From Azolla caroliniana (Eukaryota; Plantae; Polypodiophyta), in contig JBHGNT010000014.1 of assembly GCA_043228905.1 (NCBI GenBank), forward strand, positions 1,612,001 through 1,676,000: a stretch of DNA of 64,000 bases, given 5' to 3'. The notes beneath the pieces were generated by a model. The model worked only from the letters and a program-made list of their open reading frames with translations. It was not told the DNA's origin and did not search any database. The position numbers and the translations under genes were made by a program. Shown here in pieces: positions 1 to 64,000 of this stretch (position 1 is its first letter; every line of letters begins with the position of its first letter).

Positions 1-960
1 ATTGGGCATCCCCGATGAGGCGCTCATTGCCTTTTGGAAGGGTCTTTGGCGTCTCCACATGCCTGAAAAGATTAAGCTCTTTTGGTGGCAGATCGGTCAT
101 AATGTGGTGCCCGTTGGCGAATGGTTAGATAAACGTGGCGGTCCGTTAGGCTGCCCACTGTGCTCTCTACCTATTGAGTCTCTGAGACATTGTTTGTGGG
201 ATTGCCCTCAAGCTCAAAAGGTATGGGATAGAGTGACTCGCCTCCTTGTGGCATGTGAAGTTGAAGGAACAGCCTCGTGGAGCGCTGCGGCATGGATTGA
301 TCACTCGGTCGAAGGGTGGACGGACGCCGTCAATGCGGATAGTTGGTGCTATGTATGCACGAGAGGCAAAATCGTCAAGATCCGTTTTGAAAGAGGCTTG
401 CAGCCCGCATCCCCTAAGTTTCCGGAAATCTGGATGTTGATCGCAGGTTTCACCTTGTGGTATATATGGAAAGCGCGTTGCCTCAAGGTCTTCCAAGGTA
501 CGGTACGACCCCCGGAGGAAGTGATCATGGACATATGGTTCGCGCTTATCAGCTGCCTACGAGGGCAACTGGAAGAGGTTTGCAGCCATTCCAACGACGT
601 GACCACTGCCCGTTTGCGCTTTTGGCAGAAATGGCGGAACACACCTATGGTGATGCAAGGCGGGAGTGGCCCGAGGTGGAACTACCAGCCCCCACGTTGG
701 TTGTTTCCTATTCACCTGCCACCCTCTCTTCGGTGTAGGCCCCAAGAGCCGACTCGTACGAGGCAACATTGAAGGGCATCGCCTTGGATATAGGTAGCTT
801 CTTACATTAAGTTAGGCCGCAAGGCAATGTAAGTGGCTCATCTTCTTTGGCTTGATCGGAGGAAGTCTCCCCGATGTGTGTATAAATCTCCTTATAGACT
901 CTATGTAATAATCCTTCCTAACTAATGGGAAAGTAGCTTTACTTTGAAAAAAAAAAAAAA
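1..960 (+). mobile_element. L1-clade LINE, 3' end (ORF2 C-terminal zf-RVT region, 3' UTR, poly(A) tail); cut off by the window edge
   Basis: ORF 2-772 has the zf-RVT signature WKGLW..MPEKIKLFWW..H......CPLC...ESLRHCLWDCPQAQKVW and a later TLWYIWKARC motif typical of plant L1 ORF2. The A-run ends at 960. Confidence 0.8.
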
Positions 961-1399
961 CATGAGGTACTAAATAAACAACAATTGTATGTACCTCCCA
1001 CAATCTCACATTTGATAAAGAGAATATCTCTATGTAGATTGGAAAAAATCACACTTAATTTTTTTTACTTATTAGTATGTTTGCCCAAACATTTACACTC
1101 ACATATCAATAATCATAGCACCACACAACATAGTCCATAGGTTGAATCAATTGAAACATATTTTGATTCTAGCACCTTATTCACTTTGAAGGGCCTTTGA
1201 ATGCGAGGTCATGTTTAGAGATATCCCCTAACCATTTACAACCCATCCTTAGACTTGGAAATAACTATATTATAACACGAGGTACTAAATAAACAACAAT
1301 TGTATGTACCTCCCACAATCTCACATTTGATAAAGAGAATATCTCTATGTAGATTGGAAAAAATCACACTTAATTTTTTTTACTTATTAGTATGTTTGC
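961..1399. repeat. 124-bp near-perfect direct repeat (961-1084 and 1276-1399)
   Basis: catgaggtactaaataaac...agtatgtttgc recurs as cacgaggtactaaataaac...agtatgtttgc. Confidence 0.9.
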
Positions 1400-3016
1400 A
1401 AGAACAAGATTTGATCCCATGACTACTTGTCCCTTTGCATTAGGACAAGTTTATACTTAAGTTTTGGCCTTTTAAGCGTGTTTGGATATTCCCAAATCTT
1501 CCAATATTAACCAATAAGAAAAAGACTTTTTGTTGATAGTTTCGAGTATAAGGTTTTGGTGACACCTAATCAAACCTTTTAACCACCCCCATGTAGTAGT
1601 ATGTCCATGTTATGTCATTTTTCGTACACAGCTGAAATTTGAGCCGAGAATTCTTAGAACGAATCACAGGCTCATCCCTTGTACATTCCTCATTGGGTGA
1701 AATAATGCACTCATCATCAACATTATCGTTGCAAAAATGGATGCTATGTACACATTGCTAGTTTTGGCATTGTTGAAAATAATAAAAAACAATCATATTT
1801 TGAGAAATCTCAATTCATTTTCTTATGAGTGAAGTTGAAAATACCCTATAGAAATACAAACTTGTATATTCTCATTACTTTTACCGACAAAAAATATTTA
1901 TAAGTTTTCACAATATAGGTTATGACAAAAAATCAAACATATCCCATCTGGTGATATGCAAGAATGGGTTAATTTTCATAATTCCTCCACTCCGATATAT
2001 TTCTGGAATTATGGGGGAGCTTATTGGCGGTTGTGCGGGGGGGATATGACAATATGCCAGGCTCTTCGGAGGTTGTTCTGAAGAAAAGGAAAAAATTATT
2101 GCAATTATGGAGGAAGTTGCCTCTGTTCACAGTCTCCTCTCAAGGACCGTTATGGAAATATCATCACCCATGGTCCTTGCCCTGACCATTTCTTTTGTAT
2201 ATATAATACTCTTTGATTTTACATTTTTGTAGCCCTCCAACGCTTTTCTTAATACTAATGAAGGAAATCTTTATGAAAAAGAAAAGAAAAGAAAAGAAAA
2301 GAAAGAATGGGTTAATTTTCTATGTATATTCAAAAGAAAGGGAGCTTAATCAAAATTTGATTATATTTCTTCATCTTCTTTTGTATATGGCAACAACCTT
2401 GACTGTAAGTGGCATCAACTCTTGTAAATATACGTCCTTCTAAGTTAATGCGTTACCTTTAGTTTACGAGATAAACATATTTAGATATATACACATGGTG
2501 GTGCAACAATGTAAAGCTTGTGCTTTCCAACCTTGAGATTTGAGGCTTCAAGCGTACAATGTAAAGCATGTGCTTTGCAAGTTGCAACCTTGCGATATGA
2601 GGTTTGTGCATCATGGTGTGATCGAAAAGATTAGCATTACAAATTCACTTCCTGCAACGAAATAGATTATTAACATTCACAAGAAACTAAATATGATCTA
2701 TGGAAAGGAGCAAAGTCCATGTCAAAGATCAAACTTGGGTTCTCTCAATTCAATTAATTGGTTAGAGAAGTATCTAAAAGCTTGGCTTGCCTAGGTATAT
2801 CTATATGTTTATTTACACACACTCACACACACACAGTATGCAAAAGCGCGTGTGCATAAAGTACATAGAAAAAGCTTTGGATTCATTTGGACAAGTCATA
2901 TTTTGTAAAACTTGGAACCAATGCTAACAAGAATCTTGAGGTTTGGTTGACTAACAACATGAAAAGTAAGCCATTAGTTCATATAATGTTGAAATCCACC
3001 TCAACAAGACATTGCA

Positions 3017-3225
3017 TACGGAGCCAACCAAATATTACATTTTTGAGACATGCATGCTACAAAATATTTCTTGTCACATTGAAAAACAAAACACATTGTT
3101 TTCTAACCACTTGCAAGTTCGTACGGAGCCAACCAAATATTACATTTTTGAGACATGCATGCTACAAAATATTTCTTGTCACATTGAAAAACAAAACACT
3201 GTTTTCTAACCACTTGCAAGTTCGT
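3017..3225. repeat. Tandem duplication, ~105-bp unit x2
   Basis: tacggagccaaccaaatatt...gcaagttcg starts at 3017 and again at 3122. Confidence 0.9.
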
Positions 3226-3842
3226 GCCATGGTCATATTTGTCTTCCTTATTTGCAAACTCAGAAGAGCTCTTTGTTCTTTAATTGTTTTAAGTGCTTTG
3301 AGCGAAACGAGTTAACGAATCACACAAATTATTTTGGTTACGCATAATTCCTATAATTCAATCGTCACAAAGAACGAGACACGAGTGAAAATTAGAAATG
3401 TGTGAAACCCGATAAATATACAAAATACAATGTCTTATGAAATAAAAAAACATAATTTTTTTTGTGTGGAAAGATACCAATAATCTTGAATGTGCAACAA
3501 ATAGAGGCGACAACATTGTTTCTATATGTGGATGGACCATGCTTTATTAACTTGTCACCCGAAAAGGTATATCTTAACGAGGACATGCTATTATTTTTCT
3601 ATGAGAGACCTGTTTGATGTGTTGATTCATGGTATAGGTGTCCTAATAGACCCACTTCAAATACTCTATTGTTCGCACGTGCTTGTGTATCGTATTTGAT
3701 CCCTCGACATACACCACTTTCCTCAATCCCCCCAAAGTGCACCACTTTTCTATGCCCCCGACGTGCATCAATTTTGTTTAAAGAAAAGAAAGAAAGAAAA
3801 ATATACTAATGTCTTCTAAGAATTTATGGAAATACTAAAGCC

Positions 3843-4292
3843 TAGAATAGAGACAAGTAGGCCTAAGTAGCTTCATCTATATACTTAAGGGATACTACTA
3901 GATTATGTTTTAAGAGAACGAGCATTTTGTAGATGTTGATCCTCACCAAGGCATAGCTCAATGGACCCAGTTTTCTAAGACTTGAATTCATTTTTGTGCA
4001 AAATTTAGTTTTCCTCATCTTTACCTCGTCGACCCAAGGTTTTAGATGAAGTCAAAACTAATCCACCAAGGTTGGATCATAGTCTTCAATGTTCTCATGT
4101 CGTTAGACATAACCACGTGCAAGTTACATGTTTTTAGAATAGAGACAAGTAGGCCTAAGTAACCACATCTATATACTTTAATGGATAATAATTTGGATTA
4201 TGCTTTACGAGGACGAGCATTTTGTAGATTTTGATCCTCACCATGGCATAGCTCAATGGACCTAGTTTTCTAAGACTTCAATTCATTTTTGT
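3843..4292. repeat. Diverged ~155-bp direct repeat (about 3843-3997 and 4135-4292)
   Basis: tagaatagagacaagtaggcctaagta...gagcattttgtaga...gcatagctcaatggacc...ctaagactt occurs twice with scattered substitutions. Confidence 0.85.
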
Positions 4293-5635
4293 ACTTTGTG
4301 CAAAATTGCAATATGGTTATGCGAAAGTACGAAAAGTTCAGCTACAAATGCCCAATGATCAAGATCGTCACAATCCATTTGCATTACAATAACTTCTGGA
4401 TTTGGGGATTGTGGACTATGTATATGGATACAAAGAAAACCAAGAAATGTTCAATCAACAAAGTCTTAATGAGTTCATGTTCATTTTGTACTCATTTTAC
4501 ATCATAACAAGATTGTGTAAGGTTACTTGACATTCTACTTGATCATATTCAAATATTTGTTTCGTACTTTAAATATTATATTATTGTTGTCCGCAAGTCA
4601 TCTTCTTGGTTTTCACATCACATTAGGATGTAGAGATTATTGCTTTTATAAAAACAATCTTACCCAATTTTTGAACTTTCAACTCAAATTACTGAAAATC
4701 ACATAGGGAAATGTACACCATTCATTACCTATGAAAATATAAAGTGGCTGAAGAAAAGGTAACTGTGTGAGTTTTTTTTTGCTTGGGAAGGTGACCACAG
4801 TTACGAAGCTTAACAAATGCATGTGATGACATTTTAACCGTTGGAAACATGTACATTTGATAGACCCGAGGGGAAAGAGTGAAGAGATTGTAAGAGTAAG
4901 ACAGAGAGGCATGATGTGACTTTGAAACTTTACTAACATTTTACAAAACATATAATGTACCAAACTTTTAGGAACCTTGTACAAATGAATATGTTGAGCG
5001 AGAGAGAGAGAGCATGACCCCCCCCCCCCCCAAAAAAAGAAGAAGAAGAAGAAGTTAACGTTTCCTTCTTTTTTCTTCTTTATGGATTTTGAATTTTGAT
5101 TCTTCATCACGTTATTCTCGACTTTCAAATTTTGCATATAAATTGTGCATGGTGCAAGTTGCTCGTTTCGTCCTATTAGGTTATTCTCTCTTATTCTCTT
5201 TGGGAGGATATTTGATCTTTGGGGACGGTAATGAATATCTATCTATTTTCAATTTTCACAGAGCTATACAACCTTAATCCATGACATTGAGTTTGGCTAC
5301 TCGTGCGTCTCCCCCTTCTTGACTTCATCCGGTAAGAGTTGAGAAAAACCTTTTTTTTCTATCTTCCCGTATTAATTTCTTTGAGAAAGCTTATTATTGT
5401 GCATTGACACATACTTTAGAGTAACTTGTGTGTGAGTTTTCTCTCAAGATCAATTTCATTATTTTTAGTAACTTTTGTGTGTGCGTGCCTAAAACTTAAT
5501 GAAAGCTTACGATTATAATGCACTAGAGACTTGTCTTTGATATTGTCATCTCTTAAGACTTTTTGTAAAAGTATATATTGATTGATCACAATACCATTAA
5601 ATCTTTAATGATATGTCATATACCGGAAATACACT

Positions 5636-6640
5636 AGCCCTAGCATTTCAAACTGTCATTCATTATATTTAGGCTATTAGCTATAGTTGTGCTTACACAA
5701 TGCAAGTCACCTATGAACTAATGTCTATCTATACTTGCATGGTGCATCATTCGGTTTGGTTGATTTTATACCACATTGGATCATCCACAAATGATAGGCC
5801 AATAAAGCTTAACTTTGATACCATGAGTTTGTTGGCTACATATAGTTGCCATTTCAAATTCTCTTTGCCTATATCTAAACTATTATTTGTATGTTTCACA
5901 CCATATAGGTCACCAATTAATCGATGGTCACCTATACTTGCACTAGTCAATTTGCATGCCTACAAATTACAATGGTCATCTCTAGGCAAATAAACCTAGC
6001 TTTACGATCATATTTTCCTTGACTATATATAGGAGATTAGCGATGATGGAGTGTGAACTTAAGATTATGAAGCAAATAAGTTTATTTTGTGCGTTGATGT
6101 GTCATCTTGTACTACTATTGGTAGAAGTAGATTTAGATTGATCACCCAATCATTAGACCTTTAATGGCATGTCGTATGTAGTCATATGATAACCTTAGAA
6201 TTTCAAATTCCCCGTGGATATATTTACGCTATTACCGGTACTTGTGTTCACACAATATATGCCACTTGTGTTTATTTGCTCTGTTAGTGTTTAGTTGACT
6301 TCATGACAATGGTGATCCTTGAACAATAGGACAATAAACATAACTTAGCCTAGGAACCTTAGCATTTCAAATTCCCATTGGTTATATCTAGGCGATTCTT
6401 TATAGTCGTTCTCACACAATATAGGTCACTTGTGAAACAACTACCTATACTTGCCCTATCAAGTTTAATTGTCTTCACATTGCAAAAACCAATCCTTGAA
6501 TGATAGGCCAGTAGACCTAGCTTTACTAATATACTTTCCATGAATTTATGTAGAAGACTAGCTATAATGGGTTCAAACTCCTTAAATCTAGCCCAATAAA
6601 CCCATGTTTACGACCCTAGTTTCTTTAGCTTTACTAGGTA
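5636..6640. repeat. Highly degenerate repeat array, about 4 copies, upstream of the GRX-like gene
   Basis: Recurring block atttcaaa..tatat.ta..cacaatat..gtcac..ctatacttgc at about 5641, 5850, 6195 and 6360. Confidence 0.55.
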
Positions 6641-6817
6641 AATTAGCAATAGTAGTGTTCATACTACAAGGGACATGCTTGAACTATATTCAGGTAAACT
6701 CATCCTAGTCATCTATCATACATACCACCATTGTAACACACATTTTCCAAGTGTTAATACATTTGAGTAATGTTCATTGATTGTTTCCTGATCAGGGGGC
6801 AATATAAGTTTTTGGAA

Positions 6818-8341
6818 ATGGGTTGTGCATCCTCGAAGAGTTTTGAAAAACAAAGGCTTATGGATAGATGGACCTCTTCTCCAAAGTCTGACACTAGTGG
6901 TGACTACAAGTGTGAGCACTATCAACACCAATTTTTTTCTCTAACTAGCAACTCATATGGGTTTCTTAATATAATATCACCCAAAGGGCCAAAACCAAGG
7001 CAAAGTCAACTTTGTGTAGGTTCATTATATGAGATGTATGAGAAATTCAAGACATTGGAAACAACTGGAAATGTTCCCTCCAATGAAGTAAACAATATGA
7101 CATCTCATTATGACATCGCACATTGCACTAAAACGTGTGTCGGTAGCACTAGCAATGTGAAAGGATGGAGGATTAACACTAATAACTATAGCTCAGAGAC
7201 AATCAATGTCAGAGAGATGATGGTTGGCCTTGAGGAAGCACCATCACAACAAAATAACGATCCTCATAAACTTAATTTCAAATACCCCACAACCAAGAAG
7301 TGTGTTGAAAATGATGATTTTGGGAATGAAAACTCTATACCTCAACATAGAGAAGTCAATATGGCCGTATCACATAGTGAGCCAAGTTTTTTCATCAAAA
7401 GAAGTCCCTTGAGGAGCTTGCCCCTATCTCCATTCTCCCAAGAAATGAGAAATGATAAGAATGCAAGTTACAAAGTCACATATGAGCCCAAAAGTGGATC
7501 AAAGTTACCAATGAAATTGGCAAATGATGATGAAAATGGGAAAGTGAACATAAACCCACCTCAAATAAACAAGAAGTATGTTACCCCACTTTTCATCCCA
7601 TCAAGTTCTATGGCAAGGAGGGATGTATTCATGGGTAGAGGAAATATTACATCACATGGACCAATTAGTCCCTTATTTGATCCCGAACTTGTTGCATCAT
7701 ATGAGAAAAAACTTGAAGAACTCTCTGAAGAAAATTGGAACAAATCAAATGGATTTGAATACCACCCAACAACCACCTCCATCACATTTGGTAAGAAATT
7801 TAGCGCCTTAGGATTTGATCCTCATTTTCCATTAAATCAAACCTTATACAACCCATTTGAATGTTTTCCAAAGAAATGTCCTCCTTGTGGTGAAGGTGGC
7901 TTAGTAATCTACACTACAACTCTTCGAGGGATTAGAAAAACTTTCGAAGATTGTAATATCGTTAGAGCTATATTCCAAAGTTTTGGATTGAGAATTGATG
8001 AGAGGGATGTGTCAATGCATCTTGAGTTCTTGAATGAGTTGAGAGAGCTCATGGGAAGAATGGTTTCAGTACCTCGAGTTTTCATAACAGGGAGATATAT
8101 TGGAGGTATAGAAGATGTGTCAAAACTTCATGAAAATGGAAAACTTAGTGAGCTCATTATTGGTCTCCCAAAGATGGCGAGTAAGGAAAAATGTGGTGGT
8201 TGTGATGGAATTCGGTTTGTACCATGTATAGATTGTAGAGGAAGTTGCAAGGTCCGAGATGAGGGAAACAATGCACTAAGATGTCCAAATTGCAATGAGA
8301 ATGGGTTGATTCAGTGCCCTATATGCTCTAACATTGCTTAG
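6818..8341 (+). CDS. Glutaredoxin-like, cysteine-rich (4xCxxC) protein of the plant GRX-like / GRXCR-related family; single exon, 507 aa from MGCASSK
   Basis: C-terminal domain VIYTTTLRGIRKTFEDC...DERDVSM...VPRVFI.GRYIGG is followed by CGGC..CIDC..CPNCNENGLIQCPIC, and PLFDPELVASYEK precedes it. The ATG at 6818 gives MGCASSK, the usual family start; the ORF is open from 6770. Confidence 0.9.
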   Translation: MGCASSKSFEKQRLMDRWTSSPKSDTSGDYKCEHYQHQFFSLTSNSYGFLNIISPKGPKPRQSQLCVGSLYEMYEKFKTLETTGNVPSNEVNNMTSHYDIAHCTKTCVGSTSNVKGWRINTNNYSSETINVREMMVGLEEAPSQQNNDPHKLNFKYPTTKKCVENDDFGNENSIPQHREVNMAVSHSEPSFFIKRSPLRSLPLSPFSQEMRNDKNASYKVTYEPKSGSKLPMKLANDDENGKVNINPPQINKKYVTPLFIPSSSMARRDVFMGRGNITSHGPISPLFDPELVASYEKKLEELSEENWNKSNGFEYHPTTTSITFGKKFSALGFDPHFPLNQTLYNPFECFPKKCPPCGEGGLVIYTTTLRGIRKTFEDCNIVRAIFQSFGLRIDERDVSMHLEFLNELRELMGRMVSVPRVFITGRYIGGIEDVSKLHENGKLSELIIGLPKMASKEKCGGCDGIRFVPCIDCRGSCKVRDEGNNALRCPNCNENGLIQCPICSNIA

Positions 8342-9688
8342 CCCTACATGAGTATATTACGTACTATGCTTAGCACAAGTGTTCTCCATGTAACCTTGAT
8401 ATATTGATTACGGGTGCATCTCTTCTTTTGGTATTGAATCCAAACCTAGTTAGGAAAGAGTATACAAACTCTTACTTTTTAGTTGGAACTTTAATTTGTT
8501 ATGTAGACATCAAATTCTATATTCATTCATTTTTCTCATTTGTACATATTGAATTGCTCTTAAATAGAATTTGGGAAAGTGTACTTTTATTATTGTATTT
8601 GCTCTTGACTAAAGACCAACTTTGGAATCATGATGGGTAAAGAGTAGGAAAAAAAATACAAAATGTGGGGAGTATTGGATGGTAAGTTCCTAGGATAAGT
8701 AAACACTGGCACACTTTCAAGTATGTTGTTACTTGCATAACCCAATATTGATTGATAAAATTGTGTAATATGGTACAATCCTCCAAAGCAGCAAAAGGAC
8801 AAACACTCTATATTGTCCTATACGAAGGCATACTTTTATACAGTAAAGAAGGTTCAAGAACTAACTACGTTTTATCTTGCACATGAGTTGATAACTTTAT
8901 GGACAATATCCCACACCCACGTCAAATACTAGTTGTATTTATTTCGGCATTCCACATTAGACAATAAATGGCCAAGAATGTTGTATCTTAGTACAATGTA
9001 TTTTTCCAATATATATTAATCCTTGACCACTATGTTTGAGGTGATTAGGTAACCTATTTTGTGAATCATATGCTCAGATAGAGATATAGACAAGCTACCA
9101 TTATATTCATGTCAATGCGCTGTCTAAAATCGTCATGCTCTTTTACATCTTGATTCAACTCAAGTTTAAAGAAAATTATTGCTCATATCAATGAGTTACA
9201 ATTTTCAAAATAGAGACATGTCTAATTTTATAGAGATAAAGAGAGCAGAATGATTTAGAAGGGGAATGGTGCTGCATATGAATTGAGGGTGACATCTAGA
9301 GAGAGAAATAGAGGAATCGTGTTGAGGTGAGCCTTTTACAAAGGTTTGTCACTTCTAAAAGTTCTTTTTCTTCTCTACATCACCTCCACATGACTCATTG
9401 ATGACCCATTCATGATAGTACATTTTAGTGCCCATGTATGATCCAATATTTCAATCGCTTAATCTTAGTGGATCACAATACTATGGCTACTCTACTAGTT
9501 ACAATATCCAAATAAATATTGAACTCATGTGCAATGGATCCATGTTCCCAATTGTTTTGAATTTCCATAGGTACACATAAAGGGAACACTTCCACAACCT
9601 CGAGGGAGACTCTTGATACATACACTCATGGATGAATAAGAACCCCTATTACAATTGAGCCAATAATCACGGAGCTAGAGAGAATCAC

Positions 9689-9744
9689 ATCTAGCATGGA
9701 TTCTGATTTAGAGGCATTCAATCATAATCAAACACATGGTAGCT
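9689..9744 (-). pseudogene. About 55-nt degenerate fragment of nuclear 25S/26S rRNA (3' region)
   Basis: ctagcatggattctgatttagaggcattcaatcataatc is the reverse complement of the conserved LSU stretch GATTATGACTGAACGCCTCTAAGTCAGAATCC..GCTAG with a few transitions. Confidence 0.7.
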
Positions 9745-11031
9745 CTGTTGTCGAGATGTGGTGTGAAAAAGGAGCTACCATGTGTCTGATAATCAGACAC
9801 TCACACTCACATAAATATATGTATATATATATATATATACATACATACATAGTTCCTAATATTTGCATACATCCAATCAGGTAGACATATATGTTTTTTC
9901 CTTTTTTTTTACGAATGAGTTATAGACTTACAACGGTCTACTAAGAAACTCAAAAGGGGCGAATAGGGGGGGAGGCCTCCACCTACGGCTCTGTATCCTC
10001 GCACGCACCATCAACCTCACACCCTCATCCTCATCCTCAGGGTGCGCGACCTCCACTCGCGACCCTCCATCTTGCACTTGCGTTCACTCTCTCGAGTCAC
10101 CCTCATCTTCACGATCTCACTCTCACGATTCACCTTCACAATTTAGAAAAATAAAAATAAAAATAAATATAGACGAATGGATTTAAAGGCTACTTGGAGC
10201 CATTTCACGTATGAGTATGATATGAATATTCACGAATGAGTATGGCACGAATAGGAAGTATGGCTAGAACTATGTATATATATAATAGGTGCAAAGTTCA
10301 CATCTTTGTACATGACGGGAATTAAGAACATTTATTCCCTTTTTCTTTTTCTAAGGAAAATATTTGCATCTAATTCTAAGTTTAGGCGCCTCTTTTTCTA
10401 TAAAAGGAAGAGAAGAGGGCTTATTTCCCATTTTTGGTTTGAGGTATACCATTAGGTGTCACTTCTTTTGGTTTTTAGGAATTCACCATTAGGAGGTTGC
10501 CCATTTTGTGGTTGAGGTGTACCATTAGCTTTCTTTTCCATTTAAACTTGGTTGACTCCCCAACTTTCTTTTTCATTTAAACTTAATCGTTTTCTTCTAA
10601 TCGTTCATTGTATTGCTTCTCGTTGCCACCCTTGTACCTATTCACTATGTACATTTGTATACCCTATTTTATGAAGAGATTTTTTTTTTGTAGTCTAGCA
10701 TTTTCAGCCTAAAAAGTGGCCCTTTTTTTCGGCCTAACATTGTGCAAACCCTTCATAATCTCGTGTTCCTCATGCTAATCGTGTATTTAGATCCTAATCT
10801 CGCATATTAATCGTTGTTCGACTTGTCACTTCCTTAAAATCCTACAAGCCTTTGAGTTTGAGGAGCCATTGACTCTAGAGAGCATTCGATTCTAGAGAGG
10901 TTTCAAGTCTGAAAAGATTTTGACTCCCAAGAGCTTTGTAGTCACCTAACGTCCACACCCTCCTAGTCCTTGTGTCCTCCCTAGTCTAAGACCCCCATTG
11001 CCCCGCTAGAGTAGCACACACACATGTGCGT

Positions 11032-11877
11032 TGTCGTGCCTTTTGGCTCTAGATCGTCGCGTGAGTCGAGTGGGAACCACTGAGGTTTTGGACTAGGAGA
11101 AAGAAGAATATGAGAAAAGGCTAGTAATGAATAGGTAGAAAGAGAGGTAAGTTATCAATCTCATGAATCCCATGAGTTTAGTGTACTTAATCAATATTTA
11201 GATAGTAAGAGACAATTTAGATGACAAATTCGTGAATCCCACGAATGTATTATATTGGTCCTCCTTACAAAATAATCAACAACCAAAAACATCTTTCTCT
11301 CTTCCTTATATAGTGATGGAAGAGGCTAAGCATAGCATCATGATTTCCCTAAAGTGTTCATGCAGGCTAAGTGTGCATGAGTTGCCTCCTCTCAACCATG
11401 CTTTCCATTTCCTAAATATAGTGTTCATGCACGCTAAGCATGCATGAGTAACTTTTCTTTTGTTTGCTTGTTTCTTCTAGATAAAGTTTTCACCCACTCT
11501 AAAAGTGCATGATCTGCCTTCTTGTAAAAGTAGGTGTAAATATAAGTCATATATCACTTATGATAAGTTATTACAATAGTAAAGTTTGGGTTTATTTACA
11601 TGGAGGTACAGGTTCGAATCCTGCCCTATGCATGTAATAATCTTTTCTTCCATTTACAAATTTGTCTCTTTATCCGGTGAGAGACTCTCACCGGCCTTCT
11701 TTATCTGGCTCTTGCCGATTCTACTTGATCCGGTTCTTACCAAGTCTCCTTACCGGGTCCTCCTTGCCGGTTCCTCCTTCATCCGGTTCTCACCGGTTCT
11801 CCTTACCGGGTCCTCCTTACCCTATCTGGAGGGACCAAAATGCAATTTTCATGTAGTGTGAAAATTACACTATGACA
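11032..11877 (-). repeat. Element A 3' LTR
   Basis: Direct-repeat match to 17283-18113; abuts the PPT. Confidence 0.9.
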
Positions 11878-14800
11878 CTCGCCCCCTCCAAACTTGCACA
11901 TCCTCCGGTATGTGCCGAAGTTCCCGATGCCTGTTGTTCGTCTTCATCCGTAGCACTTTCCAATTCCTCCCTTATATCAACTATCAATTGTAGACGGCAT
12001 TCTTCGCTTTCTGCATCACCACAAGCTTTGTCCAATTGCTCCTCGTTGTCGGTCTTGTCTAAGCTTACATAAGATTCTTTGTTAGTCCGTTTCTTGAAAA
12101 TCTTCACCCATTTCCCCGATATAGGCACCCGTTGTACTGTTCCATCCAACTCGCATGGTCGGTAAGTTCCGTTGTCGAAAACTTTCCGAACTTCGTATGG
12201 CCCGAACAACCTTTTCGCGAACTTACGTATCGTTGTATGTTGATGATCCAGACTACTGTTATAGACAATCACCCAATCACCTTCTTCAATCTTTCGCGGT
12301 CGTAGTCGATTGTTTGTGTCGAATCGGCTTTTGTTCCGGAATCGCGCTTCCTGTTGTCGATGTGTTGCTTCCGCTATGTCTTCTGGTCTTCCCTCCAGTT
12401 GTCGTATTCGGACCGCTAGTAGTTCTTCCCGGCTCATCTCTTCCTTCCACGACAACACTGTCCATGTCGCAATTGTGGTTTCCGTCGACATTACCAGTGC
12501 TTGTCCGGTCATGAGTTCGGTTGGCATAAAACCGGTCACAGAACTATGCGTCGTACGATCCGCCCATAGTGCATACGGGAGCATCTGCAGTTAATCCTTC
12601 ACCCTTCCGTTGCATGCTTTTGCAAGTGCTTTGATGATTGGACTATGTCCTCGTTCGATCTTCCTGTTGGCTTCCGGATTGTATGCCGTTGTTAGTGTTA
12701 ACCAAACTCCATATTTGGTGAAGAATCCCCTAGCTTTATCAGAGTCGAGTTCTCCCCGATCCGCAATCACTTGTCCTACGCACCCGTACCTGCAAAACAC
12801 TTCTTCCAAAAGAAATTGGCATACCGTAGAACACGTTTTCCTCCGTAGCGCTCGACCTTCTACTTGGTTTGTGAGATCTTCCTGAGCTAACACCAAGTAC
12901 TTATTTTGTCCGATCTCGGTTGGCATGGCTACAATGTCGACCATCTATTTGAAGTTGATTGTCGGTGAGAATGTTAGATGTAACACATCTCGGTGTCGAA
13001 CCCCGGAGTAGACTTGGCATTTTTCGTAGCTTTCCGTGAACTCCGCGACATCTTTGTACATATTCTTCCACCAATATCTTTGCTTGATCTTCACAAATGT
13101 TGCCCATGTTCCCCGATGTCCAGCCCAATTGGATTCGTGAAATTCAGACATTATCTGGTTTCGTTGCTCTTTTGTCCTGACTACTCGAAGTGGTATGCCA
13201 TCCAGTCTTTTCAACTCCCTCCATATTAATCCATTTTTCAAGAAGAACTTTCGGACTTGCCGCTTCTTACTTCGGATCTCGACTCTCTTCTCTTTATTGT
13301 CCGATGATTCCTCGATTTCTTGTAGCACTTTCCCGATCAACAAGCTTTCTCCCTCGTATTCTTCTTACCAGAATTCTCGGATTACGTTCACTGGGCATAT
13401 GTGCTCCGAAGCAAAGTAGTCTTCGGAAACTTCTTCATTATCGGATTCGGTTATGTCGTCTCCAAACCGCGCCCTTGATAGCATATCCGCTACTGCATTG
13501 TCTTTTGCGGAGATATGTCGTACCTCCGGATTAATTGACTTAACATATGCAATCCACCTTAGCATAGCCACATCTGGTATAGTACAACACTGCATCATCC
13601 CGAGTATCGGAAGACAATCCGTTTCGATCACTACTTCGGCTTCGATCAAATAATCTCGATCCGATTTGATTGCCGACACGACTCCTCATAATTCTCTTTT
13701 GACTTGTGCATACCCGCGTTGCCTTCCACAACAAGTGATAGAGTGGGTCCGCAATATGTGCATAGTGCGGACCCAAGAAACCTTCGGACTTCGGATTGTG
13801 ACTCACATACTTCTTTCATAGCTTGAATCACATCGATCTTGGTTGGTGACGGTCTTCGGCCGTAGGGCCCACATAGATGTTCGACTACCAATATTTCTTC
13901 TTGTCCGAATGCCCATTTCTCTCCGAAAAGTGTTAGGTGCACATCTTCTAACTTTCGTAGCACTTTCTCGCAATTGCGAATATGGTCGACTACGAATTGT
14001 TGGCATCCCCGATCATCCATAGTCTCATCTTTTTCTTCCACCGTGCATCCTTTCATCGGAATGTCATCTAGGAACGTTATCTCCGAAATGCAGTCTCGAA
14101 GCACCTTGTTCATTGCATTCATCATATGTGCGACCGAGTTCGTTGCGCCTTGTGGTAGTGTGCACATACGGACTAATCCTATCGGTGTTCGCATGGTAGT
14201 GATGTCTCGGCTCTCCACGACAAGTTGGAATTGGTCATACTCGGATTATAGGTCTCCGATGGAGTATATCGCGCGTTCGGCAAATGCTTCCGCAAATTCG
14301 TCCACTATCGGACCGACTCCGGAGTTCTGTATCATGACCTTGTTCACTGGTTGCAAATCTTGAATAAACCGGAGTGACCCATTCTTCTTCGGAACTGTAA
14401 ACCATCGATTTGAGTACAGAGCGTTTGATGGCTCTAGAATCCCCATCGCCACCTTCTCCTTGAGCAAGTCGATGACTTTCGGAATATGCACCCGTGGCAC
14501 TGGAGTCGGCTTCAGGTTCCACGACACATGATCAATCGCGAAGATCACCATCAGCTCCACTATCTTCGAATCAACACACCCTATCTCCTTCGATGTGAAT
14601 GCAAATGCTTTTCCATGTTGTTCCAACATCTCACGAAACCGTTCTTCTTCTTTTTGTAAGAGGAAACCACCTCCACCAATCCGAAGTTTTTTCCGGGTCT
14701 CATCCGTGAAGGCATGTCCGATATCCAAGGACTTTTGAAGTGTCGGATCTCCCGAGACTTCTTTCCTCTTTTGTTCGCTATTGGCGGGTAGCAGTCCCGC

Positions 14801-15010
14801 GACCGGTTTCACTTTCTTCTCCACGGTCTTGTATTTCGTACTTACCATTGCTTCTTCTTTGTGGAGCGCATCAGGCCCCATTTTCACAATGATCTCGTAC
14901 ATCTCGACCGATTCCACCGGAACTACCCGGTCTCCCTGGCTATTTTCTTTCGCAAGCTCTTCAATTCGTTGTAGCGTGCTCCCATAGAACACTTCTTCAA
15001 CTACTCCCAC
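11865..15010 (-). pseudogene. Element A RT-RNaseH-integrase, broken by stops, frameshifts and a deletion
   Basis: YSNRWFTVPKKNGSLRFIQDL, TLPQGATNS, FLDD, TDCLP, NAVADMLSR, HESNWAGHRG, ADRGE, AYNPEANRKIERGH, GPYEV. Confidence 0.88.
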
Positions 15011-15162
15011 GATTTCTTCGTCTTCTTTTATTATTGATGCCGACTATAACTTATCCTCTACTTTTTGGTTTTCTTTCTTCATTCCTCTGGTTACGGCTAT
15101 GTACGTAGATGCCCCATCCGAACCGATTCATACTTGTTTTGCTTCGAGAGTTTTCTACCTGT

Positions 15163-15226
15163 GTGGGGTATCAGGGCTTCTTGGACTATCACTTCCCCAC
15201 TATGCAATAGTCTGCTCTAAAAATCC
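15163..15226 (-). promoter_or_regulatory. Putative -1 ribosomal frameshift signal (G GAU UUU, 7-nt spacer, H-type pseudoknot)
   Basis: Heptamer 15226-15220 lies just before the TAG ending Gag-PR. Stems GACUAUUGC/GUGAUAGUC and GUGGGG/CCCCAC. The -1 frame is the RT frame. Confidence 0.7.
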
Positions 15227-17260
15227 ATCTTTGTTTGGGACAAGAGCTCCCTCTTGTTCCTTTCATGATTCACAGGCACAATTAGGAATTGGATGAATTT
15301 CCCTCCGCTTTGACTGCGAATTCGTGCGAAAGCCGCACCGCTATCGAGCACCTTCGTCTCCATCCGTGATGCCGTGATAAAGGGTTGCCTGAGGATCACG
15401 GAGTGTGAGACCTCATCTTGCACGAAGAAATTTTGGTCTATCCCCACATCTCTGATCTTCACCATCAGATCTGGACAAGCTGCAAATAGGTATTTTGTTC
15501 CTTTAATGGCTGCCCGGATCTTCCATCCATGATTAGTGTTAATAGGCCACTTCCCCTTCCAGTAGAACTCCTTGGACATCAATCTGATCTCCGATCCATG
15601 ATCAATCAATGCTAGCACGGGCTCTTTGATGTTGCCGATTCGGACCGGAGTCTCCGTAGTTGCACGTGCCCAATGTGACCTTGTGTAGTGGGAGTTCGGA
15701 ATTTTGTCCTCCAATTCGGTGTCATTCATTAAAACGGTATTTGCATCCACCCTTGGAGCATTTTCATCCGTACTTTGTCTTTTTCTCTTCATGAGATCCA
15801 CAAGAAGATCGTGGAACTCCTTCTTCGCTATTCCGAGTAATTCCCGAAGCGAAAATTCTACCCGGCTATCGAGGATTCTCTCCTCGAACACCTTTTTCAA
15901 GTCCGTTTGTTGTTCGATGTCCGAGGCGAGCTTGAATGCTGGAATCTTCTTTTCTTTTCCCTTCCCTCTGGAGTTCCAACTTTCTGGTGTCTTTGATAGT
16001 CCAACCGCATCATCCATGCATCGTGGTTTCTCGTCAATATACACTTCATGCAATTGACATAAGGCGTACACACTATTCTTATTGATGGGGCACTCCCATC
16101 CCGTAGCTTCATGGATGCCTTCCGAGGTGCTTTGGATCTCATTGGAGTCGGTTTTCTCGGGGTTTTCTAGCACATCCGGCCAAAAAGACGCCTTTGCTCC
16201 CGATGACTCACCCACTCTTATTCCCGCGGTTGTCGCATAATTACCTTTTGCCGCTATTTCCTCCTCTAGGACCTTCTTCATGCCGCCTTTCCGGAAGTTC
16301 GGTCAGAGTGGCTTCCGAGAGTCCATCGAATGAATCTGATTTCCCTTAGAGTAGATAAGATTCCGTCGTAGCGCCTCGTGCTCGTCGCAATCCCTCTGAT
16401 CATGTTCGGTGCTATTGCACCATATGCATCGACGGTCCATATACTTGGAACTTGTGGGACGGTCATCCGATTTCTTCACCATTGCGATTTTCAGATTCTC
16501 CATCTCCTTCAACAACTGCTCCACCGTGGTTGCATCGATTCCCTTCTCGGTCGTAGTCTCCCGAGCCCATGGTTGATGGTCTTCCAATCCGGATCTCGAT
16601 TTTGGAATCGGTTCTGAAACCCTCTTTTCTTCGTTAGCCAGCCATTGCCCCCTCTTTGTATATCGTGTGACGATATCTCGCAGGTTATCCCATGTATCGG
16701 TGAGGCCACCCTCGGTGGTCGTGTCCTCTAGAAGCACTCCAAGATCTTTCCGGTCCTGGACGTCCATGGCTTGTAGGAACATGATCACTATGTCCGGTGC
16801 GAGGATAGCTTGATCTCTCGCGAACAACCTTCCGAACCGACTTTCGAATGCCGAAAACACATCGAGGACCTTCATCCCCTTGTCCGGCGTTTCCACCCAA
16901 TCTTCGAATCCTCTCCTCGTTGCCTTGGAGGAGTCCTCGATGGCGAATGTGTTCTTTAAGGCCTCTTCAAATGCTTCCCATGTCGGATTCAATTGTTGTA
17001 TCCCGTGGATACTCCCTTGAAGATCGTCGGTTGCCACCCGGTTGAAGGATGTCACTTGTAATCCGCACCGTAGTATTTCCGCCTTGTAATCTCGCAAATA
17101 CCGTGACACATCTTTCCCATTGAATTGCCCGTTCCGTTGCACGAGCCGCTCTACTGCCGCCGCAATCTCCGACATCGCGCGTTGTTCTTGTAGCATCCGT
17201 TCGAACATCGCCATCATGTTGTTAGCCTCTGGTTGAATTTCCATCTCCTTGCCACCCGGT
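15217..17260 (-). pseudogene. Element A gag-protease (one reading frame with one internal TGA)
   Basis: GQFNGKDVSRYL gag motif, CIWC..TEH...C knuckle, ALIDHGSEI protease site. ORFs 16303-17331 and 15217-16281 are in the same frame. Confidence 0.85.
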
Positions 17261-17278
17261 TTCACGTCGGGTTCACCA
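17261..17278 (-). promoter_or_regulatory. Primer-binding site complementary to the tRNA-Trp 3' end (element A)
   Basis: TGGTGAACCCGACGTGAA is the complement of TTCACGTCGGGTTCACCA, the 3' end of plant cytosolic tRNA-Trp. Confidence 0.85.
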
Positions 17279-17282
17279 CTTG

Positions 17283-18113
17283 TGTCATGCCTTTTGGCTC
17301 CAGATCGTTGCGTGAGTCGGGTGGGAACCACTAAGGTTTTGGACTAGGAGAAAGAAGAATATGAGATAAGGCTAGTAATGAATAGGTAGAAAGAGAGGTA
17401 AGTTATCAATCTCGTGAATCCCATGAGTTTAGTGTACTTAATCAATATTTAGATAGTAAGAGACAATTTAGATGACAAATTCGTGAATCCCACGAATGTA
17501 TTATATTGGTCCTCCTTACAAAATAATCAACAACCAAAAACATCTTTCTCTCTTCCTTATATAGTGATGGAAGAGGCTAAGCATAACATCATGCTTTCCC
17601 TAAAGTGTTCATGCAGGCTAGGTGTGCATGAGTTGCCTCCTCTCAACCATGCTTTCCATTTCCTAAATATAGTGTTCATGCACGCTAAGCATGCATGAGT
17701 AACTTTTCTTTTGTTTGCTTGTTTCTTCTAGATAAAGTTTTCACCCACTCTAAAAGTGCATGATCTGCCTTCTTGTAAAAGTAGGCGTAAATATAAGTCA
17801 TATATCATTTATGATAAGTTATTACAATAGTAAAGTTTGGGTTTATTTACATGGAGGTACAGGGTTCGAATCCTGCCCTATGCATGTAACAATCTTTTCT
17901 TCTATTTACAAGTTTGTTTCTTCATCCGGTGAGAGACTGTCACCGGCCTTCTTTATCCGGCTCTTGCCGGTTCTGCTTGATTTGTTTCTTACCAGGTCTT
18001 CTTACCAGGTCCTCCTTGCCGGTTCTCACCTGTTCTCCTTACCGGGTCCTCCTTACCCCATCCGGAGGAACGAAAATGCAATTTTCACGTAGTGTGCGAA
18101 TTACACTACCACA
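17283..18113 (-). repeat. Element A 5' LTR
   Basis: Match to 11032-11877; PBS adjacent. Confidence 0.9.
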
Positions 18114-19456
18114 ACGTTGTCGCGTTGTTACGCGCATGCGTGTAGAAGGGCGGGACCATGAGGGTCTTGGACTAGGGAGTAGAGGAGAAAGAATAAGACA
18201 CAAAATGGAAGCTTAGCTCAAGAGGAGGTGAGAAAGAATAAGACAATAACATAGAATAGATGGGGCAAGATGCTCAACAAGTTAGCTTAAGGAAACATAA
18301 ACGCTTTACAACGGTGGCAGCCATGGCCGCGCCAAACGACTATAAGAAAACCCTAAAGGAAAACCCAAGAAGAAAACCCTAACCGAAACCCTAAAACCGA
18401 ATAGGAAACCCTCGACCTAAGTGGTATGCCTCTCTCCCTCAAAATAGGCAATCCCCTCATAAGTGACCCCTCCCTTCTTTTTATAGCCCAAGGAGGGAGG
18501 GACCTTACAATGTGGGATAAAATTTCCTCTCTTATTTCTATACACCATTTCCTAGTATACATGTGCACATGGTGCACACCACCGATTTGCCTATTCTACC
18601 CCGGTTTCCGCCTATGGACGAAAATCTTCACGACATCCGCCCCCACCAAACCGCACATCCACCGATATGTGCCAAGAAAGGAGAAGAGGTGAGATTTTTC
18701 GGCCATGGTGATAAAACCGAGGTCCGTCGTGTCCTCGTTGGCCTTGCTCGGCTTTGTTTCCATTTCGAGCACGCCCGTCTGAACCGTCGTAGCATCCCGT
18801 TCCACCGTATCCGTCGCACGTCCTCGAGCCACGGCTCCAACCGATCCACCACGTCCACCGTGTGTCCCCGAAACATTGACTCCATCCGAACCGCCATATC
18901 CACCGCACGCGCCTTCCTCCCCGGTCGGTCCTCCCGAACGCCATTGCCAATCCGGTCACTCTTACTTTGTCCGCAATGTAGGTCCTCCGATTAGACCTTC
19001 GGTCACCCCGTTTGCTCGCCGGCTTCCGCCCCCCGCGTACCGCTTGTGTTCTATCTCTGGCTCGATCCTCTCTTCGTCTCGAACACCTCGTGCCGATTCC
19101 CTCCGTTCCGCGCTCACCTTCCGTAGGCTCTTTCCGTGTGCCCTTGTTGTCTCCCGAACATGCGCTCGTTCTTTGGTCCCTCGGCGACCTCATTACGCGC
19201 TCCTTGCTTCTCCTTTGCTCTCCGTGCTCTCTCGCCGTAGAGCATACCATCATCCCGACCACCATGTCAGCGTCCTTTGCGACTCCCGTTACCGCTTCAT
19301 CCCGACTCTCGTCCTCTTGGCCCGCTTGGCCTCGCATGCCTTTCGGGACGCCGTGCTTCCTCTTCCCGGCGTGTAGCCCATTGCTCTCCACGCACCTCCC
19401 CTGGTTCTCAAGACATAGCCTTTCATGCTCGCCGATCATCCGCCCATACCGGCACC

Positions 19457-22408
19457 TCACCGCTTCGTCTCTCGCCACGTGCATTCCTCGCAAAGGCTCG
19501 TATGTCCTCCGGGTGCGCTCCCGATCTCTCTGATCGCACTCCGGATTCCGCCATTTTCGTGCCGCGTATGTTCCTCCTTTGGTTTTATCGCCTCCACATG
19601 CCAAACACCTCGGTGTGTCGACTCTTCCCCCGCTCCGTGCTTGCCTTCCGTAGGCTCTTCCCGTGCGCCGATGTTGTCCCCCGAATATGCGCTCATTCTT
19701 TGGCCCTTAGGTGACCCCATTATGCGCACCTGGATTCTCCCTTGCTCTCCGTGCTCTCTCGTAGTAGAGCGTACCGTCATCCCGACCTCCGTGTCAGTGT
19801 CCCTCGAGGCTCTCGTTACCGCCTCGCCTTGACTTGCGCCCTCTTGGCCCGCCTGGCCCGCTTGACCGCACACATCCTTTGGGATGTCCTGTTTGCTCTT
19901 CACAGTACGTGACCTTCTGTTCTCCACGCATCCCCTCCGTTTTCCCAGACACAATCCTTCGTTCATGCCGATCACGCTCGTCTCGTTCTGTCGATCTTGG
20001 CGTCTCGTCGCACCGTCCGTCGTCCCGCGCTTGCCTCTCGAAGGCTTCCTCCGACCGTCATCGTCGGTCACTCGTTGCGGCTCCTCCGAATGCACGTTTG
20101 CTTCTTGGCCCTTCGCTGGCCGTAGTGCATGCTCCGTTTTACGCCGTAGTGCATACTTCATATTACGCGCCTCATCCACCGTAGACTTGACCTCCGCGTC
20201 GGCCACTTCTTCCTTTGTCGCCGTAGCCCGTTCCGACTCGGGCTCGCCATCTTGGACCCGCTCATCCATCATCTCATACCGGATACCCGTTCAAATAACT
20301 TTGTCCGCTTCGGCCTCCGACTCCTCGCCGCCACCCACCGTCTCTCCGGTCTCACGTTGATCCGCAACCGTTGAAGTCTCTAGAATGGGTGTGGAAGGTC
20401 CCTCTCGCTCTCGGTCTTCCACCAAGCCGTGATCACCGTGCCCGCTAGGCCTCCTCAATACGCTCACCGGCTCTCGTCGCGTGTTGTGACCCGTCCTCCT
20501 CGATCTCCAATCGGACCGGCATAGCCTTCGCCCGGATCGGTCTCGACCGATCGTGATCCGGTTCGGTCTTCTCTCTTTCACAATTGTCACCGGCCGAACG
20601 ATTCCGAGCTTGCCGACTCTTCTTCGGTTTGGGCCCGGTTCGCCGGCCCTCGCTCCATTCTTCTTTCGTGCCGTCTTCCGGTCGTGTCGGTTCCCAACTC
20701 TCCCCTTTCCACTCATGACCTCTCCGTCGGTCCTCTCGTATATGCCCGTTCCGGGCCTCGCATCCTCATCTTCGTACGTACTCGCTCTGAGCCACGCCTC
20801 CTCACGGCCGCCGCCCATCTCTCCGGTCTCACGTTGGCACTCGGGCACAACCGCTGAAGTCTCCGGCCCCGGTGTTGAGGGGTCTTGCCTCCGTCTGCTC
20901 CAATCTTCCTCGTCGTCATTTCGGTCACCCGCCTTGCCGTCGCCACCGCCCGTCGCTCTAGGCCACACGCCGACACTCAGGCCGACCGCCGGAGCCTCTA
21001 GGACTGCTGTGGGTAAGGTCCCGACACCTCCGCTCGTCATTGCTGTAGCCGCCTCCGTCCGGACGTCGTTGTCCGTGGCTCCCCCATCTCCGATTCCGCA
21101 AGCCTCGATTATGCTTGCCGCCCCTTCTTCCTCACTTTCCTTTCCATTGTCTTGGTTGCCCTCCTTGTCGTCGCCACCGCCTGTTGCTCTAGGTCTCACG
21201 TCGGCACTCAGGCCGACCGCCGGAGCCTCTAGGACCGGTGTGGGTAAGGACTCGACACCGCCACTCGTTTCGTTCGTAGCCACCTCCATTCGGTCATCGT
21301 CGTCCGTGGCTACCCCATCTCCGTTTACGCTTGCTGCCACCTCTTCCTCGTCGTTCTCGCTGTCGTGGTTGCCCGGCTTGCTGCCGCCACCGCCCGTCGC
21401 CCTAGGTCTCATGCCGGCACTCGGGCCAGCCGCCGGAGCCTCTAGGACCGGTGTGGGTAAGGACCCGGCACCGCCGCTCGTTGTGTCCATAGCCGCCTCC
21501 GTTCAGACGTCGTTGTCCGTGGCTAACCCGCCTCTGATTATGCAAGCCTCAATTATGCTTGCCGCCTCCCCTTCGTCATCGTTTCGGCCACCCGCCTTCC
21601 CGCTTGATGTTTTGGGCCACCGTGCCCCAAATCCTCCGCCCACTCTCGAAGTGGCGCTTCCCGCTCCGTAGTCATTGGCCTCATCCATGGTTGTCCATTC
21701 GCCACAAGATGAGAGGGTCGCTTGCTCCAGACCCTCTCCCATGTCGCCGTTGCACGCTCTTTCAGCCTCAACATAGGCCCCGTCCTCCACGCGTAGGGAC
21801 GCTTCTTCCTCCGCATCCCTCGATCCGCTTGGGCCCAACTCCGTAATAAGCCCTTCCTCGGCTTTGAACTTCACCTTCACGCTCTCGCACGCCTCCCATA
21901 CCAATGCCTCGAAGTCGTACTCCTCTGGTTCATCGCGTGTCAAGCTCTTTTCCGGCGGTGGTGTGTAGCCACCCACCGCCCTCTCTTTTCCGTCGCTTGC
22001 GGGCCAAGTCGTTGCCGACCGCTCCCCATCATATTGCCGGCATACCCACTTTGGTTTCGCGTATTCGTATGCCTCCATTAGAGCTCCCTTGAAGGACTCC
22101 CACGACTCATGAGCTTCTTGAAGCTCCTTGACCTCTTTATGCACCGATACGGCCGCCACTCGACGAAAATACTCTAGCCCCATCGCTTCGTCCACGCCCC
22201 ACTCCGTCATCTCGGCATCGTACGCTTCCAAGAACCTCGGGACATCGTCCCCGTTGAATCGGCCGACTCGATCGACCACCCTCTCGAAGGCTTGTTGAGC
22301 CGCATCTCGCCTCGCCTTTTTCCTTCGCGCATCCATTACGATCTTTGCCATCATCTCCTTGAAGTCGAAGTCTTCTTCCATCTCCGTCCTCCCTTGCCGC
22401 CTCTTCAC
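19457..22408 (-). pseudogene. Element B gag N-terminus fused to a long repetitive low-complexity extension (one frame, two internal TGA stops)
   Basis: VGRFNGDDVPRFLEAYDAEM aligns to the gag of A and C. ORFs 21503-22408, 20291-21490 and 19457-20272 are all in the same frame. Confidence 0.75.
20900..21600 (-). repeat. Coding tandem repeat in element B (about 3 units of 60-80 codons: ..TSGG.G.LPT.VLEAPA.G.S...PRATGGG..)
   Basis: Repeated peptide in ORF 20291-21490; repeated cggagcctctaggac at about 20990, 21221 and 21434. Confidence 0.85.
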
Positions 22409-24607
22409 GTCGGGTTCACCAAAGATGTCGCGTTGTTACGGCCATGCCTGTAGAAGGGCGGGACCACGGGGGTCTTGGACTAGGGAGTAGAGGAGAAAGA
22501 ATAAGACACAAAATGGAAGCTTAGCTCAAGAGGAGGTGAGAAAGAATAAGACAATAACATAGAATAGACGGGGCAAGATGCTCAACAAGTTAGCTTAAGG
22601 AAACATAAACTCTTTACAACGGTGACCGCCATGGCCGCACCAAACGACTATAAGAAAACCCTAAAGGAAAACCCAAGAAGAAAACCCTAACCGAAACCCT
22701 AAAACCGAATAGGAAACCCTCGACCTAAGTGGTATGCCTCTCTCCCTCAAAATAGGCAACCCCCTCATAAGTGACCCCTCCCTTCCTTTTATAGCCCAAG
22801 GAGCGAGGGACCTTACAATGTGGGATAAAATTTCCCCTCTTATTTCTATACAGCATTTCCTAGTATACATGTGCACATGGTGCACACCACCGATTTGCCT
22901 ATTCCACCCCGGTTTCTGCCTATGGACGAAAATCTTCACAACAACGTTTATGTGACACGACACTACTAATGTTTCCAACCAAAAGAATGACAAATTATAT
23001 GAATCAATGGTTCCTCTTGTATTGAGGTGAATTACTATTGAAACGGTTTTCAATAGTAAGGTAAAAGTAATGTATCTCTCACATTCTTTATTTGTGGGTG
23101 AACGATTCGACAATTGGAAAATTCTACTTTGAAATGATTAGAAAGTTAGACATTGAAGGATTGACAAGCAATGTGACTATAAATATTTCGCCACCACAAG
23201 CTAATTATCCTTGTGATAGCTTTCCAATACCAAAATCAAAATCAAAGTGGCCCTTTGTTACTCTAAGAGATTTCTAGCATTGATTAGCTCATGTTAGGAC
23301 ACTTGGTCTATAAACCATGCTTTATATTTTTCTTACATGAGATTTCTAGGATTTATTGACCTCGTGTTAGGACACTTGTCTTATCTCTTAATAGATTTGT
23401 TTCCTCCACTAAACTCCCCACAAGTGTTTTCCCCTTGGATGGGCATGCAAATGTTCCCAAGACAAGAAGCAAGGGCTAAGCCCCACATCCACCGCATGGA
23501 GTAAGCAATATAATGTTGAAAGTAACAATATTTCTCTTGTGATAATGGCTCATACTTACTCTTACATCTCTCAAATAATTTGACAAAGTTAAACTAGAGC
23601 TAAGGTGATACAATATTCTTTTTTAGTAGGTTCTTATTTTTTTTATTTTTGATAATAAAGAGTCACCTTAGTATTAATGGAAAGATGCCCAAAGGCTACA
23701 AAGAACTCATACAATAAAATATAACCCTCATACCCAAATCAAACAACATGTTGAGTAGCCCTCACGCATGATCCTTTCAATATAGGGGGCGAAAAAAGCC
23801 ATCTTGGTGGAGCACATTTCCACTTTATTCTCTCCCCAAAAGAGGTGAAGACCTTTTCCTGTTTCCAAATTCTCGAAAATGTTGTTGCTTACGAAATACA
23901 ACCTTAGGCTCACTAGTTATTGCCTCATATTGACCTCTTAGAGTATGTAGGAGCATCAACTATATGCCCTTGACTAACTCAACAACATTCAGTTTGACTT
24001 TTAGAAATACACATTTACATATTGTCTTCCACAATACCCAAACTACTACATAAGATATCGTAGACCAAACCTTGTCCTCTTCCAAACAACAGATTGTTGA
24101 CGGATAAGTGCCCTCCAATTTTTTAGGAATATGCCCCTCCTATGGGGGAGCCGATTGGTCGGATAGAGAGCCGACAATCGATGACAAAGGGGAGTCAACA
24201 TGGAGAGTCAACAATATAGAAAGTGATCCAAGTCGAAGACACGACTGACTAGTTGGGCCGACCGGTGTTGTGGAGAAAACCATCCCTAGGCAGAATCAAA
24301 GAATGATGTGTGCGAACCGGCCCTTACACGCGGTGACAAGTTTTGTTGTAATGTACATATTTAGATACAAGTTGGCTGATGTGAATATCCTAGGTCGCAC
24401 GGATTTGTGTATCTGTGTGTGTGTGTGTGGAAGCACGACCATTGTCTTTCATGCTCCTACTCTTGATCGGTTATTCCTCGGTCCAAGACCCCTGTGGTCC
24501 CGCCTCGTTCTATACGCACGCGCGTAACAACACGACATCTTTGGTGAACTTGACGTGAACAGGCGGCAGAGGAATAGAAGGATGAGGGGAACGGAGCTTG
24601 CAGAAGC

Positions 24608-27600
24608 ATGGCTTCAACTGTAGATCGATTAGTGAGTGCGCGTGAAGGCACATGCGCGCTCAATAGGGCTATTGACGCAATCGTCGGCACGATAGGCCGG
24701 TTTGGTGGAAAAGATGCCACGAGCTACTTGGAGGCCTACCGAGCCGAAATGGTGATGAGGGACATTCCGGAAGACAGGCGACTAGCCGGATTCCCTGGGG
24801 TGGTGATGTCGGGCTTCCACGCGGAGGTGCTTGAGGTACGGTCTAAGACCCGGACCTGGGAAGAGTTTGAAGGTCGGCTTCTTGAGAAATACGGGCTTGA
24901 TGACGCGCTTCGGCTATTGAAGCGGGACTTCATGGAATGGGTGGAGACCCCCGAAAAGGGGAGAAACGTGTTGGTTCTCCTCCGGGAGTTTGAAGAATGC
25001 TTCGTGCGTCTTTCGGCGTTGGACCGGACCGTACTGGACACAAGTCATGTCCTATTATTTGTTAAATCGATGGACGTGAGGGACCGGGAGCAAGTGGGCC
25101 TCCTGCTGGAGACCGATGACGGGCTAATGGCCGATTGGGCCGTGGTGAAGAGAGTCTGCGGCTGTTTCGACAAACAGCGTGAGTGGGTAGATAAAGGCTC
25201 ATTGGGGGCGGGCTTTGTTGTGGCAAGGAAGCTCGAGGTACCCCCACCGGCACGAAGGGAGGAGACCTGAGGCTGGCTCGACTTCGATCGGCGTGGTCAA
25301 AGGCCCGTCTGGAGGAGCGGCTCTGGAGGAGCTGACTCAGATGGTGAGGGACCTCAAGATTGCACAGGCACGAAGGGACGGCGGCGAACTAGCCCGTGAC
25401 CAAAGGCATCAGGCTAGGCATCGGTGCTTGTGGTGCGACGCGCTCGGCCATGCCTGAAAGGACGGCGGGGACTTCGCCGAAGCGATAAGGGCCAACGTGG
25501 TGTACTTGTGGAATGGGCGGTTACATGCTAGCGAAACCCGGAGGGCCCTGGATTTGAACGTCAGATGAGGGGGGATGAAACGGCTGATGAGGAAGCGGCG
25601 GCTCGCCACGCAGAGACCATCCACTACTCAGCGTCGGCGGGAATCTGGGTGGGGAGTGATGAAGTCCGGAAAACAAAGGACTCCGGGTTCTGGCCGTTGA
25701 TGCTGGAAGGCCTAACCGGCGTATGGCTAAGGAAAGAGGAAGCGGACTACGCGGGAGAAGGGTCTGGGAGGTAACTGGGTGGAGTAACCCGGTCAAAGAG
25801 AAGACAGGCTTCGTGGAAGCCGCGTGCCAAAACTACGAGGTTCTGGTGGAAGACAAGCGCGCGGGAAAGACCAGGGGGGCTGGACCCTCACAAGGGTATG
25901 AGACCCGTTTCGGGCCGAAGCAGAATGATGTCGGTGCATCCGGCGCACCGGACAAGACTAAGAAGGCCAGTTACTGGTTGAACATAGAGATCGAAAGGAC
26001 CACGGACCTACGAAAGGTCCTGGAGGAACGGATCCTCGAGAACAAAGTGGAGTTGTCGCTGAGGGAGGTGCTCGGTATCGCCAAGAAGGAGTTGCACGAC
26101 TCCATTGTAGACTTGGTGAAGCGGAAAAGGCTTTCGATGAAGCCGGAGCCGGAGAAGCCGGTGGAGGTGCGAACGACGCACCTAGAAGACATGGCCCTGG
26201 AAGACGAGTTGGCGGAAAGCCACTACTCGAGGCTACATTGGGCTAGGGCCACTACGGAAACCCCTGTTTGGATCGGGGACGTCCAGCAGCCGGTGGTGGC
26301 ATTGGTAGACCACGGTTTAGAGGTAAACTTGATGTCCATGGACTTCTACAAGAAGGGAAAGTGGCCAATCAACACCAAGCACTCCGGAACGATAGTCAAG
26401 GCATGGGGACGTGATAGTTAGGACACTCCGGAAAAACCCCACACATGTACAATAGGCAGAAGAACCTGTAACATAGGTAGGAAGTTTTGGTTCTCCGACA
26501 GCAGAGGTTGTACAATAGCCGGCGTCGTTGGCCGGGAGAAGAAGCGGGCAGAAGAGCGACTCAGGGCATGCAGAGTCCTCGTCCCTGAAGAGGAAATTGG
26601 CGGTGCCGTGGAGGCGGTCTCCTTCGATTACACCTTGGAGGAATTATGTGAGGTTGTCGAGGGAGGCCTTAGTGAAGACCGATTGATTCTGGTATGTTTG
26701 GAAAAGATGTACGGAGTCATCACCGACTTCGGTAGAGGACTCGAGTCGGATCGGACGATCCGAGTGGATACGAAGTACAAAACTATGGACCAGAAGGTGC
26801 GACCAGTCGCGGCACCCTTGCCGGAGGGCAGCGAGTTACGGATGAAAGGGGTCGCGTCAGACCCAAGTTTACGAGATCCGGCAGGCATAGGACACCGATT
26901 CACCGACATAACGCTACAAGAGCTCAAGGTCGGTGGGGGTGGCTTTCTACTGCCTGCGGAGGAAGACCGGTTTCGGAGAATGCTCAAGAGGCACGGAAAG
27001 GCCTTCGCATTCTCGTTGGAGGAGATCGGGTTTGGAGACCCGATGATTGTGGAACCAATGGTGATCTTCACGGTACCGCATGTACCGTGGAATCTCAAAC
27101 CGAATCCAGTACCCAGAGCTCACATCCTGAAGCTAATGGAGCTACTGAAAGATAAGGTGGATATGGGCATCCTCAAACCGTCGGGTGCCCCGTATTCTAA
27201 TCGGTGGTTTACCATGCCCAAGAAGAACGGCACACTGCGCTTCATTCAAGACTTGCAACCGGTCAACAAGGTGACCATTCGGAATGCAGGAATCAGACCG
27301 ATCATAGACGAGTTGGCGGAGGCCTTCGCCGGAAGGTCAATTTACTCGGTCGGTGATCTGTACTCGGGATACGATCAGTTCCAGCTAGCCGTGGAGAGCA
27401 GGGACATTACGACGATGCAGACTCCTCTCGGCCTAGTACAGATGTGTACCCTTCTGCAAGGAGGGACGAAATCGGTAGCCCACATGGTGAATGCAATGAA
27501 CAAAGTGCTAAGGGATTGTATCCCGGACATCACCATGTCATTCTGAGACGACATCCCGATCAAAGGATACTCGGTGGAGGATCAGGATGAGACAATCGGA

Positions 27601-29852
27601 CCGGACGGATGCCGGAAGTTCGTGGTGGACCACGTCGATGACTGCGAGAAGGTGCTGCAAAGACTAGAGGGCGCGAGGCTCACCTTCTCCGGGGAAAAAT
27701 CGGCCTTTGGGCAATCGGAGATCATGGTCGTCGGACACCTATGTGGGCCAAGATAGAGGTCATCTCCGCGATGAAGCGCGACTGCAAATCGGTCATAGAA
27801 GTCCGGAGATTCTTGGGAGCATGCACGTTCTACCATATCTGGATCCCGCATTACGCCCACGTCGCGGAGCCGCTCTATGGATTGCTGAAGAAAGGGCGTA
27901 AATTCAAGTGGTGGGAGGACCATACAGAGTCGATCCGGAAAATGAAAGAAGCACTTGCTGCGGCGCCGACACTCCGGAAAGTGGTCTACGGTAAAGACAT
28001 TCCGATTTACGTGACCATAAGCACAAGTTCGACCGGAATCAGATGGGTGATCAACCAGGAGGATGAGAATGGCACGAGGTTCCCCATTTGGTTCGGCGCA
28101 AAAGTCCTCAGTGAACGACAGCGAGGGTACGCCCAGGTTAAACACGAACTTTGGGGTATCGTTTCGGTGGTCAAGGCCGACAAAGACTACCTGATCGGGA
28201 TGGAGGTGATAATCGAGACGGACTGCCTGTCGATTCTCGGTATGGTTTCTGGATGCGCGACGCCGGACCTGGCAATGCTCAGGTGGATAGCGTACATCAA
28301 GTCCCTGAATCCGGAAATACGACACATTTCCGAAAAGGACAACGCCATGGCCGACATGCTTTCGAGGGTGAGATTCGATGATGAGGACAACATGGTTTCG
28401 GAGGACGAAGAAGTCAGCATGGACTTCTTTGAGACGACTTACATAACAACAAGGAAGAGGATCACTCCGGCACTTAACGAGTTTGACGAGAGCAAGTACG
28501 ACGGGGAGTGGCTCTAGATTGGCGGGTTCCTGAAGACAATGACACCGAACGTGGCTTGGACGAAGGAAGAGACCAACCAGATTTGGAAGAAAGCGTACCG
28601 ATTCTTCCTATGGGATGGGTGCATATGGAAGCACCCGAAGAAGAGAAACGGCATCCCGCTCCGGGTTGTGGCGAAGAAAGAGGAACAGGTGGAACTGCTG
28701 ACGGCGTACCACAAGAGTCCTTGGGCCGGACACTGCGGGATGTGGGCCACATTCAAGAAGTTGAAGGGGAAGTACTGGTGGCCGGGACTATACCGGGACA
28801 TGCATCAGTTCGTGACGGCTTGCAAAAGCTGTCAGATGCACTCCATAGTTCGAGATCGGGACGAGCTCCACCCGACCTACCCTCCGACCGTCCACTTCAA
28901 CTGGATGGTGGATCTGGTGACGATGCCGATGGGGGTAGGGCAGATGCGATATCTGGTGCTGGCTTGGGAGGACCTGACGAACCAGGTGGAAAGTCGAGCA
29001 TTGCCGAACACAAAGACCGCGGATGTGTGCCGATTTCTGATCGAAGAAGTGGTATGCCGGTACGGGTGCGTAGGAAAGATCGTAGCCGACCGTGGAGAAC
29101 TGGACACACAGGAGGTTGAAGAGTTGTTTGACTGGCTAGGGGTTAAACTCTCGCTCACCACGGCATACAATCCGAAGGCAAACGGGAACGTGGAACACGG
29201 ACATGGGACGATCGTCAAAGCGTTAGTGCGGGCATGTGGAGGCGAAGTCGGAAATTGGCTGCGGCTCTTATCCTATGCGTTGTGGGCCGACCGAACTACG
29301 CACAGTTCGGTAATCAGGTTCATGCCAACGGAGCTGATGTACGGGAAGAAGCCATTCATGCAAATGGAGCGAACGATCTCCTCATGGGCCACGGTGGATT
29401 GGAGAGACGAGATGAGCCGGGAGGAGTTGTTAGCGGTGCGGATCCGACAGCTTGAGTGAAGACCAGAGGATGTGGAACGAGCCGCGGAAAAGCTGCGGGC
29501 CGCGAGGGTAAAGAACAAGGGGAGATTTGATCGGACTCACTGACTAAGGTCGAAGAAAATCGAGGAAGGCGACTGGGTTCTGGTATATGACAGTAGCCTC
29601 GACAACCAGCACAAGGCGTTGCGGAAGTTCACAAGGAGGTGGTTCGGGCCTTACATGGTGACAAGCGCCAACGACAACGGGACCTACCATCTCGCGGAGC
29701 TTGACGGGACGAGGATGGCAGTACCGGTGGCCGGGAAAAGGATCAAAGCGTTGAAAAAGCGGCACGAGGATGAACCGGAACCGGACCCGGACGACTTGGA
29801 TAGTGAGGACGACTGGTTCGGAGCGATTGGCGATCCGGAGGACGAAGGGTAA
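24608..29852 (+). pseudogene. Element C gag-PR-RT-RH-INT, fragmented
   Basis: GRFGGKDATSYL, ALVDHG, YSNRWFTMPKKNGTLRFIQDL, DLYSGYDQF, TDCLS, ADMLSR, ADRGE, RRWFGPY; multiple stops and frameshifts. Confidence 0.88.
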
Positions 29853-29910
29853 GCGTGGGCCGGTCTTCTCCGGCAAGAGTCTATTTTGGCGCATACCGAT
29901 GGATGCGCGG

Positions 29911-31435
29911 TGTCGCGAAAATACGATGAGGATACGTGAACGTTGAGGCAAGACCCCAGGGCCTTTGACTAAAGGATATCAAATTCGTGTATTTATGTAC
30001 TAAGAATTAACTGAAATGAGAAAGATTAACAAATTTCATTAACAAGTAGAAAGAAAGATTACAATTAATCCCAAGATTGGGATTACAAAAAGTTTGCTAA
30101 TGGAGATGGCTAGAGTAATAGATTAGAGGAAATTAAGATATGAATTCTATAGAAAATTAGGGTTTTTGGCTTTGATAAGAGATTATGGTTTTATGAGTTG
30201 AATAGCTTCCGTATGGAAATTTAGGGTTATGAGTAAGATATGGCTTCCGTAAGGAAATTAGGGTTTACTTGAGAGATATGGCTTCGATAAGATAGGGGAG
30301 TTAGGAAGGAAAAGAAAAACAATATAATATATGGAGAGAGCATGAGTGTAGGAAGAAAATGGAATTTTATATGGAGTTCTCCCTTGATCATCTGCATGTC
30401 CACCTTTTGTTGCATGGCCTCTGCTTTTAGTTGCTTAGCTTTTTCTTTTAGTTGCATCGCTTTTTCGTTTAGTTGCATGTGACGGTCCACATGACCTTTA
30501 CTTTTTGCATGCACTCCAACTTTAGTTGCTTGCGTCCACATGACCTTTACTTTAGTTCTCTTCACTTTACTTTAGTTTGTTGCATGATCCAATCTTCCGT
30601 CCGTCCGCGTCCAACCTCGTCCGGTAGCCAGTTCCGCCCGATCACCGAATCCCTCGCCAACCGGTTCCATTTTGCTTGCCGGTCGGTTCCGGTTTTGCTT
30701 ACCGGCTGGTTTCTGGATTTGCTTACCGACCGGTTCGGTTTTGCTTGCCGGCTAGTTCCGGTTTTCTTGCGGGCCAGTTCCGGTTTGCTTGCCGGTTCCG
30801 GTTTTGCTTACCGGCCGGTTTTTGGATTTGCTTATCGACTGGTTTCCGGATTTTTACCGGCCGGTTCCGGTTTGCTTGCCGGCTTGTTCCGGTTTGCTTG
30901 CCGGTTCTAGTTTTGCTTACCGGCCGGTTTCCGATTTTGCTTACCGGCCGGTTTCTGGATTTGCGTATCGACCGGTTTCCAAATTTGCTTACCAGCCGGT
31001 TTCCAGATTTGCTTGCCGGCCGGTTCCAGTTCCGGTTCCGGTTTGGTTGCCGGTTCTAATTCTAGTTTGCTTGCTGGTTCCGGTTCCGGTTCCGATTTTG
31101 CTTACCAGCCGGTTTCCGGATTTTGGGAACTTGGCCACCATCATCCATCAAGACAAAGTGGTCAAAGTGCTCTTAGCACAAATGAAAAATGAGGGAGCTC
31201 AAGGTGCTTATATAGACAGGGCCTTAACTTTCCTATCTATGTGGGATAGTTCTAATTTCCCTATTTTTTCAAACTTCATTTTCACATAACTTGATATGTA
31301 TTTCTCCATTTTGTATTTAGTAAAATACGTTTTGAAGTTCTTGAGTATATCCATCTTTCTATAGTAAGCTACTAATCTAATCTATAATAATTATTTCATT
31401 ATTTTTTTACATAGTGTGTGAAGATTCACACGACA
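29911..31435 (-). mobile_element. 1525-bp solo LTR of the same Gypsy lineage, inserted just upstream of element C's PPT
   Basis: TGTCGCG..CACGACA ends; TSD GCGG/ACGG. Removing it restores ggatgcgcggttaggtgggggcgga, which matches element B's pre-PPT sequence. The right end resembles the A LTR end; orientation is inferred from that. Confidence 0.8.
30655..31125. repeat. CCGG-rich minisatellite inside the solo LTR
   Basis: Many degenerate units of ccggttccggt(t)ttgctt(g/a)ccgg. Confidence 0.9.
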
Positions 31436-34400
31436 ACGGTTAGGTGGGGGCGGATGTCGTGGAGAAAACCGTCCCTAGGCGGAATCGGAGAATGATGTGT
31501 GCGAAAAGGCCCTTACATGTGGGCACAAGTTTTGTTGTAATGTACATATTCAGATACAAGTCGGCTGATGTGAATATCCTAGGTTGCACAGATTTGATAG
31601 GTAGGAGATCGAGGCATATCTCTGTCCTTTCGGATAGAGAATAAAGATGATGTAATGGCCTCCCTCCTTGGGCTATAAAAGAGAGGGAGAGGAATGGGAA
31701 AAGGGGATCACTTTTGTCGAGGACGAAGTGCTGTCGGACTGGGACCGAGCTCTTCTCCTCCGTCTTTCTCTGTATTTGCTCTGTGCAGGTTTTCGGGAGG
31801 CTAACTCTACCCCGTGGACCACCCGAGTGCTTTCGGAAGAGTCTCCATCTTGCTCTTCTGTGTGCGTGTGCATAGGCATACGAGATTTGTCGCTCACTGG
31901 CCTGTTGGTTGTAACCCCTTTTTCATCAGAATATATATGTACACATACGATTCATCTCGTTTCCGTTGTTTCATTCGGTTGCGGTTTCTATGTATCTGTG
32001 TGTGTGCGTGTGGAAGCGCGGCCGTTGTCTTTCTTGCTCCTACTCCTGATCTATTATTCCTCGGTCCAAGACCCCCTGTGGTCCCGCCTTGTTCTATACG
32101 CACGCACGTAACAACGCGACACCGGATGGTCGAAGACAAGGCCAATTAGTTAAGCCGACTGGGCAATTGACATAAGAGTCGGTTACTCGAATCGACTAGT
32201 CGACCAGTCGGTTGATTAATTGTTACTATTATTAGTATAATAGTAGAAATGATAGTAGTAGAGGCTACATTTGTATATAGCCCATAATGTGTATAAGTAC
32301 AAATACACTTAGGGCAATCGTGTAAAATAGTAGATATAGATTACAGTTTCTGTAGTTGAGAGTTGTAGAGTATAGAGAGTGTGTGCGAGAGAGCGGCGAC
32401 AAAGTTCAGTGAACCTGTCAAGAACCCTAAGTGGTTATCCTCTGAGTATCAGAGAAGAGTTGTAACCATTCTTTGTACTCTCTGTCATATAGTGGAAGAT
32501 CTGTTCTCTCGTGGTTTTCCCCTTTTAGGGTTTCCATGTAAAACTCTGTGCATATTGTGTATTGTGCTGTTTTTTCTGTTTCCGCATGTTTTGTCGTTCA
32601 ACATATCTTTCGTAGATCGATGATATGTTTTCTAACACAACTCATTTCTTCCATTGGAGAGGAACATAAAATCAACATACTCCTTTTCATAATTTTGTAT
32701 TTCTTTAGCCAACCTTCCTCATCTCACAAGACCCCATGTGTACACCTGTTTACCATAAATAGGATACAAAATTCTCAACATCCTTTTCCAAACTGCTCTA
32801 GCAATAGGACATACCCATAAGACACGGTGAATTGATTCAATGGGAAAACCACAACTATCATTTTAAATCATCACAATGGCCTCGCATCCATGACTTCACA
32901 GGAATGCCATAATGTACCAACAATCATCTAAACAATACAACTTTTTTAGGAATTTGCATGGCCCATAGCCATTTCCAATAAACATCCAACCAAGAGTCTT
33001 GTACATGACCAAATCTCCAAAATTTACAAGCTGCTGGCGTGACAACCACACCCCTCAGCAATTCTCTACCTTTTTACTGAATACTAAAAAAATGGGATTT
33101 TCTTACCTACCATTCCTTGCGCTAATATGATTTGCCATTTCCACTCAACGAGATCCCACAAAAGGTGATTAATGAGCTTATTGTCATAGACCCACAATTT
33201 AGATAAACTATTTATATCATTTGGATGTGAATTCCACATCCATTTTTTATCGTTCTTCCACAATATATGAATAGGCAACATACTCCCTTGATTTACAACT
33301 TCGTCTTCCATAAAGAGAGAATGAAGCTGTCTAGAAGGCAAAACATTGAAATAAAGACATCCATGAGAGTTTTTATAACCGATGACCCCCCAACAAGACA
33401 TGTAAGGATGAAAACATACCATACCAAAATAGACTAATTTGAGAAAGCTGAAATGAAGACATTGTAAACACTATCCATTTATGTATACATAATGTTCCCA
33501 CCCCAAATTGTTCTACCAACATGGGTTTTGTTTTCCATTGTCGAGAAGAAAAAGTCAACAAATTCTTTACTGACCCAACTTCTCCTCTATCAAAATCAGC
33601 CCACTTCAACCTAGTTCTGTTCCCTAACATTACCCCCTTCTCTAATAAAAATAGTGTCTTCATTATGAGGGGTTGGCGCAACCATTCACCCATCCATGAT
33701 TGTAGTGATTGGACCAAGTTATGTTTCAAATCCCTGATACCCCTAAAAAACTTATCCTAGTAAAAAATATCAATGGAATGATTAAAATCTCTTAAAAACC
33801 ACCATCTAATATTATCTTTCCAATTGCCACCTGTAGAAGGCATAATCTTAACCATTCTTTGCCTTAAGATTGTTTTCCATGGCTCCCCACTTGGCAACAA
33901 GCCTCTTATAATTAATTTTCCCAAAAAAGCCTTACATTGTAAAAGAGGATCAATCAATCCAAGACCACCCTCATCCTTTGGAGTTGTAATAACTTTCCAA
34001 GATACTTTAGCTCTTACATATGAACAATCTTTAGATCCCTACCATGTTGTAGGGGTCGTCAGCCGGTACATGTCAAACCCAGGACCGAGGCATTGGGATG
34101 CCGTCAAACACATCTTTAGGTATCTGAGAGGAACCAAGGACGCACAACTGGCTTTCAGATCGGCCAATCCGACCAAAGTCGAAGGCTATACCGACTTCGA
34201 CTATGCCGGAAATACGGATAATCGGAACTCAACATTAGGCTATCTTTTCACCTATGGCGGTGGTGCCATATAATGGAGATCAAAGCTTCAAGATTGCATG
34301 GCCTGTTTACCACAGAGGCCAAGTACATAGCAGCATCAGAGGCAATGAAGGAAGCAATCTGGCTACACTGACTGTCTACCGATTTTTTGGCTACAAGTCA

Positions 34401-34756
34401 AATCAACCACCTAGCACCGACCATCTATTGCGACTCTCAGTGTCACGGATCATAAACTCAAGAGACAACGAAGAAGATAACCAAATGGACAAGAAAGAAT
34501 ATAGTACTAAAGGAAAGACTCCATAACTGGTGTTGTTCACCTTGAATTCCTTCAAGGTGAACTCCTCTATTTATACTACATGGCATGCATACTTGTTGCA
34601 CGCATGTGAATCTACAATAGAGCATGTAGGTATGCATGCATGTGCCAAGTGTAAATACTACAAGGGAGCAACTATGCACATGATGCTAGCAAAATAATAA
34701 GGAACAATTACATACATAACTAGTACTAGATATCTTGGTTAACTCATAATAGTAGA

Positions 34757-37700
34757 TTATAACATGGTCGTGTCAAGAGTTCGAATCTTGACATTATCCC
34801 CCCTCTTACGCCGCCGCCTTCCCAAATCGGCCGCTGGTTTGTGGGGATATCGGTGATGAAAATCTTGGACGACCTCTGGGGCATTTTGTAAATTTTCCGA
34901 TGGTTCCCATGTGGCCTCAGACATGGGGTAACCCCTCCATAGGACGAGGTATTGCAAGTGTCGACGGTGCCAACGTGAGTCAAGGATTTGGTCGACCTCG
35001 TATTCCTCCCCTGTCGTCAATTGCACAGGTGGTGGTGGTGGGGCTTGACGTCCTGGGAGTTGTGAAGCATAATGGGGTTCGAGGAGGGAGACATGAAAAA
35101 CATCGTGAATCCGGAAGTGGGATGGAAGGGCGAGCCGGAAGGCGACGGGATTGATGCACTCGATGATACGGAATGGTTCCAACTTCTTGTAATCAAGTTT
35201 CGCACATGGACGAGTAGTAGAGATGTGTCGACGTAACAACCAGACCATGTCTCCAACGACAAAGTGTGGAGTGGAAGATCGATGGCGATCAGCCTGCTTC
35301 TTGTATCGTTCATTAGCAAGACTAAGCTCCAAGGATAAATCATGATGTACTTCTTCCAAAATGCGGGCACGATCCTCCGCCGAAGGGTTCACGGAAGTGG
35401 TAGGAAGGGAAATGTTGAAGCGAGGATGTAAACCGTAGTTGGCAAAGAAGGGAGTGACGCCAGTCGATGCATGGAGTGAATTATTGTAGGCGAATTTCGC
35501 GAGCGAAAGTAAGTTGACCCAATCATCTTGTTGGTAACTAACCGAGCATCGAAGATACTGCTCAAGGATTTGGTTGACACGCTCCGTTTGCCCGTCAGTT
35601 TGGGGGTGATAAGAGGAGGACAACTTGACAGAGATGCCTAAAGTTTGTAGCAGGCGCTGCCAGAAGTGAGAGACAAACTGGGGTCCGCGATCCGAGATGA
35701 CATCATCGGGGAGTCCATGCAAGCGTACTACATTGTTGAGTAGGAGATGCACCATTCCTTCTCCGGAAATGGTTTTGGAGCATGGAGTGAAGTGAGCCAT
35801 CTTCATAAACCGATCGACAACGACCAACACCGAGTCATAGCTATTGACCAAGGGTAGATCAGTTATCAGGTCCATAGAGATAGAGGCCCAAGGACGACGA
35901 GGACATGGAAGCGGCTGTAGTAAGCCGTATGGCCGATGATGAATGGCTTTGGAGCGAGCACAAACCTCACAACTCTTTATGTATTCTTTGACCAGCTTCC
36001 ATGGTTGTGGCCACCAATACCCCCGAGAGATTAGCTCGAGGGTTTTCGCGACCCCGAAATGACCTGCAAGTGGGTCATCGTGGCATTCCCGCAACACCCG
36101 GGTGCGACATGGGCCCTCTGGGACGTATAAGAGATGATCTCGGAACAACAAACCCTCTTGTATGGTGAAGGTGTCAAGATCCTTCCTTTTGGTCGCCTTG
36201 GAGGGGTTTTGCAAACTATCTCGAATCTCGTTGGCGAACGCATTGGTCTTGGATGCATCAGTGATTTGTTGGAGTAAAGAATCATCCTGCAACATACAAG
36301 TGGCAAACAGATGCAATTGGTCGGGTTTCAACAAACGTCTAGATTGTTGAGCATAAGCAGCATCCCCAGGGCGGAGTGCAAGGTCAGCTCGGCGAGAAAG
36401 GGCATCAGCCTTCCCATGTTGGCCACCAGGTCGAAATACGATCTCAAAATCGTAGTCGGCGAGAAATGTAGACCAACGGGCCTGCCTTCGATTCAAAGTA
36501 CGAGTGGTGGAAAAATAAACTAAATTTTTATGATCAGTCACTACCTGGACACGATGTTGTGCGCCGGCCAAGTAGGGTCGCCATTCTTCAAAGGCAGCAA
36601 TGATAGCAGCAAGCTCCTTGTCGTAAATGGGATAATTGATTTCAGATGCCGTAAATTTTCGGGAATAGTAAGCCACTGGGTGCATTAGGTTGTTGTCGTC
36701 TGCTTGGGATAAGATGGCGCCAATGGCAAAGTCAGAGGCATCGGTTTCGACTTGGAAGGGTTTTGTGGGGTCGGCATGTAGCAGCACCGGGGCAGTGATG
36801 AATGCGTGTTTGAGTGAGTCGAACGCATTTTGTGCCTCCGAGGTCCATAAAAATGGAGTGCCTTTATGGGTGAGAGCGATAAGAGGTTGTGCTAGGGTGG
36901 AAAACCCCTTGATGAAGCGACGGTAAAAATTCGCGAAGCCGAGGAAGGATTGCACATCTTTAAGTCGCCTTGGAGTCGCCCACGCCTGAATGACAGAGAC
37001 CTTCATATCCATGGTGATGCCAGTGGGCGAGATGATGTAGCCCAGAAATTCGATCGAGGTACGGTCGAACTCGCATTTCTCGCTTTTGGCATAAAGGCCA
37101 TGCTCGCGAAGTTTGGCCAGAACTAATCGGACTTGGCGAGTGTGCTCCTCCATGTTTGGCGAGAAAATGAGAATATCATCGAGGTAAATGACAACAAAAA
37201 GATCAAGATATTCTCGGAAAATATCGTTCATCATATGTTGAAAAACTGCGGGAGCGTTAGTAAGACCAAAAGGCATTACCTTGTATTCGAAATGCCCATA
37301 CCGTGTTCGAAATGCGGTTTTCCATTCATCCCCCGGCTTGATGCGTACTAGATTGTACGCGCCATGCAGATCAACTTTGGAGAAGACACGCGCAACTCGG
37401 AGCCGATCAAGGAGTTCGGGGATCAAAGGTAGCGGATAGCGGTTGCGCACAGTGAGTTTGTTGAGACCTCGGTAGTCGACGCATAAGCGTAGAGAGCCGT
37501 CCTTCTTCTTCACAAATAAAATGGGGGCCCCGGCTGGTGACTTAGAAGGTTGAATAAAGCCTTTCTCGAGGTTCTCATCAAGATACACACGAAGGGCCTT
37601 CAACTCTGGTGCAGACAACGCATATAGAGGACCAAAGGGTGGACACGCACCTTCTTGAAGATCAATCGGACAGTCGTAGAGCCGGTGTTCAGGCAACCGA

Positions 37701-38284
37701 TCAGCATTACATTTTTCAAATACGTCGGAGAAGTGTTGGTATTTTTCAGGAATAACATGGAGTGTGTTAGAAATGGTGCCACAAACAAACCCATCCTGGA
37801 CGGATGATGGGGTAGTCAATTCGGAGTCGACCGTCTCCGAAGGATAGGAAACTGAATCTACCTTCATACTTTTGCACGAGCATCTTGGCTTGCTAAATGT
37901 GATCGAGCGGTTGCACCAATCCACTATTGGATTGTGCGCCTCCAACCACGTTAGTCCTAAGACGATGAGGTAAAAAGTGAGCTCCTCTTGGTGTGAGCCC
38001 ACCCGAAGCCCTAATGGGATTGTAGCTTGAGTAATTGCACCTGACGAGAGGACGCACCCGTCGATGGCTTCAACTGGAATGGGTTTTGAGAGGCCAACGA
38101 CAGGTACGCCATGTGCTTGGGCAAACGCGACGTCGATGAAGCAAGAAGATGCCCCAGAATCAAGTAAAGCAACAGACTGAATGGAACTAGAGTTAAACGA
38201 AAGCCATACCTCCAATGTGAAATTGCCTGATGGTCCGGCAATGGAACCAAGAGAATGTGGGCGACGGGAGATGTCCAGTTGCAT
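34757..38284 (-). CDS. pol: Chromovirus pol: protease, RT, RNaseH, integrase, chromodomain (1175-aa open frame)
   Basis: ALLDSGAS, LRLCVDYRGLN, MPFGLTNAP, YLDDILI, ETDASDFAIG, TDHKNL, HDDPLAGHFG, SDRGPQF, HPQTDGQTER, EYEVDQILDSR..YLVLWRGY..ATWEP. Confidence 0.9.
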   Translation of the reverse strand: MQLDISRRPHSLGSIAGPSGNFTLEVWLSFNSSSIQSVALLDSGASSCFIDVAFAQAHGVPVVGLSKPIPVEAIDGCVLSSGAITQATIPLGLRVGSHQEELTFYLIVLGLTWLEAHNPIVDWCNRSITFSKPRCSCKSMKVDSVSYPSETVDSELTTPSSVQDGFVCGTISNTLHVIPEKYQHFSDVFEKCNADRLPEHRLYDCPIDLQEGACPPFGPLYALSAPELKALRVYLDENLEKGFIQPSKSPAGAPILFVKKKDGSLRLCVDYRGLNKLTVRNRYPLPLIPELLDRLRVARVFSKVDLHGAYNLVRIKPGDEWKTAFRTRYGHFEYKVMPFGLTNAPAVFQHMMNDIFREYLDLFVVIYLDDILIFSPNMEEHTRQVRLVLAKLREHGLYAKSEKCEFDRTSIEFLGYIISPTGITMDMKVSVIQAWATPRRLKDVQSFLGFANFYRRFIKGFSTLAQPLIALTHKGTPFLWTSEAQNAFDSLKHAFITAPVLLHADPTKPFQVETDASDFAIGAILSQADDNNLMHPVAYYSRKFTASEINYPIYDKELAAIIAAFEEWRPYLAGAQHRVQVVTDHKNLVYFSTTRTLNRRQARWSTFLADYDFEIVFRPGGQHGKADALSRRADLALRPGDAAYAQQSRRLLKPDQLHLFATCMLQDDSLLQQITDASKTNAFANEIRDSLQNPSKATKRKDLDTFTIQEGLLFRDHLLYVPEGPCRTRVLRECHDDPLAGHFGVAKTLELISRGYWWPQPWKLVKEYIKSCEVCARSKAIHHRPYGLLQPLPCPRRPWASISMDLITDLPLVNSYDSVLVVVDRFMKMAHFTPCSKTISGEGMVHLLLNNVVRLHGLPDDVISDRGPQFVSHFWQRLLQTLGISVKLSSSYHPQTDGQTERVNQILEQYLRCSVSYQQDDWVNLLSLAKFAYNNSLHASTGVTPFFANYGLHPRFNISLPTTSVNPSAEDRARILEEVHHDLSLELSLANERYKKQADRHRSSTPHFVVGDMVWLLRRHISTTRPCAKLDYKKLEPFRIIECINPVAFRLALPSHFRIHDVFHVSLLEPHYASQLPGRQAPPPPPVQLTTGEEYEVDQILDSRWHRRHLQYLVLWRGYPMSEATWEPSENLQNAPEVVQDFHHRYPHKPAADLGRRRRKRGDNVKIRTLDTTML

Positions 38285-38289
38285 GGCTC

Positions 38290-39306
38290 CTACTGCAACC
38301 GAACGATGTCATTTTCCGGATGTTGGGGTCCGTTAGCTCTATGGAATTGTGGGCGAGTACTCCTAGGACAATGGCGAATGACATGACCGGAGGCGCCACA
38401 ATACATGCACAAGCCATTAGCCCGCCGAAATTGTCGTTCAACATCAGTCAATGGTCGAAATCGGGCTTGATCAATTTCCATGGGGACAGGAGCATCTGCC
38501 GAAGTAGGCGAGTGTGAGGATGCTTGGGGTTGTATGACCGGGGCGTGGCGTGGAAGTGAATGAGGTGGGAACCAAGTCCGGCGCTCTTCTTGGCGAAATT
38601 CGAAAAGACGATTGTCACAATGGACTGCTTGTGAAATCGCTTGGGATAACGAGGTGGGCTCTGGAAAGTTTAAGAGAAGATTCTTGACATTGCTTCGAAG
38701 ACCGCGCCGAAAGTGATCAGCTAAAGCTTGATCATCCCAATTGACGTCGCATGCTAGTTGTCGAAATTCGGAAGCATAGACCGAAGCTGCACGTGAACCT
38801 TGTTCGAGTGCATAAATCTTGTTAAGAGTTGTACGTCGTCGGTCCGTCTCTCAAAATGTGGCCTCTAACTCGGCGAGGAAGGCGGGAAAGTCCTCCAATA
38901 AAGGTGATGAGGTTTCTACCAATGGTGCAAACCAAGCTTGGGCCGGACCGGAGAGAAGGGTGCCCACAAGGCCGACTTGTCGAAGACCATCTCCATAACA
39001 TTGAGGTTGTAGCCGAATGATAAGTCGAACTTGGTTGATGAACCCTCGGAAACGCGACCTCGTTCCATCAAATTTTTCTGGGAGGCTAACCTTAGGCTCA
39101 AGAAACTGTGACGAAGCTAGGCTAGATGTTGGTAGAAGATCGGGCTCTAGGCTAGGTTGTTGTGGGAGACTAGGGTTCGGGGGTTGTGAGGATAGGGAGG
39201 TACCGACTTGAAGTTCTTGTAAAGAATTTCGAAGAGCTTCATTTTCAAGCTGTAGTTGTCGTAAGGCTACCATTATTTGGCCTAACTCACTAGTTGAGTC
39301 GGACAT
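38290..39306 (-). pseudogene. gag: Chromovirus gag with one in-frame premature TGA at 38851-38853
   Basis: LPEKFDGTRSRFRGF, PMEID and CMYCGASGHVIRHC. ORFs 38851-39306 and 38290-38481 are in the same frame and the frame is open between them. Confidence 0.85.
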
Positions 39307-39343
39307 AGCTATGGCTTATGAGAGGGAGAGCTATGAGGATGGG

Positions 39344-39354
39344 AAGGTGAACAA
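39344..39354 (-). promoter_or_regulatory. Self-priming PBS (TTGTTCACCTT), complementary to the predicted transcript 5' end
   Basis: Complementary to AAGGTGAACAA at 39459-39449, which starts 32 nt after the first T of TATAAATA (39491). Confidence 0.75.
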
Positions 39355-40431
39355 ACTGTCACGGATCATAAACTCAAGAGACAACGAAGAAGATAACCAA
39401 ATGGACAAGAAAGAATATAGTACTAAAGGAAAGACTCCATAACTGGTGTTGTTCACCTTGAATTCCTTCAAGGTGAACTCCTCTATTTATACTACATGGC
39501 ATGCATACTTGTTGCACGCATGTGAATCTACAATAGAGCATGTAGGTATGCATGCATGTGCCAAGTGTAAATACTACAAGGGAGCAACTATGCACATGAT
39601 GCTAGCAAAATAATAAGGAACAATTACATACATAACTAGTACTAGATATCTTGGTTAACTCATAATAGTAGATTATAACATGGTCGTGTCAAGAGTTCGA
39701 ATCTTGACACTCAGAGCGCAATACACCTCATTAGAAATCTAGTCTATCATGCGAAGATGAAACATATTGAGGTGCGGTTTCATCACATCTGGGAACTTGT
39801 AACAGCCAAGAAGCTCGAAGTCCGGAAGATCGACATTGAGGTGAACATCGCTGATTACCTGACGAAGGAAGCCATTCCTAGAACAACGCTCCGAAGCATT
39901 AAGGACAATGATGATACTATGACAAGCGACTAAGCAGAAGAATGTTGAATGAGGAGCAAAACATATCGAAGACTGACCCGATCAAACGAGCTGAAAGAGC
40001 AAAGTCCATAGAATCGGAATACCAAAAGGTTGAAGACCAAATACTGAGCAAGGATGCCGAGTGCCGACTGAAGAAGAGACGATCAAAGGGAGAACAAACA
40101 TGAAGATAGATCGAGGATCCAAGGAGGAGCACAAGGGCAAGCACGAGTGGAAAGCAGATGATTGACCTCAGATCTAGAAAAATGAGCCGATTGGGACGAA
40201 AGTTGATTCGAGCAAGTCGATTTGACCAACTTAGACAAGCTGACCCGGATGACATACAATCCGGACAACAAGCCAAATCAGGCTAGATCCCGACTGTACC
40301 TCTGCCGATTTTGCCATATGCCTATTGACTTGTACTCATAATTTTAGATTAAAATTGTAATCTAGGTTTATGGGGGAGATAACCCCATAGCATTGTATGT
40401 AGAAAGAGTAGAGTCCTTTTACGGGGGAGTT

Positions 40432-41104
40432 TGTTGGCATAAAAAGGCCAACTCCTTCTACCTTGTATCCTAAGTGTGAACACGTTCTTGTGGCAGGGCT
40501 TGACTATATAAGCTCACCCTAACATTGTGTTGGGAAAACAGGTCCCTTTCGATGGGAAGAAGAGCACGAGCCGAATCGAATGAAACCAATGGATAATTCG
40601 GTCGAGGTTGCCGAGAATCGATTGAATAATTGATTCGGGAGACTATATTTGTAAATAGTCTAGATGTGATCATTGAGGCTATATTTGTAAATAGTCTGCT
40701 ATGTATATGAGTATATATACACTTAGGGCAAGTAGTTAGTATGTAGTGTAGTTGAATCATTCTTGTATAGTTACACAAAAGGTTGCTGCCTTTGTAACTT
40801 AGAGAGAAAGAGAGAGAGAGTGGGAGTTAGCGTGTGTAACTTTGTAACCGTATGTCTGTCAGACGAGGAAGATCTCGAGGTCGTTGCCTCAGAGTTTCAT
40901 ATTGTACTTCCTCTCATCATAGTGATCTTGTTGGGGTTTGTGGACCACTGTGGTTTTTCCCTTTCGGGTTTTCCACATTAAATATCTATTCCTCATTTTT
41001 TAGTTTCTCGTTTTCTGTTCTTTCTTGTCTGTGCACTATCATTGTCATTTTTGCACCCGAACATACGCACGAGTAACCGGTTGTGTCTACTCACGATCCT
41101 AACA
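40432..41104 (+). repeat. Copia LTR preceded by a PPT and followed by a tRNA-iMet PBS
   Basis: GGGGGAGTT|TGTTGG...CCTAACA|AAG TGGTATCAGAGC (41108-41119). Confidence 0.85.
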
Positions 41105-44100
41105 AAGTGGTATCAGAGCTATGGAAGAGTCACTTGACGGCATGTTCAAACTTACCAACTCTGACTATTCAGTGTGGAAGTTGAAGATGCAGGACATGTT
41201 GGTGTGCAAACACATGTGGCTGCCGGTGCAGTTCGGCAAAAGCAAGCCAGACAAGATCGATGCATCGACTTGGGAAGTTATGCATCTGAAAGAGACAACA
41301 TATATAAGGTGTTTTATAGACATGAGTCTATACAATAGCTTTGATGAAGAGACGAGTGCCGATGTCATGTTCAAAAACAAAATCACCATTAATAGAGTAT
41401 CAGCCTTCCGGAAGATCGTGAGACTGAGGTATCAAGATGACTCCAGCATGATGGAACACATTAATGTCTTCCAAGGACTAATGAATCAGATCACTTCTCT
41501 AGAGGCACCTCGTCCCGATGAAGTATTAGCACTATTGTTGCTAAGATCCCTTCCGGACCAATGGGAGACGCTCGTAGTCACATTGGGCAACGCCGGACCG
41601 AAAGGGAAGCATCTGTCCCTAGAGCAAGAAAAGTCGAGCTTACGAAATCAGGAAGCTCGTCGAGAGGACCGAGAGTCCAATACTGACCCAAAGGCCTTAG
41701 TCACAGAAAGTGACACGAATCGAGGAAGAGGCTGAAATTGAACTCCCCAGAATCGAGATAAGTCGGGGACGAGGTCGAAGTCCAGGGGAAGGCCCACATG
41801 CTTCTATTGTGGGAATCCGGGGCACTTCCAAAAGAATTGCCGACACTTTCGAAAGGAGAAGGGAGAGCTGATGGTGTAGGTTCGAAGAAAATCCCGGACA
41901 GAAAGAACACCTCAACAATCGCCGCGAGTGAGAGGAGTTGCTATTCATCAGTGAACAGAATGAGGTCAACCTCGCCAGCGAAGAATCGAGGTGGGTGGTG
42001 GATTTAGGTGCGTTGTTTCACCTAACCCCCGACCGAAAGTGCTTCTCATCATACAAGGTCGGAGATCACGGTCTTGTAAAAATGAAATGAAGGAGCATGC
42101 CAAATTGTTGGCATAGGAGACGTGTGTCTGGTGACGTCGATTAGATGTCGACTAGTGCTAAATGATGTTCGACACGTTCTAGAAGTCAGATTGAACTTGA
42201 TATCAGCCGGTTGGCTGGATGACGAAGACTACATGGGTAGCATCTGGAATGGCCTCATGAAGTTCTACAAGGGAAAACTGATCGTGGCCCGAGTCCAAAA
42301 GAAAAACACACTATACTTGATGAATGCTTGATTATGCCGAGGTGAAGTAAATGTGGCAGCCGACATAGCCGGTGAGTTGTGGCACAAGAGGCTATGCCAC
42401 ATGAGCTAGAAGGGAGTGTAGATGCTAGTCGAAAAGGAACTCCTCCTGGAGTTAAAGAAAGTGCATTTAGATAAGTGTGTTGATTACTTGGTTGACAAAC
42501 AAAACATAGCCTCATTCTGATCGAGGCCCTTGATGAGGAAGAAAATGCCGGTCGAACTAGTGCATACGGATGTATGCTATGTGGATACAAAGTCGCATGC
42601 TATTTCATAGTACTTCGTGACCTTCATAAATGACTGTAGTTGGAAGTTGTGGGCTTCTGTGCTGAAGACAAAGGATTAGGTGTTGTCCGTCTTCATGGAG
42701 TTCCAAGCGAGGGCCGAGAGAGAAATCAACCGAAAATTGAAGGCAGTCCGAACGGACAATGGCGGAGAGTACCGCGGACCATTCGAAGTATGCTTGCACA
42801 TGCAAAGTTGTGGAAGATGTTTTGGGCTAAGGCACTGATGACGACAACGTATGTGATAAACCGATCACCCTCAGTACCCTTGGACGGTGATATTCCACAA
42901 AGGTGTGGAGCGGCAAAGACGTCTCGTACTGACATCTAAGGGTGTTCGGTTGTCTTGCCTATCTGCATGTTGCAAAGGACTAGAGGGGGAAGCTGGACCG
43001 GAAATCTCGGCCATGTATATTTCTTGGTTATGGCGGCGACGAATTCGGCTATTGACAATGGGACTTAGCCGAGAAGAAGGTAATTAGGAGCCGAGACATC
43101 GTCTTCATGGAAGAGAAGATGATTGTAGATTGGGAGATTGAGAATAAGTCTCCAATTACCGAATCGAGCCGAGTCAATGCTTGGCCTAATCAAGTAGAAG
43201 TCCATTCGATCGAAATTGAATACGAGCTAGTCACCCGATTTAATACTCGCCAAAATCGAGGGCTGACTGAAGAACAAGGTGTTGAGAATCGATTTGTAAA
43301 ACCACAAGATCAAACGATGCTGAAAATACACAACACAAGCACACAACACAAGCACACAATGACACAGTACACAGAGATTTACTTGGAAACCCTAAAACGG
43401 GAGAAAAACCACGGGAAAGTAAGCTTCACTATATAGTGGATATACAAGACAGAGATTACAACACTCTTTCTGAGTGTATCACCCTCATAGGGTTCTTGGC
43501 ATTTGCTATTACGCACACAGCTATGGCGCCTCTCTCTCTCTCTCTTTCTCTCTCTCGTGTCTCTCTTGCACACACTTCTATATGTTGTCATGCTTTCTAT
43601 GTTTGCCCTAGATGTATATATATATATATATATATATAGATATAGATATATTAATACATCGTGTTGACTGTTTACAACTGTAGCCATTGCTACATATCAT
43701 TACTATTATTATTACTATAATAATAATAATAATCTGTTTAAATAATCAATTCTCTGTTGTTGACTCTTCGACTGTTGGCTATTTCCAAACAGTTGGTTCC
43801 TTCGACTCTTCGACTCTTCGACTGTCGGCTACTTCCGAACAGTTGGTTCCTCCCATTGGAGGGACATATCGCCAACAAACTCCCCCTTCACTCCTGTGGG
43901 AGGGAGTCAGTCAATCCTGTCTTCTGTCGACAGACTCTAAGTCTATCCATAGGTAGGTTCTTCGTGAGCATGTCGGATCCATTGTTATCCATGTGTATCT
44001 TCACAAGTGTAAACTCTCCTTCTTCGACTTTCTCCCACAACCGGTGATACCTTCTCTGTATGTGCTTGGTTTGGGAGTGATATGCAACATTCTTGGCAAG

Positions 44101-45111
44101 ATGTATGACAATCTGGCTGTCATAGTGCAGCAAGAACTCCCTGTGCTTCATCCCTAGCTTGTTGAGAAAATTTCTCATCCATATCAACTCTTTGCCGGCC
44201 TCTACTGCTGCCATATAATCTACCTCTATAGTCGACAAGGCTTTAGACTTCTGTAGTCGTGATTGCCACGACATTGCTCCCCCTCCATAGGTCATCACGT
44301 ACCCCGACGTGGATCGGCTTGAGTCTACATCTCCCAACATGTTCGAGTCGGTAAAACCTTCCAGCATAGGTTTTCCAACACTATGGCACAACCGTGAAGT
44401 GCCTTTTAAGTACCTGAGTATTCACTTCCCCACTGCCCAATGTTCTCTTCTTGGATTACTCATATATCGGCTTATTGCTCCCACAACAAATGTTATGTCT
44501 GGTCTCATATAGACCATAGCATACATTAGACTGCCGACGGCCCAGGCATATGGTACCTTCCTCATCTTAGCCTTCTCCTTCTCCCCTTTCGGGCACTGCT
44601 TCGCATTCAACCTGCAGTTTGTCGGCAACACCGAGCCGACCGGCTTTGCATCTGACATGTTGAACCTTTCTAGGATCTTTGTCACATACTTTTGTTGTGA
44701 CAACCATAGCACCTTTTGAGTTCTGTCTCGAACTATGTGCATTCCTAAGATTTGTTTAGCCAGTCCAAGTTCTTTAATGGAAAATGACTTGCCTAGAGCT
44801 TTCTTCAAGCTTCCGATGTTTCTTGTGTCTTGACCAACTATCAACATGTCATCAACATATAACAAGAGAATCAAGAAGTGTCCTTCTTTGTACCTTTTGA
44901 CGAACACACAGTGATCGGCCTGTGTTTTCTAGAACCGGTGTTCCATCATGAAGGACTCGAACTTCTTGTACCATTGGCGTGGAGCTTGTTTTAGACCATA
45001 CAAGCTTTTCTTCAGTCGACACACCAGGTTCTCTTTCCCTTTCTCGTCAAAGCCTTCGGGTTGCTGCATATAGATTTCTTCTTCTAGCTCCCCGTGTAAG
45101 AATGCGGTTTT

Positions 45112-48100
45112 TGTAAGAAATAGACGCTTCGATTCACCTTCTTCCTTTCGGCCACAACCGAGTAATCGTGGATCAATGCAACAGAAAATAGAAACCAAAA
45201 GAGAGAAACACACGAGTACACAGGGATTAACGTGGAAAACCCTAGATGGGAAAAAACCACGGGAGTACAAGACTCCAAACAACACTATACAAGAGAAGTA
45301 TACAATGACGAGCTCCAAGGCGACGACCTTGAGCTCGCTGTCCTCGCCACAGGCGGCGGAAATACACAGAGGCGTCGTCCTCTTCCTCTCTCGCGCTCTA
45401 TCTCTCTCTCTCTCACAGCTGCTCCCTCTTCACTCCTCTTAAGTGGAAAAACAGAAAAATGATAAGCAACAGTAAAACTGTTTGCCCTAAGTCATATTTA
45501 TACTTATATGACTTTGGGCTATTTACAACTGTAGCCACATGGGCCCATAGGAAACATATTCACGGATATGTCCCTGCATCCGGATCGCTCTCCGGGTACA
45601 TTCGTCATCCGGTACCGAAACCGAAACCGGGACCGTCCCATCCGGATCCGACCATCCCATTCGAAGGGACCGTAATCCCAACAAACTCCCCCTTCACTTC
45701 GGCATGGGATGTCTCTCCAATCCGATCCTCTTCCGGCATGCTTCCAGCTTGTCGGGTGTGAGCACCTTGGTCAGCATATCCGACCCGTTCTCGTCCGTGT
45801 GGATCTTCGTCAGCACGAACTCCTTGTCTTCTATCCTTTCCCGGATCCAGTGATATCTTCGCTGGATGTGCTTCGTCCGGGAGTGATAGGCCGCGTTCTT
45901 TGCAAGGTGGATTGCACTCTGACTGTCGCAGTAGAGTCGGTACTCCTTCTGCCGGATACCGAGCTCTCCAATGAAGTCCTTCATCCATATTATTTCCTTG
46001 CCGGCTTCAACAGCTGCCATGTACTCCGCCTCCGTGGTTGACAACGCAACCGTCTTCTGCAGCCTCGACTGCCACGAAACAGCTCCCCCTGCATACGTCA
46101 TCACATACCCTGATGTGGACCGGCTGGTATCTGCATCAGCCGACATATCCGAATCGGTGAAACCGTCGAGTTCGGGTTTACCGGAGCCGAATCGGAGGCA
46201 CACGTTTGCCGTGCCCTTCAGGTATCGGAGTATCCACTTGACCGCGTTCCAATGCTCTTTGCCGGGATTGCTCATGTACCGGCTCACCACTCCGACTGCA
46301 TATCCGATGTCCGGTCTCGTACACACCATGGCGTACATCAAGCTCCCGACGGCTGAGGCATACGGCACTTTCATCATATCCTCCTTTTCAGCCTTTGTCT
46401 TGGGACTTTGCTTGCTGGACAGCTTGCAGTTTGTCGGGAGGGTCGATCCGACCGGTCTTGCTTCCGACATGTTGAACCGGTGAAGCACCTTCGTCACGTA
46501 CTTCTCCTGTGACAGCCACAACTGCTTCTTGCTCCGGTCCCGGATGATGTGCATCCCTAGTATTTGTCTCGCCGGACCCAGGTCCTTCATTGAGAAGGTT
46601 CGGTGAAGAGCCTTCTTCAGCATCCGGATCTTGACCTGGTCCCGTCCGACGATCAACATGTCGTCCACGTACAGGAGGAGTATTAGAAAGTCTCCTCCTT
46701 CGAACTTCTTCACAAACACGCAGTGGTCGGACTGCGTTTTGAGGTACCCTTCGTCGGTCATGAAGGAGTCGAACTTCCGGTACCATTGCCGGGGAGCCTG
46801 CTTCAGTCCGTAAAGGCTCTTCTTCAGCCGGCATACCAGGTGCTCCTTCCCTTTCTTCTCGAATCCTTCCGGTTGCTGCATGTAGATCTCTTCTTCGAGG
46901 TCACCGTGAAGGAATGCCGTCTTCACGTCCATCTGTTCTACCTCGAGGTCCATGCTTGCCGCTATGCTCAGCACCGTCCGGATGGAGGTCATCTTCACCA
47001 CCGGGGCAAATATCTCGTCGAAGTCGACGCCCTTCTTCTGCTGAAACCCCTTCACCACGATCCTAGCTTTGTATCTCGGGGGGTTTCCGGCATCTCCCGG
47101 TTTCAGCTTGAACACCCACTTGTTTCGAAGTGCCCGCTTTTCTTTCGGCAACTCCACAAGTTCATATGTGTGGTTCTCATGCAAGGAATCCATCTCGTCC
47201 TGCATGGCACTCAACCACCTGCGGCTCTGAGTGTCATGTTTTGCTTCTTCAAAGCTCTCCGGCTCCCCCTCGTCGGTTAGCAGCACGTGCTCTGGTTCCG
47301 GAAATCTCCGGGGGGCCCTTCTCTCTCTTAGAGGATATCTCCGTTCCGGAGTTTCGGTAATCGGTTCTTCCGATTCTTCTTCATCCGAATCCATTTCGGG
47401 ATTGGGGCCGGTTCCGGTATCATTTTCATCTTCTTCGGTCGGTTCGGTTTCTTCACCGTCTTCGGCCGGATCCTCGAGTGCTAACCGGTCCCTTGCCGGT
47501 CGGGACTGCTCCTCGTAGAGTTGATCCTCACCGGTCGACTTGGAGCTCTTCATCTTCTTCTCCGACTCCCAGTCGGCGAGTGTCTTGTCCTCCATGAAGA
47601 TGATGTCTCGACTCCTGAATATCTTCTTGTCGACCGGGTCCCATACTCGGTAGCCGAACTCGTCGTCGCCGTAACCGAGGAATATGCATGGCCGGGTCTT
47701 TGGATCTAGCTTCCCTCTCCGGTCCTTTGCCACATGCACGTATGCGAGACACCCGAACACCTTCAGATGCCGGTAGGATACTTCCCTACCGGTCCACACT
47801 CTCTGCGGCGTGTCTCCGTCCAAAGGTACTGAGGGTGATCGGTTTATCACATATGTCGCCGTCGACATTGCCTCAGCCCAAAACCCCTTGGGTAATTTCG
47901 CATGCGCCAGCATACTCCGAACCCTCTCCATTATGGTCCGGTTCATCCTCTCGGCCAGCCCGTTCAGTTCCGGCGTCTTCGGCACAGTAAACTCGAGTCG
48001 GATTCCCTTCGAGCGACAGTACTCCTGGAACTGCCCCCGGTATTCCCCTCCGTTATCCGCTCGTATTGCTTTCAGCTTCTTGCCGGATTCCCTTTCCACT

Positions 48101-50368
48101 CTCGCGTGGAGATCTTTGAAGACGCACAACACTTGGTCCTTTGTCTTCATCGGTGCCGTCCACAGTTTTCGGCTATGATCATCGATGAATGTTACGAAGT
48201 ACTGGGCTCCGCCATGTGACTTCGTTTCTACCTGACACACATCAGTGTGCACCAACTCCAATGGTGCGCTACGTCTCGTCGGTGGCCTTGAGTGGAAGGA
48301 AGTTCGGTTCTGCTTACCGGCCAGGCAATCGGTGCACTTCTCCAGGTGCACATGCTTCACTGGGATAAGGTTGTCTTCTGCAAGCCTCTTCATCCCCTTC
48401 TCACTCATGTGGCACAGTCTTTTGTGCCACAGCTCACCGGCAGTGTCGGCTGCCACATTCAGCTCTTCCGGACATAACCGGGCATTCATCAGGTACAGTG
48501 TGTTGTCTTTCCGGGCCCGAGCCACTATCAGGCTCCCCTTGCTGAACTTCATTACGCCGTTCTGGATGCTACCCGTGTAGCCTTCGTCATCTAGCCTCCC
48601 GGCCGAAATCAGGTTCAGTCGGACCTCCGGAACGTGTCGGACATTCTTCAGCAGCATTTTGCATCCGGTCGGGGTTGTCAACCACACATCTCCTATGCCA
48701 GCAATCCGGCACGTACCTTCGTTTCCCATCCGAACACACCCATGCTCACCGGCTGTGTAGGATGAGAAGTATCTTCTCTCCGGGGTCAGGTGGAACGATG
48801 CTCCGGAATCGACCACCCAGGTCGTCTCATCGCCGGCAATGTTTAGCTCACCTTCTTCGGTGATGAGCATGATTTCTTCCTCACTTGCCGCGAGTGCCGT
48901 CGTTCCTTTCCGGTCCTGCCCTCGCCGATCCGAACCTCTCCGGTCCGTGGCTCCCCGGTATGCACCGTTTCTCTCCGGTGACTTCTTCGAATCGGAGTCG
49001 TCGGCTCCGTTGTCTTTTCGGTAATGCCGACAATTCTTTCGGAAGTGCCCCGGCTTCCCACAGTGGAAGCATGTGGGCCTTCCTCTTGACTGCGACCGGG
49101 TCCCCGACTTCTCCCGTCTTTGCGGACTCCGGTTCCATTGTCTTCCCCGATCCGATTCGGTAAGCAGCGCCTTCGGGTCGGAGGTCAGTTCTTTATCTCT
49201 CCGACGCGCTTCTTCGTTCAAAATACTTGTCTTTACCATTTGCAAGGACAAGTTATCTTCGGTGCAGGAGGTGCTGAGAGTCACCACCAAGTTCTCCCAG
49301 CTGTCCGGCAATGTACACATCAGGATGATGGCTTGCATTGCATCCTCCAACGGGAACTTGATTGCCGCAAGCTGGTTCACGAATCCCATGAACGTGCTCA
49401 CGTGTTCCACCATACTCTCGCCGTCCCGGTACTTGAGATTCACTATCTTCCTCATCAGGGAGGTCCGATTCAACGCATTCTTCCTCTCGTAGAGGCCCGA
49501 CAGCTTCTTCCACATTTCATATGCGTTGGTGTCGTTTGCCACATGTTGTAGGACGCTTACATCGACATATTGTCGGATCGTCGCTACGGCTTTCCGGTTC
49601 AGGAGCTTCCACTCCGACTCAAGTACCCCCTTCGGTATTTCCGACCTGTCAATCGGTTCGTACAGGTCCCGAACAATCAGAAGATCCTCCATCTTGATCT
49701 TCCAGTCGGCGTAATTCTGTGCATTCAGCACCATCATCCCCGGCTGCCCGCTGCCGCCGCCTTCCATTTTCTGCAACAGTCGCTCTGATACCAATTTGTA
49801 AGAAATAGACGCTTCGATTCACCTTCTTCCTTTCGGCCACAACCGAGTAATCGTGGATCAATGCAACAGAAAATAGAAACCAAAAGAGAGAAACACACGA
49901 GTACACAGGGATTAACGTGGAAAACCCTAGATGGGAAAAAACCACGGGAGTACAAGACTCCAAACAACACTATACAAGAGAAGTATACAATGACGAGCTC
50001 CAAGGCGACGACCTTGAGCTCGCTGTCCTCGCCACAGGCGGCGGAAATACACAGAGGCGTCGTCCTCTTCCTCTCTCGCGCTCTATCTCTCTCTCTCTCA
50101 CGGCTGCTCCCTCTTCACTCCTCTTAAGTGGAAAAACAGAAAAATGATAAGCAACAGTAAAACTGTTTGCCCTAAGTCATATTTATACTTATATGACTTT
50201 GGGCTATTTACAACTGTAGCCACATGGGCCCATAGGAAACATATTCACGGATATGTCCCTGCATCCGGATCGCTCTCCGGGTACATTCGTCATCCGGTAC
50301 CGAAACCGAAACCGGGACCGTCCCATCCGGATCCGACCATCCCATTCGAAGGGACCGTAATCCCAACA
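45112..50368 (-). mobile_element. Element G: intact Tnt1-like Ty1/Copia retrotransposon (5257 bp)
   Basis: 572-bp LTRs at 45112-45683 and 49797-50368 (one mismatch seen), PBS TGGTATCAGAGCG 49781-49793, PPT from 45684, TSD GTTTT/GTTTT. Confidence 0.96.
45694..49767 (-). CDS. Copia gag-pol polyprotein, 1357 aa, uninterrupted
   Basis: CFHCGKPGHFRKNC, WVVDSGASFH, LWHKRLCH, LVHTDVC..DNGGEY..NGLAER, GKLDPK, QMDVKTAFLHG, LYVDDM, DSDMSAD..STTEAEY..KHI. Confidence 0.95.
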   Translation of the reverse strand: MEGGGSGQPGMMVLNAQNYADWKIKMEDLLIVRDLYEPIDRSEIPKGVLESEWKLLNRKAVATIRQYVDVSVLQHVANDTNAYEMWKKLSGLYERKNALNRTSLMRKIVNLKYRDGESMVEHVSTFMGFVNQLAAIKFPLEDAMQAIILMCTLPDSWENLVVTLSTSCTEDNLSLQMVKTSILNEEARRRDKELTSDPKALLTESDRGRQWNRSPQRREKSGTRSQSRGRPTCFHCGKPGHFRKNCRHYRKDNGADDSDSKKSPERNGAYRGATDRRGSDRRGQDRKGTTALAASEEEIMLITEEGELNIAGDETTWVVDSGASFHLTPERRYFSSYTAGEHGCVRMGNEGTCRIAGIGDVWLTTPTGCKMLLKNVRHVPEVRLNLISAGRLDDEGYTGSIQNGVMKFSKGSLIVARARKDNTLYLMNARLCPEELNVAADTAGELWHKRLCHMSEKGMKRLAEDNLIPVKHVHLEKCTDCLAGKQNRTSFHSRPPTRRSAPLELVHTDVCQVETKSHGGAQYFVTFIDDHSRKLWTAPMKTKDQVLCVFKDLHARVERESGKKLKAIRADNGGEYRGQFQEYCRSKGIRLEFTVPKTPELNGLAERMNRTIMERVRSMLAHAKLPKGFWAEAMSTATYVINRSPSVPLDGDTPQRVWTGREVSYRHLKVFGCLAYVHVAKDRRGKLDPKTRPCIFLGYGDDEFGYRVWDPVDKKIFRSRDIIFMEDKTLADWESEKKMKSSKSTGEDQLYEEQSRPARDRLALEDPAEDGEETEPTEEDENDTGTGPNPEMDSDEEESEEPITETPERRYPLRERRAPRRFPEPEHVLLTDEGEPESFEEAKHDTQSRRWLSAMQDEMDSLHENHTYELVELPKEKRALRNKWVFKLKPGDAGNPPRYKARIVVKGFQQKKGVDFDEIFAPVVKMTSIRTVLSIAASMDLEVEQMDVKTAFLHGDLEEEIYMQQPEGFEKKGKEHLVCRLKKSLYGLKQAPRQWYRKFDSFMTDEGYLKTQSDHCVFVKKFEGGDFLILLLYVDDMLIVGRDQVKIRMLKKALHRTFSMKDLGPARQILGMHIIRDRSKKQLWLSQEKYVTKVLHRFNMSEARPVGSTLPTNCKLSSKQSPKTKAEKEDMMKVPYASAVGSLMYAMVCTRPDIGYAVGVVSRYMSNPGKEHWNAVKWILRYLKGTANVCLRFGSGKPELDGFTDSDMSADADTSRSTSGYVMTYAGGAVSWQSRLQKTVALSTTEAEYMAAVEAGKEIIWMKDFIGELGIRQKEYRLYCDSQSAIHLAKNAAYHSRTKHIQRRYHWIRERIEDKEFVLTKIHTDENGSDMLTKVLTPDKLEACRKRIGLERHPMPK

Positions 50369-53152
50369 GTTTTGACATCCAACTGTTCGATCTCCAGGTC
50401 CATATTGGCCGCTATACTTAGAATAGTTCGAATGGATGTCATCTTCAAGACTGGTACGAATATTTCGTCGAAGTCGACACCCTTTTTATGTTGAAAGCCC
50501 TTCACCACGATGCAGGCTTTATACCTGGGCTCACTGTCGGCTTCCCCAGTCTTCACCTTGTAGACCCACTTATTCCTGAGTGCTCTCTTACCTTTCGGCA
50601 GCTCTACCAGGTCATAGGTGTAATTTTCATGCAAGGATTCCATCTCATCTTGCATCGCACTCAACCATTTTTGTCTGTGCTCATCGGCACTGGCTTTTTC
50701 ATAGCACTCCGGTTCACCTTTATCAGTCAAGAGGATGTATTGAATGGCATATGTTATCGGTGCTTTCCTTTCTTTGAGTGGGTATCTCCTTCCACTCGTT
50801 GTTGGCTCTCTTTCAGATGTCTCTACCAACTCTTCTCTCCGCTCGGATTCCTGCACGTCAATCGGCATCTCCAGGTTGGACGACTCCAACTCATATTCTT
50901 CAATTCAACTTAGCAGTTGTGCCGACTCTGACTCATAGTCGGTTGGTCTCTCCGAGTCGACCGACTCGGATTCGGTTATGTTGACTGGTCGTCTCCGAAC
51001 AACCGACGTTGTTGGTTCACTTGACCTTAGATCGTCGTTTGTCGGGGTTGACTAGGGAGTCATATTCAACTTCTGTTGCTTCCAGTCTTCAATCGTCTTA
51101 TCTTCAGGAAAGACTACGTCCTGACTTCTCACTACCTTTTGGTGGACTAAGTCCCATAGCCTATAGCCGAACTCATCTTCTGAGTATCCCATGAATATGC
51201 ATGCTTTCGACTTACTGTCGAGCTTCGACCTCTGATCCTTTGGTACATGCATATACCCCAAACATCCGAACACCCTCAGGTGTTGGTAGGAGACATCCTT
51301 CCCTGTTCACACTCTCTATGGGACATCACCCTTTAATGGTATTGAGGGGGACCTGTTGATCAGATAAACAGTTGTGTACATCGCCTCAGCCCAATAGGAT
51401 TTCGGTAGTTTTGATTCATCCTCTCTGCAAGCCCGTTCAACTCTAGGGTCTTTGGCATTGTGTATTCGATCTGAATACCTTGGCACTTGCAGTATTCCTC
51501 GAATTTCCCTTTATACTTGCCACTGTTATCGGTTCGAACAACCTTCAACTTCCGACCCGACTCTCTTTCAACTCTAGCCTGGAACTCCTTGAAGACCGAC
51601 AATACTTGATCGTTTGACTTCAGTACAAAAGCCCATGTCTTCCGACTATAGTCGTCATTGAACGTCACAAAGTACTGTCCACCTCGATGCGATGGAGCAT
51701 CTACATAACACACATCCGTGTGTACTAGTTCCAGTGCAACTTCTCTTCTTCTTGGTAGTCTGTTCTGCTTTCCTACTAAGCAGTCGAGGCACTTCTCCAA
51801 GTGCACTCCCTTGATTTCTGGTAGAAGCTTTTGGTCGGCTAGCAGGTGCATTCCTTTCTCACTCATGTGGCCTAGACTCTTATGCCACATCTCTCTTGTC
51901 GAGTCGGATGCCACATTTACTTCCGATTTGCATAGTCAGGCCTGTATCGTATATAATGTGCCTTCTTTCTGTGCTCGGGCCACTATAAGATTTTCTCGGC
52001 AGAACTTCCACTTGCAATTCCGAAAGCTACCACTATAGTCTTCGTCATCCAACCTTCCAGTTGATGTCAGATTCAATCTGATATCGGGGACGTGTCGAAC
52101 ATCCTTCAAAGTCAGTCGACACCCTATCGACGTCATCAAGCGAAGACTTCCGACTCCGGCTATCTTGCACTCTCCACTATCACCCATTTTCACATAACCG
52201 TGATCTCCGGTTATGTAAGTCGAGAAATACTCTCTCAACGGAGTTATGTGGAACGATGCCCCAGAATTGATCACCCAACTGCATTCTTCACTTGCAAGAT
52301 TTGCACTTGTCTGTTCACAAATGAACAACGGTTCTTCATTGCTCGTAGCAATGGCATAAATGTTCTTCTCATCATGAATCTTCCTGGGTTCGACATTGTT
52401 TCCAACAACCTTGTCTTTTCTCATGTATCAACAGTCCTTCTGGAAGTGTCCAGGTTCACCACAGTAAAAGCACACTAGCTTACCTTTGGACTTCGATCTG
52501 GCTTGGGAATTTTCTCTCCTTGGTGGACTTCTTTGTCGGTTCCTTCCTCTGTCCGAATGTTGTGTTACATTCGACTCCGACTGGGACAAGACTCCCTTGT
52601 CCTTCCTCCTTGCCTCCTCATTTAGGATGCTTGTCTTTACAGTTTCTCTTCTTGACAAGAGGTGCTCAGAGTAACCACCAGATTCTCCCAGCTATCCTGC
52701 AGTGTGCACATTAGCAGAATGGCCCGCATCGCATCATCCAGGTGAAACTTGGTTGCAACAAGTTGATTCACATACCCCATGAATGTGATGATGTGTTCTA
52801 CAATGTTCTCCCCATCTCTCTATTTCAGCCGTACGATCTTTCTCATCAGTGAGGTTTTATTGAGTGTGTTCTTCCTCTCAGATAGATTCGACAGCTTCTA
52901 CCACATCTCGTGTGCATTTGTGTCATTCGCCACATGTTGCAAGACACTTACATTGACGCATTGTCGGAAGGTGGCCACCGCCTTTCTGTTAAGAAGTTTC
53001 CAATCCGACTCCAATACTCCCCTGGGTATATTTGCTCTGTCGATTGGCTCATACAGGTCTTTGACTATGAGAAGGTCCTCCATCTTTATCTTCCAGTCTG
53101 CATAGTTCTGTGAGTTTAGAACTATCATGCCTGGGAAGCCGCTCACACCTCC

Positions 53153-54344
53153 TGTCAGGAACTGCACGCTCCGATGAACACCGCTCAGCCACAACCGAGT
53201 CTAAGATCAAAACACAGAAAAAACGGGAATGAAAGCACGACACAAAGGAGAGAAGAGTACACAGGATGTTTACGTGGAAAACCCAAACTCGGGAAAAAAC
53301 CACGGCAGCCCACAGACCGCAAACTATCACTATGTCAGAATGTACAATAACAAAGCACCAACGCCACGACCTCGAGCTTGCTATCTTCGCCATAGGCGGC
53401 GGTTACAATCAGAGGCAACGACCTCTTCCTCTCTCTCACTCTCTCTGTACACAGTTGCACACTCTAATCTTACGCCAACAAGAAAATAACAACTACACCT
53501 CAATAAGTTTGCCCTAAGTCATATTTATACTAATATGACTTTTCGGCTATTTACAAATATAGCCTCGATGGACTCTCAGGAATATATTTACGAATATGTC
53601 TCTTCATCCGGTGAGCACTCCTCACCGGGCTTGCATCATCCGGTGCTTGCCGAGTACTTGCCATCCGGTTCTCACCAGGTCTTCCGTTTCCGGGTACTCC
53701 TCATCCGGTTCTCACTGGGTCTGCACCATTTGGCTCTCCGTAGCCGGGTTCTCCTCATCCGGTTCTCACCGGGTCTGCACCATCCGGCTCTCCGTAGTCG
53801 GGTGCTCGTCATCTGGTTCTCCGTAGCCGAGTTTGCTCATCAGCACTGTTCTTCTCCCTTCCCATCCGGAGGGACCTGTCTCCCAACAAACTCCCCCTTC
53901 ACTCCGGCATGGGGTGTCTTACCAGTCCGATCCGCTTCCGACATGCTTCCAACTTGTCAGGTACCAATACTTTGGTCAGCATATCTGACCCATTCTCGGC
54001 CGTGTGGATCTTCATCAGCGCGAACTCCTAGTCGTCTACTCTTTCCCGGATCCAGTGATACCTTCGTTGGATATGCTTCGTCCGGGAATGGTAGGCCGCA
54101 TTCTTAGCAAGGTGGATGGCACTTTGACTGTCGCAATAGAGCCGGTATTCATCTTGCCGGATACCGAGCTCTCCGATGAAGTCCTTCATCCATATTATTT
54201 CCTTGTCGGCTTCCACAGCCGCCATGTAATCCGCCTCCGTGGTTGACAACGCAACCATCTTCTGCAACCTCGACTGCTACGAAACAGCTCCCCCTCCAGT
54301 ACTGTTCTTCTCCTTTCCCATCCGGAGGAACCTGTCTCCCAACA
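53153..54344 (-). mobile_element. Element H: internally deleted Copia related to G, inserted in the first codons of F gag
   Basis: Full LTR 53153-53888, PPT, RNaseH tail to about 54297, then only the outer ~47 bp of the other LTR. TSD CCTCC/CCTCC (53148-53152 and 54345-54349). Confidence 0.88.
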
Positions 54345-54652
54345 CCTCCTTCCATGCTTGCACCTCAAGCTCTGATACCAGTTTGTTGAGAATCGATTAA
54401 AAAAACCACAAGATCAAACGATGCTGAAAATATACAACACATGCACACAATGACACAGTACACAAAGATTTACGTGGAAACCCTAAAATGGGAGAAAAAC
54501 CATGGGAGAGTAAGCTTCACTATACAGTGGATATACAAGACAGAGATTACAACACTCTTTCTGAGTGTATCACCCTCACAGGGTTCTTGGCGTCTGCTAT
54601 TACGGACACAGCTATGGCACCGCTCTCTCTCTCTCTCTCCCTCTCTCTCTCT

Positions 54653-55913
54653 TGGCGTTTTACCATAGTAGTGGACTAGCAGTGAATGTGGAGAAAACAA
54701 AAATGATGGTAGTGCAAATCATCCAACCTCATCATTACCCTATGCTCACATACAAAGGTGAACATATACAAGTTGTTAAAAGCTTGAAATATCTTGGTAT
54801 TGATGTACCCGCCACAAATAAATGGAGTGCATGCTTTGATTCTAGACTCCAAGCTGGTTGGAAATCATATTACCTTTTGGAGAACCAATGCAACCAAAGT
54901 GATACTTGTGGATGGGAAGTAAAATTAATGTTGTTCAATGCCATGGTAACTCAAGTATTGCTTTATGGAGTAGAAGTATGGGGTGGCACCATCTGTCTTA
55001 ATGCATGGAATGAGATTGAGAAAATTCAAAAGATGTTTTTATGGAGGCAATTAGGAGTTAAATGCACTACCTCTTACCAAGTTATGCTCTTGGAAATGGG
55101 TGTTCGACCAATAGAACTATTGGCACTCCAAAGAGTATATAAATACATTACAAAAGTCAAGAATATGCCGAATCATCGATTACCACATCTTTCTTGGAAT
55201 GTTGGATGTAAGCTACAAAAGAATCATAAAAGTAAGATTCTCTCATCTGGTTGGGTTGTTGACATAAAGAAATGGTTTAGAAGATGGGGTGTGGATGATC
55301 TTTTAGAGCTTTCAGGCAATGCTATGCAATATGTAATGATTGAGGAAAGGTTGGTGGAATCATTAAGGATGAAGTGGGAGGATGCTAAGAGAGCAAAGCT
55401 AGAATACTACATTGCAAATGTCAACCTTGAATGTTGGTCTCAATATAAAGCAAGAATGTCTATTGATTGTATCCAACCTTATCTCATTACCAATATGAGT
55501 AGCAATGCTTGTAGAGCCCTTACACTACTTCGCACTTGATCTCACAAGTTAGGTATTGAAGTTGCATCATGGTATCAAAATGTAACAAATTTGAAGTCAT
55601 GTAAAGTATGCAATGAAGGCATGGTAGAGGATGAATGTCACTTGCTCTTCACATGCTCAACATATAGTGCAATTCGTTCAAGATATGTTGACATACTAAG
55701 AGGGAGTGATAACTTAAGATCCATACTTAAGACACCACGTAGAAGGTTGAGCCCATATGTGTATGCTTTATTAACACATAGAGAATTTGTGCTTCAACAT
55801 ATGAATACCCCTTCTTAGGAAGGAGACATATATCAAGAACACATCTATACTCTGGAGTCCCATAGGTCAAAATTGGCCTCTTTATGGACGATAAAAATTC
55901 TAATTCTAATTCT
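54653..55913 (+). mobile_element. 5'-truncated non-L1 LINE (RTEX-like; L2/CR1 group not excluded), inserted in the (CT)n tract of F's 5' LTR
   Basis: GLAVNVEKTKMM..KYLGI..LLYGVEVWG..IEKIQKMFL, then LRT*SHKLGIE..CKVC...VEDECHLLFTC; 3' tail (AATTCT)3 at 55896-55913. Confidence 0.8.
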
Positions 55914-55978
55914 CTCTTTCTCTCGTGTCTCTCTTGCACACACTTCTATATGTCGTCGCACTTTCTATGTTTTCCCTA

Positions 55979-56022
<44 letters not shown>

Positions 56023-57299
56023 TACATGGTGTGGACTGTTTACAATTGTAGCCACTGCTACATATCATTACTATTATTATTACTATAATAATAATAATAA
56101 TCTGTTTAAATAATCGACTCTCTGTTGTCAACTCTTTGACTGTCGGCTATTTCCGAACAGTCGGTACCTTCAACTCTTCAACTATTGGCTACTTCCGAAC
56201 AGTTGGTTCCTCCCACTGGAGGGACATATCCCCAACACAAGGGGAACCGGTCAAATGAGGAACGGAATTTGACTCAGTTGAAGAAGTCGAAGAAGAACCG
56301 ACCGTGGCGAATGGAGGCCTAAGATATCCCCTAAGAGAAAGAAGACCCCCCCGAATATTTCCGGATGAAGAATGTGTATTGTTAACCGATGAGGGTGTGC
56401 CGCAAACCTTTGAAGAAGCTAAGAACGATATCCACAGTCAAAAGTGGTTAAGTGCCATGCAAGAGGACATGGATTCCTTGCATGAGAACCACACATACGA
56501 ATTGACCAAGTTGCCGAAAGGGAATACGACACAATGGAATAAGTGGGTATACAAGTTGAAACTAGGAGACGACGGGAATCCACTGACATATAAAGCCTGA
56601 ATCATGGTGAAAGGCTTTCAACAAAAGAACGGTGTCGATTTCGACGAAATATTTGTGCCGGTCGTGAAGATGACGTCAATCCGAACAATGTTGAGCATTG
56701 TGGCCAGCATGGATCTCGACGTCGAGTAGTTAGACGTCAAGACTACCTTCTTCCATGGAGATTTGGAGGAAGAGATATACATGCACCTACAGGAAGGATT
56801 CAAAGAAAAAGGTAAAGAAAACCTGGTATGCTGATTGAGAAAGAGCCTGTACGGGCTAAAATTGGCACCTCGACAATGGTACCGAAAGTTTGAATCTTTC
56901 ATGGTGGATCATGGTTTCGGCAAGACAAAAGCTGATCATTGCATCTTTGTCAAGAAGTATGATGGAGAAGATTTTCTCATCCTCCTAGTGTATGTGGATG
57001 ACATGATGATTGTCGGATACAACCTAAGGAAAATCGGAAGTTTGAAGAAGACCTTGAGTAGGTCGTTCTCGATGAAAGATATGGGTCCAGGAAAACAAAT
57101 CCTGGGAATGCACATTGTTCGGGATCAAACAAAGAAATTGTTATGGCTATCACAAGAGAAGTACATGACAAAGGTACTCTAGATATTCGGTATGGAAAGT
57201 GCAAAACCGGTCAGCTCGACACTTCTGACAAACTGCAAGTTGAGCAAGAACCAATGTCCGAAATCGAAAACCGAGAAGGCCGATGTGATGTTGCACGGT

Positions 57300-58317
57300 A
57301 CCGGATGTCAGGTACAACACATCTTGGGAAAAGACAATGTGGTAGAAAATATGCTATCAAGGGCATGGTTCGGAGACGACATAGTCGAATTAGATAATGA
57401 AGAAGTTTTAGAAGACAACATTACTTCGAACTACGCATGCCGGGTGCACGTAATCCGAGAATTTTGGGAAGAAGAATATGAAGGGCAAAACTTGTTGATC
57501 GGAAAAATGCTACAAGAGATTGGGGAATCATCAGATAATAAAGAAAAGAGAGTCGAGATCCGGAAGAAGAAGGGACAAGTCTAGAAGTTCTTCCTGAACA
57601 ATTTATACCAAAGCTAGAGGGAGCCGAAAAGACCAAATAGTATACCATCACGGGTAGTCGGTACAAAGGAACAACATAAACAAATAATATCTTAATTTCA
57701 TGAATCTGATTGGGTTGGGCATCGGGGAACATGGGTGACATTTGCGAAGATGAAGCAAAAATATTGGTGGAAGAATATGTACAAGGACGTAGTAGAGTTC
57801 ACAAAAAGCCGCAGATAAATGTCAAATCTACTCTAGAATTCAACACTGGGATGAGCTACATCGGACATTCTCACCGACAATCAATTTCAAATGGATGATT
57901 GACATCGTGGCCATGACCACCAACATCGGACAAAAGAAGTACTTGGTACTAGAACGGGAGGATCTAACAAACCAAGTAGAAGGTCAAGCGCCGGAAACGG
58001 AGGAAAACATGTTCTGCAGTATGCCAATTTCTCTTGGAAGAAGTTTTTTGTAGGTATGGGTGCGTAGGAGAAGTAATTGTGGATCAGTGAGAACTTGAAT
58101 CTGATAAAGCTAGGGAATTCTTGGCAAAAAACAGAGTACGGTTGACACTAACCTCAACATATAATCTAGAAACTAACGAGAAGATTGAGTGAGGACATAG
58201 TCCAATCGTGATAGCATTGGGAAAAGCATGTGACGGAACGGTGAAGCTCTCCATAGTTGCTTCGGTATGCACTATGGGTGGATCACACAACACATAGTTC
58301 CGTAGCCGGTTACATGC
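57300..58317 (+). pseudogene. Fragment of an element-A-family Gypsy RNaseH end and integrase
   Basis: KDNVVENMLSRAWFGDDIVE..MLQEIGESSDNKEKRVEIR closely matches element A around 13300-13520; many stops. Confidence 0.85.
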
Positions 58318-60260
58318 TGATAGGGTGTATAAGACAGATGATAGTCGTACACAATATGAGGGCTTGACCAAGACGATTAGATGGAGTTGTGAATTATAAT
58401 AGATTATAACGGCCAAGATAACTATGAATTAGAGAGGGAGACTCAAGAAATCAAGACAAAAGGTACAGAAGATAAGAAAGAGATAAGAATGTTATAATAT
58501 TCAACTATCCAGACCATACAACGGGGATAAACTCCAAATTCAACTAAAAACCAAACAACCTCTAGACTTCCAATCACCTAAACCCCCAAATGTCTTTCAC
58601 TATTCTTCCTTAATCGCTTTCTCCTTCGACCACGCCTCTTTCTTCCACTTCTAAGACTCTATTTTCCACTCCCAAAAACCCTCTTTAAAGATATCACTTC
58701 TTCTTTTATAATCTTCCTCTTCTTCCTCGTTCATGCTATTTTTAGAGGTTTTTTATCTCCTATTTTTATTTAAGGCACATCGACCTTCTAATTGTCATAT
58801 CTCCCTCATCCGAGCTCCAAATTTAGAGCTTTAAAACAAGATTTCTAAACCATATTTGGGTTATAAACGAAAGAGTTATGACCATTCCTTTTTGACTGTT
58901 TTTTGTGGCCCACTTTTTCTCCTTTTACTTTTCTTTGTGTCTCTTACTTTTACTTTTGACTTCTTCTTAAGGTCTTGGTTCGTGTTCTTAGCCTCCAAAT
59001 GTGAATGATTCATACCTTATATTCTTTTGATGTTCAATAGTGTGAATTCTAAAAACACTTTCACACATGCCAAGGAAGTAGTTATGATCCTCAATGGGGG
59101 GTGTTCCCAATGGGCAAAAATTAGGTTCATTAGTTAGTAATTACTATTTATCTTTTTACTTCCATTGAATGTAGTGTTTCCTCTCATTTTGTGCCATTGG
59201 TGTAATACTTGGTACCAGAGCTAGGTTAGGATTGGCGGGCCATTCCAGCAAGAGGATATTGAAGAAGTGGCAGAAGACACCACAAGAAGGAGTCAAGGTA
59301 ACCACAAAGATACTAGACTGGTCCCCCCTCCCCCCCCCCCCCCCCCCCCCTTTTATCTAACCAATGGTGGAAAGAAGGCGAAGAAGAGGGATCAACTTGG
59401 GGGAGCTGGGGAATGGAGGAGGCACACCATCGAGGGAGATCGCACTAGACCGAGGCGACAAAGAGGGCAAGGAATTAGAGAGCGGAAGGTTCAATATGGG
59501 AGATGAGAGATGGCAGAGAGAATAGGAGGAATCGGGCGTGCAAACGGGAGACCCATAAGGGAGAAGGCATGCTGAAGGAGGATCACGATGTTTGGAGGAG
59601 ATGGTGCAAAGGCTAGAAGTAGGTAATTCCATAACCACCGTAACCACTAAGGATCACTCAAGGCTATCAAACCAAAAATGTACATGGGGGAGAGGAACTT
59701 AGTGGTACTTACAAGATGGATCAAGGAAACCAAACTATTCCTCATCCAAAGTCAGGTAGAACCTGACTTGTGGGTGATGGTCTCCGCGTGTTTTTTGGAT
59801 GGACCAACACAAAATTGGTACATGTTGGGAGGATGCGTGTTTGAGTTCACGCCCTGGACGGAGTTCAAACGGGAGTTGCATCATTACTTCATACCACAGA
59901 ATGAACATCTCCGTATCATGGATGAATGGAGGATGATGAGACAAGGGGAAGGGCAACTCACCGTGTATATTGAGAGGTATCACCAAGTGACATTGTAGTT
60001 GCCACATCTTTATCAAATCACGAAACTCAACGAGGGTTCGTAGTTGGATTGAAGCCTCACATCAGGCTAGAGGTAGAGAAGGTGAACCCCCAAACTTGTG
60101 AGGAAGCCATGAAGGTGGCGGAGAGGATAGGTGACATAGAAGAGAGCTCATGGCCTTTCCACAACAATCTAGGAAGTACACCCAACAATCGCGGGTGGAC
60201 GACTACCACTAGCTCGGTAGGAAGAGGAATAACATGAGCTGATCCAAATTGATCAAGCTA
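58318..60260 (+). mobile_element. Decayed tRNA-Met-primed Gypsy: probable 5' LTR (about 58318-59207), PBS and gag remnant
   Basis: TGGTACCAGAGC-TAGGTT at 59210; retrotransposon gag-like FLDGPTQNWY..WTEFKREL..RQGEG..GLKPHIR..TCEEAMKVAE. LTR limits are approximate. Confidence 0.65.
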
Positions 60261-63200
60261 TGTAGAAAGTAGCGTGTGGAAGCAAGTATGAAGACCGAAC
60301 AGAAGGAAGGAAACTCAGGTTCAATGGAGAGCTTGGGCTTACACGGTATACGCAGGAGAGACAGAGAGAGTAGACACAAAAACTATATTCGACAATAATA
60401 CTTAATCTCTGTACATAAGACGTGCTCAGTGAGCACTTTTATACAAGTCCTAGAAGGACTGACCGAAGTACTGACAGTACTTCAATGCTCATCAAGAGCT
60501 CCTACACTAACTCCCAAATATATTCCTCACGGAATATCTTTCCTAACGGCCTCCCGGTTTATGCACTCGGCCTAACCGATCGGTCCCAACCGATCCGGTC
60601 CTCGGCTTCTTCAGCCGAACCGGCCGATGTTGAGCTTGTCTCTCAACACTCCCCCTCAAGCTCAACTTGAGGCTCTTCGAGATCTTCACAGCACCGGTTC
60701 CTCCTGGCTTCTCGCCTCGCTCGCGCTCCTCGACCTGTTCGACTCCGCGCGCTTTGACCTTTCCGGTCGGCTTGTCTGCTCATGTGGCCCTCATCAGCTC
60801 TTCTGTTGTTGCGGTGTTGACGCTTCTTCTTCTGCCTTTTCTTCCACTTGGGCCTCGGTTGATTCAGCGTGTCTGAATCAAACATCCGAACCGACTTGGC
60901 TACCTCCGATCGGTTTTCGCTCTCGTCCGAGTTGGCTGTCTCCAACTCATCTTCGGTCTTCTCGCCCTCGATGGCGTTATCTTCCCCATGCATGGTTGGC
61001 TTCGGCTCTCTCCTTTGGTTGCTCCCCTTCTGTCCGCTTCCGAGCTTTTCCGCGGGTCCGCCCTCGGCTTCTTCAGCTGATCCGATGTCGAACTTGTCAA
61101 CCGACTCGGTGTTGCGGAGTCCGCTCCTTTCCTGCTGCCTTGCTTGGTCGTTCGGGACTGTTCTCTCCCTCAAGTTCGGCACGTCAAGGTGACGCAAACC
61201 GAGCGCACCTGAGAATTGCCGCAACTTGTCCAGACCAAGAGGCTTGGTGAAGATGTCGGCAGCCTGCCGATCCGTCAGAACGTACTGAAGTTCGAATTCA
61301 CCGGAAAGGACACGCTCACAGACGAAATGGTAATGCACATCAATGTGCTTGGTCCGTGCGTGGAAAAGGGGGTTCTTCGTGAGCTGGATGCTGCTGAGGT
61401 TGTCGCAGTAGATCGTCGTCGGATCTGACACCTCCTCTTGCAGGTCCTTAAGTAGCCGCTTCAACCATATGGCTTCGCATGTCGCGACAGCCGCTCCTCG
61501 GTACTCAGCTTCGGTGCTCGACAGAGCAACTGTCGGCTCGGATCTGACACCTCCTCTTGCAGGTCCTTAAGTAGCCGCTTCAACCATATGGCTTCGCATG
61601 TCGCGACAGCCGCTCCTCGGTACTCAGCTTCGGTGCTCGACAGAGCAACTGTCGGCTGCTTCTTACTGCACCACGCGATCGCGGCACTCCCGAGGGAGAA
61701 CGAGTATCCAGACGTGGATCGGCGATCGGCAGCGTTGCTAGCCCAATCAACATCGGTGTAACCGACTAACTGCGCGACTGCACTGGTCCAATATAGCAGT
61801 CCTCGGTCCTTAGTGTCGTTGACATACCGAAGTATGCGTCGCGCACATTGAAGGTGCTCCTCGGTAGGTCGCGCCATGAACTGACTGATCACCCCGACCG
61901 GGTAACTGAGGTCGGGTCGGGTGATGGTCAAGTATATGAGGCTTCCGACAATTTGTCGAAACCTCGTCGGGTCGCATACCTTTCCCGTATCGGGACGAAG
62001 CTTGACGGTTCTGTCCAAAGGAGTCGAGATGGACTTACAATCGGCCATCCCGAGTTTGAAGAGCATACTCAGCACGTAATGACGTTGGCTGATCCCGAGG
62101 AAGTAATGAAGGTCCCCCAGATCCTTCATGTCGAACGATGCCGCAAGCTGGAGCTTCACGCGGTTGATTTCACCTAGGTCAGTGCCGGTGATGACCAAGT
62201 CATCAACATACAGTAAAATACTAACCGGTCCGAGTCGACCTTTCCGGATGAACAGGGAAGAGTCCGATTTTGACGTGACGAAGCCCAACCGACGCAGTTG
62301 TTGCGTGATCTTCGCGTTCCAGGCACGCGGGGCTTGCTTCAGTCCGTAAAGGGACTTCTTCAGTCGGCATATTGCCGAGGAGTTCGTTCCAGAGTGAAAT
62401 CTGGGGGGCTGTACCATGTACACTTGTTCCTCAAGGTCACCTTGTAGGAACGCATTCTTTACATCCATGTGATGTAGGTGCCACCCCTTGGCCGCGGCTA
62501 CTGCGAGCAAAACACGGACGGTCGTCATTTTCACAATCGGCGCAAACGTCTCATCATAGTCGATGCCGTGTTTCTGCGTGTAGCCCTTTGCCACTAGCCG
62601 AGCCTTGTACCGGTTGACCGAGCCATCGGTGTTGTACTTGACCTTGTACACCCACCTACACCCGATCGGCTTCACACCCTTTGGTGCGTCAACTAGGTCC
62701 CAGGTCTCGTTCTCCACCAATGCGTGCATCTCTACCTCCATCGCGGCGCGCCAATTCGCGTCCTTAGCCGCTTCTACGTAGCTCTCCGACTCACGCACTT
62801 CCGCTACACGGGTCATGTACGCATAATGATGCGCCATGTACTCGTTGTATCCGAACCGCACAACTGGGTTCTTCTGGCGGGTAGATCGGCGTAATCTCGC
62901 ATTAGCCGATGTCAAGTCCTTCTCGGTCGACGCGGTCTTCACCTTTAAAGACCCGTCACCAGTTCCCTCGGAGTCGGACTCGCGTCGGTCTGACTCGTTC
63001 CTTTCCGTGCCGGAATCCGACACCTTCTTCTTCCCTTTCTCTTTGCGCGTAAGCCGTCTCCTCGGCTTCCTGCGCGGGGAATGCACGACCGAGTCTCCAC
63101 TACTCGCCGGCTCTTCATCGGACTGGTCGTACCGACTCAGTCGTCCAATCGGTCCACTTAACCGGAGTGAAATCGGACTCTCTTCGCGGGTCTCGATTTC

Positions 63201-64000
63201 GGGCTCATTCGGAGGCATCTCGGCCTCGCTGACCTCATCGTCAGAGCTCGGATTGGAGTCGAGGTTCGTAGTCGGGGGCAGGTACCAGGACGCGGACTCG
63301 TCAAACACAACGTCGCGGCTGACACGCGCTTGTTTGGTACGAGGGTTATAGCACTTATAAACCTTCTGCTCGTCCGAGTAACCGACCAAGATGCATTTCT
63401 CGGCCTTTGCGTCCAGCTTCCTCCTTTTCTCCTTCGGTACATGCACATACGCAATGCTACCGAACACCCTCAAGTGTCGCAAGTTCGGCTTCGTTCCGAA
63501 ATATAGCTCTTGCGCCGACACTTTGTCTCCGATCCGGTTCTGGATGTATACCGCGGTCCTTACCGCCTCGACCCAGTAGAACTTGGGCAAGCTCTTTTCC
63601 TCCAACATTGCCTGTGCCGCTTCCACAACTGACCGATTCTTCCTCTCGGCGACGCCGTTCTGCTCCGGCGTGTATCTACAACTGAATTCGTGCCGAATTC
63701 CTATTTGTTGTAGATAACCGTTGAATTGACCAGAAAAATACTCTTTCCCGCCATCCGACCGCATGCACTTGATCTTTCGTCCCGTTTCGGTTTCCACGAA
63801 CCCTTTGAGGTCCCGGAAACAGTCGAACACTTCGCTCTTCCTCTCAATGAGGTAGATCCACGTGTGCCGCGTGTGGTCGTCGATGAAGGAGACGAAATAT
63901 CGGCTCCCGCCAAGACTAAAGTTTTGTGCCGGCCCCCACACATCGGAGTGTATAAGGTCGAGCTTGTTCCGGCTCCGGTTTCGCTCGTTGGGGAAGGGAA
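60261..64000 (-). mobile_element. Element J: Ty1/Copia of a different lineage (3' LTR about 60261-60648, PPT, INT-RT-RH); continues beyond the window
   Basis: CTCAACA LTR end followed by PPT TTGAGGGGGAG; SDGGKEY, QNGVAER, KLDAKA, MDVKNAFLQG, LYVDDL, SSTEAEY, KHIDVHYHF. Left LTR limit uncertain. Confidence 0.88.
60643..63941 (-). pseudogene. Element J pol, frameshifted by a 119-bp tandem duplication in RNaseH
   Basis: ORFs 61461-63941 and 60643-61464; duplicated block 61419-61537 / 61538-61656. Confidence 0.85.

What the first reader, a model, noticed from the sequence alone, without database searches (positions are those of the whole stretch)
11028..32125. A tRNA-Trp-primed Gypsy lineage that appears to integrate at CG dinucleotides (4-bp NCGN target duplications)
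Seen: all four insertions of this lineage have 4-bp TSDs with CG in the middle. A has GCGT(11028-31)/ACGT(18114-17), B has ACGT/ACGT(22944-47), C has CCGG(24262-65)/CCGG(32122-25), and the solo LTR has GCGG(29907-10)/ACGG(31436-39). The four other LTR elements here with clean TSDs have ordinary 5-bp TSDs without CG (CTCAG, CAAGG, GTTTT, CCTCC). Known: plant LTR elements usually make 5-bp TSDs with little sequence preference. Inference: this integrase, which has no recognisable chromodomain, centres its staggered cut on CpG, possibly methyl-CpG. In an AT-rich genome that would steer insertions into CG-rich TE DNA. Caveat: only three independent sites, and two TSD pairs have one mismatch.
Basis: partly seen in the sequence, partly recalled or inferred. 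Interest (0 to 1): 0.8.

Follow-up and report, generated by a model that had tools for sequence, protein, structure and literature searches.

The report
Fern Phygy retrotransposons inserting at CG
These jumping genes, from a plant that is likely a fern, almost always land in the middle of a CG base pair step; the habit is real, but it is already described for the moss lineage Phygy, to which they most likely belong.

Summary
All four 4-bp duplications are at the stated coordinates with CG in the middle; the four control elements have 5-bp duplications without CG. Empty sites fix the length at 4 bp for two sites. In related public contigs, 51 of 56 independent LTR-end flanks have CG at positions 2-3 against a 3.8% background; ACGT dominates, and T at position 1 and A at position 4 are avoided.

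The claim is not new. Neumann et al. 2019 (PMC6317226) report for the non-chromovirus Gypsy lineage Phygy a 4-bp NCGN duplication in 100% of 186 elements, mostly tRNA-Trp primed, with no extra domain. Phygy has also been reported in ferns. These elements match that profile and have Physcomitrium, Riccia and Adiantum homologs; a tree with a reference Phygy sequence could not be built.

Methyl-CpG reading is untested and unsupported. Small additions: a V-CG-B motif, a near-invariant glutamate at the integrase position that contacts target DNA in foamy virus (81 of 86 homologs), and repeated insertion at the lineage's own LTR ends.

The parts
11028..11031 (.). Left target duplication of A (GCGT)
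11032..18113 (-). Element A: Gypsy, Gag(DUF4100)-PR-RT-RH-INT, broken by stops and frameshifts; LTRs 17283-18113 (5') and 11032-11877 (3'), 793 of 830 bases identical
17262..17278 (-). Primer binding site of A, 4 bases after the LTR end; tRNA-Trp by recall
   Evidence: tRNA identity recalled, not confirmed
18114..18117 (.). ACGT shared by A (right duplication) and B (left duplication): B inserted into A's duplication, head to tail
   Evidence: order inferred from LTR identities
18118..22943 (-). Element B: non-autonomous partner of the C family; LTRs 22426-22943 and 18118-18635 (500 of 518 identical), same U5 end, primer site and purine tract as C, a weakly Gag-like reading frame near 21506-22384, no pol
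   Evidence: (P0354 hit, 24%, E 5e-5)
22944..22947 (.). Right target duplication of B (ACGT)
24262..24265 (.). Left target duplication of C (CCGG)
24266..32121 (+). Element C: Gypsy, Gag(DUF4100)-PR-RT-RH-INT at 24662-29765, broken by stops and frameshifts; 5' LTR 24266-24537 (internally deleted), 3' LTR 31455-32121; primer site 24542-24558
28518..29765 (+). Integrase of C: H2C2 zinc finger, core with D-R-G-E at the second catalytic aspartate, SH3-like GPY/F tail, no chromodomain
29907..29910 (.). Left target duplication of the solo LTR (GCGG, the ancestral letters as shown by the B paralogue)
29911..31435 (.). Probable solo LTR of a further family, inserted 15 bases before C's 3' LTR
   Evidence: lineage membership only weakly shown
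31436..31439 (.). Right target duplication of the solo LTR (ACGG)
32122..32125 (.). Right target duplication of C (CCGG)

Best explanation
These are Gypsy LTR retrotransposons, most likely of the Phygy lineage in a host that is likely a fern, whose insertions duplicate four bases with CG in the middle, probably because the integrase itself selects that CG step while bending the target. Shown: 4-bp duplication, V-CG-B preference with ACGT commonest, no chromodomain, no extra RNase H. Established for retroviral integrases with a 4-bp stagger: the target is sharply bent at a central pyrimidine-purine step, and T and A are disfavoured at the edges of the duplication (foamy virus consensus VYRB). 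Inferred: this lineage has narrowed that shape rule to CG by base-specific contacts; candidates are the glutamate at the position of foamy virus Ala188 and the conserved basic loop before the GPY/F motif. Methylation is not needed in this model. Because the elements and their LTR ends are CG-rich, copies tend to land in each other, giving nests such as A|B and the solo LTR inside C. The two mismatched pairs are likely later G-to-A decay of the base next to the LTR's terminal CA.
For: Phygy profile: 4 bp (100%, NCGN), tRNA-Trp 81%, no extra domain, n = 186; stated in the text as the one exception among plant lineages; Phygy reported in ferns and a liverwort. Host gene's best named hits are ferns. 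Ten of the 120 listed Gag-protease homologs are Physcomitrium patens proteins, 36-51% identical to A; RH-integrase of A and C fall in one clade with Riccia elements (SH-aLRT 99), far from chromoviruses. Flanks: 51 of 56 CG; ACGT 21 of 51 (6% expected), T at position 1 in 0 of 51, A at position 4 in 2 of 51 (34% expected each). In runs holding the window's own family, 47 and 42 contigs continue through ACGT and 34 and 18 through ACG before diverging. Shape rule: PMC4422553 passages. Glutamate aligned to PFV Ala188, present in 81 of 86 covered homologs.
Against: No reference Phygy, Selgy, Athila or Tat sequence was in the tree, and the tree is the quick one. A (7,082 bp) and C (about 6.7 kb without the solo LTR, allowing for the deleted LTR part) are shorter than the moss range of 7,656-9,968 bp. 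The tRNA-Trp label is recalled. In foamy virus Ala188 touches bases three positions outside the cut, not the centre, and an acidic residue there stops strand transfer in RSV integrase, so the glutamate may not read the CG. Five of 56 flanks lack CG. The G-to-A explanation shows only a trend in the flanks (G at position 1 in 4 of 51 against C at position 4 in 10 of 51, p = 0.15).
Confidence: 0.8

Rival explanations
1. The integrase prefers methylated CG, so that it reads DNA methylation directly and takes the place of a chromodomain in sending copies to silenced DNA.
For: No chromodomain. At least 18 of 56 flanks contain repeat sequence. Three of the five exceptions are TG or CA at positions 2-3, the decay products of methyl-CG (p = 0.02), though that can follow insertion. 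A paper title on CpG methylation affecting retroviral integration in vitro was seen in a reference list only. Phygy is enriched at centromeres in one liverwort.
Against: No methylation data were available. The A/B site lies 2.7 kb from a host gene in CG-poor DNA. Drosophila ZAM-group elements target CGCG in a host that, by recall, lacks CpG methylation, so CG selectivity can exist without it. [quoted passage not shown]
Confidence: 0.12
2. The elements belong to a different or unnamed sister lineage (for example TatI, also 4 bp and tRNA-Trp) that shares or has converged on the CG target.
For: No direct reference in the tree; sizes below the moss range; TatI has a 4-bp duplication and tRNA-Trp in 75% of 4 elements.
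Against: TatI is defined by an extra archaeal-type RNase H; none was found in the reading frames of A and C of 150 aa or more or in three full-length relatives (one sub-threshold RVT_3 score lies on the ordinary RNase H). Selgy uses tRNA-Ala. Moss homologs exist.
Confidence: 0.07
3. The CG in the duplications is chance or a result of misplaced LTR ends.
For: Only three independent sites in the window, two pairs with one mismatch; TE DNA is CG-rich.
Against: 51 of 56 independent flanks, with no other offset above 5 of 56; empty sites give exactly 4 bp; control elements show 5 bp without CG.
Confidence: 0.01

Closest known systems
Phygy (non-chromovirus Ty3/gypsy lineage, REXdb; Neumann et al. 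2019, PMC6317226; read: passages and Additional file 5 in full)
   Same: 4-bp NCGN duplication, tRNA-Trp primer (label recalled for these copies), Gag-PR-RT-RH-INT without chromodomain or extra RNase H, coding region filling nearly the whole interior, non-seed-plant host, homologs in Physcomitrium patens.
   Different: Host is likely a fern rather than moss; elements are shorter than the moss range; a non-autonomous partner (B) and a finer V-CG-B motif with ACGT preference were not mentioned in the parts read.
TatI (OTA/Tat; PMC6317226 Additional file 5)
   Same: 4-bp duplication, tRNA-Trp primer.
   Different: TatI has an extra RNase H and about 9.1 kb; no NCGN motif is given for it.
Drosophila ZAM-subgroup errantiviruses (PMC5408687; read: passages)
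   Same: Gypsy-group elements with a sequence-specific 4-base target centred on CG (CGCG).
   Different: Different clade, env-bearing, AGT-type LTR ends; only 1 of 51 sites here is GCGC and ACGT dominates.
Prototype foamy virus and other 4-bp-stagger retroviral integrases (PMC4422553; read: passages)
   Same: Central pyrimidine-purine step, T and A avoided at the edges (VYRB); PFV integrase is the closest solved structure by sequence (E 4e-16).
   Different: Their preference is weak (about 63% enrichment of YR); here one YR step, CG, takes 91% of sites, and a glutamate replaces the small residue at Ala188.

Membership tests
Phygy | RT/RH/INT phylogeny: member of the non-chromovirus clade defined from Physcomitrium patens | tested here: inconclusive
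   Clade with Riccia elements, outside chromoviruses; P. patens Gag-PR homologs 36-51% identical; the REXdb sequence file could not be read, so no labelled reference was in the tree.
Phygy | 4-bp target duplication with NCGN | tested here: met
   4 of 4 in the window, 51 of 56 flanks, length fixed by empty sites.
Phygy | Primer binding site for tRNA-Trp | tested here: inconclusive
   A conserved TGG-starting 17-base site follows the 5' LTR in A, B, C and in 13 of 72 loci; its match to plant tRNA-Trp is recalled; searches found no tRNA to compare.
Phygy | Gag-PR-RT-RH-INT order, no chromodomain, no extra RNase H, no extra ORF | tested here: met
   the integrase tail scores only as a weak Tf2-type SH3 (E 0.003-0.009).
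Phygy | Size 7,656-9,968 bp in moss (descriptive, called insignificant for classification by the authors) | tested here: not met
   A is 7,082 bp, C about 6.7 kb without its nested solo LTR.
TatI | Extra archaeal-type RNase H | tested here: not met
Chromoviruses (Tcn1, Galadriel and others) | Chromodomain at the integrase end; chromovirus clade | tested here: not met
   PF00385 found only in the control element at 34441-39709; A and C are 22-24% identical to chromovirus RH-INT and distant in the tree.
Selgy | tRNA-Ala primer, about 5 kb, variable duplication | tested here: not met
   NCGN-fixed duplication and larger size; the primer type is recalled as Trp.

The most novel reading that the evidence does not exclude
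Phygy integrase is a direct methyl-CpG reader: with an acidic residue at a target-contact position where retroviral integrases keep a small one, it finds methylated CG without a chromodomain and homes on the CG-rich LTR ends of its own kind, building self-nesting islands.
Probability: 0.12. Interest if true: 0.7.

Novelty: new member of a known kind. Interest (0 to 1): 0.27.

Why it matters
The CG target of Phygy is on record as one sentence and a table cell; its mechanism was not found in the searches made. This locus confirms the rule in a second plant group with a count, refines it to V-CG-B, and names a residue to test. A near-strict dinucleotide choice is unusual for a plant LTR integrase and would be a clean model of how integrases gain sequence specificity. 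If it depended on methylation, it would be a new route to heterochromatin targeting. As it stands it extends a known property.

Tried and rejected
No whole genome is held for the window, so no genome-wide logo from the host assembly and no genomic CG background. The records behind the loci could not be extended, so the 56 flanks are single junctions, not pairs; a search for LTR starts within 600 bases gave only spurious matches. No relatives in viral contigs. The protein atlas returned only generic integrase clusters. Cluster look-ups gave no organism names. Three attempts to confirm the primer tRNA failed: no tRNA in the window, no paper with the motif, 31 of 31 viral matches were chance and none lay in a tRNA. 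The moss TE paper PMC7466625 (passages) has no target-site data; PMC8282616 and PMC13469084 (passages) only list Phygy. PMC6911290 (passages) confirms mostly 4-bp duplications for Phygy and nesting into Tcn1, with no palindrome excess. No earlier findings of the scan matched. Contig depths were not used as copy numbers. Dropped before the count of 56: 5 chance matches with no LTR similarity, 13 junctions leading into the primer site, 3 duplicates, from 77. A two-LTR-circle origin for the head-to-tail junctions was rejected: such a junction should carry the TATT/TCTT spacer rather than ACGT, and A and B are different families (inference). Additional files 1 and 3 of PMC6317226 (per-element duplications, reference proteins) could not be read and may already hold the finer motif.

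Full report
Observation. A (11032-18113, minus strand) and C (24266-32121, plus strand) carry Gag-protease-RT-RNase H-integrase in Gypsy order, broken by stops and frameshifts. B (18118-22943, minus) shares its U5 end, primer site and purine tract with C but has no pol; it is a non-autonomous partner with a weakly Gag-like frame. A and B share the ACGT at 18114-17, so the window gives three independent sites. The four control elements have 5-bp duplications without CG; one is a chromovirus and at least two are Copia. The solo LTR resembles A only in short terminal stretches, so its assignment is the weakest.

Length of the duplication. Two empty sites fix it at four bases. Where the solo LTR sits in C, the paralogous stretch of B has a single GCGG, which also shows that the right-hand ACGG is the changed copy. 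For C, 9 contigs in run X2 and 12 in run X8 join the left flank directly to the right flank over one CCGG. Both mismatched pairs have G on the left and A on the right, next to the LTR's terminal CA. This is a CHG context and fits later decay of a methylated cytosine (inference); in the larger set the same trend is not significant (4 of 51 against 10 of 51, p = 0.15).

Test on more sites. No genome is held. A scan of public metagenome contigs with a 19-base LTR-end pattern gave 77 loci, most with LTRs 65-90% identical to B or C. They come from related families and perhaps a related species. After removing 5 chance matches, 13 junctions into the primer site and 3 duplicates, 51 of 56 flanks have CG at positions 2-3, against 3.8% in the same flanks (p about 1e-66); no other offset exceeds 5 of 56. 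Three of the five exceptions are TG or CA. Against the NCGN words in the flanks, ACGT is enriched (21 of 51, 6% expected), T at position 1 is absent (0 of 51) and A at position 4 rare (2 of 51), 34% expected each. Four U3-side junctions in the same loci also have CG, one of them shared with the count above and one resting on a 17-base match. Runs that hold the window's own family agree. The majority letters after C's LTR begin ACGT in three of four runs (24, 25 and 28 contigs; the fourth, 6 contigs, is led by primer-site joins). At B's end 47 and 42 contigs run through ACGT and 34 and 18 through ACG, while the 30 and 28 that break at the LTR end read mainly as primer-site joins (52 rows were not shown).

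What it is. The host gene at 6767-8341 has its best named hits in ferns. The integrase region has many relatives in public contigs and in the liverwort Riccia. The Gag-protease region finds ten Physcomitrium patens proteins among 120 listed, and Adiantum proteins. A quick tree of RNase H-integrase puts A and C in one clade with Riccia elements, far from chromoviruses; it holds no labelled Phygy, Selgy or Tat sequence. No chromodomain or extra RNase H was found. Neumann et al. 2019 (PMC6317226; passages and Additional file 5 read) state that Phygy is the one plant lineage with a target preference, NCGN. They list for it a 4-bp duplication in 100% of 186 elements, tRNA-Trp in 81% and no extra domain. 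One passage of PMC13477047 reports Phygy in ferns, and PMC12885004 reports it in a liverwort. A search for NCGN with retrotransposon found no other relevant paper among 3 hits. The tRNA-Trp label for these copies is recalled; searches did not confirm it. Sizes fall below the moss range.

How it likely works. Retroviral integrases that cut with a 4-bp stagger bend the target sharply at a central pyrimidine-purine step and disfavour T and A at the edges; the foamy virus consensus is VYRB (PMC4422553 passages). The motif here, V-CG-B, is that rule narrowed to one step. Narrowing to CG over CA, TG and TA needs base-specific contacts (inference). The integrase aligns to foamy virus integrase with a glutamate at Ala188, kept in 81 of 86 covered homologs and absent from the five most distant. 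Retroviral enzymes keep a small residue there, and an acidic one stops RSV strand transfer (PMC4005685, one passage). That makes it a candidate, but Ala188 contacts bases outside the duplication, so the link to CG is unproven. A conserved basic loop before the GPY/F motif is a second candidate. Nothing here tests methylation. Steering into TE DNA is at most passive so far: TEs are 2.5-5 times richer in CG than the DNA between them, at least 18 of 56 flanks hold repeat sequence, but local CG density is flat and two window sites lie in CG-poor DNA.

One unexplained pattern. Insertions recur at the lineage's own LTR ends: A|B in the window and L020 are head-to-tail joins over ACGT, L049 and L053 are hit at the same ACGC 16-20 bases inside the U5 end, L010 about 45 bases inside a U3 end, and the solo LTR 15 bases before C's 3' LTR. 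That is 4 of 56 loci plus two in the window. Without copy numbers I cannot say whether it exceeds what CG-rich ends would attract.

Verdict. The feature is real and well supported, but it is the published signature of Phygy: new member of a known kind, interest 0.27. The methyl-CpG reading remains open at about 0.12.

Noticed in passing
window 18114-18117; L020, L049, L053, L010: Insertions at or within about 50 bases of the lineage's own LTR ends, including two head-to-tail joins over ACGT; possibly more than CG richness explains.
   Followed up: partly
window 17279-17282, 22422-22425, 24538-24541; 13 loci: A 4-base spacer (TATT, TCTT or CAAG; 5 bases in one locus) lies between the 5' LTR end and the primer site, longer than the 2 bases recalled for most retroviruses; it may mean a longer 3' processing step.
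   Followed up: no
window 18636-22425: Interior of B is 57% GC, has internal repeats and a long acidic low-complexity frame after a Gag-like start; related interiors occur in L031 (83%) and L066 (72%), so it is a family of non-autonomous elements.
   Followed up: partly
window 34441-39709: Very young chromovirus: identical 353-bp LTRs, 1,183-aa pol frame with chromodomain, CTCAG duplication.
   Followed up: partly
window 45112-50368: Young Copia with a 1,374-aa open frame and 99.8% identical LTRs, nested in an older Copia (43280-56237).
   Followed up: partly
window 57309-58334: Decayed RNase H-integrase fragment of the same lineage (79% identical to A), joined to a Copia fragment near a CCGA at about 57285; ends not resolved.
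   Followed up: no
window 54648-55910: About 1.3-kb insertion in the right LTR of the older Copia, with a 324-aa frame that has no Pfam match; possibly a LINE 3' fragment.
   Followed up: no
window 6767-8341: Single-frame host gene for a glutaredoxin with GRXCR-type C-terminal domain, 2.7 kb from the A/B insertion site.
   Followed up: partly
window 30661-31125: CCGG-rich tandem repeats inside the solo LTR; similar short CCGG-rich repeats occur in A's LTR and in a Copia-type LTR at 53586-53821.
   Followed up: no
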